Source: Mustelus asterias
Taxonomy: Eukaryota
NCBI RefSeq assembly: GCF_964213995.1
Contig: NW_027590140.1
Location: forward strand, 62,001-126,000
Direction: 5' to 3'
Length of the DNA stretch: 64,000 nucleotides
Position 1 is the first letter of the stretch; each line of letters begins with the position of its first letter. Positions 1 through 64,000 of the stretch are shown in pieces. The notes under the pieces were generated by a model, which was not told the DNA's origin, made no database searches, and was given only the letters and a program-made list of their open reading frames with translations. A program made the translations under genes and the position numbers.

Positions 1-329
1 CAGCAATGGGCTGAGGCTGAAAGTTTTCACTCAAGAATTGAGAAGCGGGTGAGTAACACCCACTTCTCTTCTCATTGGTTCTTCGCCGCGTGCGTCATCA
101 GTTGACATTGAATCATCTAAAACAAATAAGCTAACGATTCAACCAATAATATCAAACTCCTTGGATCTTCAATTCCTAACCTCGACACGGAGTGGAAGGT
201 GATTTTATTCATCTTAACCTGAGTACTTTCTGTGGAATAATTCCAACGTTGGTCCTTCAGCAGCTCAATCTGTACAGCGGAGTCAGAGAAGGAAAACAAT
301 GAATGAAACAGTGAATGTATGGCCACATT

Positions 330-650
330 CCCCTACAACTCAATTTTCAAGTTTGCTGATGACACCACCGTGGTGGGTCGGATTTCAAATAATGATGAGG
401 CAGGAAAGAGATGGAGAATCTGGTGAACTGGTGCGAGGACAGTAGTCGCTCCCTGAATGTCAGTTAAACGAAAGAGATAGTCATCGACTTCATTAAGCGT
501 AGTGGAGGACATGCCCTATCGACATCAACGGGGATGAAGTGGGAATGGTCGAGAGCTTCAAGGTTTCTCGATGTCCAGATCACCAACAACTCGTCCTGAT
601 CCGTCCACGCCGGCGCTATATATAAGAATGCCCACCAACACCTCTCAAGA
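330..650 (+). mobile_element. Rex1/Babar-type non-LTR retrotransposon RT fragment
   Basis: Translates KFADDTTVVGRISNNDE...ENLVNWC...LNV..TKEIVIDF; same family as 57315-58330. Confidence 0.75.
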
Positions 651-818
651 GGCGCAGGGCTAGAACTTAGAACTATAACGTTTTCCTTTCACTGTCTCTA
701 GGTCGAAATGCGGAGCTCTCTCCCGAATAGTTTTGTGTATATACTTACAACACATGGACTGCAGCAGTCCAAGACGGCAGCTCACTATCACTTTTACAAA
801 GGCAATTAGTGATGGGCA

Positions 819-2054
819 ATCATAGAGTCATAGAGATTTGCAGCATGGAAAAAAGGCCCTTCGAAACAAATTGTCCATGCCGCCCATTTTTTTAAACCTC
901 TAAGCTAATCCCACTTGCCCGCATTTGGCACATATCCCTCTATACCCATCGTACCCATGTAACTATCTACATGCTTTTTAAAAGGCAAAATTGTACCCGC
1001 CTCTACTACTACCTCTGGCAGCTTGTTCCAGACACCTACCATCCTCTGTGTGAAACAATTGCCCTTCTGAACACTTTTATATCTCTCCCCTCACACCTTA
1101 AACCTATGCCCTCTAGTTTAAAAAAAACACCTACCTTTGGGAAAAGATATTGACTATCTAGCTGATCTGTGCCCCTCATTTTATAGACCTCTATAAGATC
1201 ACCCCTCAGCCTCCTACGCTCCAGAGGAAAAAGTCCCAGTTTATCCAGCCTCTCCTTCTAACTCAATCCATCAAGTCCCGGTAGCATCCTCGTAAATCTT
1301 TTCTGCACTTCTTCTAGTTTAATAATATCCTTTCTATAATAGGGTGACCAGAATTGCACACAGTATTCCAAGTGTGGCCTGACCAATGTCTTGTACAACT
1401 TCAACAAGACATTCCAACTCCTGTATTCAATGTTGTGACCGATGAAACCATGCGTGCCAAATGTCTTCTTCACCACTCTGTCCACCTGTGACCCCACTTT
1501 CAAGGAGCTATGAACATGTACCCCAAGATCTCTCTGTAACTCTCCCCAACGCCCTACCATTAACTGAGTAAGTCCTGCCCTGGTTCAATCTACCTAAATG
1601 CATCACCTCGCATTTGTCTAAATTAAACTCCATCTGCCATTCATCAGCCCACTCGCCCAATTGATAAAGATCCCGTTGCAATTGGAGATAACTTTCTTCA
1701 CTGTCCACTATGCCACCAATCTAAGTGTCATCTGCAAACTTAGTAACCATGCCCCCTATATTCTCATCCAAATCATTAATATAAATGACAATAACAGTGG
1801 ACCCAGCACTGATCCTTGAGGCACACCGCTGGTCACATGCCTCCAGTTTGAAAAACAACTCTCTACAACCACCCTCTGGTTTCTGTCAATGAGCCAATTT
1901 TGTATCCATTTAGATACCTCACCCTAAATCCCGTGAGATTTAACCTTATGCAACAATCTGCCATGCGGTTCCTTGTCAAAGGCCCTGCTAAAGTCCGTGT
2001 AGACAACATCAACTGCACGGCCCTCATCTACCTTCTTGGTTACCCCTTCAAAAA
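819..2054 (-). mobile_element. CR1/HER1-type LINE, 3' fragment (RT C-terminus, 3'UTR, tail)
   Basis: Minus-strand ORFs WQMEFNLDKCEVMH and LYKTLVRPHLEYCVQFWSP; (CTCTATGA)n-like tail at about 821-835. Confidence 0.9.
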
Positions 2055-2309
2055 TACAGCTTTGACAATAACGTTCACTTTTACTAAAGATGAAAAGAAC
2101 ACAACCTCTTACCCATTACGTCAATCAAACCAACAACTGAACCAACCTCCTCATGCCCCCTTCGGCGAATGCGTTTAAATTTCATGAAATTTAATTCAGA
2201 ATATGTGGGCGACTCGGGGTAACTTGCACCTTCGAAAGACAGATAGAGATGAAATAGTAAATTACCGCAAACGACTGTCAGATTGTATGAATCGTTTTTT
2301 TTCACACTT

Positions 2310-2520
2310 GGCACAGTGGTTAGCACTGCTGCCTCACAACTCCAGGGACTTGGGTCATTGTCTGTGTGAAGTTTGCACATTCTCCCCGTGTCTGCGTGGA
2401 TTTCCTCCGGGTGCTCCGGTTTCCTCCCACAGTCTAAAGATGTGCGGGTTAGGTTGATTGGCCGTGCTAAATTGCCCCTTTGTGAATAGCCTGCACTGTA
2501 GGGATTCCATGATTCTATTT
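2310..2520 (+). mobile_element. HE1-type tRNA-derived SINE
   Basis: GGCACAGTGGTTAGCACTGCTGCCTCAC head and CCTCCGGGTGCTCCGGTTTCCTCCCACAGTC core, shared with several copies in the window. Confidence 0.85.
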
Positions 2521-2570
2521 CACCGATGCTATAATGTACATTGGCAACTTCTGTCCTGCCAAGAGGCGAG

Positions 2571-2913
2571 GGTTTCTTGCCGTGAATCTAACTTTTTATC
2601 ACTGTATGCCTCAGGGAGCAGAAATAAATTGCAGTGCCTCTCAGTTACAGCCCAGAGATGGGGAAAGTGAATTTTCTTGTCAAGCTGTTAAATTGCCCAA
2701 AAGAAGTATTTGGCAAAACCTGTCTCATCGCTGAACCTCCCGCGTATTTTATCAGAATAAGCTCTGGCTTTGTTTCAGGAATGTTGCCGGTAGCAGTATA
2801 AATCATTGCTGTCGCTCGGTGCAGGATTATAGATGGAGGTTAAAGTCACCGCTTCTCCTTCTGTCTTAACTCCTGAGAATAGCAGCTGCTGATAGCGTTT
2901 CCATGACTCAGAT
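2571..2913 (-). pseudogene. TCR alpha/delta-type V pseudogene (family of the 12.1 kb V)
   Basis: Reverse strand ttccag|ATCTGAGTCATGGA...GVKTEGEAVTL...YFCSLR with frameshifts and stops; degenerate RSS TACAGTG (2600-2606) and CAAGAAACC (2571-2579); probable decayed leader at about 3108-3157. Confidence 0.75.
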
Positions 2914-4089
2914 CTGGAAAAAAATGTTCCAATGGTGAAAGGTCAAACATGCGAGAATTTAAAAATCAGATTCGCAACATGTTGGAAGTAAAAGGACAAG
3001 TAAAATGTTTTGGATCCGCTAATGTCGTAATTGCCACCATTTTACAAATAAGAATACATTGTTTAGTGCGGTTAGGGGGAGAGTGGAGTATTACTCGGGA
3101 GGAAATACTAACTGAGATGTTACAGAGTTAGCAGGAAGGAAAGAGATAGTTCCGAATGTCGCTCCCGTTGTCTGTAACTCTGCAGACAATGAACTACTCT
3201 GTCAAAGCAAGTGCAGGTCCCCAACCACAGAACTACTCAGCCAACCGATGGCAGCCAGTGGATAGGTGCATCAATCTCCCCACTTCAGAGACAAGGGCAG
3301 GCAGGTCAAATGGAAACTTCCGACAATTGGCGCTGTTTACCTCCTGGGGTCTGTGCTTAAGAAATGATCGCGCTGTTCTCACTTTCTATCTCGTGTTGAA
3401 GTATTTCTATCTGTGAAACAAATCAACCCAAAAGACAGATTCTGGCCGGTGTGACTCGCTACAGAGGGTCATGTGTTTCTCTCAATTAGGTCCCCACCCA
3501 AGTGTCTGACTGGTACCTACAACAATATTAGATACATCATGTAGTAAAAACATTTCCTGCAATTTTACTCCAATTTTAATTGTAGACAGGGACTCGGGGA
3601 CACGGGTTCGAAGTGAAAAGTGCAATTCTGGGATAATATCGAAAAATGCTTCTCATTCACAGAAAGTGGTAAATGTGCGAAATAAATTGCCGGTTTGAAT
3701 GGAAGGTGGCTGGAACCCTAGATATTTAAGGAGATGTTTGCAGATATATTCGTACAGGGAGTTACGACATTTCCGTAAGTGGCTACATGACCTCCCTCAA
3801 TCCCAGTGATCACATGTACTGGAATGCACCAGGAACGTTATAGTGTCCAAAATGTCAACGCACAATTCTGAAGTTGCTCAGTTGGATGGGCGGCAGTTTT
3901 CAAGTTAGAAATAGAGGAACATTATGCTTATCAGAACTGGGGAAAATGTTACAGATGTAAAAGGTTTTAACATTTGCAGTGGTCGGTAAAGGCGGAAGAG
4001 CAGAAAGAGCGAAAGAGCAGGTCAGTAATTCAGTGAGAGTGGGCTTTATGGTGAGGAAATCATCCGCATTCTTTAATTTAAGGTTGATA

Positions 4090-4655
4090 TTCCAATGTCT
4101 CGAATTAGACATTTGGTCTATGCTCAAATGCAGTAAGATCTGGACAATACAAAGGTTTGGCCTGATAAGTGCAAGCAACATTCATGTCACACAAGTTCCA
4201 GGCAATGACCATCTCCAAAAGGAGAGGATTTAATCAACTTTCATTTATATTTAATGGAACTACCATCGCTGGATCATCCCTCCTGCTCCCCCACCCACCC
4301 CACCCCCATCAAAATCCTGGGAGCTGACCGAAAATGAACTGGACCCAGGAATTTAAATACAGTGGCTACCAGAGCTGATCAAAGGTAGGAATCCTGCGGC
4401 GAGTAACTCACCTCCTGACTCCCCAAAGCCTGTCCACCATCTATAAGGTACAAGTCAGGAGTGAGATGGAATACTCTCTAATTGCTTGGATGAGTTTAGC
4501 TCCAAGAACACTCAAGAGGCTCGACACGATACAGGAAACATCAGCCCGCTTGATTTCTACCCATTCCATGAACATCCATTCTTGCCACCACAGACGAACA
4601 GTGGCAGCCGTGTGCACCATCTACAAGATACACTGCAGCAACTCACCAAGGCTTT
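4090..4655 (+). mobile_element. CR1/L2-clade LINE RT 3' fragment (second family)
   Basis: HLLTPQSLSTIYKVQVRSEMEYS motif; similar copy at 20925-21380. Confidence 0.75.
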
Positions 4656-5015
4656 TTTTTTACGCAGCACAATCCAAACACACGAGTCTCTGTGCCCCGG
4701 ATTTATAATAATAGTCGTGTTGTTAAGTGAGTCTATGTACCGGTTATTCGACATCTCATTTGTTATGAACTACAGCAGACTTTGATCCATTCTGCACTTA
4801 AGCATAGGAACGAATGCCGAGGAGTCGGTGTCCATGGGCTCATCTGAGTTAACAATTCTGAATGAACAGCCGGCAATTGTCTGCCATATTGCCTCCACTT
4901 TTGAAAGCATCCTTCAGCTGATAGCTAGATACTCCTGGTATCTCCTTACTATATAAATCGCGGCATGGAGCTTAGTCTCGAGATTTCCCAAAGTGCTTCT
5001 CTGATGATTTGAACA

Positions 5016-5160
5016 AGATGTGGAGATGCCGGCGTTGGACTGGGGTAGAAAGAGTAAGAGTTTTAACAACACCAGGTTAAAGTCCAACAGGTTTATTTGG
5101 TAGCAAATGCCATTCGCGTTCGGAGCCCTGCTCCTTCGTCAGATGGAGTGGAAATCTGCT
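5016..5160. mobile_element. Short interspersed repeat, probably a Penelope-like terminal fragment
   Basis: GATGTGGAGATGCCGGCGTTGGACTGGGG...CACCAGGTTAAAGTCCAACAGGTTTATTTGGTAGC; reverse-orientation copy at 19004-19117. Confidence 0.6.
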
Positions 5161-5210
5161 CACATGTGTGCCTTGTTTGTTAACTTCATAGAGTTGTAAA
5201 TACCCGCTGA

Positions 5211-5748
5211 GGTTTTTGTACGGGTTTTAGCTGTAATCTAATGCTGTGCCTCACTGCACAGTAATAGACTGCCACGTCCTCCAAACTGGGGGCGCTTATA
5301 TTGAGGTGACCGTTCTATGTGGACTTGTCAGCAGCCGCCAGATATCATCCTGGAACTTCATTTTCTTTCACGACTAATGTTTTGGTAATAATCCCTCTCG
5401 GTGGCTGTGCAGGTTTCTGCTAATACCATTGCATGTATCTCATATACTCGTCTGTATAGTTACAATCGAGCTGCACCGAATCCCCTTGTGATGCGGTTAT
5501 TGCCACCGGTGACTGAGTTACTGGATCTGCGTACAGTCCACCTGTGAAGGTAGAGGAAAGAAATATCAAGACCTCATGTAAATTTGTTTTCTATAGGCGA
5601 TAGTTTGTGCAACCTCCCACCTACGCCGCACATGGATGTTTCTGATGGTTGATTAAATTGCCATCTGTGTGTATAAATATGTTCACGTGGCTTGATGAAT
5701 GTTATCTGGTACTAACTGCATGAGCGCCACCAGAATGATCAGCAGAAT
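5211..5748 (-). pseudogene. TCR V pseudogene, inverted paralog of the 23871-24456 V
   Basis: V exon 5249-5541 (293 nt, same length as paralog) GLYADPVTQSPVAITASQGDSVQLDCNY...WY*QK...VYYCAVR with 3 stops; leader ATG changed to ATT and donor damaged; RSS CACAGCA-22 nt-ACAAAAACC. Confidence 0.92.
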
Positions 5749-6249
5749 GTTCGAGTGAATCTCTTTCAGTGAATGAGAATGGACGGAATCAGAGAGTGAG
5801 AAAGAGAGAGGGAACCCAGGCTCTGTTCAGTTGATTGCAGCGTGTGACTGAGTGTATGACAATTTGTCTGTGTGGATGTGATTGTGGGGAGGGGAAGGGG
5901 AGTCTATTGTGACCTCACTAGCCTACCATCCATACAGGCTCTAGTGATAATGTCACGTGAGATTGTATCACCACCCCCCTCCCCAACATCTCTCCCCTCT
6001 CCAAAACCGGGCTTGAAATTGGCGCCCTCTGCTGACAAATGTTGCTTAATGCAAGTTCGCATTTGGCTGTTGAGTGGATTCAGGGTTTACCCCAATCCAT
6101 ACCAAGACACAAATGCTGCCCAGAAATCCGAATTAGTGTCTTTGCTACGTTTCCTGCTTATATCGTAAAATGGTGCTGAACCTGCGGACATCATTCCTGG
6201 AATTCTCTGTTCAAATCCTGGGTACACCGAAGTCTAGAGCATACCAAGA

Positions 6250-6585
6250 CTTTGGAAAAAGTGCCGGGTTGGGGAAGGTGTTTCCATGTAAGTAAAAGAG
6301 ACGAGGATCCAAGGGAACAGCCTCAGAGTAAATGGACGAACGTTTAAATCAGAGATGAGGAGGAATTTCTTCAGCCAGTGGGTGGTGAAATGATGGAATT
6401 CATTGCCACAGAAGGGTCTGGAGGTCAGGTCATTGAGTAGATATGTTTTTGATTTGTAAGGGGATCAAAGTTTCCGGAAAAAGGCGGGAGAATGGGGATG
6501 GGAAACTTAGCAGACACGATTGAATGGCGGAACAGACTCCATGGGTCGACTGGTCTAATGCCACTGTTATAGCTTATCGTCTTAA
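6250..6585 (+). mobile_element. CR1 3' fragment
   Basis: EMRRNFFSQWVVK*WNSLP followed by CR1 3'UTR; absent from the paralogous 23.4 kb region. Confidence 0.75.
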
Positions 6586-6724
6586 GAGCTTATGGTTATA
6601 AATCAGAATAGTGCCAGTGATCAACAGACTAATTTGGTTTATTTTGCTTACAAACAGGAAGGTACAAAGGCGACTCAGTTGATATGTTTAGAATTTTCCC
6701 CTTTTCAGAGAGTAAAATTTAATA

Positions 6725-6815
6725 TTATCGATACATTGTAAAGTCCCCGCTTCTCCTTCTGTCTTCAATGCTGAGGACAGCGGCTGAGTGACAGAATCTC
6801 AATGACCCATATCTG
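6725..6815 (-). pseudogene. 5' fragment of a TCR V exon
   Basis: ttccag|ATATGGGTCATTGAGATTCTGTCACTCAGCCGCTGTCCTCAGCATTGAAGACAGAAGGAGAAGCG (DSVTQPLSSALKTEGE); inverted paralog at 23147-23240. Confidence 0.7.
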
Positions 6816-7714
6816 GAAAAGGGTTGTCTTTGGAGGAGTTGGACTCATGAGAAAAGATTCTCCACCTCTGTGCGGTCTAAAATTTGAAAAAGAATGCCAT
6901 AAATAAAATCGCGGTAGAATTTATGATCGGGAATGTTTGAACAAACTTGAGTCCCGAAGGGTCACAGGAGGAAGAAAGCTTCACCTTGTAGTTCCATGCC
7001 GCCGCCACCAGAGGGCAGTTGGATACCGGATTGGGTTTCATGTCGGGGCGAATTCCAGACTCACAACCGCAGCCAGTAACAATATTGAGAAAATGTAACT
7101 AAAAGAACAAATGTCGAAACAGAAATATTATACTAGCATTGACAGCAAAAATATATTGCTTCACGGGATATAATATTATAACGTTCGTATAATTTGAACC
7201 AGTTTCAACCAGTTATATCCAGTATTTGTCGTTATACAACATATAATATCAATACATTTATTTAACGCAGGTGTCCTCATTCTGAATTGAATATCTCTGA
7301 AATATACAACATTTAATTGCAAACATGACTGACCAACAAAAGAAATCGAGTCACTGCGTAATACACATGCCATGCTGCTTATTTGAGATTGACCGCACTC
7401 ATCATTGTTTAAACAAAATCAAGTACTTTTAAAAAGGAAGAGATTTAGGAGTGATCTATTAACTATGTCAATCTGCACCATTATATTTTGCTGTACACTG
7501 AACGAGATGCTAATATGTACACGTTGTCAAAATAGAAAATTGTATTTCCTGTCAGTGCTTCAAAAAAAATCATAATTTCTTATCTTACAGAAAGCATCTG
7601 AGGTCGGGGTCAGAGCAAAGGTACAATGGCTGCAACATCGAGATTCGGACAATGTTCAGCAACAAACTGAAATCATACAGATTTCTCTCACCGTACATGA
7701 GGAAGCTGAATGAA

Positions 7715-7764
7715 CGCGTCTGTTCCGTTTTGTGCGAACTCGATAACCACTGCACTACCGAAAC
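7715..7764 (-). pseudogene. Heavily decayed tRNA-Val remnant in a repeat unit
   Basis: Reverse complement GTTTCGGTAGTGCAGTGGTTATCGAGTTCGC matches the tRNA-Val 5' half; flanks homologous to the 16.4-18.6 kb units. Confidence 0.65.
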
Positions 7765-8476
7765 AAATGACAGTGTAACACGCCAATTGGCCTGACCATA
7801 ATGCTCAACTCCTCTGTGTTGCTGCAGGTTCTCATGGTTAGATTGAGAGGCCATGTCACTTAATAGATGAACACATCCGTTACTTTCAATCTGATATTTC
7901 AACTTATCTTGTACTTGAAAATTAAAAAGCGTCCGTCCGCAGCTGTCTAAGGGAGTCATCCAGACACGAAACGTTGGCTCCAGTCTCTCTCCAGTGATGC
8001 TGTCAGACTTGCTGATATTTTCCAGCATTTTCTGTTTTTGCTTGTTGAAACCCCGTGATGTTAAATGCGAGAGTATCGCAAAATCCAGGAGAAACCTCAA
8101 AAACAAAAGAAAATGGAAGCAGCCGTTGAAATAATAAAATCAAAGCAATAAAACCCATAATAAACGCCCATACTACTCAGGCAGCGAAATCACACAGTAA
8201 TCCTGCATAATAAACTGAGAATCGCTGTTTCACAGACAATGTTCCGCTAGATGGCGCCCAGGACCTCATATTTAACTAAAACCTGCAAAGGGGTCAGTTC
8301 GTTGCTTGTTATAGCTGCCAGCAGAGTAGTAGGGGAAATATTCCTAGGCCGTTACACTTCCTTGCAATCGATAGCATGTTTAGGGCAAAAGATTGGATAT
8401 GGCACAATTGCACCGCAGGAGTTTTCTGCCGCAGTGGTCGGATCCTCATTCAGGTTCAAGTGCCTTCATTGAATCG

Positions 8477-9185
8477 TAGAATCATAGAATCATACAGCGC
8501 AGAAGATGGGCTCTTCGGCCCATCGAGGCCACGTTGTTACATTAAATACCAGAACTCCCACCTAATCTCATCTGCCAGCGCTTGGACAATCGCCCTGAAT
8601 GTTATGATGTACCAAGTGCTTATCCAGACACTTTTTTAAAGGACGTAAGGCAAACCGCCATCACCATTCTCCCAGGCAGCGTACTCTAGACTGTCACCAC
8701 CCTCTGGCTAAAAAGGTTTTCCTCACATTCCCCTGAAACCTCCTGCCCCTCACCTTGAACCTATTTCGCCTCATGACTGACCCTTCAATTAAGGGGAATA
8801 ACTGCTCTTTATCCACTCTGTCCATGTATCTCATAATCTTGTACACCTCGATCAGGTCGCCCCTCAGTTTTCTCTGCTCCAACGAAAACAAACCAAGCCT
8901 ACCAAACTCGCTTCATAACTTAAATATTCTATCCCACGTAGTATGCTGGTAAACATCTTCTGCACTTCCTCCAGTGCAATCACATCCTTCCGAGAATGTG
9001 GCGGCCAGAACTGCAACGGTACTCTAGCTGTGACCTCACCAAAGTTCTACACAAGTCCAACATGAGTTCCCTGCTTTTGCAACCTACGTCACGATTGACA
9101 AAGTCAAGTGTCCTGTATGCCTTTTTCACCACCCTACTAACATACTCTTCCACTTTCAGACATATGTGGACAAACACAAAGTTCC
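8477..9185 (-). mobile_element. CR1 3' fragment
   Basis: LCRTLVRSQLEY and LRGDLIEVYKIM ORF pieces; TAGAATCATAGAATCAT tail on the + strand. Confidence 0.85.
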
Positions 9186-10277
9186 ATTCGTTCCACATAA
9201 CACAAACTACCAATCGTGATGGTCACGTTCATAACGTGGTCGAACATGTTGATTATCAGCCTGTAAATCCTTTCAGTCTTGCTGATGGCAGGTGATGGGG
9301 ACGGAACAGATTCCTGGTCAATAATACTGCGGAAGTCAATGGCAAACCGCTGGAGTGCTTTGAAACCACAAAGTGATCAAATTGAAGTCCATGGCGACCA
9401 ATGCCCCATTGGGGCATGGTAACTGGGAGAGGAGGAGGTGGATGACACAGGAGGCTTAGAGAGTGGGCTCTACAAATAACTGCATTCCAATGTCACTAAG
9501 CAATCTGGGTAACAAGGTTTGCACAACGTTGCACATCAATAAACAAATCTTCTTAAAAATAACGGTGTCCACTGATCCTTATTTGTTAACCAACAAAACC
9601 ACAGTCTTCCATTATAAATTAATGTCGGTACTTGAAATTTTGATTAAATTAACCCGTCAGGCCTGCTTCGACAGCACCTTCCGAATCCGGAATCTCTTTC
9701 ATCTCTAAGGATAAGAGGAACAGATGCACGGGAACACCACATTCTGTGGCACCACTTCAAGCCACACACCATCCTCATTTTGAACCATATCGCCGTTCCC
9801 TTGCGTCAAAATTCTGGAAATCGTTTTGTGCTTTGGATTACAGGCAGAGGACAACCAATTCGAAAAGTATGGAAGGAGAAATGAAAGAAGGTGTGTCATT
9901 ACGAGTGCGAAATACAAAGCCAACTGATGGGGGGAGGACAGAAAGGAAGAGATTCAGAAATGACACAGAATGCACTGTTCTTTCAATTCATTTATATTTC
10001 CCTCGCGTCTGTTTATATAGTTCAATTGTTTGAAAACACGTCTCTCAATAAAAGGCCGCTGGAATCTGCCCATCGACAACCTTGCACTTGCCGACAGTGT
10101 CACGTACTCTGAGTCACCGTCAGAGGGCGCAGTCGTCACATGTTTCTCCAAGCTTGAAATGACGCGGGCAATGTCTTTGGTACCATTGGCATACCGTTGC
10201 TATTGGCAACAAAACCCACAGTCTCTCTCTCTCCCCCTCTCTCTGGCCCACCTCACGTATCCTGCATTACTGAATGG

Positions 10278-10480
10278 GCGGTACGGTGGCACAGTGTTAG
10301 CATTGCTGCCTTACAACGCAAGGAATCCAGATTCAATTCCGGCCTTGGGTGACTGTGCGGAGTTTGCACGTTCTCTCCGTGTCTGCCTGGGTTTTCTCCA
10401 GATGCTACGGTTTCCTCTCACAGTCCAAAGATGTGCAGGTTAGGTGCATTGGTCATGCTAAATTGTCTCTTAGTGTTACG
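10278..10480 (+). mobile_element. HE1-type SINE
   Basis: GGCGGTACGGTGGCACAGTG-TTAGCATTGCTGCC head and conserved core. Confidence 0.8.
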
Positions 10481-11969
10481 GGGATATTTCCCGAACTGTA
10501 GAGTTATAGACTCGGGGAGAAGGAAGCAGAACCACAACGGACCTCTCCTCATCAATGTATCACTTTTCACTTCGCGTTTCCTTCCCAATTGAAAGTAAAG
10601 AATGTGCTATTCTCCTGAACGCTATAACTCAGGCATTGCCATTATTCAAATGAGATGAACTCTTTTTAAAAAATTATTCATTGGGCGTCGGTGACAGGAC
10701 AATATTTCTGTCCATCACCAATTGCCCTCGAACCAGGCTGGGATATTTGAGAGTTCGTTGTATTGTTGTTGTTCTGTAATCACACACAGTCCAGGCCATG
10801 CTAGGCTGGCATATTTCCTTCCACAAAGTGCATTAGTGAACTAGGTGAATTTGTAGTGAAATTTGTGGTGCGTTCAGGCACCATCGATGCGACTAGCTTT
10901 CAATATCAATTAATCACATTTAAATTTAACCTTTACTTTTCTAAATTTAAATTTTGACTACTTTTCTCCAAAATCGAATTGAAATATAACGAGTTGATAC
11001 GGTGGAATTTGAACTAATTTTCCCAAAGCATTACTCTGGGCTCGTGAACTACTTGTCCAGTGACCCCCATGTTGATAATGATTAAGAAGAAAAAGCGCAA
11101 GTTCTTAAAGTTGACACTTCCTAGTACATTATATCAGAATGGGACCACAACCACACAGTGCATCGGGTTGTCTCTGAGTGGACCTTTGAAGAAACGGCAA
11201 TGTCACAATTAGCTGCACCATGACAATTTCATATCCTAACCCTGCTGATTTCAGACATGGTCAGCTTTCAGGACAGCACCCACAGTACACGCTTTACATT
11301 ATCTCAGGAATAATATACAGGCAACTGGACTTCATTGCTTGGTTTCTCTGTACCTTTAGTAAAACAACGAAGATTGCAAGGTATCTCACAGCCTGTCCAC
11401 CGATAACTGAACATTCGAACATAAAAATTAGGCTGCCTGCAAATTTGCTCTACCATTCAGTCAGATTACAGTTCATCTGATCTTCCGTTTAAATCCACTT
11501 TTCTGCCTTGATCTTCGTGAACCGTGACATTAATTTTAGTTAAAATGTTGGTTTCACTCAGCTTTAAAAATCTTCTGTCCCATGGCCTCCACCGTTCTCT
11601 GGACTCTCACTGAGTCTCAGGCACCAATGCTCGGATGGTAAAGCTAAGAGAATGTGCACAGAACATTGATTGGAAATCCACCAAATCCATCAACACTCCT
11701 TGCTCCTCCGTTCCAATAACAAAATTAAGGTTTTTTTCTTGACATCCCGTTTCCAAAGCGGAACAATTCGCCCAACAGGGACACCGAATGGTTGGGGAGC
11801 TTCTATTCACTGACAGTCACCAGAGCAGTTACCAATCTCACGGTGACACTGGCGAGACACGAAACTGACGCGTGAGCATTCTGAGACACGTCATCAGATT
11901 ATTAAGGGTGGGGATTAGAATGGGTGTCTTCAAATATCGGATTCCCTCTTTACAGAGCGGACAGAGACA

Positions 11970-12427
11970 ATGGGGGTACTCGGCATCTGGATTGTGTGGG
12001 GGGCATTTCTAACAGGTATTTCTGGACATCACGTTTGTTTACTCATTTCCAAAACTTGGGTTGAATCTTACTGTTGAGTCACGTCACTCTATTCTTTATC
12101 TATTTGAACATATTTTCCAGGTCTGACCCATGGAGATTCTGTCACTCAGCCGCTGTCCTCAGATGTTAAGAGAGAAGGAGACGTGGTGACATTAAACTGC
12201 AACTATGATACTGCAGAAGCCGACTATTATTTATACTGGTATCGACAGCATCCAGACTCCCAGCCCGACTGCATACTGTGGAAGGATTCGGGGGATGATG
12301 AATATAAAGCAGATTTTGCTAAAATCCGTTTCTCGGCTGACCTCCAAACCTCGAAGAAATCCATCAGTTTGACTATCTCGGGTCTGCAGTTGTCTGACGC
12401 GGCCGTGTATTACTGCGCTTTCAGCCT
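11970..12427 (+). CDS. TRAV: TCR alpha/delta variable gene segment, apparently functional (leader 11970-12015; V exon 12121-12427)
   Basis: Leader MGVLGIWIVWGAFLT(G), phase-1 GT-AG intron, then LTHGDSVTQ...TLNCNY...LYWYRQ...LTISGLQLSDAAVYYCAFSL; open frame followed by an RSS. Alpha versus delta usage cannot be determined. Confidence 0.93.
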
Positions 12428-12466
12428 CACAGTGATGGAAAGCAGTTTGACTCCTGTACAAAAACT
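12428..12466 (+). promoter_or_regulatory. 23-RSS (recombination signal sequence)
   Basis: CACAGTG, 23 nt spacer, ACAAAAACT. Confidence 0.95.
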
Positions 12467-13636
12467 GTCTCAGCAAGGCAAGTGAGAGCTCCTCTCTACT
12501 GTGTAAAACCTCTCGCAGATGCAGCCACAATCAGCAGCGGCACTGTCAGCCGCTCAAACAAACACTGAGAGGAAACCACATGAACCTCGGATCAAACTGT
12601 CACTCAACTGTCTCCAGGAGAGGCCGAGAAAACAAACTGCAGTATCGTTTTAGGCCAACAGGCCCACCACATAATGAATGTGTCACTTAATTCGTCCCTT
12701 CTACTACTAATCAGCTCTGTATTCCTCTAAAATTAGATCTCCAAATATCCGTCAAACCTGGCCGTCAAGCGTCACACAAAAAGCAGACGTACAGTTCGCC
12801 ACGTTTGAGTGATGTCCTCTGATCCCGAAGTCCCTATTGGTCCTTTCCTGCATTTTCTGTGCCTGCCTATCATATTGAACATCCATCGTTCCATCTCCCT
12901 TTTCAGTTTCTGGGAGCCTTTGAGGGCGGGGAGTTCATAGCGTTTATTTGATCATTATTGCTACATTCGAGACATTTTGCACACCTTGGACACATTTCAT
13001 AAGGCTGTGACATTGATTTCTCAAACAAGCCTGAAGTACACAGCAGCCAATTTCCACATCTCCCTGACTGTCTCCACCGAGTACTAGGGTAGCATTACAC
13101 TTCATATCATATCCGCCTTATTCATCTGTTTCTCGCTACTCCTTATTTCTGCAAATCAGATTAATATTTCAATCCTGTTAAGGAAACATTGTGAAATTCA
13201 CTGGCCATTGGTGTAAATCTGTACAAGGGGCTTGTTTGAATGATCAAAATTAAAACGTTGTGAAATCTGTTCAGTTTTCATAAACTGCCTCTGACCCAAA
13301 TTCTGATCAAATAAAAGCGCAGAACTGACCTCGGGTCAAAGGTTCCAGAAATCTGACAGGGAAGATGGAGAAGGGTTGTTCGGTGTTACAGACAGGTATG
13401 GAAACAGCTTCAAAACACCAAGTGAACTAAACAGATCAAATACATTTATAAAGGCGAGCTTTATTATGAACGTGAGTTAAAATCAACTAATTAAATTCCG
13501 CAAGTGTTCCTCGCTCCTTCTTATGGATGGTTATATTTTGTTTTTTGGGAGGTCCCTATGACTCTCATTAGGTTTAATTATTGCTCCTATTTATCTGTGT
13601 GACAGCGCCATCTGCTAACTGAAACTCCCATTGTGA

Positions 13637-14108
13637 GGATTTTTCCCGCTCCATCTCTGCAGCTGTCTGTGCTCCATTGCACAGAAGTACACGGCAGTAT
13701 CCGACAGAAGAGCCCGGCCGATATTTAAAGGAACTGTTTTGTTTCTCTTCGGTAAATCTGCAGAGAACCTCTCTGGTAAGTTTGGGAACCTGTCTTCACC
13801 CTCTAAGCTATATATGTCTCTTCAGCAATATCTCGGAGCTTCCGCGGAATACTGCATCTACCAGAGTAGAGTTGGGGTAGTGTAGGTTGTCAAGTAACGG
13901 CAGTCCAGACCACACTGCCCTTCCCGAATTGCTAATTGGGAATGAGCCTGGAACACTGAATTTTCGCCACTCATTCCTGTCACACAAATACAGAATGGCT
14001 CAAAAGTCAGGGTTTAAAAATGACCACTGGATGACATGGTTACCATTTAATAATGGACCCGCCAGGCAGCAAGATCATTATTATCAGTAAGGAGCTTGGG
14101 GAACAGAT
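13637..14108 (-). pseudogene. TCR V pseudogene (third family; leader 14063-14108, V exon 13672-13976)
   Basis: MSGENSVFQ...LDCRY...TLLW*MQ...LPERFSADL...LLSDTAVYFCAME; start ATG changed to ATC, stops, degenerate RSS CACAGAC...AAAAATCC; GC donor. Confidence 0.85.
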
Positions 14109-15014
14109 GGTTTCCGTATATTGACCTCGATAGAAAGTAACAGAATGATCTAATTCTGCCGATGATTCCAAACTAGTGTGAAGGGTAGCCCCGATTATAA
14201 TCTGGTTTAATTTTAGAGAAACTGAGGGGCGTTTCCCAGGGACAGGATTGGCTACTCTGCCAGAACTGATGGATATTCCCCGCCAATAAATGAGCTGTAA
14301 AAATCACGTTTTCTGATTAGTTTTGTGTCTCATGTGACTTTCCTCATAACTCTGTCTTATTGCCTCTGTCTCTCATTTATACCAACCGCTCCTTTTTGTA
14401 AACCTCCTTAAAATGACTGGAAATTAATTCGAATAATTCAAAGGGTGACGCCTGAGTTTGACAAACTCGACAAGCAAAGTTACCCGAAATAACCAGCAGG
14501 TGGCGCGACCGTCATTGCGGAGTTTTCACATCGCTACCTGACAATCAATGTGCCCTTTCTATTTGTCTCATTTAATGAAACCGTCATTACTAGAGACCAT
14601 GAGAATGGCGGTGTAAATAAGAAATATGTAGCTAAAGTTAACGACATACATTTAAGATCACGTGTGTTCTCTGCACTTGGATTGGTTGGAAATGGATAAT
14701 GTTCACCACATTTAAGCAGTGATCCTGCCTTGCTGATCAGCCCCACTTCTCGCCATCAGCAATTGCTGAAGCGATTGATTCCGCTGCTGTCTGTACCCCG
14801 TCAAAGATGGTGAAGGCAAAAGTAGCGGAGCAGATCATGGCTGCATTTGGCGTTTCATTGACAGTCATCCAGTGGAGCAGCACCACCTTATCCTCACTGC
14901 TCACATCCGCGCAGCGAAGTGTGTAAACCACCAAAGAAATTCTGTAAATTCAGAACATTTGCAGATCGTGCGATGGGTCATTCACCCCATCGTGCGTGCT
15001 TGGCTGTCATTAAG

Positions 15015-15335
15015 TGGTACAGTGGTGTCAAGGTGGTTAGCACTGCTGCCTCATAGTTCCAGGTATCCGGTTTCAGTTCCAGGCAACGTGGAGTTTGCAG
15101 ATGTTCCCAGTGTCTGTGTGGGGTGCCCCTTTTCCTCCGACAGTTCAATGATGTGCAGGTTAGATGCATTTAGCATGCTAACTTGTCAAAAGTTTGTGGG
15201 TTAGAATAAATAGCCACGAAAAATCTGTGGTGTTACGGTGATGGAGCAGGGGAGAAGACCAGGAAAATATACTCTGTCGGAGAGTCGCTGCAGACTCGAA
15301 GGTTCTGATGGCCTCCTTTTGCACTGTATGGATTC
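15015..15335 (+). mobile_element. HE1-type SINE (diverged)
   Basis: GTGGTTAGCACTGCTGCCTCA head and GGCCTCCTTTTGCACTGT tail. Confidence 0.7.
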
Positions 15336-16079
15336 GAAGACAATTATTGATCTTTTCATCAACTGCATTCCCTAAACTCCATATTCCTTATGCAAACGTA
15401 ATTGGAGCAGCGCTGGTAAGCTTACTTCCAGCAATCTAGCTCAAACATACGTGAGAGTTTCTTTGTTGAATTTTCAGTCATCTACCTGAATCACTCAAAC
15501 ATTCTGGTTCACTGCGTACCATTCAGGATACCTGTCACTGAATCAAGCGGTTAGCTGATTTCCGTCAAACACTAACTCATCTCGAACCTCTTAATGAGGA
15601 AGTATGATCTGTATTGCTGAACGTTCCCCTCCAGTTATTTCTCGGATCTGATCTGCTTTCTTCCCGACTACAAGATACAATAGCAAACCTTCCCTTGTTG
15701 GTGTTTTTTCCAACATTTCGGATTATATAAGCATCTAAAACCAATCGTAGAAGCTATTCGGTTACCTCCTTTACCGACTTCTTGCATAGAATTAATACGA
15801 GACAATATATATCTCCATTACTATTGTTGCATAATTTGTCTGCATATTTCTTCCACTATCTTCCTTCCCGGTGCAGAGACATGGTGAGGGACACAATAAG
15901 TTCAGATACAGGGTTGTCGAGGTGAAGACCTATAGAGTGACACGAAGATATACAGAGTCAAAAAGATACTGAGAAAGAAACTCCTGATATTGAGTTTGGT
16001 GTAACGGTTAAAATGCACTCAGTGTAAACGTTTGCATCCCATCTTCTGATTCTGATTCGCACGCTGTCTCTCAAAGGCA

Positions 16080-16280
16080 ATAAAGAAAGACTTCCATTTA
16101 TATACCGCCGTCCATGACATCAGGACTTCACAAAGAGCTTTACGCCCAAAGAAGTCTTCGAATTTTCATCACTGTCTTAATATAGGAGACGTGGCAGTTA
16201 ATCGGCGCGCTTCAAAATCCACAAAGAACAAAGTGATAATCAGGTCATCGATTTTAGTGATATAGATTGGAGGGCTGATG
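16080..16280 (-). mobile_element. DeuSINE (SacSINE1/AmnSINE-like) fragment
   Basis: ACTTCCATTTATATACCGCC...CAGGACTTCACAAAGAGCTTTAC...GTGGCAGTTAAT resembles the DeuSINE 3' region as I recall it; a further piece at about 57175-57310. Confidence 0.55.
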
Positions 16281-16828
16281 GAAAGTGACATCTGTCAGAA
16301 AACCTGTCATTCTGTCATCTAAGTTGCCATTTCCGCTCATCGGTCGCACAGATATACATTCAAGTTCTCATTTCAGGTTTTGGCTCATTTAGTTCCACTG
16401 TTGAGGTGGAGGGTGGGTGATGCACTTTTATAGGAAAGTTCAGTAGATCCGCAATGAGTCTCGATTCCCTCATATGCCTGAGTGTTTCCCCCCCCTATTT
16501 CTTTGTTGTGAAGAACGATTTTAAAAAAAGAATCTTCTGGCAAATATGCGCCATTTCCCATAGATCACTTACAATATCACTTGTGTCAGTCTTCTATTAG
16601 AAAAGTTTCAGATGGTGATTCACGATGTTAGTCTGCACCTATAATCCCATTAAATTCTGTTGTACAATGAGTCTGTCAAAAAACTATCAGCATTAATTAT
16701 TTTACGGTTAATATTTGCCGAGGTCAGAGCAAAGATAATATGGTTCTAACATCGAGATTCGGATAATTTTGAGCAACGAACTGCAATCATACGGATTTTG
16801 CCCACTCGATATGAAAAAGTTTAAGGAA

Positions 16829-16890
16829 TGTTTCGAACCGCGGCCCTTTCGCATGTGAGGCGAACGTGATAACCACTACAATACAGAAAC
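16829..16890 (-). pseudogene. tRNA-Val(CAC) pseudogene with 3' deletion
   Basis: Reverse complement GTTTCTGTATTGTAGTGGTTATCACGTTCGCCTCACATGCGAAAGGGCCGCGGTTCGAAACA; the CGGGCGGAAAC segment is missing. Confidence 0.85.
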
Positions 16891-18035
16891 AGCTGGCAAC
16901 AGCTTAAAACAAATGGGCCTGTCTGCAATGTTCAACTGCGCTGTGTTGCTGCAGATTCCAATGGTTCGACTGAGTGCCAATGTCACTTAAATCGGCAGAC
17001 AACCGTTACTTTCAACCTGATTGCTCAACTTAACTTTAACGTCAAAGTTTAAAAGCGTTCGTCCATCATTTTTCTAAGGGAGCAAAGATTTCGGCTCATT
17101 CATTAATTTTCATCTTTCTTCGAATAATCTCAACCAATTGTACTCAGTAATAAAAGCAAATTACTGAGGATGCTGGAATCTGAAACCAAAAGAGGAAATG
17201 CTGGAAAACCTCACAAGCATCTGTAAGAAGAGAAAGGAGCTGACGTTTCGTGTCCAGATGACACTTCATCAACGCTCATTGTACAATTGTACTCAGTATT
17301 TGTTTCAATATTTAGTATCAACGCATTATTTAACACACGTCTTCATGATGAATTGAATATCTCTGAAATTGAATATCACTCAATTGCAAACATAACTGAC
17401 CACCAAATGAATCGAGTCACCGGGTAATACAGATCGCAATTTTGAGAATGACCATAGTCAGCTTTTAAACAAAGTCAATTACATTTAAATGGAAGGGATT
17501 GAAGAATTATCTCTTAGTTACACTTGAGCCTTTTTTTGTCATGGGCGCGAAACATTCAGACGCATGAATTCCGGCCATCTATGGGAAAGTCCAGTAGATC
17601 CGCACTGAGTCTCGATTTCCTCATCTGTCTCAGTGGCTTTTCCAATTTTTTGCTATGAAGAACGATATAAAAACTCTTCTGGGAAATGTGCGCCATTTCC
17701 TCTGGTTTACTTACAGTATCACTTGTGTCTGTCTTTTTGAGCACACACTACTATTTGTCATGTTCCAGATGGTGATTATGTCATTCTGCACTGATAGACC
17801 CATTAAATTCGGTTGTAGACTGAACGACATGCGAATATGTACACGTTGTCAAAGTCGAAAGGTTTCTTTCCTGTCAGTGCGTCAAGAAATATCAGCATTT
17901 CTTATTTTACAGAAAGCATTTGAGGCTCAGGTTAGAGCAAAAATAATTTGGCTGTCACATCAAAGTTCGGATAATGTTGAGCAACGAACTGAAATCATGC
18001 AGATTTCTTCACCCGACATGAGAAAACTTAATGAA

Positions 18036-18092
18036 CGTTTCCCCCCGGGGACCTTTGGCGTGTGAGGCGAACGTGATAACCACTATAGAAAC
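18036..18092 (-). pseudogene. tRNA-Val(CAC) pseudogene with T-loop deletion
   Basis: Reverse complement GTTTCTATAGTGGTTATCACGTTCGCCTCACACGCCAAAGGTCCCCGGGGGGAAACG; the TTCGAAA loop (B box) is deleted. Confidence 0.8.
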
Positions 18093-19003
18093 AGCTGGCA
18101 GCAAACTCCAGCAAATCTATCTATCTGCAATGTTAACTGCGCTGTGTTTCTGCAGGTTTCAATGGCTTGACTGAGAGCCCATGTCACTTGTTTCAGGAAG
18201 AAAACCGTTACTTTCAATCTGATTGCTCGCATTATCTTGAACTTCAAAATTTAAAAGCGTTCGTTTGGCAAATATCTACGGGACCAATGATTTCTGCTCA
18301 TTCATTAATGCATCCAGTCTCATCGTCCATTGAAAATTCTCAACCGATTGTGCTCATTAATAAAAGCAAATTACTGAGGATGCTGGAATCAGAAAACAAA
18401 AGAGAAAATGCTGGAAAATCTCACGTGGTCTGGCAGCATCTGTGAGGAGAGAAAGGAGCTGACGTTTCAGATCCAGATGGCACTTTATCAAAGCTCATTG
18501 TACAATTGTACTCAGTATTTGTTTCAATATTTAATATCAATGCATTATTTAACACATATGTCACAGTTTAACACAGAAAACATCGCTATCACCGGCTCCT
18601 GTGAGATCGAGTCTGCAGCAATGACACCTGCAGAAATTTAGAAACATCAAGCGTTAAGATGTCATTATCATTTGATTGTAAATAATAGCATTAGGGAACG
18701 GATCACATTGTAATTTGCAACAAAGCGAAATTAAATTAATGTCGAAGTTGCTTGCAAGAGGAAGATTGTGTAAATTGTTGACTGACCAAGTAAGAGAGCT
18801 GAAACAGTGAGAACTTAATACAAAACGAGACCCTACATGTTAGCAGCAAGTTTATTGCGGAATTAAACAGAATGGGTGAACCTGTAATTGTTTCTGTGAA
18901 GATATTCACATATATCCGGTCTCTCCAGCGATTGGTTCATTCCTGAAAGAATCAACTGGTGACGTCTAATCAGCTCCACGGCCTCCTGTTCTCCAATTCA
19001 TCC

Positions 19004-19117
19004 GTCACCTGATGAAGGCGCAGCGCTCCGAAAGCTCGTGCTACCAATTTTAACCTGGTGTTGTGAGACTACTCATTGTGCCTACCCCAGTCCAACGCAG
19101 GCAACTCCACATCATGG
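19004..19117. mobile_element. Short Penelope-like repeat insertion with 11 bp TSD
   Basis: Flanked by CCAATTCATCC at 18993-19003 and 19118-19128; reverse complement of the 5016-5160 element. Confidence 0.7.
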
Positions 19118-20451
19118 CCAATTCATCCAATCAGCTCACAGACCCTTTGATCTCCAATTCATTACGTCAGAGCAGCTTCAGCGAATCAGTCAAGTTGTTT
19201 TTTAGAGAGACGAGAATTCACTGCAATATTGGCCCCTTACACAGCGTGGGAGGTGATGGCCGTGAGGGGAAACAGTTAATGTTGTTGTAACAATGTCGGA
19301 AGTTCCAATTCGATAGTTTCAATATTTTGCATATCTCTTTTCATATTATATCAAATTGAAAACATACACAACTAAGAACCAATGTCCCAAAATACCTTTT
19401 TTTGATTTTGGGATGCCTCGCATTTAACATCAGCGGGGTTCTTATCAAACATCACAGCAGCGGGTGGGGGCGGTGGAGGGGGAAGGGGTATGGTTCCATA
19501 GATTGATCTTCCAGATTCAATATCATCGAGGAGATTCTGAACAGGCGTTGGAGTTTGGCGACTCGGGGATTTTCACAGTAACTTAATTTCAGTGTGAATG
19601 TAAGCCTACTTGTGACTAATAAATAAACTTTATACTTGCCTCAGAATGTTCCTGGAAACATCTCTTTTCTCAGGGAATCCATCTCCGGCCTCAGAATTTA
19701 TATTTATCTAAATTAACTGCATCTAACACTCGTAGGCAATGAGTTTCTGGTTCTTAGCGCTCGCTGCGGAAAAATGTTCCTTCCAAATCTTCTCTGCGCC
19801 CGCCTTGCCAAAAATCTTTAAATTTGCCTCTTCCCCCTCAAAACTTATCCTAATTTAGTCCACCTCGATTAAATCACTCCTCAATCTTCTTCACTCAAAT
19901 GGAGAATAATCGCAGGGTCATAAACCTCGCTAATTTTAACTTTTCTAAACTAAACTTACTTCAAAGAAATTCCTCAATGGAATTTAACTAGAATTTCTCA
20001 ACTTTTGAAAAAACATTTCGATGGAACTTGAGTATTTTGTGAACTTCTTTCTACGAAAGATATTTAAATTAAATTCCTTCGCAGAGTTTTACAAATTTTC
20101 ATCAACTTATTAGAAACTATTTTCACCATTTTCAAAAATGTAAGATTTCCACGTTATTTATCTAGAAATTCCCAACTTTTTAAAAGATAGCTTAAAATAC
20201 TTTTTCCAAATAATTTCACGAAAATTCGTAATTTAAAGAAAATAATTTAAACATACTCAATGAAAGTTTATCAGTGGAATCTTACTTAAAATGGCCAACT
20301 TTCTTTTGAAAATTAATGACCTAAGATAAATTTCTTCATAGAAGGTGACTGGATTGAGTAAACATTTGTCTGAATTGGTTCAAAGTTACTGAAAATACAT
20401 TTTTTCATCGAAACTGAAATGGAGTTTACGAACTATTTTTAAAATTTACAG

Positions 20452-20524
20452 CGAGCCAGCCAGGAGTCGAACCTGGAATCTTCTGATCCGTAGTCAGACG
20501 CGTTATCCATTGCGCCACTGGCCC
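20452..20524 (-). tRNA. tRNA-Arg(ACG), intact
   Basis: Reverse complement GGGCCAGTGGCGCAATGGATAACGCGTCTGACTACGGATCAGAAGATTCCAGGTTCGACTCCTGGCTGGCTCG, the canonical 73 nt vertebrate Arg-ACG; T4 terminator about 7 nt downstream. Confidence 0.97.
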
Positions 20525-20924
20525 ACATACGTGGAATTTGCAACATTTGCTACATATTGGCCAGACGGTTCAAAGCCGGGCAGAAACCAATACGTTTAAG
20601 TGAGGAAAGGTTGCTTAATTAATATTTTATTTACTGCCATCCCTAATGGCCCTTGAATTCAGTCAATCTGCTGTGTTGGAATTCAGCCTGCTTCTCTGCG
20701 TTTAATTTCCAGCGACAGTAACACGACTCAACCCCTAACTACTCCCTCTGTGAATCCACTGCCGAACATTACCCGAGTAGAATATCTTACAATCAAAGAC
20801 ATTGGCTCTTAGTTATGCCTAAAAATACATTCAGGGAAAAAGAGAAGTGCTGAAAATTCACAACAAAATGAACAGGAAAGAAGATGCGCTTATTGTGACT
20901 CAGGAGACATTTTATCAGTTCGAG

Positions 20925-21380
20925 GTGGCTACAAGAGCAGGTCAGAGGCTGGGAAACCTGCGGCGAATAACTCACCTCCTGACTCCCAAAAAACAGACCA
21001 CGATCTACAAGGCACAAATCAGGAGTGTGATAGAATACTTTCCACTTGTCTGGAGGATGCAGGAATTCACCAAACGCACATTAGACAGCACCTTCAAAAC
21101 CCAAGACCACTACCACTGGCAGGTTTGCCCCCACTCCCCCGATCCACTGCATACCCCCCCCCTCCCCCCCGCACCTCAAGTCACTCAGCATTCTGATTTG
21201 GAAATATATCACCGTTCCTTCACAGTCATTGGGATAAATTCCTGGAATTCTCTCCCTAACAGCACTGTGGGTGTACCTACACAAATACACTGCAACGTTT
21301 CAAGAAGACAGGTCACCACCACATTCTCAAGGGTAATTACTGATGGGCAGTCCATGCTGATCTAACCAAGCGACACCCAC
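20925..21380 (+). mobile_element. CR1/L2-clade LINE 3' fragment
   Basis: RAGQRLGNLRRITHLLTP..TIYKAQIRSVIEY and SWNSLPNSTVG. Confidence 0.75.
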
Positions 21381-21779
21381 ATGAACAAAAAGAAACATCC
21401 AGCCAGTTCCCCGAACCCGCAGTCATGGGGTCAGCTGAAGAGGTGAATGGGGATAAAATGAATGTCCAGTTGCATAGCCAACCCTGTTGAACGTATCTTG
21501 ATTGTCTATCGAATGTGTTGTGCTGATAGATTCCCCGCAGTTTGTGCTCAGGTTCTCAAACTAAACCCCATGAGAACCAATCCCTTCATCTGCACCGCAA
21601 AGAAATAAACAAAATCTGCAATTTATAGAATCTCATAGAATTTTGTGGGAGAGGACGCCACAATGGTTAGATCTGCTGCCTCAGCATGCCAAGTACGTTG
21701 TTTCGATTCCTGGTTTAGTCACTATCTGTGATGATGAAGATTTGCAGCTTTTACAAGCTGCAGCAATAGCACGAATGCA

Positions 21780-21852
21780 ACCCCATTGCCGTAATGGGTA
21801 AGATACTGGCTTTATAAACCACGGGTTGTGTACTCGAGTCCCATCTGGAGTG
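21780..21852 (+). pseudogene. tRNA-Arg(CCT)-derived pseudogene (anticodon drifted to TAT)
   Basis: CCCCATTGCCGTAATGGGTAAGATACTGGCTTTATAAACCACGGGTTGTGTACTCGAGTCCCATCTGGAGTG aligns without gaps to Arg-CCT; stems and B box damaged. Confidence 0.75.
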
Positions 21853-21933
21853 TAGATATCAAACGGTTAGGTGTCCAACGCTGGCAAATGCATTTCCTAT
21901 AGACCCTGGCTGTTTCTGGGAAGATGCATTTTG

Positions 21934-22057
21934 GGTTAGCACTGCTGCCTCACAGCGCCAGGGTCCCAGGTTCAATTCTTGACCTCGGGTCACAGTATGT
22001 GTGGAGTTTGCACTTTCTCCCTGTAGTTTCCTCCGGGTGCTCCGGTTTCCTCCCATA
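21934..22057 (+). mobile_element. HE1-type SINE fragment
   Basis: GGTTAGCACTGCTGCCTCACAGCGCCAGGG...CTCCGGTTTCCTCCCA. Confidence 0.8.
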
Positions 22058-22410
22058 GTGATCTATCTAGATAGATAGTTATATAGTATGCTGCCTTCTG
22101 TTAGGCTTTATATATGTGCTTGTATATAATGCAGTATACTGCAGATTCTGTAAATCTGAAATAAAAACAGAAAATGCTGGGTTATTTCAGTAGTTCTGGC
22201 AGTATCTGCGGAGCGAGAAACAGAGTTAACGTTTCCAGTCCAGATGTCAGATGGCCAACCCGGACACGATGGGCCGAAGGGCCCCTTTCCGTTCTGTAAA
22301 ACTTTGTGCCTCTATGATCCTTTTTCGGAGTTGGCCAGCGGAAAGCAATCCCGCCGTTTGCACCCGAAACAAATCACAATACCTGACTTGGTCAAAAGGA
22401 GGCAATTAAA

Positions 22411-22501
22411 GGGCTCGTCTAGGATTTGAACCCGGAACCTCCCGCATGTCTCATCGACTAAAATACCCGAAGCAATAATCATGCTCTTCGACCAACCAAC
22501 C
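22411..22501 (-). pseudogene. tRNA-Pro(CGG) pseudogene containing a 19 nt intron-like insert at position 37/38
   Basis: Reverse complement GGTTGGTTGGTCGAAGAGCATGATTATTGCTTCGGG|TATTTTAGTCGATGAGACA|TGCGGGAGGTTCCGGGTTCAAATCCTAGACGAGCCC; the 36+36 nt exons align to vertebrate Pro-CGG with stem mismatches. Confidence 0.85.
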
Positions 22502-23146
22502 TACCCAAAAGCAAGCGTAAGCAAAATATAGCTCATTTCTCTTTCGCCAATGCAGTTTAGCCATCTCTGATGAAAGCCGACATTGTTGAAATAATCCACC
22601 ACATCAGCATTTGTGGACTTAAAGCTCCAGCAAAATATCCGCCCAATATTGCTAACTCGACTGGGCGCTTTTGTGTATAAAGTACACATATTACCCGTCA
22701 GGCTACACAAAGAATGCCGAGTGCCAAGCTGAACGAACGAGAATATTTGCAGTATATCAACAGTAATATCAACTTTGAAAACTCATAATATATCTCGTGA
22801 AACAATATAAGTTTGCTATCAATGCTAAAATATTTCTGTTCCGACATTTGCTCTTTTAATTACATTTTCTCAATAATGTTACTGGCCACGACTGGAGACT
22901 GCAAATAGCCCCGAGCCTGAACGCAACATGGTATCGTCCTGCCCTCTGGTGGCAGAGATATGGAACTACAAAATGCAGCTTTCTCCCACCTATGAATCTT
23001 CAAGACTCATGTTTGTGTTCGACAATTTCCGTCGATTAATTCTTCCGCGTTTTTATTTATTCCCCTTTTCAAATCTGAGACTGCACCTCGGGTGTAGAAT
23101 CATTTTTCATGAATCTACCTCTTCTGGAAAAGGCAAACTTTTCCAG

Positions 23147-23240
23147 ATGTGGCTCATGGAGACTCTGTCACTCAGCCGCGGTCCGCAGCAGTTAAAACAG
23201 AAGAACAGGTGACTTTAAAATGGAGTTATAATACCACATT
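23147..23240 (+). pseudogene. 5' fragment of a TCR V exon
   Basis: ttccag|ATGTGGCTCATGGAGACTCTGTCACTCAGCCG (VAHGDSVTQPRSAAVKTEEQVTLKW), truncated. Confidence 0.72.
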
Positions 23241-23870
23241 TTACCCTCTGAAAAGGGCAACATTCTGAACAGGTCAATAAAGTTACTTTTCGTACCTCCC
23301 TTGTTATAAGCCAAAGAAACCAAATTAGTCTGTTAATCCCTGACACTATTCTGATTTGTAACCAATTTGTCCAAACTATGGGTGTTCTCCCGATTTTGTC
23401 GTCCCAGGATTTGAACAGCGAACTCCAGCCATGATTTTCACAGATTTAGCATCATTTTCCCAAATAAATATCAACAGTCACAAAGACCGTGTCTAAAGAG
23501 CCGTAATTTAGATTTTTCGGCAGCATGTGTGTCTTGTTCTGTATTGTAGTGAGGAACCCAGTCAACAGCCTAATTCCAGCGCGCAGAACCCGCCACCAGA
23601 GAGCGCCACATTCTAGCCTGGGTGCCAGAAACTCACGTGATATTATCACTGACACCTGCATGGATGGTAGGCTTGTGAGGTCACAATAGACACAGCCCCC
23701 CCCCCCCCAACACCCACAAACACAGACACATAAACTCACACTGACCCACGCACACTGACACTCTCACAAACACACTCACTGCAATGAGCTGAACAGAGCC
23801 CGGGTTCCCTCTCTCCTTCTCAATCTCTGACTCACTCCGTTCCCATTCAGTGAGATAGATTCACTCAGAC

Positions 23871-24417
23871 ATGTTTCTGATCTTCCTGGCGGCACTCTTG
23901 CACGGTAAGCACTGGGTAACGTACATCAAGCCAGATAAACACATTAGATGGTAATATAATTAACCATCACAATTATCGATGTGAGGGGTGAATGGGGGTG
24001 GGGGAGGTGGGGGTGGGGGTGGGGGAGGTGGGGGTGGGGGGTGGGGGGGGGAGGGGCGGGTGCTGCAGAAACAATCGCAGATACAAACATTAACTCTTGA
24101 TATTTCATTCCTCTACCTTCACAGGCGGACTGTGCGCAGATCCAGTAGCACAGTCATCGCTGCCAATAACCGCATCAGAAGGGGATTCAGTGCAGTTGGG
24201 TTGTGAATATACAGACAAGAATATGTACAGCATGCAATGGTATCAGCAGAAACCGACACAACCAGCGACATGGATTATTACCAAAGCATTAACAGTGAAG
24301 GAAGATGACGTTTCAGGACGATATCTGGCGGCTTCTGACGCGTCTAAACAGAACGGTTACCTCAATATAAGCACCCTCAGAGTGCAGGACGGGGCGGTCT
24401 ATTACTGTGCAGTGAGG
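23871..24417 (+). CDS. TRAV: TCR alpha/delta variable gene segment, apparently functional (leader 23871-23904; V exon 24125-24417)
   Basis: MFLIFLAALLH(G)GLCADPVAQS...VQLGCEY...MQWYQQKP...LNISTLRVQDGAVYYCAVR; GT-AG phase-1 intron; open frame. Confidence 0.92.
23985..24060 (+). repeat. G-rich tract (GGGGGT/GGGGGAGGT repeats) in the V leader intron
   Basis: More than 10 runs of G3 or longer in about 75 nt. Confidence 0.9.
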
Positions 24418-24456
24418 CACAGCGTTAGATTAAAGCTAAAACCCCGTACAAAAACC
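24418..24456 (+). promoter_or_regulatory. 23-RSS
   Basis: CACAGCG, 23 nt spacer, ACAAAAACC (consensus nonamer). Confidence 0.95.
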
Positions 24457-24766
24457 TTAGCGAGTATTTACAACTCCATTCAGTTTCCTCCTGCGCGAAT
24501 GGTTTGACCCGGCTTCAAGAAGACAGTCATTTCTATTTAGGGTAGAGCCGACGGGATGATTGGATACCACCTGAAAACTCTGTCAGCAATAAGCCAATAA
24601 GCAGATGGTGTTATCTAATATTCTCTTGATTCTCGATCCAGTGATCTCAGCTCTTCCTCCCATTGATTCTGTAGGATGTGACATCCACTGCTCTCAGCTT
24701 TATCTCGTTCGATATTCTGCAACTTTCGGAGACACAAGTCCCTGGAATCCACGAGCAGCAGCAGCG

Positions 24767-25689
24767 ATGCGGAGCTCCCTTCTCGCTGTTTTCTGGGTGA
24801 CATTCATTGTCGGTAAGAAGTTTGAAACTTGAAAAAGAGTAAAAGGGAGTTTAATTTATGGAGGAAGAAGTTTGAAAAGCAGGACTTTCGTGTTAAACAA
24901 GTATTAGACCTGCCTTAGAGCACAAATGAATCTTTGTTTGTGGCTTTGGTCTTTTGGAGAACAGGTTCTAAAAGCGCACAGCAAAGGCGATTTAAAGAGA
25001 TGGTCCCAGGGTTGGAAGATGAGAGCTATCAGAAAGCATTATAAAAATTATGATTACTCTCTCTCTCTGGACGAGAAGACGATCAGGTAATCTGACTGAT
25101 TTCTGGACAATGATGATCAAATCAATTTAAATAATAATAAAGCAAATCAAAGAGATTTAGTGTGCTGGACGGGGAGAGGATGATTCCATCTGGGGAGAAT
25201 TACATATCTGTGTCCCATAAATCTAAGTGTAACAAAAAGATCAACTGGGAATTACAGAGAAACTTTTTTTGAAAGAGTTCTGTGGAAGTGACTCACACTG
25301 ACACAATGAACTGTTGAGGAGAGGAGTAACGATGCATTTGAGGGCAAACTAGAGAACCCGCTGAGGTAGAAAGGGATAGAGGTATTTGAGATGAGGCAGG
25401 AGGGAGGATTCTCCGAGGGATTGTGAAAGGGGACATAGATCAGTTGGAGTGAATGTGTTAGAATTTAATACCTTCTTTTATGTTGCACTGATTTTTCACC
25501 CTCGCTTCAAGTGAACTTTTAATCAATGACTTTTGTTTGTTAACCTTGTGTTCTCGGTCTGAACGATGGAGATTCTGTTACTCGGCGGGAATCCTCACTC
25601 ACACAGACAGAGTGAGAAGATGTCACTTTAATCTGCACCTATACCGACGATGCTTATTATTTATTCTGGTGTTGTCAATACCCAGGCAG
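24767..25689 (+). pseudogene. TCR V pseudogene truncated in FR2 (leader 24767-24812; V fragment 25557-25689)
   Basis: Leader MRSSLLAVFWVTFIV(G)|GTAAGA; acceptor AG changed to CG; [28 protein letters not shown]...FW..QYPG, then an abrupt join to CR1. Confidence 0.8.
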
Positions 25690-26760
25690 ACATCCCTCCA
25701 AACTATCCACAACACCATCAACTTTTGTGTCGTCGGCAAACTTACCAACCCATCCCTCCACTTCCTCATCCAGTCATTTATGAAAATGACAAACAGCAAG
25801 GGTCCCAGAACAGATCCCTGGGGCAATCCACTGGTGACCGACCTCCATTCAGAAAAAGACCCATCTACAACTACTCTCTGCCTTCTGCAGGCAAGCCAGT
25901 TCTGGATCCACAAGGCAACAGCCCCTTGGATCCCATGCCCTCTCACTTTCTCGAGAAGTCTTGCATGGGGGACCTTATCGAATGCCTTGCTGAAGTCCAT
26001 GTAAACCACATCTACCGCTTTTCCTTCGTCAATGTGTTCAGTCACATTTTCAAAGAACTCCACCAGGCTCGTAAGACACAATTTGCCTTTGACAAAGCCG
26101 TGCTGACTATGTTTGAGCATCCTAAACTTCTCTAAATGTTCATAAATCCTGTCCCTCAGGATTTTCTCCATCAACTTACCAACCACTGAGGTTAGACTCA
26201 CCAGTCGGTAATTTCCTGGGCTATCCCTATTCCCTTTCTTCAATATAGGAACCACATCCGCAATCCTCCAGAACCTCTCCCGTCTCCATCGATGATGCAA
26301 AGATCATCGCCAGAGGCTCTGCAGTCTCTTCCCTCGCCTCCCACAGTAACCTGGGGTACATCCCACCCGGTCCCAGCAACTTATCTATCTTGATGCTATT
26401 CAAAATTTCTAACACATCCTCTTTCTTAATGTCCTCATACTCAATCTTTTCAGTCCACCTCAATCCTGTAGTACAACCACCCAGGTCTTTTTCCACTGTG
26501 AATACCGAGGTAAAATATTCATTAAGCACCTCTGCTATTTCTTCCAGTTCTGTACAGACTTTCTCACCTTCACATTTTATAGGTCCTATTCCTTCACATC
26601 TCATCCTTTTACTCTTCACATATTTATAGAACGCCTCAGGGTTCTCCTTAATCTTACCTGCCAAGGCCTTCTCGTGACCGCTTCTTGCTCTCCTAATTTC
26701 TTTCTTAAGTCCCTTCCTACAAGCCGTATACTCATCTAGATCCCTACCATTGCCTAGCTC
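25690..26760 (-). mobile_element. CR1 internal ORF2 fragment (no 3' tail)
   Basis: ORFs 26227-26889 and 25623-26300: [23 protein letters not shown]. Confidence 0.9.
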
Positions 26761-27339
26761 TCTTTTATGAACTCTCTGAATATTCAATTCAGAATGAGGA
26801 GATGCATAATAAATAAATGTATTGATGTTAAATGTTGAATAATGAAACAAATACCGAGTAAAATAGATTGACAATGATGCATTTACCACAGAGGCTCATT
26901 TTCAGTTTTTGTTTCAGATTCCAGCATCCACAGTTTTTTGCTTTTATTTATTCGCTCTGACCTGGGCCTCAAAATTCATTCAGGGCGATCGGAAATACTG
27001 GATTTTCATGAGAAGAAAAAGAGGAGCATGTTCTCCAGGAGCACCTGGAGAACGTGCAGACTCCGCACAGGCAGTCACCCAAGCCGAGAAACGAACATGA
27101 GTCCCTGGTGCTATAATGGTTGTCCACAGAGAGAATGTGGACAGCCATTAGCAGTCTTTTCCCCTGGTTTCTGTGGCTATGGCTCATCTTTAATTCCCTC
27201 ACCCTGCAGTATAAATATCTCCCACTTGCTATTTCTTTTTGCTTTGATAAAGGGTCATCTGGACTCAATATTGCAAATATCTCTGACATTAAGTGATGTC
27301 CATCTTTGTGCGGGGCAAACGTGCTCCATTTGGACAGAA

Positions 27340-27760
27340 GGTGAAGTGTCGGAACAGATGTGCCGCTAAAAAAGATGACGACGATGTGGGGGCGGGGCTT
27401 TGGGCGGTGCCCGCAGAACGCTAAGGCGGTTGGGCTTGCACATCCGCATTGGAGCGGGAGTGTTTTGTTGACGGAAATACGCTGCTTCTTCTCTTGATCG
27501 GAATCAGATTTGAAAGGGGGGGACGGTTAACGGTCAGCGGCGTTGTCATGGCTGCAGGGGCGGGGCTTGACAACCGCGCGTGCTGGCACAAGCGGACCCT
27601 GAGCGGCACCAGCAGGTGCGGAGGCCGCGCGGGGAGCCGGGGTCTCGAGTAAGCGACAAGCCGGGTCAGCCCGCCTCTCCCGAGGGGACGCCACCGCACA
27701 CTGGCCCGGGGACGTGGCACCAACCCAAAACTTCCCAACCCCGGGTTTTTCGCGCCTCTT
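27340..27760. promoter_or_regulatory. CpG-island-like promoter of the EMC4 copy
   Basis: Locally GC- and CpG-rich; GC boxes GGGGCGGGGC (about 27389, 27557); CGGAAAT (ETS-like) at about 27472. Confidence 0.65.
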
Positions 27761-28740
27761 TTACCCCTCACCGAGCTCCTGATCACAAAGCAGCCCCTCA
27801 AATCCCCCAGAAACCACTCAGACCCCACTTGGCATCTTTTCCCCAGGTCATGACCCTGAGATGCCATCTTGGTTTCAGCCCCTCCACCTGATCAGGTGCC
27901 AACTGCGGTGGTGGTTGGAGGAACGATTGCTCGGTTCCAGGGCCGGGTGCTGAACTGGATCTCTCTCAATGTCCCGCAGTGTTTGTTTTCAAGATACAAT
28001 TTGGTACTTCTGGTGATTTGTCACTTTGTCCCTAAATGGAGGGCAAGCGGATTGGCACCCTGATTATCAATTCACACTAAATCCACTTCTGCAGCCCTTC
28101 ATTCCCGTGGCAGTTCAGTGGACACAATGGCAGTGTGTGTCTGAGGTTTGCCCAAGCTTTAGTTCATGCTGGCACTATTGCCACCACGTTGGGGTCCTCA
28201 ACAGAGAGACTCCCTCTTTAAAGAAGGTCTTGAAAGGGTGACCAACTTGTGTTTTCTGTTTCTCATAGGAGCCGTGATCAACAGTGTGGCCAGAGAGACT
28301 CCATGTGCCCAGTCGCATATTCGGACAAACAGCTACCGGACATCTGCATCCAAGAAACAGACAGGATCCTGGTCGAGAAAGTAAGTTGGATTTGAATGTG
28401 TCTTTAGTGTGTGGCTGACAACGCCCCTGGTTTGTCCACGGTGGTGAAGTACCTTGGTGAACCACAGCAGCCTGTGTGTTAAAGGGTTAATGGTGATCCT
28501 TACTTCCAGGCCTGGGTATAAGATCAGCATATGGCCTCCCCTAACCGGCCCCCTTCACTGATACCCTGCTCACTTTCTGTTTTCAGTCCTGCTGGGACAC
28601 CGCCTTGGGCCCATTGAAACAGCTGCCCATGAATCTGTTCATCATGTACATGGCTGGCAACACCATCTCCATCCTCCCTATCATGATGGTGTGCATGATG
28701 GCCTGGAGACCCATACAGGCCTTCATGTCCCTGTCTGCAA
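27548..28740 (+). pseudogene. EMC4: Partial EMC4 (ER membrane protein complex subunit 4/TMEM85) copy: exons 27548-27615, 28269-28380, 28587-28740
   Basis: Spliced open frame ...[28 protein letters not shown]|[51 protein letters not shown]; canonical GT-AG sites; downstream exons not found in the window; several conserved residues changed. Confidence 0.88.
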
Positions 28741-29093
28741 GTGAGTATTGTTTTGAATCTACAGCTCAGAAACAGCTCTGAACCGGCATCACTTGAGTGC
28801 AGCTTAGAATAGAGTTCTGGGAGTTGGGTAATTAACGGAGTTAGGGAAGGAAGGGAAAGAGGTGCCCTTTTGCTTTCTACCTTTCTCAGCATTTAGGAAG
28901 TGATCTTACTCTTCGACAGGAGAAGAAGCCAGATTTTTTGTGAGTATCTGCTAAGTAACTAAGATTTATTCTGTTCCTAAGGATCAAAATAGTATAAGAA
29001 CATAAGAACATAAGAAATAGGAGCAGGAGTAGGCCATCTAGCCCCTCGAGCCTGCCCCGCCATTCAATAAGATCATGGCTGATCTGACGTGGA

Positions 29094-32000
29094 TCAGTAC
29101 CACTTACCCGCCTGATCCCCATAACCCTTAATTCCCTTACCGCTCAGGAATCCATCCATCCGCGCTTTAAACATATTCAGCGAGGTAGCCTCCACCACCT
29201 CAGTGGGCAGAGAATTCCAGAGATTCACCACCCTCTGGGAGAAGAAGTTCCTCCTCAACTCTGTCTTAAACCGACCCCCCTTTATTTTGAGGCTGTGTCC
29301 TCTAGTTTTAACTTCCTTACTAAGTGGAAAGAATCTCTCCGCCTCCACCCTATCCAGCCCCCGCATTATCTTATAAGTCTCCATAAGATCCCCCCTCATC
29401 CTTCTAAACTCCAACGAGTACAAACCCAATCTCCTCAGCCTCTCCTCATAATCCAAACCCCTCATCTCCGGTATCAACCTGGTGAACCTTCTCTGCTCTC
29501 CCTCCAATGCCAATATATCCTTCCTCATATAAGGGGACCAATACTGCACACAGTATTCCAGCTGCGGCCTCACCAATGCCCTGTACAGGTGCATCAAGAC
29601 ATCCCTGCTTTTATATTCTATCCCCCTCGCAATATAGGCCAACATCCCATTTGCCTTCTTGATCACCTGTTGTACCTGCAGACTGGGCTTTTGCGTCTCA
29701 TGCACAAGGACCCCCAGGTCCCTTTGCACGGTAGCATGTTTTAATTTGTTTCCATTGAGATAGTAATCCCATTTGTTATTATTTCCTCCAAAGTGTATAA
29801 CCTCGCATTTCTCAACGTTATACTCCATTTGCCATATCCTCGCCCACTCACTCAGCCTGTCCAAATCTCTCTGCAGATCTTCTCCGTCCTCCACACGATT
29901 CACTTTTCCACTTATCTTTGTGTCGTCTGCAAACTTCGTTACCCTACACTCCGTCCCCGCCTCCAGATCATCTATATAAATGGTAAACAGTTGCGGCCCG
30001 AGTACCGATCCCTGCGGCACGCCACTAGTTACCTTCCTCCAACCGGAAAAACACCCATTTATTCCGACTCTTTGCTTCCTGTCGGATAGCCAGTCCCCAA
30101 TCCACTTTAACACACTACCCCCAACTCCGTGTGCCCTAATCTTCTTCAGCAGCCTTTTATGGGGCACCTTATCAAACGCCTTTTGGAAATCCAAAAACAC
30201 CGCATCCACCGGTTCTCCTCCATCAACCGCCCTAGTCACATCTTCATAAAAATCCAACATGTTCGTCAAGCACGACTTTCCCCTCATGAATCCATGCTGC
30301 GTCTGATTGATCGAACCATTTCTATCCAGATGCCCTGCTATCTCCTCCTTAATAATGGATTCCAGCATTTTCCCTACTACAGACGTTAAGCTGACCGGCC
30401 TATAGTTACCCGCCTTTTGTCTCCTTCCTTTTTTAAACAGCGGCGTAACATTAGCCGTTTTCCAATCAACCGGCACTACCCCAGAATGCAACGAGTTTTG
30501 ATAAATAATCACTAACGCATCCACTATTACCTCTGACATTTCTTTCAATACCCTGGGATGCATTCCATCCGGACCCGGGGACTTGTCCACCTTCAGTCCC
30601 ATTAGTCTACCCAGCACTGCCTCTCTGGTAACATTAATCGTATTAAGTATTTCTCCTGCTGCCAACCCTCTATCGTTAATATTTGGCAAACTATTTGTGT
30701 CCTCCACCGTGAAGACCGACACAAAAAACTTATTTAAAAACTCAGCCATATCCTCATTTCCCACTATTAACTCCCCCCTCTCGTCCTCCAAGGGTCCAAC
30801 ATTCACTCTAGCCACTCTATTCCTTTTTATATATTTATAAAAACTTTTACTATCATTTTTTATATTAATTGCTAGCCTAGCTTCATAGTCTATCCTTCCT
30901 TTCTTTATCGCTTTCTTAGTCTCTCTTTGTTGTTTCTTAAATTTTTCCCAATCACTTGTTTCTCCACTATTTTTGGCCACTCTGTACGCAGCTGTTTTTA
31001 TTTTAATACTCTCCTTTATTTCCTTCGTTATCCACGGCTGGTTCTCCCTTTTCTTACAATCCTTGTTTTTTGCTGGAATATATTTTTGCTGAGAACTGAA
31101 AAGGATCTCCTTAAAAATCCTCCACTGTTCCTCAGCTATCCTACCTGCCAGCCTGCTCTCCCAGTCTACCTTAGCCAATTCATCCCTCATCCTATCATAT
31201 TTCCCTCTGTTCAAACAGAGGACACTGGTTTGAGACCAAACTTTCTCCTCTTCCATCTGAATCAGAAATTCGACCATATTGTGGTCACTAGACCCAAGAG
31301 GGTCCTTCACAATAAGATCCTTAATTCTACCTACCTCGTTACACAATACCAGATCCAAAATAGCTCGTTCCCTCGTCGGTTCCGTAACATGCTGTTCAAG
31401 GAAACTATCCCGACAGCATTCTAAGAACTCTTCCTCCATTCCACCATTACCGACTTGAGTCTGCCAGTCAATGTGCATGTTGAAGTCCCCCATGATTATT
31501 GCCGTTCCGTTTTTACACGCATCCCTTATCTGCTTGTTTATAGTCCTCCCTACCTCAACATTATTATTCGGGGGCCTATATACCACACCTACTAGTATCT
31601 TTCTCCCTCTACTATTCCTCATCTCTACCCATAACGATTCCACGTTTTGTTCCTCAGAGCCTATGTCATCCCTCAGTACTACCCTGATATTATCTCTTAT
31701 TAATAGCGCGACCCCACCACCTTTTCCTTCCTGTCTATTCTTCCTAAACGCCTGATACCCCTGGATATTCATCTCCCAGTCCTGGTCACCTTTCAGCCAC
31801 GTTTCTGTAATGGCCACGAGATCGTACCCACTTGTGCTGATTTGCACCATCAACTCATTCACCTTGTTCCGAATGCTTCGTGCATTCAGGCAAAGTGTCC
31901 TTATTCCAGCTTTTATCTGAACCCGCTTTGATGAGTCGCGAACACCGTCTCCCTCTACTCCCTTATCTAAATTACCGCCTTCATTCACTTGCACCCTCTC

Positions 32001-32099
32001 CTCTACCATTAATTTTGTAATTCCCCTTACCCCTGCATCCTCCCCCCCATCAATTAGTTCCTTGATCCTAGTCAACTCTTCTAGCTCCCCTCCCCCCAA
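29094..32099 (-). CDS. CR1 ORF2: APE endonuclease plus reverse transcriptase (1001 aa, uninterrupted)
   Basis: NARS, ITETW, YRPP, GDFN, LDL and SDH endonuclease motifs; [15 protein letters not shown] and FADD RT motifs. Confidence 0.95.
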   Translation of the reverse strand: MGGGELEELTRIKELIDGGEDAGVRGITKLMVEERVQVNEGGNLDKGVEGDGVRDSSKRVQIKAGIRTLCLNARSIRNKVNELMVQISTSGYDLVAITETWLKGDQDWEMNIQGYQAFRKNRQEGKGGGVALLIRDNIRVVLRDDIGSEEQNVESLWVEMRNSRGRKILVGVVYRPPNNNVEVGRTINKQIRDACKNGTAIIMGDFNMHIDWQTQVGNGGMEEEFLECCRDSFLEQHVTEPTRERAILDLVLCNEVGRIKDLIVKDPLGSSDHNMVEFLIQMEEEKVWSQTSVLCLNRGKYDRMRDELAKVDWESRLAGRIAEEQWRIFKEILFSSQQKYIPAKNKDCKKRENQPWITKEIKESIKIKTAAYRVAKNSGETSDWEKFKKQQRETKKAIKKGRIDYEARLAINIKNDSKSFYKYIKRNRVARVNVGPLEDERGELIVGNEDMAEFLNKFFVSVFTVEDTNSLPNINDRGLAAGEILNTINVTREAVLGRLMGLKVDKSPGPDGMHPRVLKEMSEVIVDALVIIYQNSLHSGVVPVDWKTANVTPLFKKGRRQKAGNYRPVSLTSVVGKMLESIIKEEIAGHLDRNGSINQTQHGFMRGKSCLTNMLDFYEDVTRAVDGGEPVDAVFLDFQKAFDKVPHKRLLKKIRAHGVGGSVLKWIGDWLSDRKQRVGINGCFSGWRKVTSGVPQGSVLGPQLFTIYIDDLEAGTECRVTKFADDTKISGKVNRVEDGEDLQRDLDRLSEWARIWQMEYNVEKCEVIHFGGNNNKWDYYLNGNKLKHATVQRDLGVLVHETQKPSLQVQQVIKKANGMLAYIARGIEYKSRDVLMHLYRALVRPQLEYCVQYWSPYMRKDILALEGEQRRFTRLIPEMRGLDYEERLRRLGLYSLEFRRMRGDLMETYKIMRGLDRVEAERFFPLSKEVKTRGHSLKIKGGRFKTELRRNFFSQRVVNLWNSLPTEVVEATSLNMFKARMDGFLSGKGIKGYGDQAGKWY

Positions 32100-32104
32100 C
32101 CTAT

Positions 32105-32770
32105 CTAGTTTAAATTCTCCCCAGTAGCCTTAGCCAACCTACCGGCCAGGATATTGGTCCCCGTGTGATTCAAGTTCCACCCGTTTTTTGTATACAGATC
32201 TCCCCTGCCCCTAAAGAGGTCCCAATGGTCCAGGAACCTGAATCCCTGCCCCCTGCACCAGTCCCTCAGCCACACATTCATCCTCCACCTCACTCCATTC
32301 CTGCCCTCACCTTCCCGTGGCACAGGCAGTAATCCTGAGATTACTACCTTTGCTTTCCTCTTTCTCAGCTGTCTCCCTAATTCCCTGTACTCCCTTTTCA
32401 TGACCCCTTCTCCCTTCCTACCCACATCAGCGGTACCAATATGTACCGCTACCTCAGGCTCCTCTCCCTCCCACCTCAGGATTTCTGGGACGCGACTAGC
32501 GACATCCTGGATCCCGGCCCCAGGGAGGCAGACCACCATGCGAGAATCCCGCCTACCTCCGCAGAAACGCCTGTCTGTCCCCTTCACCATCGAGTCCCCG
32601 ATTACTACCGCCTTCCTCCTCTTTTCCTTAGCCCTCTGAGTTACAGGGCTGGACTCCACTGCGGAGACACGGCCACTGCTGCTTCCCCCAGGCGGGCTGT
32701 CCCCCGCAGCAGTACTCAAGCAGGAGTACTTGTTGTGCAGGGGCAAATCCACCGGGGTGCTCTCAACCAC
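32105..32770 (-). CDS. CR1 ORF1 C-terminal part (SGNH/GDSL esterase-like domain)
   Basis: VIGDSMV, CLPGA, HIGTAD, VISGLLPVPR motifs. Confidence 0.85.
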   Translation of the reverse strand: MVESTPVDLPLHNKYSCLSTAAGDSPPGGSSSGRVSAVESSPVTQRAKEKRRKAVVIGDSMVKGTDRRFCGGRRDSRMVVCLPGAGIQDVASRVPEILRWEGEEPEVAVHIGTADVGRKGEGVMKREYRELGRQLRKRKAKVVISGLLPVPREGEGRNGVRWRMNVWLRDWCRGQGFRFLDHWDLFRGRGDLYTKNGWNLNHTGTNILAGRLAKATGENLN

Positions 32771-32926
32771 CCTAGCCTTACCCTTATAGCAACAGGTGGT
32801 AAGGTTAATAAAATACTTAAAAACAAAGATAAATTATCATTGGATAAAAGAAATAGTTTATTAGTACACATTCAAGCTGCAGCATTTGGGAGTTCCTGGG
32901 TGTCAGTTTGATCCAGGGCAAACAGG

Positions 32927-33675
32927 CATAGAGGTTTACAGCATGGAAACAGACCCTTCGGCCCAACTTGTCCATGCCACCCTTTTTTTAAAACCCCTGA
33001 GCTCGTCCCAATTGTCCACATTTCGTCCATATTCCTCTATACCCATTTTACTCATGTAACTGTCGAAATGCTTTTTAAAATACAAAATTGTACCCCCCTC
33101 TACTACTACCTCTGGCGGCTGGTTCCAGACACTCACCACCCTCTGCGCAAAACAATTGCCCCTCTGGACACTTTTCTAACTCTCCCCTCTCACCTTAAAC
33201 CTATGCCCTCGAGTTTTAGACTCCCCTACCTTTGGGAAAAGATATTGACTATCTAGCTGACCTATGCCCCTCATTATTTTATAGACCTCTATAACATCAA
33301 CCTCAGCCTCCAAAGCTCCAGAGGAAAAATGCCCCAGTCTATCCAGCCTCTCCTTATAACTCAAACGATCAAGTCTGGTAGCATCCTAGTAAATCTCTTC
33401 TGCACTCTTTCTAGTTTAATAATATCCTTTCTATAATAGGGTGACCAGAACTGTACATAGTATTCCAAGTGTGGCCTTACCAATGTCTTGTACAACTTCA
33501 ACAAGATGTCCCAACTCCTGTATTCAATGTTCTGACCAATGAAACCAAGCATGCCGAATGCCTTATTCTCCACTCTGTCCACCTGTGACTCCACTTTCAA
33601 GGAGCTATGAACATGTACCCTTAGATCTCTTTGTGCTATAACTCTCCCCAACACCTACCATTAACTGAGTAAGTC
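32927..33675 (-). mobile_element. CR1 3' fragment (same subfamily as 819-2054)
   Basis: Near-identical to 830-1575; LYKTLVRPHLEY. Confidence 0.88.
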
Positions 33676-34790
33676 AGACATAGAACATAGAACAGGCCCT
33701 TCGGCCCACGATGTTGTGCCGAGCTTTATCTGAAACAAAGATCAAGCTATCCCACTCCCTATCATCCTGGTGTGCTCCATGTGCCCGCTTAAATGTTCCT
33801 AAAGTGTCTGACTCCACTATCACTGCAGGCAGTCCATTCCACACCCCAACCATTCTCTGCGTAAAGAACCTACCTCTGATATCCTTCCTATATATCCCAC
33901 CATGAACCCTATAGTTATGCCCCCTTGTCATACCTCCATCCACCCGAGGAAATAGTTTTTGAACCTTCACTCTATCTGTCCCCTTCATCATTTTATAAAC
34001 CTCTATAAAGTCTCCCCTCAACCTCCTCCGCTCCAGAGAGAACAGCCCAAGCTCCCTCGACCTTTCCTCAGAAGACTTACCCTTCAAACCAGGCAGCATC
34101 CTGGTAAATCTCCTCTGCACTCTTTCCAGCGCTTCCACATCCTTCTTATAGTGAGGAGACCAGAACTGCACACAATATTCCAAATGTGGTCTCACCAAGG
34201 TCCTGTACAGTTGCAGCATAACCCCACGGCTCTTAAACTCCAACCCCCTGTTAATAAAAGCTAACACACTATAGGCCTTCTTCACAGCTCTATCCATTTG
34301 AGTGGCAACGTTCAGAGATCTGTGGATATGGACCCCAAGATCTCTCTGTTCCTCCACAGTCTTCAGAACCCTACCGTTGACCCTGTAATCCACATTTAAA
34401 TTTGTCCTACCAAAATGAATCATCTCACATTTATCAGGGTTAAACTCCATCTGCCATTTTTCAGCCCAGCTTTGCATCCTATCTATGTCTCTTTGCAGCC
34501 TACAACAGCCCTCCACCTCATCCACTACTCCACCAATCTTGGTGTCTTCAGCAAATTTACTGATCCACCCTTCAGCCCCCTCCTCTCGGTCATTAATAAA
34601 AATCACAAATAGCAGAGGACCAAGCACTGATCCCTGTGGCACTCCGCTCGCAACCTGCCTCCAGTCCTAAAATTTTCCATTCACCACCACCCTCTGTCTT
34701 CGATCAGACAGCCAGATACCTATCCAATCGGCCAACTTTCCCTCTATCCCAACCCCCTTACTTTCATCATAAGCTGACCATGGGGGACAT
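33676..34790 (-). mobile_element. CR1 3' fragment (same subfamily as 48365-51610) abutting the previous CR1
   Basis: ORF 33674-34642 PQGSVLGP...FAEDT; (CATAGAA)n tail on the + strand. Confidence 0.9.
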
Positions 34791-34799
34791 GGGGGACTT

Positions 34800-35497
34800 C
34801 ATCCCACCTGCGCAGACACAAAGTCACTCACACGAATGAGACACTGTTTAAATGATCTGACTGTGGGAGCGGATTCAAAAGCTCTCAGGACCTGGTGTCC
34901 CACCAGCGCATTCACATTGAGGACAGACCGTTCAGCTGCTCTCACTGCACAAAGAGGTTTAAAAGGTCATCCAGCCTGTGGGAACATCAGCGAGTTCACA
35001 CTGGGGAGAGACCATTCCCCTGCTCTGTGTGTGGGAAGGGATTCACTCAGTCATCCAGCCTGCAGAAACACAAAGCCACTCACTCCAAGGAGAGACCCTT
35101 TAAATGCTCTTCTGAGAGCCCGGCTTCAGAAGCTCTCGGGAACTGATGATCCCCGAGCACATTCACACCGGGAGAGGCCGTTCAGCTGCTCTCACTGTTG
35201 AAGGAGGTTTAGAATATCATCAACACTGCTGAAACACCAGTGAGTTCACACCGGGGAGAAACCATTCACCTGCTCGGTGTGTGCGAAAGGATTTACTCGG
35301 TTATCCAGCCTGCCCAGACACAACATCATCACACCCAGGAGAGACCCTTTAAATGTGGGCGTGGCTTCAAAAGCTCTCGGGATCTAATGTCCCACCAGTG
35401 AGTTCACACCAGGCAGAGGCTGGTCACCTGCTCTGACTGGGAAGGGATTCACTCAGTCAGCAAACTTGATGAAACACCAGTGAGTTCACAAGTGATT
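34800..35497 (+). pseudogene. Tandem C2H2 zinc-finger gene remnant (about 8 fingers)
   Basis: [45 protein letters not shown]; repeated HTGE(R/K)PF linkers; several TGA stops and frameshifts. Confidence 0.88.
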
Positions 35498-35588
35498 ACA
35501 GTTCTGGGATTATTCTTGTGAATCTTTCTTGCCCCTTCCCCAGTGCCTCTGTTTCCTTTTCCTAAATGGAGATCACTAATAGAACATT

Positions 35589-35766
35589 TGGGTGGCACGG
35601 TAGCACAGTGGTTAGCACTGCTGCTTCACAGCTCCAGGGACCTTGGTTTGATCCCGGCTCGGGTCACTGTCTGTGTGGAGTTTCCACATTCTCCTCGTGC
35701 CTGTGTGGGTTTCCTCCGGGTGCTCCGGTCTCCTCCCACAGTCCAAAGATGTGCGGGTTAGGTTGA
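35589..35766 (+). mobile_element. HE1-type SINE, 3'-truncated and fused to CR1
   Basis: GGCACGGTAGCACAGTGGTTAGCACTGC...GTGCGGGTTAGGTTGA, then directly CR1 endonuclease sequence. Confidence 0.88.
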
Positions 35767-38384
35767 ATAGTAGAGGGAGAAAGACACTAGTAGGTGTGGT
35801 ATATAGGCCCCCAAATAATAATGTTGAGGTAGGGAGGGCTATAAACAAGCAGATAAGGGATGCGTGTAAAAACGGAAGGGCAATAATCATGGAGGACTTC
35901 AACATACACATTGACTGGCAGACTCAAGTCGGTAAGGGTGGAATGGAGGAAGAGTTCATAGAATGCTGTCGGGATAGTTTCCTTGAACAGCATGTTACGG
36001 AACCGACGAGGGAACGAGCTATTTTGGATCTGGTATTGTGTAACGAGGTAGGTAGAATTAAGGATCTTATTGTGAAGGACCCTCTTGGGTCTAGTGACCA
36101 CAATATGGTCGAATTTCTGATTCAGATGGAAGAGGAGAAAGTTTGGTCCCAAACCAGTGTCCTCTGTTTGAACAGAGGGAAATATGATAGGATGAGGGAT
36201 GAATTGGCTACGGTAGACTGGGAGAGCAGGCTGGCAGGTAGGATACCTGAGGAACAGTGGAGGATTTTTATGGAGATCCTTTTCAGTTCTCAGCAAAAAT
36301 ATATTCCAGCAAAAAACAAGGATTGTAAGAAAAGGGAGAACCAGCCGTGGATAACGAAGGAAATAAAGGAGAGTATTAAAATAAAAACAGCTGCGTACAG
36401 AGTGGCCAAAAATAGTGGAGAAACAAGTGATTGGGAAAAATTTAAGAAACAACAAAGAGAGACTAAGAAAGCGATAAAAAAGGAAGGATAGACTATGAAG
36501 CTAGGCTAGCAATTAATATAAAAAATGATAGTAAAAGTTTTTATAAATATATAAAAAGGAATAGAGTGGCTAGAGTGAATGTTGGACCCTTGGAGGACGA
36601 GAGGGGGGAGTTAATAGTGGGAAATGAGGATATGGCTGAGTCTTTAAATAAGTTTTTTGTGTCGGTCTTCACGGTGGAGGACACAAATAGTTTGCCAAAT
36701 ATTAACGATAGAGGGTTGGCAGCAGGAGAAATACTTAATACAATTAATGTTACCAGAGAGGCAGTGCTGGGTAGACGAATGGGACTGAAGGTGGACAAGT
36801 CCCCGGGTCCGGATGGAATGCATCCCAGGGTATTGAAAGAAATGTCAGAGGTAATAGTGGATGCGTTAGTGATTATTTATCAAAACTCGTTGCATTCTGG
36901 GGTAGTGCCGGTTGATTGGAAAACGGCTAATGTTACGCCGCTGTTTAAAAAAGGAAGGAGACAAAAGGCGGGTAACTATAGGCCGGTGAGCTTAACGTCT
37001 GTAGTAGGGAAAATGCTGGAATCCATTATTAAAGAGGAGATAGCAGGGCCTCTGGATAGAAATGGTTCGATCAATCAGACGCAGCATGGATTCATGAGGG
37101 GAAAGTCGTGCTTGACGAACATGTTGGATTTTTATGAAGATGTGACTAGGGCGGTTGATGGAGGAGAACCGGTGGATGCGGTGTTTTTAGATTTCCAAAA
37201 GGCGTTTGATAAGGTGCCCCATAAAAGACTGCTGAAGAAGATTAGGGCACACGGAGTTGGGGGTAGTGTGTTAAAGTGGATTGGGGACTGGCTATCCGAC
37301 AGGAAGCAAAGAGTCGGAATAAATGAGTGTTTTTCCGGTTGGAGGAAGGTAACTAGTGGCGTGCCGCAGGGATCGGTACTCGGGCCGCAACTATTTAGCA
37401 TTTATATAGATGATCTGGAGGAGGGGACGGAGTGTAGGGTAACGAAGTTTGCAGACGACACAAAGATAAGTGGAAAAGTGAATCGTGTGGAGGACGGAGA
37501 AGATCTGCAGAGAGGTTTGGACAGGCTGAGTGAGTGGGCGAGGATATGGCAAATGGAGTATAACGTTGATAAATGCGAGGTTATACACTTTGGAGGAAAT
37601 AATAACAAATGGGATTACGATCTCAATGGAAAGAAATTAAAACATGCTACCGTGAAAAGGGACCTGGGGGTCCTTGTGCATGAGACGCAAAAGCCCAGTC
37701 TGCAGGTACAACAGGTGATCAAGAAGGCAAATGGGATGTTGGCCTATATCGCGAGGGGGATAGAATATAAAAGCAGGGATGTCTTGATGCACCTGTACAG
37801 GGCATTGGTGAGGCCGCAGCTGGAATACTGTGTGCAGTATTGGTCCCCTTATATGAGGAAGGATATATTGGCATTGGAGGGAGAGCAGAGAAGTTTCACC
37901 AGGTTGATACCGGAGATGAGGGGTTTGGATTATGAGGAGAGGCTGAGGAGATTGGGTTTGTACTCGTTGGAGTTTAGAAGGATGAGGGGGGATCTTATGG
38001 AGACTTATAAGATAATGCGGGGGCTGGATAGGGTGGAGGCGGAGAGATTCTTTCCACTTAGTAAGGAAGTTAAAACTAGAGGACACAGCCTCAAAATAAA
38101 GGGGGGTCGGTTTAAGACAGAGTTGAGGAGGAACTTCTTCTCCCAGAGGGTGGTGAATCTCTGGAATTCACTGCCCACTGAGGTGGTGGAGGCTACCTCG
38201 CTGAATATGTTTAAAGCACGGATGGATGGATTCCTGAGCGGTAAGGGAATTAAGGGTTATGGGGATCAGGCGGGTAAGTGGTACTGATCCACGTCAGATC
38301 AGCCATGATCTTATTGAATGGCGGGGCAGGCTCGAGGGGCTAGATGGCCTACTCCTGCTCCTATTTCTTATGTTCTTATGTTCT
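35767..38384 (+). mobile_element. Young CR1 copy, inverted near-identical partner of 28994-31613
   Basis: ORF2 pieces 35673-36491 and 36566-38287 are almost identical to the 1001 aa ORF; one frameshift in the A-run at about 36480; TTCTTATG tail. Confidence 0.95.
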
Positions 38385-39543
38385 CAGTGAAACAGAGAAT
38401 TACCGAAATGATAAAAAAATGAATCATTTCAGTGGCAGAGAAATTGACGTGTTCACGTAAATCAATCGCATAAGATTGATGGACTGGTGGTAAAAATAAG
38501 TAAAGAACTATTGGAACGTTAGGGGTTATCTGAAGATGGCTTGAAAATAACGCAATTAATGCAACACTTCAGTGAGATAAAACACTGCTTACAACTCACC
38601 GAGCCAACTGTGTTCAGGTCTGAGCCCAATAACTCACGGATGATGTACTGGCCTTGGTTATTGTGCAATACACAATACAATACACAATGATATATGATCT
38701 GAATTGTGGGTATTGGTCTCGAGAAACTTACATTTCAGTTAGTATCACAGGTCAGGAAACGTTGAAATTCAGAAAAAGAAAATTAAATGATTTAATAATG
38801 AGATTTTAAAAATGTCCGGCAGAGCTACGATCAAGGAGGAGAAAAAATGATATTAGAGCTAGCACAATAAGGTGTAATTTAACAATGGAATTGGGTTTGC
38901 AAATGTTTCCAAGAATCTGGGATTCTCAAAGCAAAAGCCTGCTGATTATTTTGAAAAATTAAAAAATGCCAAAACCTGAATACGTTTGTGTTTGGAATGT
39001 AAAAGCAAAGACGGTATATGTAGTTTTGATAATGGTCATTCATTATGTATTTGGCAGGAATGGAATGAATCGTACCGAATATGAAAAAAGTTTCGACAGA
39101 GTGGAAGGCCGCTTCCCACACATGTATTTATCTATTCTACGGAATCAGCGAAAGTCTGTGGCTCATCACACCATTCCTGGGCTTCGACTCCTCATAAATT
39201 TAAAGCAGTTTTATTTAGGGTGGTCTGGACAGGACAGCAATCTCCCCTTCATATATATATGACCTGAGAATTCATGGATGGTTATTCTGGGGCAAACGTT
39301 GAATCGACATTACACGCGGCATAGTTTCAACGACAATTCAACGGTGAATAAAATATCTGCTCCATGGAGATAAATGACACCCTTTAACTGAACATGAAAT
39401 TTCAATTGCAGGAAATAAGAACGTTGTTTCATGTTCGCACACATCGGCTGCTGGAGTTGGGCATGGCGTTACCCATAACACAAAGGACAGGGGGAGATAT
39501 TGCGTTGTGAAATGAGTCCGAAATCAGCAGAGGTTGATGGCTT

Positions 39544-42509
39544 TCATTTTTTCATTAATTTCACAATGAGACTCAGTGGATATTTTATCCCGTTTTTTAG
39601 CTCCTGTCTGAACTTCCTCTGGGTCACGCCATAAACAACGGTGTTGGTGCAAGAACTTAAAAGCTGAAGAGTATTCCCGGTTTCTTGTAAGATGAACTTT
39701 GGGTCATTAAAATTGGAGCCCGAAAAATAATTATTTTTTGTAACTCGAACATACAAGAAATTTACAACATACATTGTCCATAGCAACAAAAAACTGCCCG
39801 AGATACTGAAGAGTAAAACAATGGATTTTCTCCGGTTCTCCATCTCAGGGTCAATCGGATTTTCTCTATTGCTCTGGGTGCGGAGTCTTTTTCTGGCTCT
39901 ATTGGCACCTAGGATGTGTCTAACGGTCAGAGCATTCAGCAGTAACAACAGGAGGAACGGAAGACAAGGGGTAGAAATTCGGTCAAACCAGTCATATATT
40001 GTCCACCCAAGAGAGGTATAAAATATATCTTTAATGTTACATAACCACGCAACATTGTCCACTATGAGCATCGGTTCATAAGTCAGATAAGAGGGGATGT
40101 TTTTTAAGCAGCTCAGGGCACAAACTGTTCCTATCACCCCCACCGCCATTCTCTCAGTGCAATATTTTGTTTTCAGTTTCGAGCAACAACTGGCCACAAA
40201 TCTATCAAAGGTAAAAGCAACCGTTAACCAGACAGAACTGTCCGTGGCAGTGTAAATTAAGATAGAGGTCACAGTACAGGCTGGAGTGGTGGAAAGTCGA
40301 CTAAATCTAAAATATATACCGGCAATCCTGTTCAATATCACAGCGGTGATAATGACCAGGAGATCTGTCACCGCCATGGATAACAGGTAACGAGTGATGC
40401 ATCTGGATAGACCACACCTTCCTCTGGACAGGATCACAATGGTGACAATGTTAGCTGTAAGGCAGAGAAGAAGTATTCAGGGGAGTTACATATGGCTACT
40501 GTCAAAAGTTTGTTAACATAAAACACGGATGTTGCACAGCACGATGGCAAAGTTGTAGATTCTGATTCTGATGGACAAATTAGTCTATAAGGAGGTCGAC
40601 ATGGTTGAAAAAGCTTAACAGGAGCCATAGTTGTAAAGTGGTGTGGGTGATCTTCAGAACTGCATGCGGATCGGGGCACTGAAACCAAACCAGGACCTCC
40701 TCAATCAGTTTAATGAAAGACACCGGTGGCAGGACTCAATGTGTGTCAGCAATTCAATGATTCAGAAATTCTGCTTCAGGAAACGTGCTGGTTAGATACA
40801 GCCGTTAATTATTTCTTTTCATATATCTGGTCATATCAAATTATTGTTCAAAAATCGTTGCATCAGAAACTTATTATCAGATTGTACCGACAAACAGATT
40901 GTCTGCAAATCTCTCCATAGACTCGGGTGCATTGACGCCTGTCTGTGCACCAACTGTCTGGAATTCTATCCATAGACAGATTTTTTGCAGTTTACGAAAT
41001 GTGAAACACCAGAAAAATTATATCATTCGACACCTTGAGCCTGTTCAACCGTTCAACGACAACATGGCTGATTTGTTTGTGTTTCCAAATTCCACTTTCC
41101 AATCTACCTCCAAAAACCTTTGATTTTCTTTTCTAACAGTATATCAGCCTCTGCCTCAAAAAGGTCAAAGTCGCCATATCCACTGCCATCTCTTGCATCG
41201 AGTTCCAAAGTCATGCAACTGTCTAGAAGAAGAAGAAATAATCTCCACGTCTCTTGTCTTAACGTGGCTGCCCTTAATTTTGAAGCATTGCCGCCCCCAG
41301 TTCCAGACTCACCCAGAAGATGACATATGATTGCTGCATCCACCTCTTCAAGGCAGTTCAGGATTTCATATACGTCAATGGGTTCACCCCTCACTCTTCT
41401 AAACACCAGTGGACAATATCTCACACTGCCATAAGATAATACACTCATTCCAGATATCAAAGGAGCAGAGCTCCTCTGATGCATTCACATCCTTCATCAA
41501 AAGGAGACACCAAATCTGTGCACATTATTCCAAATGTTGTCTCATTAATGCGCTGTATGATTGAACCATTACATCCATATTATTTATATATTAAATTGCG
41601 CTCGTAATGAAGGATAGCATTTCATTGTAATTAAATCAGTCCCTGTACATTTCGAATGAAATTTCATGACTCCTGTCATTGTTTTAGATAGTCAAATCAC
41701 CCAGAATTCCTCAGAGCGCTTTTCTTGCCACATTTTGAGATGGGTTTACTTCGCCACGCCATTCACCCCCTTGATCTTTATTTAAGCAGCACAGACTGAC
41801 TTTCTTTCAATCCTATTCAGGTCCACCATTTCAATTCATGCTTTATGGCATTCAGGGATTCAAACCAAGAAACTTTTTTATCTTTATTTCATGAAGTATC
41901 GCGAATTGCCAGTAATTCAAGGTTATAAGTACCCCTCTGGGGTTTTCATCCAGTTCCCATCCGATCAGGCTCTACCTTTCCGAAAAAGTGAAGTGGTATT
42001 GAAAATAATTGGCAAGGGGAGAAATTGAAGGGAAACACTGTTTTGACAGATTTTATTTTGTGGGACATGAGCGTCGCTGGTTGGGCAGCATGCATTGGCC
42101 ATGTCAAAGGCAACTAGGGATGGGAACAAAGGCTGGCCAGTTATCGACACCCATGTCTCACGAATGAATACAAAAAAGGATTTTGCTCCAATCTCTCCAC
42201 TTGCTGTATATTTAAATACCAATTCACCTGTTTCTATCTGAAACTTACTGTTCTCTCCTCAACAAGCGGCTCACCAGCAAGACTTCACAATCCCACCTAA
42301 TGACCTTCAATCAAATTTTATTGAAATAAGGGCACTAGTGAAAGAAATCTGAAAACTTCATAAACCAAAGATTTGGACGATTCTGACACTTGGTACAGGA
42401 CACAATCTCTTTGGACAACCAGTTGTTGTAATAACTTACCCAGGACACCAACAGCAGCAAGAATCGGATAGTAAATAGCAAGCACTGGATTGTTTCCTGG
42501 GGCATGCAT
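39544..42509 (-). CDS. Rhodopsin-class orphan GPCR, GPR139/142-like; exon 1 42440-42509, exon 2 39544-40454; 326 aa
   Basis: MHAPGNNPVLAIYYPILAAVGVL|ANIVTIVILSRGRCGLSRCITRYL..MAVTDL..SVWLTVAFTFDRF..CTNTVVYG; phase-1 GT-AG intron joins in frame; 7 hydrophobic segments; no stops. Confidence 0.88.
40990..41600 (-). mobile_element. Old CR1 3' fragment in the GPCR intron
   Basis: FRRVRGEPIDVYEIL and degenerate RT C-terminus. Confidence 0.6.
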
Positions 42510-44159
42510 TCTCGTTGAGAAATGATGTGCTGAAAACAGCAGCCCTAAATCGGCTGTGACTTATTATAATAATTCCATGCTTATATCGAATGATAACTCC
42601 CATGAGGCAATGACATTTCACCTTCACAGCGTTAGTCACGGTTATCTAAACAAACATGTTATGACAGCCATGGCCAGGCTCATCATAGCTGCATAAGGAT
42701 ATATTTCAATTGATGTTTTACTACTTTAGATTAAATAAAACTTTGTTAACATTATAAAAACGACAAGATATACACGGGACAATTTCACTGTATCACAGAG
42801 TCATGCACATCGCACAGGTCCCCGGTTGAATCTCTGAGCAATGTGGTGTTGAAGAATGTCAAGGGGGAGATAATGATTAGAATAAGCACCAGTTAGGAAG
42901 CACATGTTTCGGATCCCGGTAACGAGAGGGAAATTTAGGCAGGATGCACCTTATTCTGTGATTCAGAGATCAGTGGTCACTAAGAGGATGTCACGTTGAG
43001 GTAGGAGATATATTGTTCTGTGGAAGGCAAGTCAGAGTCTGGCTGCTGACTACTGCCTTGCGACTCTAGATGGAGAGAGTGGCAGTGGAAGTGTAGGATG
43101 GACGCAGATTTATGCTGAGATGGCTCATTGACAAAGACAGCAATGCAGTACACTATGCAGAGATAATTGTGGAAACCGAATGTCCAGCTTCTGAAGTCGT
43201 TCCATTAGCAAGGCTTACATTGTGGTGGAAAGGAAGGGAAAAACGTTGGCCTTGTACACTGAATCATTCCCGGCAGATTCTATTGAAGGTTTGGTCAATA
43301 TTCTCTGTCAACTGAACACATATTTTACCTATAGACAGCCCCAACAATGCAAAACAAAATTGAGACAATCAAAGACAAAGCAACACATCTACATTCTTCA
43401 GCATTCAGTCTCCCCAACGTCGACACACAGTGGCAGTATCATGCTCCATTTACAAGAGACATTGCAGGAAGTTAACGTGCCTTGATGGACAGCACTTTCC
43501 AAAGTCAATATTCCTACTTATTCGAAGGGCAGCAGACGACTTGTGTAGTGAGTACCTGCAATGCACTGTCCAAGTCACGTAACATTGAGTTAAAAGTTTA
43601 GCTATTAGTCACAAGTAGGCGTACATTAGCACTGCAAAGAAATTACTTTCAAAATCCCCGAGTCGCCATACTCCGGCGACTGTTCTGGTACACTGAGATG
43701 GAGTTTAAAATGCAGGAGACCCAGAGGGAAGTCTCAGAAAAATCCCTTAACATCACATATCACGTATTCACATATTTACAGGAAGAGGATGAATGGCATG
43801 TTTCATACTGCCAAGGAGGATTGCCCGACGAGCACACAATCTTAATCAGCTGGACTTAAATGTGTGCACAAATGAATGCTCTTCACAACTGCTAGCACCA
43901 AGGCATTAACATTGACTGATAGGGAGCTCTTCGCATTTTCCGGCAAGTCATTTCTGAGGGCACACATGCCTTCTCCACAGTCAGTATTGAATATTTGCAT
44001 GCCAAACACCATTAAATGCTATCAAGTTGCCACCATTACTGGCGGGACTCAGGCACAGCACACTCCATGGGTTTACTATATAATAACAGTCGCTTCCACC
44101 TATGTTTTCCCAGAACCTTCCAAATTCTCTGTGCAATGGATTCCTCTTGATTCTGTGTT

Positions 44160-44497
44160 CATAGAAATCATAGAAACCCTACAGTGCAGAAGTAGGCCAT
44201 TCGGCCCATCGAGTCTGCACCGACCAGAATCCCACCCAGGCCCTACCCCCATATATTTTACCCGCTAATCCCTCTAACCTATGCATCTCAGGACTCTAAG
44301 GGGCAATTTTTAACCTGGCCAATCAACCTAACCTGCACATCTTTGGACTGTGGGAGGAAACCGGAGCACCCGGAGGAAACCCACGCAGACACGAGGAGAA
44401 TGTGCAAACTCCACACAGACAGTGACCCGAGCCGGGAATCGAACCCGAGACCCTGGAGCTGTGAAGCAGCAGTGCGAACCACTGTGCTACCGTGCCG
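44160..44497 (-). mobile_element. Full-length HE1-type SINE
   Basis: tRNA-like head at about 44425-44497, conserved core, CR1-like tail (ATAGAAATCATAGAAA on +). Confidence 0.9.
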
Positions 44498-45057
44498 CTG
44501 GCTTTAAATCTACATTAGGAGCTGTGTTTGTTCGGTCATAAACAGGTGCGTACCCCTTCACATATTTAACCTTCCTGCACAGGCCTCACTGATGTGATAC
44601 TCCTCCTGTACCTCCCAACTTGAAAATCCTGGAATGCAGTCTGCTGAATATTTGGCTATTTGGGCTGTTTGATCTGCCATTGTCAATTCCGCAAATGATA
44701 AGGGCTTTGGTTGTAAAGATGTTCCCCCTCCTGCATGGATGGGGATGAACATACCCAATACTTTACCTGATCGGTAAACCTAACATATCTGTGTGCCAAA
44801 TATAAGTGAGTATTCACATGTGCCTCCCGAGGGGAACGCTGCAGGGCCTAAGTCTCTGGTCCGACCTGAGCGAAAATCTCTACACTCATTACCAAAAAGA
44901 TACAAACACATGTTTTCATAATGGTTTTTACAATTTTCTCCCTCTTTTCCTTTTGAAAAGTAAAATCCCAACCATTGCTCAATGTCAAGTAAGTAAAACC
45001 TTTTTAAAAACTCCCATAATAAGATGTTACACTCTGTCACTTGCACTTGACTTTGAA

Positions 45058-45368
45058 TAATGGAATCCCTACAGTAAAAAAAGGAGCCATTCAGTCGATC
45101 GAGTCTGCACCGACCACCTTATGGTCCTATGGCCGTAATTGCACACATTTACCCTGCTAATCCCTGACAAAAGGGTAAATTTAGCATGACCAATCAACCT
45201 AGCTCACAGACCTCTGGACTGTGGGAGAAAACCAGAGACCCGGAGAAAACACACAGAAACGGGGAGAAGGTGCAAGCTCCACACAGACAGTGACGCAAGG
45301 CCGGAATCGAATCTGGATCCCTAGCGCTGTGAGACAGGAGTACTAATCACTGTGCCACCGTGCCGCCA
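45058..45368 (-). mobile_element. HE1-type SINE
   Basis: Same architecture as 44160-44497, more diverged. Confidence 0.85.
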
Positions 45369-45629
45369 CTTGCTTTGCTTCTGTGTTGGGAGGTGTCCAG
45401 TCGACCTTGCTTGTAGCTGTAGAAGCTCCAAAGTACTTCAGTGGCAGTTCTGTAAATGCAAACCACTCTGACTTAAGGCCTTTCAAGTTAGCAACTAGTT
45501 AATTTTGTTTTCTACTTCCTTTTCTACAGCTCCCCCGCTATTTGTGTCATGATCTGGCCTAATCTAACAACTTTTCTGCAAATACAGATAATTTTACGAA
45601 CATTATCAACATTAACAAATATAATTTTC

Positions 45630-47780
45630 AGGATTGCTCATTGGGATTTGCTTTTAGTTCGGTCAAGTATCGCCATCGCAAACCAGATGTCTCGTTAATC
45701 AGGGCACATGTTTTTTCCTGTGACCACGGCCTCAAAAGGACCCTTCCAATGAAATCCTCGTCCTCTTTTGTCTGTGATTAGTTTCACCATTGCCTTATCT
45801 CCTGGTGCAGATATAACAGGAGCATTTTCTCCCACCAGTTTAGTCCAGTCTCTGTGCTGTTGCTGACTGATTACCTGCTTTTTGAGAGGATGCAAACGAT
45901 CTATTGAGTCCCTCATACATTGAAATACTGCCCCTTGGCATATTTCAAGTTCTGCTCCACCTGTGATTTCTTCCATTGTGAAACGCATTGCCCTGCCTGT
46001 TATCAATTCCAAAGGGGTTAATCCTGTTCCATGAGTCAAAGTTTCCTGTTCCATTGCAGTCAAAGCCCGCAACCAATTGTTTCCTTTTTTTCTAAAATAG
46101 CCTTAGTTACACTGTCCATCAGTGTTCGGTTCATACGTTCTACCATCCCTAAGCCGTGAGGATGTTATGGTGTTTGAAACATTTACTTTACTCCTGACAC
46201 TCAACAGACGTCCTTTAAAACCCGTCTTGTGAAGTGGGTTACCTGATCTGAATCTAATTAAAGAGGCATTCCCCACCTCCGTATTATTTCATTACCAATA
46301 TCAGAGTTAAACTTCAGCTCATCGCATAAACGGATCTACAATTACCAAACAATATGTCCTACCTTGTTCCCCTGGCGAAAGCCCCGTAAAATCTATTTGC
46401 AAATTCCCCCATGATCCTTTGTCTCGTGGCCGGCTTCCCATTGTAAGCCTGCAGAGACGGCCTGTCTCCACTGGGCCTCACTGCAGACACCTCTCACAAA
46501 ACTTCGCCACGTCTGTTTCCAACTGCTTCCACCACTAACATTCTCTTAAAAAATTAAACATTTTCTCTCTGCCCGTATGTGCTAATCCATGGTACATTTT
46601 CAGCAACGATTACTGTATTACCTCGGGGGACTATTATATTTCTTTCCCTTCCCCATTGTCCATCATGATCTATCTGTCCTCCGTCTTTCTCCCATATTTC
46701 CTTTTCTTCCACATCTGCTTGTTCCTGCTCCTTTTTGACATCAGCTGAAGTAGTGTTGTTCCACACTACGACAGCTGCCAATCCTGTAGCCTGCTTCCAT
46801 TCTCAATCCAGTTCCACTAAATCCTTTGGCGCTTTACCAACGAAGCTGTATTCTTTCTGTGCCTGATTCGTAATTTTCCGGTAGACTTGGACTTTAATTA
46901 CTGCTGCTTCTAGGGGGCTGTTAGTTGTTCGCAGTAAAGGTGTAAGTAAATCCTCATGTTGTCTGTATCCAACACTACAAATCACAAAGTCCCGTCTGCT
47001 CCAGGCTGCCATGCAATCATGAACTATTCCAAATGCATATCCACGGTCGGAATAAACATTGAGTCATTTTCCTTGCTCCATTATAAAACCTGAGCTAAAG
47101 CCAACAACCCTGTTACTTGGCTGAATTTTACCGGGGGATTTATTACACTGCAATCACCGCTCCCTTATCTTCTCGCACCGTCCATGCAGTGCAGAGTTCT
47201 CTGTTGACATCCTTTCTTGCTCCATCTTTGTATAGGTTAATTGCCCCTTCTCCTACAAGTGGTTCCTCTGCTCATCCTCTACTTGCTTCCTGAGTCACTT
47301 CCTCAACATACTCATGCTCCGTTCTGCACTGTCAATCTTTCCGTGGAATTCTCCCTTACATCTCTGCTGGTCTCCACATGCATGTCTCCTGGCAAAAGCT
47401 TTGCTTCCCCATTTGAACGTCGTCCAGTTTTCAATGATTTTGCGGGCGCGAGGGAGATTTTTCTTCCCCATCAGTGTGAGTGGCTCGGAAACACTTATTG
47501 CCCACGAGGCACACGCACATGCTCTTCTGCATCGATACATACCTCTGACAACTGAATCTAATTCGATGGAGGAATCCGCCACCAGTCTTAAGCTCTCCCC
47601 ATGTCGTTGGCTCACTGCAGCTGCTTAGATCGCGTCATTCTCTTCACAGAAAATGTGGAAGGGTTTGGTGAGATCTGGCACCCGCAAAGCTGGAGTTCGC
47701 ACCAAAGACTGTTTTAATCTGAAAAAGCTTGTGCTTCTGCCTCTCTCCCTTCGACTCTGTCACAGCTTGCTCTTCGTCCC
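45630..47780 (-). mobile_element. Decayed endogenous retrovirus pol (RT thumb/tether, RNase H, integrase)
   Basis: TPALRVPDLTKPFHIF..SQRHGESLRLVADSSIELDSVVRG (tether); NVYSDRGYAFGIVHD (RNase H); YHGLAHTG..WWKQLETDVAKFCERCLQ*, LQIDFTG, CLVIVDPF, DSDQVTHFT, GMVERMNRTL, WKGPF (integrase); many frameshifts. Confidence 0.85.
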
Positions 47781-48364
47781 TTGGTCAAATCTTGCAAGGG
47801 CTTCACCAATGCAACATGTTGTGGGAAATTATTTTAAGTGGCCTGATTAATTTAAAGATCTTTTCATTCAACATTTCATTTCACAAAAGGCAAAAAAGAA
47901 GTTTATTCAGTTCAATGAAATTTTTCAATTAAACTGGTTTTTATTAAAACATTGAAATGTTAGAATGAAAAACATTACCAATTAACATAATTCAGACAAA
48001 CATACAATTAGGACAAGACAAATATCATTTTTGCAAAAATAAGAGACCAATAGTTCCACCGACACAGCTAATGCGCTAACAGGCTTTCACAAAAGATCTC
48101 AGATTTCATGCCAAGAAAATGGAAGAGTAATGCTTCATTCTCAGATTAATCTGCCCAGCACATAATTAACAACAATTTTATTCATTAATTGATCCGTCAG
48201 TCTACTGATAAAATGTTTTTCAATCAATAACTTTCTGACATCTTCAAATACATCTCTGTTAATCAGTCTGTTTTCTGGAAGTTCTCTCCCTAAAAATGGC
48301 TTCTTATGGTTCAGCATTTTCTTTAACCAATTTAAACCTTTTCCATTGAAGGCACCTTTATTTA

Positions 48365-51300
48365 TTAGCTGAGAGCCAAGACAAAACATGTGGACATCTC
48401 TGGTACGTTACCGGTGCCACATGATAGCGAGTTGAGGAACAGGGAGAGAGTGCAGTTAAACATGTGGTTGCAGGGATGGTGTAGGAGGGAGGGTTTCAGA
48501 TACGTGGATAATTGGAACAAATTCTGGGGAAGGTGAGACCTGTACAAACAAGACGGGGTGCAACTGAACCAGAGGGGCACCAATATCCTGGGAGGGAAAT
48601 TTGCTACGGATCTTCAGGGGGGTTTAAACTAATTTGTCAGGGGAGTGAGAAAAGGAGTTGTAGTCCAGAAGTCAGTGTTGAGGGTGCTGAGGTATTGGGG
48701 AAGGTATCAAGGTCAAGGGTGGGAACCGGTAGACAGGAGGTTGGGTTGAAGTGTGTCTACTTCAATGCAAGGAGCATCCGGAACAAAGTAGATGAACTTG
48801 GGGCGTGGATTGGTACCTGGGACTACGATGTTGTGGCCATTACGGAGACGTGGGTAGAACAAGGACTGGAATGGTTGTTGGACGTTCCGGGGTATAGATG
48901 TTTCAGTAAGTGTAGGGAAGCTGGTAAAAGAGGTGGAGGAGTGGCATTGTGAATCAAGGATAGCCGAAAGGCTGCAGAAAGGCACTTCGAGGGCGATCTG
49001 CACATTGAGGTAATATGGGCTGAAGTTAGAAATAGGAAAGGAGCGGTCACGTTGTTAGGAGTTTACTATAGGCCCCCAAATAGTAATAGAGATGTGGAGG
49101 AAGAAATTGCTAAGCTGATTATGGATATGTGTGGGGGTCACAGGGTAGTTGTCATGGGGGACTTTAACTTTCCACAGATTGATTGGAACCTTTGTAGGTC
49201 AAATAGTTCGGATGGGGCAATATTTGTGCAGTGTGTGCAGGAGGGTTTCCTGACACAATATGTGTATCGGCTGACAAGAGGTGAGGCCACATTGGATTTG
49301 GTACTGGGAAATGAACCGGGCCAAGTGTTAGATTTGGTTGTGGGAGAGCACTTTGGAGATAGTGACCACAATTCGGTGTCTTTTGTTATTGCAATGGAGA
49401 GGGATAGGACCGTACGGCAGGGCAAGGTTTATAATTGGGGGAGAGGTAATTATGATGCGATTAGGCAAGAATGAGGGGGCATAATATGGGAACAGAAACT
49501 GTCAGGGAAAGGCACTAATGAAAAGTGGAACTTTTTCAAGGAACAAATACTGGGTGTCCTTGATAGGTATGTCCCTGTCAGGCAGGGAGGAAATGGCCGA
49601 GTGAGGGAACCATGGTTCACGAAAGAGGTGGAATTTCTTGTGAAAAGGAAGAGGGGAGCTTATGTAGGGATGAGGAAACAAGGTTCAGATGGCTCGATTG
49701 AGGGTTACAAGGTAGCAAGGAACGAGCTGAAAAAGGGGCTTAGGAGAGCTAGGAGGGGACTTAAGAAGTCCTTGGCGGGTCGGATCAATGAAAATCCCAA
49801 GGCTTTTTACTCTTACTTGAGGATTAAAAGAATGACCAGGGTGAGGTTAGGGCTGGTCAAGGACAGTAGTGGGAACTTGTGTATGGAGTCAGTAGAGATA
49901 GGCGAGGTGGTGAATGAATACTTTTCTTCAGTGTTCACCAAGGAGAGGGGCCATGTTTTTGAGGAAGAGAAGGTGTTACAGCCTAATAGGCTGGAGGAAA
50001 TAGTTGTTCGGAGGGAGGACGTACTGGCAGTTTTGAATAAACTGAAGGTCGATAAGTCCCCTGGGCCTGATGAAATATATCCTAGGATTATTTGGGAGGC
50101 AAGGGATGAGATTGCAGACCCTTTGGCTTTGATCTTTGGGTCCTCACTGTCCACGGGGATGGTGCCAGAGGACTGGAGAGTGGCGAATGTTGTTCCTCTG
50201 TTTAAGAAAGGGAATAGAAATGACCCTGGTAATTATAGACCGATTAGTCTTCCTTTGGTGGTTGGTAAATTGACGGAAAAGGTCCTTAGGGATAGGATTT
50301 ACGACCATTTAGAAAGATGCGGATTAATCCGGGATAGTCTGCACGGATTCGTGAAGGGCAAGTCGTGCCTCACAAATTTGATTGAATTTTTTGAGGAGGT
50401 AACTAAGTGTGTTGATGAAGGTCGGGCAGTTGATGTCATATACATGGATTTTAGTAAGGCGTTTGATAAGGTCCCCCATGGTCGGCTTATGATGAAAGTA
50501 AGGAGGTGTGGGATAGAGGGAAAGTTGGCCGATTGGATAGGTAATTGGCTATCTGATCGAAGACAGAGGGTGGTGGTGGATGGAAACTTTTCGGACTGGA
50601 GGCAGGTTGCTAGCGGAGTGCCGCAGGGATCAGAGCTTGGTCCTCTGCTGTTTGTGATTTTAATTAATGACTTAGAGGAGGGGGCTGAAGGGTGGATCAG
50701 TAAATTTGCTGATGACACCAAGATTGGTGAAGTAGTGGATGAGGTGGAGGGCTGTTGTAGGCTGCAAAGAGAATTAGATAGGATGCAAAGCTGGGCTGAA
50801 AAATGGCAAATGGAGTTTAACCCTGATAAATGTGAGGTGATTCATTTTGGTCGGACTAATTTAATTGTGGATTACAGGGTCAAAGGTAAGGATCTGAAGA
50901 CTGTGGTGGAACAGGGAGGTCTTGGGGTCCATATCCATAGATCTCAAAAGGTTGCCACTCAAGTGGATTGAGCTGTGAATAAGGCCTATAGTGTGTTAGC
51001 TTTCATTAACAGGGCGTTGGAGTTTAACAGCCGTGGTGTTATGCTGCAACTGTACAGGACCTTGGTGAGACCACGTTTGGAATATTGTGTGCAGTTCTGG
51101 TCACCTCACTATAAGAAGGATGTGGAAGCGCTGGAAAGAATGCAGAGGAGATTTACCAGGATGCTGCCTGGATTGGAGGGTAGGTCTTATGAGGAAAGAT
51201 TGAGGGAGCTAGGGCTGTTCTCTCTGGAGCGGAGGAGGCTGAGGGGAGACTTAATAGAGGTTTATAAAATGATGAAGGGGATAGATAGAGTGAACGTTCA

Positions 51301-51610
51301 AAGACTATTTCCTCGGGTGGATGGAGCTACTACAAGGGGGCATAACTATAGGGTTCATGGTGGGAGATATAGGAAGGATATCAGAGGTAAGTTCTTTACG
51401 CAGAGAGTGGTTGGGGTGTGGAATGGACTACCTGCAGTGATAGTGGAGTCAGACACTTTAGGAACATTTCAGCGGTTATTGGATAGGCACATGGAGCACA
51501 GCAGGATGATAGGGAGTGGGATAGCTTAATCCTGGTTTCAGATAAAGCTCGGCACAACATCGTGGGCCGAAGGGCCTGTTCTGTGCTGTACTGTTCTATG
51601 TTCTATGTTC
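48365..51610 (+). mobile_element. CR1 LINE (ORF1 3' end plus ORF2 with stops)
   Basis: ISGTLPVP..DGVQLN; YFNARSIRNK; FADDT; (TGTTCTA)n tail. Confidence 0.93.
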
Positions 51611-53172
51611 TAATTGAATTACTGTCCTTATTTCTCTCATTAAACTGGAATGCATGGAAGGAATTTAAGTTGAAGCTCTATAATAGTACAGGTCTGCAAT
51701 GCCTCTTCTCAACGGGAGTTCTGCTCTGGTGGAAGGACGCCCAGTTGGTCAAGTCCCTCCTGAACACTATGCTGTCTCATCCCCACACCATTTCACCTAG
51801 TCTCTCTTACACACTGCCTCTGAGGTTAACACGAATCGAACAAAGAGTTACGAAACTGATCCAAGTGTTTGAACTATGTTCTCAACAATGATGTGAACAG
51901 CCTTACATGTGTGTCCTTGTTTTCTGAAATCTGCGTCCCCGGATTCTTTATCTGCTTAATGCCATTGGCAGCTTGTTCTTCATTTTCAACATCTGATCCC
52001 TCAGTTCTTTCTCCCCCTTAACCCAGGTTAATTATTTTAATTCGTAGTTTTTATTTTCTCATTTCGTCGAGGTTAATTTCTTTTTCTGCTATGAGATAAA
52101 CAGACACAACGTTTTTCTTGTAATTTAGACCATGAACTCAGGTTTATATCTGACAGTTACTGTACTGCATTTCACTCCTTCATCTGTGTGAACAAGCCCG
52201 CCACCTACTGGTGTAATCGGGTGCGTTTGATTTCTCACATTTATCAAACTCAATACTTAGTCCATCAAATGTCTTACTTTATTTATTTTACAGCAGTGTA
52301 GTGGGGGTATGTGTGCTGGTGGTGGTGGGGCTCTTTCTACTGGGAAGGAAATACTTACGGAGGGGGAATGAGAGGCAATCCGAAATCATTTCACATGATG
52401 CTCACTGTGTCTGTAACTGCAGAAGAAAACTCCTCTTTTGGGGCAGAAATGCACATTCCCCCTCCCACTGCGCTGCAGATCCAAACCAGAGAACATTTCT
52501 AAGAACAGAGGCCAGTGAATGTGGATCAGAGGGACCGCAGTAAAGGGAACGGAACGGGATTGCAACTGGCAGTGTTATCCCCACTTAACTCTTTATAATT
52601 TCAATTTAGAGCAGCGAGGAGTTTGTAGCCAGTGCGCCTCTCTGGCGGAAGCTCTAAAACCTTCAATCTCAGGATAATGAGCGAAGTGCAAATGTATTGA
52701 TAAGGCAGTTTCAACTGACCGTATTTTAAGACTTGTGTTTCAGAAAATTGAGCCGTTTAAATATCTATGAAATACGAGTAATGCTAAAGAAAAATGACAT
52801 TCTGCTTTATTGACGTTTCTCTTTTTTCATGGTAGCACCCGTTCTTTAATCTGCCTATCACACACGGTACTTTCCAATCTCTTCCATTTTTTCTTCAATA
52901 TTTCCTCGTCTTGTGCCCATTTGAACTATGATTACAGAACTTTTCCACTTTTTGTTTCCCGCTCACCCCCATTCTGGTTTGTGTGTGCTCCCTTTCCTCT
53001 TCACCATCTCTGTTTTCAACTCTCTTTATTTCTGACGGGATTTGATTAATTAGATTCGGTATTTTATTTTGTGTTGTGCTCATTTCCTTTAGTTACATTT
53101 TTTTTTCATAATCCCACCACTCACTTTGCCGATACTGCCGAGACAGCAGAGCGGCTCTCGCAGTTCTTGCGG

Positions 53173-53383
53173 TTTTTTAGTATGGGACCTCCCTATGTTT
53201 GTCACACTGTGGCTTCCGAAGCAGAGATAAGTTACAGTATCTGTAACTCCGGCGTCTCTCACAGTCAGGGGGCTGAATTGTAATATCTGCCGATTGAGGT
53301 TGTGATCCTCCCGCATTGATCGGTTTCTCTTGTGGCCATCACTAGATACGAGGGTGATCAGAGTGAAAAACAGCAAAGAAAAT
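53173..53383 (-). pseudogene. Internally deleted TCR V pseudogene (fourth family) with RSS
   Basis: GRITTSIGRYYNS/PLTVRDAGVTDTVTYLCFGS, then CACAGTG (53205-53211), 23 nt spacer, ACTAAAAAA(CC). Confidence 0.7.
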
Positions 53384-53907
53384 CTGTAAATACGGAGTAT
53401 TGTTCAGACCATATGAAATTTCCGCTGAAGCAATTCTCGAGGGAGTTCAGTTTAAACTATGATATGGATGTTATATTCACAAGAGATAACAAGGAGCCAA
53501 AAACCTGCTTCGGGTCCAACTGAGGCGTCTTTCTGTCGAGCTGATGAAAGAAGTTGAGGCTCAGGCTTTATCCGCCCACAATCATTGACATCGATTTGCC
53601 TGGAACCTGAGATGAAGGACTGAAGCCTGAATAAATAAACCCCACCAGCAACCCCGAACTTCCGGTTACAAATCTAGTCTCACGTGTCTATCTAAGACAC
53701 CATTTCGTCCTATCTGAACACTGACTGATCTCAGCTCGGGATGAATCCATTCACTGGCAGGCAGTTCACCTGCCACCTACACCACAGCGCCACCGCGGAC
53801 ACAGGGAAACTCAGTGAGAGCATCCTGAGACATGATAGCAAAATATACAGGGTGAAGTTTAAAACGGGTGTCTTCAAATATCCCACTCCCCTTTTACAGA
53901 AAAGACA

Positions 53908-54373
53908 ATGACAAGGCATTTGGGTTGTTTGTGGAATAGTCGTAATAGGTAATTGTGAACCAAACACATTTCATATTTATTTTAATTTTACAAACGTGGT
54001 TTAAAATTAAATTTTAAGCATTCAGTCGGTCTGATTTGTTTCTGCTTGAGCAGGTTTTTCAGATCTGAGTCATGGAGATTCTGTCACTCAGTCGCTATCC
54101 TCGGAAGTAAAGACGGAAGAAAAAACGTTGAGTTTAAACTGTACCTATGATATTATAATGAGCAACTACGTTTTACCCTGGTCCCGGCAAAACACAAGCA
54201 CGCAACCTGTGTTTCTATTGAGGAAAAACTCGATATTTGGTGAAGATATAGCAGATTTTGCGAAAAGCCGTTTCTCTGGAGAGCTTCAGACATCGAGTAA
54301 ATTCACCGGTTTGACTATCTCGGGTCTGCAGCTGAATGACGCTGCCGTGTATTACTGCGCTCTCGCTGAGATG
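53908..54373 (+). pseudogene. TCR V with open V exon (54063-54373) but frameshifted leader (53908-53948)
   Basis: LSHGDSVTQSLSSEVKTEEKTLSLNCTY..PWSRQ..LTISGLQLNDAAVYYCALAEM; the leader is 41 nt versus 46 nt in the paralog, so the ATG is out of frame. Confidence 0.85.
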
Positions 54374-54412
54374 CACAGTGATGGAAAGCAGTCTGACTGC
54401 TGGACCAAAACT
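54374..54412 (+). promoter_or_regulatory. 23-RSS
   Basis: CACAGTG, 23 nt spacer, ACCAAAACT; spacer nearly identical to 12435-12457. Confidence 0.9.
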
Positions 54413-54579
54413 GCCTTTAACTATAGATTGAAACCCTGTCTGCGGCGGGTTGCACAGAACCGCGGGCAGATGCAGCCACAATGTAACTGTCAGCCATGCA
54501 AGAATCTTCATGAACCTGGGATCAGCCTTCATCCAAGTTTCCAGTATCCTGCCACTTCAGTCATTATGTCTCTACGAGA

Positions 54580-54917
54580 GCGGCACGGCAGCACAGTGAT
54601 TAGTTCTGCTACTTCACAGCTCCAGGAACCTGGGTTCGAGTCCCGTCTTGGGTCACTGTCTAGTAGAGTTGCACGTTCTCCTCGTGTCTGCGTGGGATTT
54701 CTCCGGATGCTCCGGTTTCCTCCCACAGTCGAAAGATGTGCGCGTTGATTGGCTCTGCTAAAATTGTCCCTCAGTGTCCTGAGGTACGTAGGTTAGAGGT
54801 ACTAGCGGGTAAAGATGTCGGGATATAGGGGTAGGGCCTGGGTGGGATTGTGGTCGGTGAAGACTCGATGGGCCAAATGGCCTCTTTCTGCACTGTAGGG
54901 TTTCTATGATTTCTATG
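54580..54917 (+). mobile_element. Full-length HE1-type SINE
   Basis: GCGGCACGGCAGCACAGTG head through TTTCTATGATTTCTATG tail. Confidence 0.9.
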
Positions 54918-55574
54918 AGTCTGTAAGATCAGTCAGTGGTGGGTTGGCTGATATTGAAAGGAAACCCCTCGAGCTGGGTTGCTTTCAGCACCTCGATAGG
55001 GGAACGGATACACTCTTCCAGATGGGGTTGCGGGAATGAAATCCTGCTCTGTTAATTAGCAGCTGCAAATTCTGGGTGCTCATAGTAACAAAAACATTCC
55101 AGCATTAAGGAAGCATTCTGTAGTTCACTGGTCACCGGGGGAATTCTATTCTCAATGTTTATTTTAAAGATCACAGTCACTTCCTTCTGAAATCTCTTCA
55201 TTGTTGATATAGTTTCTCTGAAGCAGTGAAACTCTCATCGGATCATTTAAACCCAGAGAACAAGCCGCGGAAAAAAGGCTTCAAAACCTGATGGGGATTG
55301 AGTTGCTGAATATTAGGCAGACACGGAAACTGAATCAAATGACAATTACGAAACTAAAGAGATCAAATAAATTTAAGAAGATCAGCAATGGTACAACTGC
55401 GAGTTGAAATTAACAAATACAATTCCTCAAATATTCCTTACCCCTTGTTGAGGTTGTGTTTTGCTCTGATATTTTAGGAAGGCACCTGTGATTCTCTCGG
55501 TGGAGAGTGAATTATTCTTTCTATTTATCGGTGCGAGAGCACCCTCTGAAGGTACCTTACTGGAACCCCAGTGT

Positions 55575-56020
55575 GGGGTTTGTCCAGGAACCGCTCTAAC
55601 TCTGCAGCAGTGTAGGCTCAATGGCACAGAAATACCCAGCGCTGTCGGAGTGAAAAGCCCCGCCTTATTTAAAAGAGCAGTTTTGTTTCATTTGTGCAAA
55701 CAGCAGAAAGTCTGGCAAATCTTGAGACGAATCTCCCGCACTGCATCATCACTTTTCTGGTAGACTGGATGTACCAGAGCAGAGTTGGTTCACGGTAGGT
55801 TGCTGACTACCGACCGCCCGGTATTGTGCTCTGTCCTTCCTGAATTGTTGATTCAGAAGGAGCCTGTGACAATGAATCATCGCTATTGGTTCCGATAACA
55901 CAAATACAGAGCGTTCCAAAAGTCAGAAATTAAACACAACTCCTGGATAATACACTGGCTGAACAGAGACTCGCCAGACAGGAAGACCATTATTACCAGT
56001 AAGGAACAAGGGGGACACAT
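55575..56020 (-). pseudogene. TCR V pseudogene (paralog of 13637-14108)
   Basis: Leader MCPPCSLLVIMVFLS(G)|GCGAGT at 55975-56020; TNSDDSLSQAPSESTIQEGQ..TLLWYIQ..SDSAGYFCAIE; internal deletion; degenerate RSS TACACTG...ACAAACCCC. Confidence 0.82.
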
Positions 56021-57314
56021 GGTAATTCCTTTGGAGTTCGACAGAAAAACACAAGTTATTCTCGATGTGTTGATTCTTCTAATCTGATATAAAGTGTAAC
56101 CCAGATCAGAATGTGGCTTCACTTACTCAGAAACTGCTGGTCGAAGTGGCGCACCAATAAATGGGAGTCGGAGAGAATTATTAAGGCTGATTGCTTCTCT
56201 TTCTCTTTCTGACATTGTCAGGGTTTCCGCCTCGCTTTTCTTGTCTCTGTCTCTGTCAGTTGTTCGTTCTGCCGTTCTTTTCGAAGTGCCATGAAAATGC
56301 GGAGTTTAGAAAATCTAACTTGTTGCAGAATTTCATTTTTAAAAATCCCCATAGGAAGTACTCTGTTAATAGTAGCAAAATATTTCTGTATTTCAGAGAT
56401 AAGTTTGAAATTACAGCGGTTAGGCAAAATGCTTAATTTAGGGGGAATCAGGGCAACATTAATTCCCTCTGCATGCGGCACAATAACAGTTGCAAGTGTG
56501 TACATTAATCCCCAAATGCAATCTCCAGGCAAAATCTCCCATGGGCAATGGGGAACAAAGTTCGCAGAGAGTGGATGGTGACAAAAGGGCAAATGCGCCA
56601 CCCGACCTCCTGCTGCAAACTTTCATCCCTCATAATATTGTACAATATTCACACTTCAGCAACCGGGTCCCAGGTCCTGCCATCGAGTGACTGAACCTCT
56701 CCTTGACTCACAAAGGCCAGCGCTTGCAGTAAGTGAAGGCCGCCAGCAGATGGTGATATTGTATTATTTTAGTCACAAGACAGTGAAACTCCCGTTTCAA
56801 CTCACAGTTAGATTTTCGGAATATCAGCTTGACTGGAATAGTACCGTTCCAACACTACCACCACCATCGCAAAGGAAACTGGCAAAGTGCAATAAATGCT
56901 TGACTCGGCATCGAAGCCCACACTCGGTAACATCAATTTTTAAATGGTTTATTTTGGGGACATTTGTGGCGTCTCCTCCCCCAGTGGCCCAGAGTGAGGC
57001 GGAATTGCTATTAGTTTCACCCTGTGTGAGCTGACAATTATTTCGAGAGGTTCATGATCAAAAATACCATTCCAAGAAATCTCCTGTCCAAGACCAGTTG
57101 TATGCGGAGCAAGACAGGCTTGATGTAAAGATATAAAACGCACAGGTGTTTCAATTCTGATAAGTGAGTTATACATATTGGCCCAGAAACGTGGAGGAGG
57201 ATTATCATTTTTCATTCTTGAAATGGCGACCATGGGATATTTTAACTTTGCATCAGAGAGCGCGATCTAGATGATGGTTAAGTATCACATCCAGGGAAGC
57301 AGCACCTCGGGTAG

Positions 57315-58330
57315 ATTTGATTTGATATATTATTGTCACATATATTAGTTTGCAGTGAAAAGTATTGTTGCTTGCGGTTGTACAGACAAAGCGTACCGTA
57401 CATGGACAAGGACAGGAGCGAGTGCAGAATATAATATTAGAGTCACAGCCTGGGTGTCGAGAAAGATCAACTTTGTGCGAGGTTGGTCCATTTAAAAGTC
57501 TGATGGCAGCAGCGAAGGAGCTGTTCTTTAAGTCGGTTCGTACGTGACCTCAGACTTTTGCATCATTTTCCCGACGGAAGAAGTTGGAAGAGAGAATGTC
57601 CGAGGTGCGTGGGGTCCTTAATTATTCTGGCTGCTTTGCCGAGGCAGCGGGAAGTGTAGACAGAGTCAATGGATGGGAGGCTAGTTTGTTTGATGGACTG
57701 GACTACATTCACGACCCTTTGTAGTTTCTTGGCAGAGCAGGAGCCATACCAAGCTGTGATACAACCAGATAGAATACTCTCTATGGTGTATCTGTAAAAG
57801 TTGGTGAGAGTCGTAGTTGACATGCCAAATGTCCTTAGACTTCTGAGACAGTAGGTGGGCTGTCTTAACTATAGTGTCAGAATCAGGGGATCAGGGCAGG
57901 TTATTGGTAACCTGGACACCTAAAAACTTGGAGCTCTCGACCCTTTCTACTTCTCCCCCGTTGATGTAGACTGGGGCATGTTCTTCCCTACGCTCCTTGA
58001 AGTCGATGACGATCTCCTTCGTTTTGTTGACATTAAGAGAGAGATTATTGTCACGGCACCGGGTCACCAGATTCTCTATCTCATTCCTGTACTCTGTCTC
58101 ATAATTGTTTGAGATCAGATCCACTGCGGTGGTGTCGTCAGAAAATCGATTTGGAAGGGAATTTGGCGACGCAGTCATAGGTGTATAAGGAGTATCGTCG
58201 GGGGCTGAGAACGCAACTTTGTGGGGCACCGATGTTGAGGATGATCGTGGAGGAGGTGTTGTTGCCTATCCTTACTGATTATGTTCTGCGGGTCAGGAAG
58301 TTCAGGATCCAGTCGCAGAGGGAGGAGCGC
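57315..58330 (-). mobile_element. Rex1/Babar-type LINE 3' portion
   Basis: FSDDTTAVDLISNN..LNVNKTKEIVIDF; FYRYTIESILSGCITAWYG. Confidence 0.85.
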
Positions 58331-60305
58331 AGGTGGATTATATCCCGCTCACTGAACCTTTGTGTAGTATTTAAACAACATCCGACTGAGTCACAAACAA
58401 AATTCACACCAACTTTCCAAAACTTTTCAGTGATAAATTCCTCCATTTGATTAAAAAGCCGAGTGTTGTGAATCTGGAAATGAGCACCATGGGATTTGTG
58501 TTACCCAGTGACTTGTTTCCCATTTTTTTAGTCCTCAGATTTGCAATTCCATTTGTGTTGTACATTGAGGCGAATCTCATTTCAAAATGAGGAGAAAATA
58601 TTACATCCATGAACAAACCCTGAAGGAAATGGATCACAATATTTCGATGGAGGTGCAACTGTGAATGGTGTTATCGATGATTGATTGGAAAGGATTGGAT
58701 TCAGGGGCCTCTGGTGGTCAGTTCCCTTCCCTCCCGTTGAATTCCTCTCTGTGATTAGAGACATGGGTTAATTTAACTTGCACGTCCGTAGGGGAAAGAG
58801 ATTAACCGCTACACCACAGCAATACTACGGGACCAAAATAAGCAAATAGATTTGTGTAGAATTGTAAGCGATATTGTCATGCTGTCGTTCTGGAACAGGA
58901 TTTGCAGAAACAGAATAGTGGACATTGACACCTTAGTTCAGAATCTCTTGTGCCGTGGCAGTCTCAGGCAGTTGGTCAGCGCGTTCGGGAATTAGTTGAA
59001 AGGTTGGTGATTCGAGACCACCCAGCGGCGGAGCTTTTACTTTTTTCTCCGCATCATCGTTCATCAGAGCTGCAGACAAAGATATTTGGACGAGATTTAT
59101 ACTGTAATGGTGAGGGATATGGGTGTGGGGTGTGTGACAAAGTTGTCACATGTAAAGAAAGAAAAAGTGTATTTAAATGGTGGTGACAATGGCTAAGACG
59201 GTGGCTGTCTATTAAGACATCAGAATGTGTAAATGGCAGGACAAACGAGTGGGGTGGAGGGAGAGGAGGCAACAAGATGGAAAGTGAGTTTTTAAATAAA
59301 AAATGCAAAACATGGAAATTAGAATATATATATATAAGAAGATATAAAATAATAAAAATAAATAAATAAGATAAAATGAAATAAAACAAGATAAATGGAA
59401 ATGCAGTAAAGATGGGAGCTGATGTGATTGAACTCAGTGTTAAGTCCGGAGCGCCGTTAGTGCCGAATCGGGAGATCGGGCGATGTTCCTGCAGTTTGCA
59501 TTGGAGTGCCTCCTGATACCATTGTTTATTGCCCCTTTTGTCACATTAATGATGATCAAGAGTAGACTGGTGGTAATTGGCGGCGTTGAATTTGACCTGT
59601 GCAAATTGTAGCAATAGCGGTTGCTGCGAGTGTTGTAGCTTAGGAACAGCTTAGCTAAGATTGCGGCAAGTTCTGAAGAGTAACTCTTCAGCACCGTTGC
59701 CAGAATACTTTTCAGAGCCATCGCATTTGCTCTCTCCAATGTTTTCAAGTTTTTTTTCTTGAAATCAAATGGAATAGTGAAGTGTATCTGTTCCGTTCAG
59801 TATCTACCCCACTCTGGCTCTATCTTTCTTTCTCTTTATAGATCTGACTAAATCCTTCCCTCTCTCGGTCTAATTATCCATTCCCCTCATTTGATTTTGT
59901 TCCTTCTATTCTCTCCCAGACTGGGTGGAACCAAGTTTCTTTGAATTGATTCCTGAAAGGAGGCGGTTGTTGAGTTGGGGGGTGATTTTAGGTGGCGGAG
60001 GAGACTCAATGGTACATGTGACCTAATCTAACTCCGTTGATTCTGTTCATTGCCAATGCAAGCTCTGATAGCAATGACTTCTGCTGTTGTCGTTGATGGG
60101 AAGTCTGAGACACTAAATTTAGGATTAGCGATATTTGCAGAGGGGTGGCATCAAATCGAACCACTGTCCGATTTTCACTTAAATTGCTACAAACACATGA
60201 TTAGCTTCGGTCAAACATGTGATTCATAAAATTCAATGCAGCAGAATGCATCATCATTATTTTTGATTAGACGAACCAGCAGAGAGAATGTGAAGTGAGC
60301 AACTG

Positions 60306-60540
60306 GACAAAAGCAAATTACTGCGGATGCTGGAATCAAAAACCAAAAGAAATAATGCTGGAAAATCTCAGTAGATCTGGCAGCATCTGCAAGGAGAGAA
60401 ACGAGCTGACGTTTCGAGTCCAGATGACCCTTTGTCAAAGTTTTGACAAAGCGTCATCTGAACTCGAAACGTCAGCTCTTTTCTCTCCGGACAGATGCTG
60501 CCAGACCCAATGAAGTTTCCAGCATTTTCTCTTTTTGTTA
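60306..60540. mobile_element. Palindromic (fold-back) insertion with 13 bp TSD
   Basis: Arms at about 60345-60440 and 60441-60536 are inverted complements; AAGTGAGCAACTG at 60293-60305 and 60541-60553. Confidence 0.85.
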
Positions 60541-60623
60541 AAGTGAGCAACTGACGGGCTTGTCGGACGAGTGAAGTTGCTCTACCAATAAACGGGAACT
60601 GCTTCAACTGCATGCATCGCTAT

Positions 60624-60697
60624 GTTTCTGTAGTGCAGTGGTTATCATGTTCGTCTCACACGCGGAAAATTCGCCGCTTGGAGACGGGGCAGAAACG
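60624..60697 (+). pseudogene. tRNA-Val(CAC) pseudogene
   Basis: GTTTCTGTAGTGCAGTGGTTATCATGTTCGTCTCACACGCGG...GGGGCAGAAAC; T-arm and B box degenerate. Confidence 0.8.
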
Positions 60698-61390
60698 TTT
60701 CTGAATCGCTTTATTTAAAAACGAATCAGATTTCAGAATTGTTCTCGTTTCTCACGAAACATGAATTGAGCTGTTGATATTTTTACGGCATTTAAGACGG
60801 GAATCACTCAGTAAATAATATAAAAGGAAAGGTCTGCGATAGTGAGCAAGACAGGGTGAATTAACTGACACAAGGAATAACGGACAAGGGCAACATTGGT
60901 TGGTTCCCATTATTTTTACACTTTGCTGCTTGTCTGGGTGAACTCCTGTTCTCCATTCCTCCGGCAGTATCACCGCTCAAACTGAGTCTCCATCCTGCTG
61001 TGTTAATCTCTCAGTTACTGCTATCTGAATGAAAACTGCTTGCAATCAGTCGAAGTCAAATAGTTTAGTGTTTCATTCAGTGGGAAGTTTTCTTGTCATT
61101 TAGCCGAGATTTTTATCCAGAAATGAGTGATATTTCTCTCAATGCAAACGGTTACATCTGACAATTACCACCCAGATTTGCCTTGTGGCACCATCTCCAT
61201 CGTCAGCACTTTGCATCCTATCACTGCCCTTCACTATCTGTGTTTGTTCTTGACCTGTTGTCCACGTGACATTTCCAACTCGGAAGCAAACTGCAAATCT
61301 CACTCCACTGATTTTAGCAGAGCTGCTTTGGACCAGGGAGTATTGCTGATTTGTTTATAAAAATCACTAAATCTTAATATATCGATGGCA

Positions 61391-61438
61391 GTATGTAACC
61401 CGGAAAGCGCCGAACCCCTAACCACGAGACCACTACGA
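61391..61438 (-). pseudogene. tRNA-Glu(TTC)-like remnant
   Basis: Reverse complement GTGGTCTCGTGGTTAGGGGTTCGGCGCTTTCCGGGTT matches Glu with an internal deletion after the anticodon. Confidence 0.55.
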
Positions 61439-61837
61439 TCTCATCTGCCTGATTCTCCCAGAAACTGATTACAGGAATGTGCAACGCCACAATTATCCAC
61501 AGTCACACTGTCCTTCCCGTCTGTTCAGATATGAAATTGTTCATATTTTCATATTGGTGTGACGAAGGCAGAGCTGTGATAAGCTGATGTTGTTCAGCAT
61601 TTCTCCCACAATCATGTTTATATCAGTTCAATGCTAACATTGCTCTTTGAATGTGGTGAGCTGCAATGAAATTTAATGCAGTTGCAGGTAGAGTACACAT
61701 TTTGACAGGAGGAAAAAGCAAGGGCAATGTGAATATGAATTCCTGAGGGTAATTGACGGGATTGTGGAATGGGACTGATATTTCTCCCTGATGTTCCAAT
61801 TGGTACAGGTATTGAACTATCATTTTCAGGGCGTTGT

Positions 61838-61909
61838 CGCCTGCTGGTGTAATGGTGAGCACTCTAGACTTTGAATGCAGCTATCCGAATTCAAATCTCG
61901 GCAGAACCT
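61838..61909 (+). pseudogene. tRNA-Gln(TTG) pseudogene
   Basis: TGGTGTAATGGTGAGCACTCTAGACTTTGAATGCAGCTATCCGAATTCAAATCTCGG; acceptor stem mismatched. Confidence 0.8.
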
Positions 61910-62219
61910 TGCTTTTCCTTTGCCAATGCCGATGATTGATTTGCTGAAGGACATTTCGTTTAATTTTCCCACAAAGTACGAATCGAGAGGACAATTTGTC
62001 AGCCAGTTCAACAGCTATTACAACGTACATTGCTGAGCCTCTGGCGCCAGATGCCTGCCAAGTTTAGCGTTTTTTTTTCATTTCTTCGCGACTCTTTAAC
62101 CCCTCTGTTGAAAGAAAGGAGCAGTTGGTTTCACACAAAAACAATTATTGGCAGTTATTGAGCGTGTGTGTGTATCTGATTTGAGAGAAAGGCCTAGTGC
62201 CTGAGGTCAGAGTGCTTTC

Positions 62220-62261
62220 GGTTGCATGGTGTAAGTGATAGCATACTGGACTCTCGCATCC
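62220..62261 (+). pseudogene. tRNA-Gln 5' half remnant
   Basis: GGTTGCATGGTGTAAGTGATAGCATACTGGACTCT. Confidence 0.55.
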
Positions 62262-62535
62262 AAACTCTTTCTAAACTTGTGACAGATAACTGAGTGAATG
62301 ACACCTGTAGATGGACCCCCTGCCCACAATGGCTCCCCTGCCTCTCAACGCTTTTTATTCTTGACCAGTCGTCCTCTGGGGCTGAAGCAATGATGCCAAG
62401 AGAGTCATTCGGTGCAGGGGGCGCAAGTGTGTTGGAATGTGTTGAAGTTTCCTCAGTGTTTAGATTTGCACTTACTGAGAATTTTAAATAAAATGCCAGC
62501 AGCAAACTCATCAGCGGCTTCAGCAAAACAATGCA

Positions 62536-62607
62536 AGTCTCTGCCGCTATTTGAACTCGAATCGCTGGATTCAGAGCCCAGAGTACTCAACGTCACACCA
62601 CAGATCC
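62536..62607 (-). pseudogene. tRNA-Gln(CTG) pseudogene
   Basis: Reverse complement GGATCTGTGGTGTGACGTTGAGTACTCTGGGCTCTGAATCCAGCGATTCGAGTTCAAATAGCGGCAGAGACT. Confidence 0.78.
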
Positions 62608-62839
62608 CAGAACACACCGACCACCCAAATGGTTCCTCGAAGTATTTGACCTCTTTCATTCAACGTGGCAGCAACAGCAAGTGCGACAACAATGTGTCGT
62701 TATTCGCCACTGTTGATAGGGACGAAGCTCAGAAGACATAGTCCCCCAATCTACAGCCAATCATTTCCTTCACAAGCGCTATCGGAAGGTATCAGCAGAA
62801 ATATTTTACATGATGTTTGCAGCTCATTGGTGCGTTCTC

Positions 62840-62911
62840 TGTTCCGTGGTGTAATGGTGCGCACTCTGGCCTTTGAATCTGGCAATGGGAATTCACGTCT
62901 CGGCTGAGCCT
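62840..62911 (+). pseudogene. tRNA-Gln(TTG) pseudogene (duplicate of 61838-61909)
   Basis: GTTCCGTGGTGTAATGGTGCGCACTCTGGCCTTTGAATC; about 150 nt of downstream flank shared with the 61.9 kb copy. Confidence 0.78.
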
Positions 62912-64000
62912 TACTTTCCTTTGCCAATCCTGAAGATAGTTTGCTGAAGGACATTCCGTTTAAGTGTTTCACAAAGTTCGGATCGAGAGGACAATTTGTC
63001 AGCCAGTTCAACTGCTTTTACAATGCACATTGCTGAGTCTCTGGCGCCAGATGCCTGCAACATCAGTGATCTTCTATTTCATGATGTGGATTTACCGGCG
63101 TTGGACTAGGGTGTTTTTATTCACAAACACGACATATGTAGACAGAGACGCAATTGCAAGATAATGGTTGGAGAATTTTGGGAGAAGTGGTTGGAGACTT
63201 TTGGGAGGAAGGCCGAGTGTCCAAGGTCAGAGTGCTGTCGGTACCTGGGGGTCACGCATATCACGCATATCTGGACTCGCGCCGTCCCACGTCTTGTTTA
63301 AATTGGGACAGATGAGTGAGTGAATGTCCCCCGTAGATTCACACCCTGCAGAATATATATTGACTTAGTAACATAGTTTGAAATGATTAATCCTCATTTT
63401 GCTTCATTCCATGTCAAACAGGGTGAAACATGCTTGGATCTTATTATTTAAAACGTCAAACCCTGAACTACTTAAACAGGTCAGGTTCAGTCGAAGAAGA
63501 CTGATCCACATTGAACCGACAAAATGTTACTGGAGTTGCTGCAAATCGCACCTCAAAATGGATCATGTCGGCAACACTCAGCAGGTCAAACAGCATCTAT
63601 TGAGAGAGAAACAGAATGAATGTTTCGGGTCGCTGACCTTTTATCCAAACTGGGAGAGTTTATAGATTTAATGGGTTACTAACAAATACAAAGTAAAGGG
63701 ACATAGGGTGCGAAAGGAGGAACGGTCAAACATCCTTGTGATAGGATGTAAGGCTGGAGTGATTCAATGGCAATGGGGATTGTTGTTTCCACTGACACAA
63801 TCTCCCAGATCTGTGTTCAAATTTCGCGCAAAATGAGAACAAACCTTTTTGCTGAATTAAGCACTAAACACTTCGACGTCCAGGGAAGCAAAGATAACTT
63901 CAACTCAGAAGTCAGTAACTGTAAGATTAACAAAGCGGGCTGGAGAAAGACTCAGTTTGAGCGGTGGCACTGCCGGGGGAATGGAGAGCAGGAGTTTACT

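Follow-up and report, generated by a model that had tools for sequence, protein, structure and literature searches.

Of the TCR alpha/delta V segments in the window analysed here, a 64-kb stretch of Mustelus asterias DNA, two are intact and at least seven are broken. They share it with an intact tRNA-Arg(ACG) gene, 11 decayed tRNA genes (Val, Gln, Pro, Asn and Glu-like), a C2H2 zinc-finger (ZNF) remnant and an intact GPR139-like GPCR. Four RSS with 22- or 23-nt spacers lie 3' of V exons, at 5248 (minus strand), 12428, 24418 and 54374, and Pfam V-set matches all three open V exons. V1 (11970..12466, plus strand, ATG at 11970) and V2 (23871..24456, plus strand, ATG at 23871) both have a split leader in phase, an intron with splice sites, a V-set exon with both cysteines and the tryptophan, and a 23-nt-spacer RSS on the 3' side (CACAGTG/ACAAAAACT for V1 and CACAGCG/ACAAAAACC for V2), as expected of an intact V segment. 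V3 (53908..54412, plus strand) has an open exon and a 23-nt-spacer RSS, but its 41-nt leader is out of phase and it is likely a pseudogene. The V of a whale shark V-J-C-delta gene model (not a cDNA) shows 66% identity to V1, and the C of that model matches C-delta of Mustelus asterias.

The remaining V sequences are relics. On the minus strand are a copy with stops, frameshifts and an RSS that appears decayed by eye (2571..2888, 40% to V1 by tblastn), a pseudogene with three stops and a 22-nt-spacer RSS that is an inverted paralogue of V2 (5211..5540, 84%), a 5' fragment of a V1-family exon (6720..6820) and two frameshifted copies (13654..13965 and 55560..55897). The plus strand carries a second 5' fragment of the V1 family (23139..23290) and a V fragment cut off by a CR1 LINE (25549..25696).

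The tRNA-Arg(ACG) gene (20452..20524, minus strand) has a TTTT run 8 nt downstream. Twelve further candidates were aligned to reference tRNAs from the same genome, with a reversed-sequence control that reached at most 20-26; 11 scored 39-106 (four Val, four Gln, and single Pro, Asn and Glu-like copies), and the twelfth, at 63238, scored 16 and is recognisable by flank homology alone. Reversed controls gave no tRNA-like matches. The original prediction of RSS-bearing V segments alternating with one intact tRNA gene and about 12 pseudogenes of five isotypes is therefore borne out, except that 11 pseudogenes score above the control. Four lie on the minus strand between 7725 and 22500: a tRNA-Val 5' fragment without a B-box (7725..7764, 27/31 in the alignment), a tRNA-Val that has lost its 3' acceptor strand and kept the B-box core (16818..16890, 56/61), a tandem copy of the latter's cassette whose tRNA-Val is without a B-box (18025..18097, 44/49, flanks 74% over 999 nt), and a decayed tRNA-Pro(CGG) that keeps its B-box core and has an insert at position 37/38, where canonical introns sit (22411..22500, 68/85 to an intact intron-bearing Pro). 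Further along are tRNA-Asn (58957..59030, plus strand, 50/63), tRNA-Val(CAC) without a B-box (60624..60697, plus strand, 62/72), a 5' fragment (61385..61437, minus strand) that we take to be Glu-like from an assumed consensus and another fragment rather than an intact reference, and four tRNA-Gln pseudogenes (61838..62911; 61838 plus, 62218 plus, a fragment, 62536 minus and 62840 plus). The Arg gene keeps the B-box core, as do 2 of the 11 pseudogenes; the other nine have lost it. Elsewhere in the genome, removal of an 18-nt insert after G37 from the intron-bearing genes is predicted to give Pro(AGG) with a normal cloverleaf; ARAGORN alone had offered an Ala identity with a non-canonical 34/35 intron site, which we rejected in favour of the canonical 37/38 site. 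Nine tRNA-headed SINE copies (2310..54761) were excluded from the tRNA gene count.

The ZNF remnant (34799..35490, plus strand) retains about three open fingers, the others being broken; the predicted C2H2 identity is confirmed by a Pfam zf-C2H2 match (34856-35143, E 9e-17), beyond which come stops and frameshifts. The GPCR (39544..42509, minus strand; exon 1 from 42509, exon 2 40454-39544) is intact and of rhodopsin class, scoring 64.7 bits with 7tm_1. It is an orphan receptor as predicted, but the suggested likeness to olfactory receptors was rejected, given a 7tm_4 score of 16.9 bits under a cut-off of 27; among the 120 relatives listed, 117 are named GPR139-like or carry similar orphan labels and none is olfactory. 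In a young CR1-type LINE (28997..32833, minus strand) the APE-RT frame is open over 1011 aa and ORF1 is of the esterase type; an inverted copy of the element, 98-99% identical, lies at 35765-38384. Using a consensus that we assume to be that of CTCF, we found nine CTCF-like motifs (6023..56755; at 6035, 7005, 8244, 10117, 14493, 22952, 23593, 52211 and 56743), the majority of them within 2 kb 5' of a V segment or V relic.

Block duplication and selection on the tRNA genes

The V-tRNA-tRNA-V cassette is present in copies that are 0-20% diverged. Its Val-Val-Arg-Pro-V2 form aligns over 2-8.5 kb with 13 paralogues at about 1, 2, 6, 10 and 20% divergence, and the Arg-Pro-V order is preserved in lineages 20% apart. 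Dead tRNAs were copied together with their lesions, and for the decayed Pro(CGG) there are 13 near-full copies, of which 8 are identical. The tRNA pseudogenes share 150-1000 nt of flanking sequence and therefore originated by DNA duplication.

The intact tRNA genes are under purifying selection and the rest decay neutrally. Four paralogues of the Arg gene show 0, 1, 1 and 0 differences over 73 sites, whereas their 300-nt flanks are 20-25% different, and it is the whole 73-nt body that is conserved, not the B-box alone. When 20 distinct copies of intron-bearing Pro(AGG) are compared with one reference, the two exons differ by 0.7% and 1.5%, the intron by 18% and the flanks by 14-21%. A V is present within the 3 kb examined at 10 of 12 intact Pro loci, these loci being copies of a few cassettes.

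Enrichment and genomic setting

The density of tRNA-like genes is above background, with 8 per 200 kb on scaffold C71 against 0 per 380 kb in macrochromosome samples; a density equal to background had been named as grounds for abandoning the original prediction. Intact tRNAs on C71 number 3 per 200 kb, or about 15 per Mb. In evenly spaced samples, tRNA was found in 3/20 C71 loci against 0/38 background loci (p 0.037) and ZNF in 9/20 against 0/38, the loci sampled for these and the following placement statistics not being independent of one another. The best Arg(ACG) and Pro(AGG) matches fall on C71 or small scaffolds in 36/40 and 39/40 cases, respectively. This tRNA density characterises the scaffold as a whole and not the V cassettes: V and tRNA occur together in 2/40 loci (1.6 expected), and 3/36 V segments have a tRNA in the 2 kb on their 5' side (2.7 expected, p 0.53). 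CTCF-like motifs are found within 2 kb 5' of 13/36 V segments (4.9 expected, p 0.001) and also 3' of 9/36; taken alone, scaffold C119 has such a motif at 4/14 V segments, which is not significant (p 0.27).

The window belongs to the shark antigen-receptor complex, which combines IgM with TCR alpha/delta, and not to the MHC. All 150 V1 relatives scored are confined to C71 and small scaffolds, 63 scaffolds in all, and IgM-type C exons with a secretory tail are present at 521-524 kb of C108, the scaffold of the window. Nineteen TCR-delta constant exons lie behind D and J segments on 17 scaffolds (C71, C119 and 15 others), with NARTCR in the same field as TCR delta D-J-C, as expected of the elasmobranch complex. 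C108 itself gave no C-delta match, and a J pattern search returned delta-type J segments only. The possibility that the window is an orphon unlinked to J and C segments was also examined; it is not an isolated orphon, because a near-identical duplicate on C119 shares that scaffold with a D-J-C-delta unit. PSMB5 lies with Ig C exons on a separate scaffold, C185, unjoined to C71 or C108 in this assembly.

An extended MHC class I identity was considered and rejected on lack of linkage to MHC class I and on the non-olfactory GPCR. All 140 PF00129 matches place MHC class I on scaffold C8, seven samples of which contained no tRNA and no ZNF matches. The predicted MHC-like neighbourhood holds to the extent that the shark Ig/TCR alpha-delta complex is described as an MHC paralogue in the huchr14/9 MHC paralogon (Flajnik et al. 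2025, PMC12227049). Taken as a whole, the original interpretation keeps its MHC-paralogous setting and its tRNA and ZNF enrichment, and finds no support for the MHC itself, an olfactory GPCR or an insulator role; its contrast with mammals is overstated.

Origin and role of the interspersed tRNA genes

The tRNA genes are probably passengers in this part of the antigen-receptor complex, carried along by the joint birth-and-death duplication of V, tRNA, GPR139-like and ZNF sequences in multi-kilobase blocks, and not regulators of V segments. Unequal crossing-over between repeats would drive the duplications, and intact tRNA-Arg and tRNA-Pro copies may be retained for tRNA supply. CTCF would be responsible for any looping or insulation close to V promoters, and the partners of the intact V segments would be D-J-C-delta units or J-alpha segments in other parts of the complex. 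Against passenger status, intact tRNAs are numerous in the complex (36/40 best Arg and 39/40 best Pro matches), so active Pol III sites could still shape chromatin. The preserved Arg-Pro-V order and the V segments close to intact Pro genes also weigh against it, as do the CTCF-like motifs on the 3' side of V segments and the non-significant result for C119. A bolder alternative makes the complex the main reservoir of Arg-ACG and intron-bearing Pro-AGG genes. Its active tRNA genes would then be an ancestral trait of the TCR alpha/delta region, visible to this day at human 14q11.2, and would serve as Pol III/TFIIIC hubs, holding a field of at least 20 Mb in an accessible state and dividing the V segments between about 19 TCR-delta mini-loci; we regard this as unlikely.

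A role for tRNA genes between V cassettes, whether as TFIIIC-dependent barriers or as elements of open chromatin, is improbable, despite the barrier and enhancer-blocking activity described for tRNA genes and TFIIIC-only B-box sites (PMC12409998, in part) and the selection on numerous intact copies. An insulator role is poorly supported and appears to fail on position, given the near-random placement relative to V segments, and on the B-box, as 11 of the 12 window loci are decayed, nine of those 11 without the core, and conservation of Arg does not single it out. Moreover, with 9.4 B-box motifs per 100 kb the window shows no excess over macrochromosomes (15.3 per 100 kb), because SINEs supply B-boxes genome-wide. 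The tRNA-headed SINEs, which a generic tRNA model scores at up to 38 bits, are present everywhere at densities of 12-23 per 100 kb and raise the question of whether the pseudogenes are SINE heads or chance matches. With SINE overlaps removed, the 11 loci still score far above control against intact isotype-specific genes and have genomic flanks in common with intact tRNA genes, and together with the macrochromosome background this refutes such a reading, leaving it hardly any probability. It is also doubtful that the field-wide counts are mostly uncollapsed haplotypes around a real but local interleaving. The scaffolds are mostly small and unplaced and some copies (L210/L211, L213/L217/L218, C106/C115) are only 0.0-0.2% apart, but divergence is graded up to 20%, 7 of 8 sampled C-delta regions are more than 1% distinct, three on one scaffold are 2.1-2.5% apart, and the evenly spaced C71 samples are enriched by themselves.

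Compatible with the passenger explanation, since it concerns origin only, is the possibility, which we entertain tentatively, that tRNAs have stood beside TCR alpha/delta since the jawed-vertebrate ancestor or a proto-MHC, human 14q11.2 keeping the linkage. The paralogon placement and the PSMB5-Ig linkage on C185 favour it, as do a human chr14:21.08-23.40 Mb cluster of 16 tRNA genes that includes four Pro genes and Arg-ACG-1-3 (PMC8113476, supplement) and the location of 5 of 7 human Arg-ACG genes in the chromosome 6 cluster. In horn shark, a V match and many of the closest GPR139-like proteins lie on contigs of equal size (59,489,666), and the V-GPCR neighbourhood looks old on this sequence evidence. 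On the other side, the reported turnover of tRNA synteny is about as fast as that of unconstrained sequence (PMC2888827, in part), Val, Gln, Asn and Glu, most of the window isotypes, are not in the human 14q11 cluster, 22 of 23 human Pro gene rows are without an intron, the GPCR is not olfactory and C185 stands unjoined.

These results add a genomic setting to a complex central to ideas on the origin of adaptive immunity, and present the shark Ig/TCR field as a domain of co-amplifying multigene families, as in zebrafish 4q. Duplications driven by immune genes also alter tRNA gene dosage. Paralogous cassettes in which the same V has live or dead tRNA neighbours offer a natural experiment on the effect of tRNAs on V accessibility. 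The textbook contrast in sharks, Ig in miniclusters but TCR in a single translocon, would become less sharp with C-delta units multiplied in this way.

Comparison with known systems

Human TRA/TRD presumably lies within the tRNA cluster at 14q11.2. The claim that mammalian TRA/TRD arrays are not known as tRNA clusters is in that case overstated, although it stands for the array itself: the human tRNAs flank the V array, with none at 21.16-23.39 Mb, whereas those of the shark are inside and co-amplified. The two loci share Pro and Arg-ACG genes near orthologous TRA/TRD, and differ in the Pro intron, present in the shark genes and lacking at human 14q11.2. The extended MHC class I region at human 6p22 contains olfactory receptor and ZNF genes. 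There, as in the shark field, immune genes have tRNA genes, ZNF genes and an expanded family of GPCRs next to them; tRNA and ZNF clusters, a trait of that region, are present on C71. The shark window differs in that it is not on the MHC scaffold and its GPCR is GPR139-like, not olfactory. With 157 tRNA genes in 2.67 Mb (PMC8113476), 6p22 has about 59 per Mb, whereas the intact tRNAs of C71 amount to about 15 per Mb.

In the elasmobranch complex, as far as described in PMC12227049, TCR alpha/delta V exons of either orientation lie among IgM clusters, there are NARTCR cassettes, and PSMB5 is close to Ig C exons; all of these have counterparts here. That description differs in presenting TCR alpha/delta as a translocon, whereas Mustelus asterias has its 19 C-delta exons on 17 scaffolds. 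The available main text makes no mention of tRNA, zinc finger or GPR, and tRNA, zinc finger and G-protein coupled do not occur in the available supplements. The closest analogue is the long arm of zebrafish chromosome 4 (4q), where, in the account available from bioRxiv 10.1101/027151, an expanded immune family is irregularly interspersed with multi-C2H2 ZNF genes and with tRNA, snRNA and rRNA loci, an arrangement attributed there to local co-duplication. The immune genes of 4q are innate NLR-B30.2 genes, whereas those of the shark are RAG-rearranging segments that must be accessible.

Contents of the window

Re-examination of the window (C108:62001-126000, on a 1.41-Mb scaffold of the 3.68-Gb Mustelus asterias genome, G000) bore out the inventory of the original prediction, as the V segments, tRNA loci, ZNF remnant and GPCR were all re-identified. 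The TCR alpha/delta V segments V1 (ATG at 11970) and V2 (ATG at 23871) are intact, the leader of V3 (53908..54412) is out of phase, and the pseudogene V5249 (5211..5540, minus strand) carries three stops. Six V relics are present besides these, and each of the four RSS lies 3' of a V exon. The nearest named relatives of the window proteins are shark proteins, and PDB matches to the V exons are chiefly multi-domain antibody constructs. Arg(ACG) is the sole intact tRNA gene. Eleven of 12 further candidates match references from the same genome with scores well above controls, comprising four Val, four Gln, Pro, Asn and a Glu-like fragment. Nine SINEs with tRNA-derived heads were kept out of this count, and ARAGORN at relaxed thresholds was left unused, its 12 to 207 calls being mainly noise. 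Position 2571, a candidate tRNA-Glu relic, had no homologue; a V relic lies there, and the site is its RSS.

The predicted GPCR is present as a two-exon gene. Domain profile search rejected an olfactory receptor, and the closest relatives form an elasmobranch family that carries the label GPR139-like (1880 matches), of which the gene is a member. This family is very large; among the best 128 of 5941 candidates, which were scored, six lie on C1-C26, and members occur throughout scaffold C71, at C75:16.9-17.3 Mb and at C23:11.7-12.1 Mb. The literature searched yielded no paper on it. The ZNF remnant is bracketed by two inverted CR1-type LINEs, 98-99% identical (28997-32833 and 35765-38384), one of which has an open 1011-aa frame; the pair are possible inversion substrates. 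A short open frame at 45698-46102 (minus strand) resembles, by eye, the C-terminus of an LTR-element integrase and has no Pfam match.

The surrounding antigen-receptor complex

Relatives of V1 place the window in a wider setting: all 150 scored (the best 150 of 1773 candidates) are spread over 63 scaffolds, namely C71 (20.4 Mb) and small ones, and IgM-type constant exons occupy the same scaffold set, including exons with a secretory tail on C108 itself, 400 kb from the window. PSMB5 and Ig constant exons occur together on C185, a scaffold separate from C108 and C71 (L228-L229, 100-110 kb and 260-270 kb); the constant exons there are multi-domain and, by their tail, IgW-like. Table S1 of PMC12227049 gives the same order of PSMB5 and IgW. 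The region is what Flajnik et al. (2025, PMC12227049) describe as the antigen-receptor complex, where TCR alpha/delta V exons lie among IgH clusters.

A C-delta query gave 19 matches from 112 candidates, all open and spread over 17 scaffolds, with three on C71 (7.14, 11.04 and 12.27 Mb), the others on 16 scaffolds (L131, L137, L140, L143, L145, L150, L159, L166) and none on C108. The exons form two subfamilies approximately 17.5% apart, their closest relatives (80-97%) are labelled Mustelus asterias, and D and J segments precede them where examined. An RSS-plus-J pattern matched 20 times (control 1), always on C71 or small scaffolds and within units that combine a NARTCR V and its supporting V with D, J and C-delta; the NARTCR double-V is present in gene models and on scaffold C119. 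This multiplied arrangement resembles a set of miniclusters more than a single translocon, and the mainly open-access literature searched has no paper on it. No J-alpha was recovered by the J pattern or in the 80 kb behind the C119 C-delta, which is no evidence of absence. Positions 22-61 kb of the window have a near-identical duplicate on C119, approximately 390 kb from a NARTCR V/D/J/C-delta unit; the duplicate lies downstream of that unit in the same orientation, and its plus-strand V would therefore not use that unit.

Redundant haplotypes may account for a few copies that differ by 0.0-0.2%. Nevertheless, the graded divergence, the seven distinct classes among eight C-delta regions and the presence of three copies on one scaffold speak for a largely real multiplication. 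Word depth of the C-delta contigs exceeded that of some neighbouring repeat contigs (two runs, one sample), which is not a measure of copy number. The contigs examined from sequencing runs span introns and do not bear on rearrangement.

Density and origin of the tRNA loci

Counting by nhmmer with eight intact tRNA references (>= 20 bits, SINE overlaps removed, isotypes lacking a reference being under-detected) gave eight loci in the 64 kb of the window and eight in 200 kb of other C108 stretches (5/20 loci, six of the loci having been picked near IgM, V or GPCR matches). Evenly spaced C71 samples held eight in 200 kb (3/20 loci), the Gln and Asn matches being circular because those references came from C71 samples, versus none in 380 kb of macrochromosomes (0/38 loci); density in the field is above background. 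GPCR clusters elsewhere gave one in 130 kb, the MHC region none in 70 kb and reversed controls none. Rfam at gathering score returned four on C71, three on C108 and none in background, each in 150 kb (15 of 20 loci each), and a covariance model at approximately 21 bits or more, SINEs removed, returned six, nine and, on macrochromosomes, none. Fisher p for tRNA loci against background was 0.037 for C71 and 0.005 with C108 added, although loci are not independent. ZNF matches likewise fell in 9/20 C71 loci versus 0/38 background loci. The dense tRNA sites of the genome are elsewhere: tandem Lys/Thr arrays on C16 (97.2-98.6 Mb, L001-L030, 1.8-kb unit) hold one gene per ~0.9 kb, and a tRNA-Cys cluster lies at C11:101.8-103.4 Mb (L091-L093). 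The field does hold most best matches for two isodecoders, in lists biased to close copies of the query. Of the best 40 Arg(ACG) matches (325 candidates), 36 map to C71 or small scaffolds, and in 31 cases the scaffold also has a V, IgM or C-delta match; for intron-bearing Pro(AGG), the figures are 39 of the best 40 of 648, and 32.

The window Pro (22411-22500) is a dead member of a tRNA-Pro(AGG) family of at least 40 genes (L221:515-604; L230-L258) in which 18 nt are inserted behind position 37, where tRNA introns canonically lie (37/38; PMC4090602). Exons of intact members are conserved (0.7% and 1.5%) and the intron is variable (18%). The human list gives 23 Pro rows, 22 of them without an intron.

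The cassette of Val (16818), Val (18025), Arg (20452), Pro (22411) and V2 gives kilobase-long alignments to 13 paralogues that are 1-20% diverged, and the flanks of the Val pseudogenes match those of intact Val genes (C119, C436 and C115) over approximately 1 kb. The tRNA loci arose by block duplication at the DNA level, not by retroposition. Of 13 near-full copies of the decayed Pro(CGG), eight are identical, indicating that damage preceded copying. Arg differs at two of 292 sites over four paralogues whose flanks are 20-25% different, and is under purifying selection; one Arg copy, in a 10%-diverged paralogue, has decayed (8/73 sites). Co-duplication is the best explanation, and a probable one, for the interleaving of V, tRNA, ZNF and GPCR. 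The interleaving itself is a real feature of a known complex, undescribed so far as the literature searched shows; that literature, mainly open-access, has no report of tRNA genes or of GPR139-like genes within the TCR/Ig region of sharks.

Alternative readings and comparison with known systems

It had been proposed that tRNA genes serve as insulator or open-chromatin elements between V cassettes. Barrier activity is known for tRNA genes (PMC12409998), and the intact ones might add to it here, but the sequence gives no sign of such a role and we regard it as unlikely. Of 36 V segments or relics, 3 have a tRNA locus in the 2 kb upstream (2.7 expected), V and tRNA share a ten-kb locus in 2/40 cases (1.6 expected), the B-box core is lost in 9/11 tRNA pseudogenes, and B-box motifs are no denser in the window than on macrochromosomes. 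CTCF is found at mammalian V-alpha promoters. A match to the CTCF consensus (CTCF-like motif) stands upstream of 13/36 V segments or relics (4.9 expected, p 0.001), and 9/36 have one downstream; upstream of V on C119 alone the result was not significant. The window has such motifs at 6035, 7005, 8244, 10117, 14493, 22952, 23593, 52211 and 56743, a density of 14 per 100 kb against 2.6 on macrochromosomes, and most of them are 5' of V segments. The motif GAACTACA, which resembles a Staf/ZNF143-type site, adjoins those at 7005 and 22952.

An ancestral tRNA linkage to TCR alpha/delta, which would be compatible with co-duplication, is possible though doubtful. Human TRA/TRD presumably lies in a tRNA-free gap at chr14:21.16-23.39 Mb. 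PMC8113476 lists 16 tRNA genes at chr14:21.08-23.40 Mb, including Pro and Arg-ACG, and none at 21.16-23.39 Mb; the statement that mammalian TRA/TRD arrays are not known as tRNA clusters holds for the gap but not for the wider interval, and a cluster with the same two isotypes surrounding the presumed locus favors the linkage. A horn shark V match and many of the closest GPCRs apparently share one contig, which suggests an old V-GPCR linkage. On the other hand, tRNA synteny is short-lived (PMC2888827), and seven samples of the shark MHC region, a small sample, contained no tRNA or ZNF matches. The predicted MHC-paralogous neighbourhood stands on published gene evidence (PMC12227049, which gives the complex an MHC-paralogous origin) and not on tRNA content, and MHC class I matches fall entirely on C8 (140/140). 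ZNF copies are described around MHC-Ia-like genes in PMC10751288. Among known systems, zebrafish 4q comes closest as a working analogue: its NLR genes are mixed with ZNF, tRNA, snRNA and rRNA loci (10.1101/027151). A large-subunit (LSU) rRNA fragment (L034:9495-10000) and a U2 snRNA-like copy (L034:204-395) also lie on C108 20-30 kb left of the shark window.
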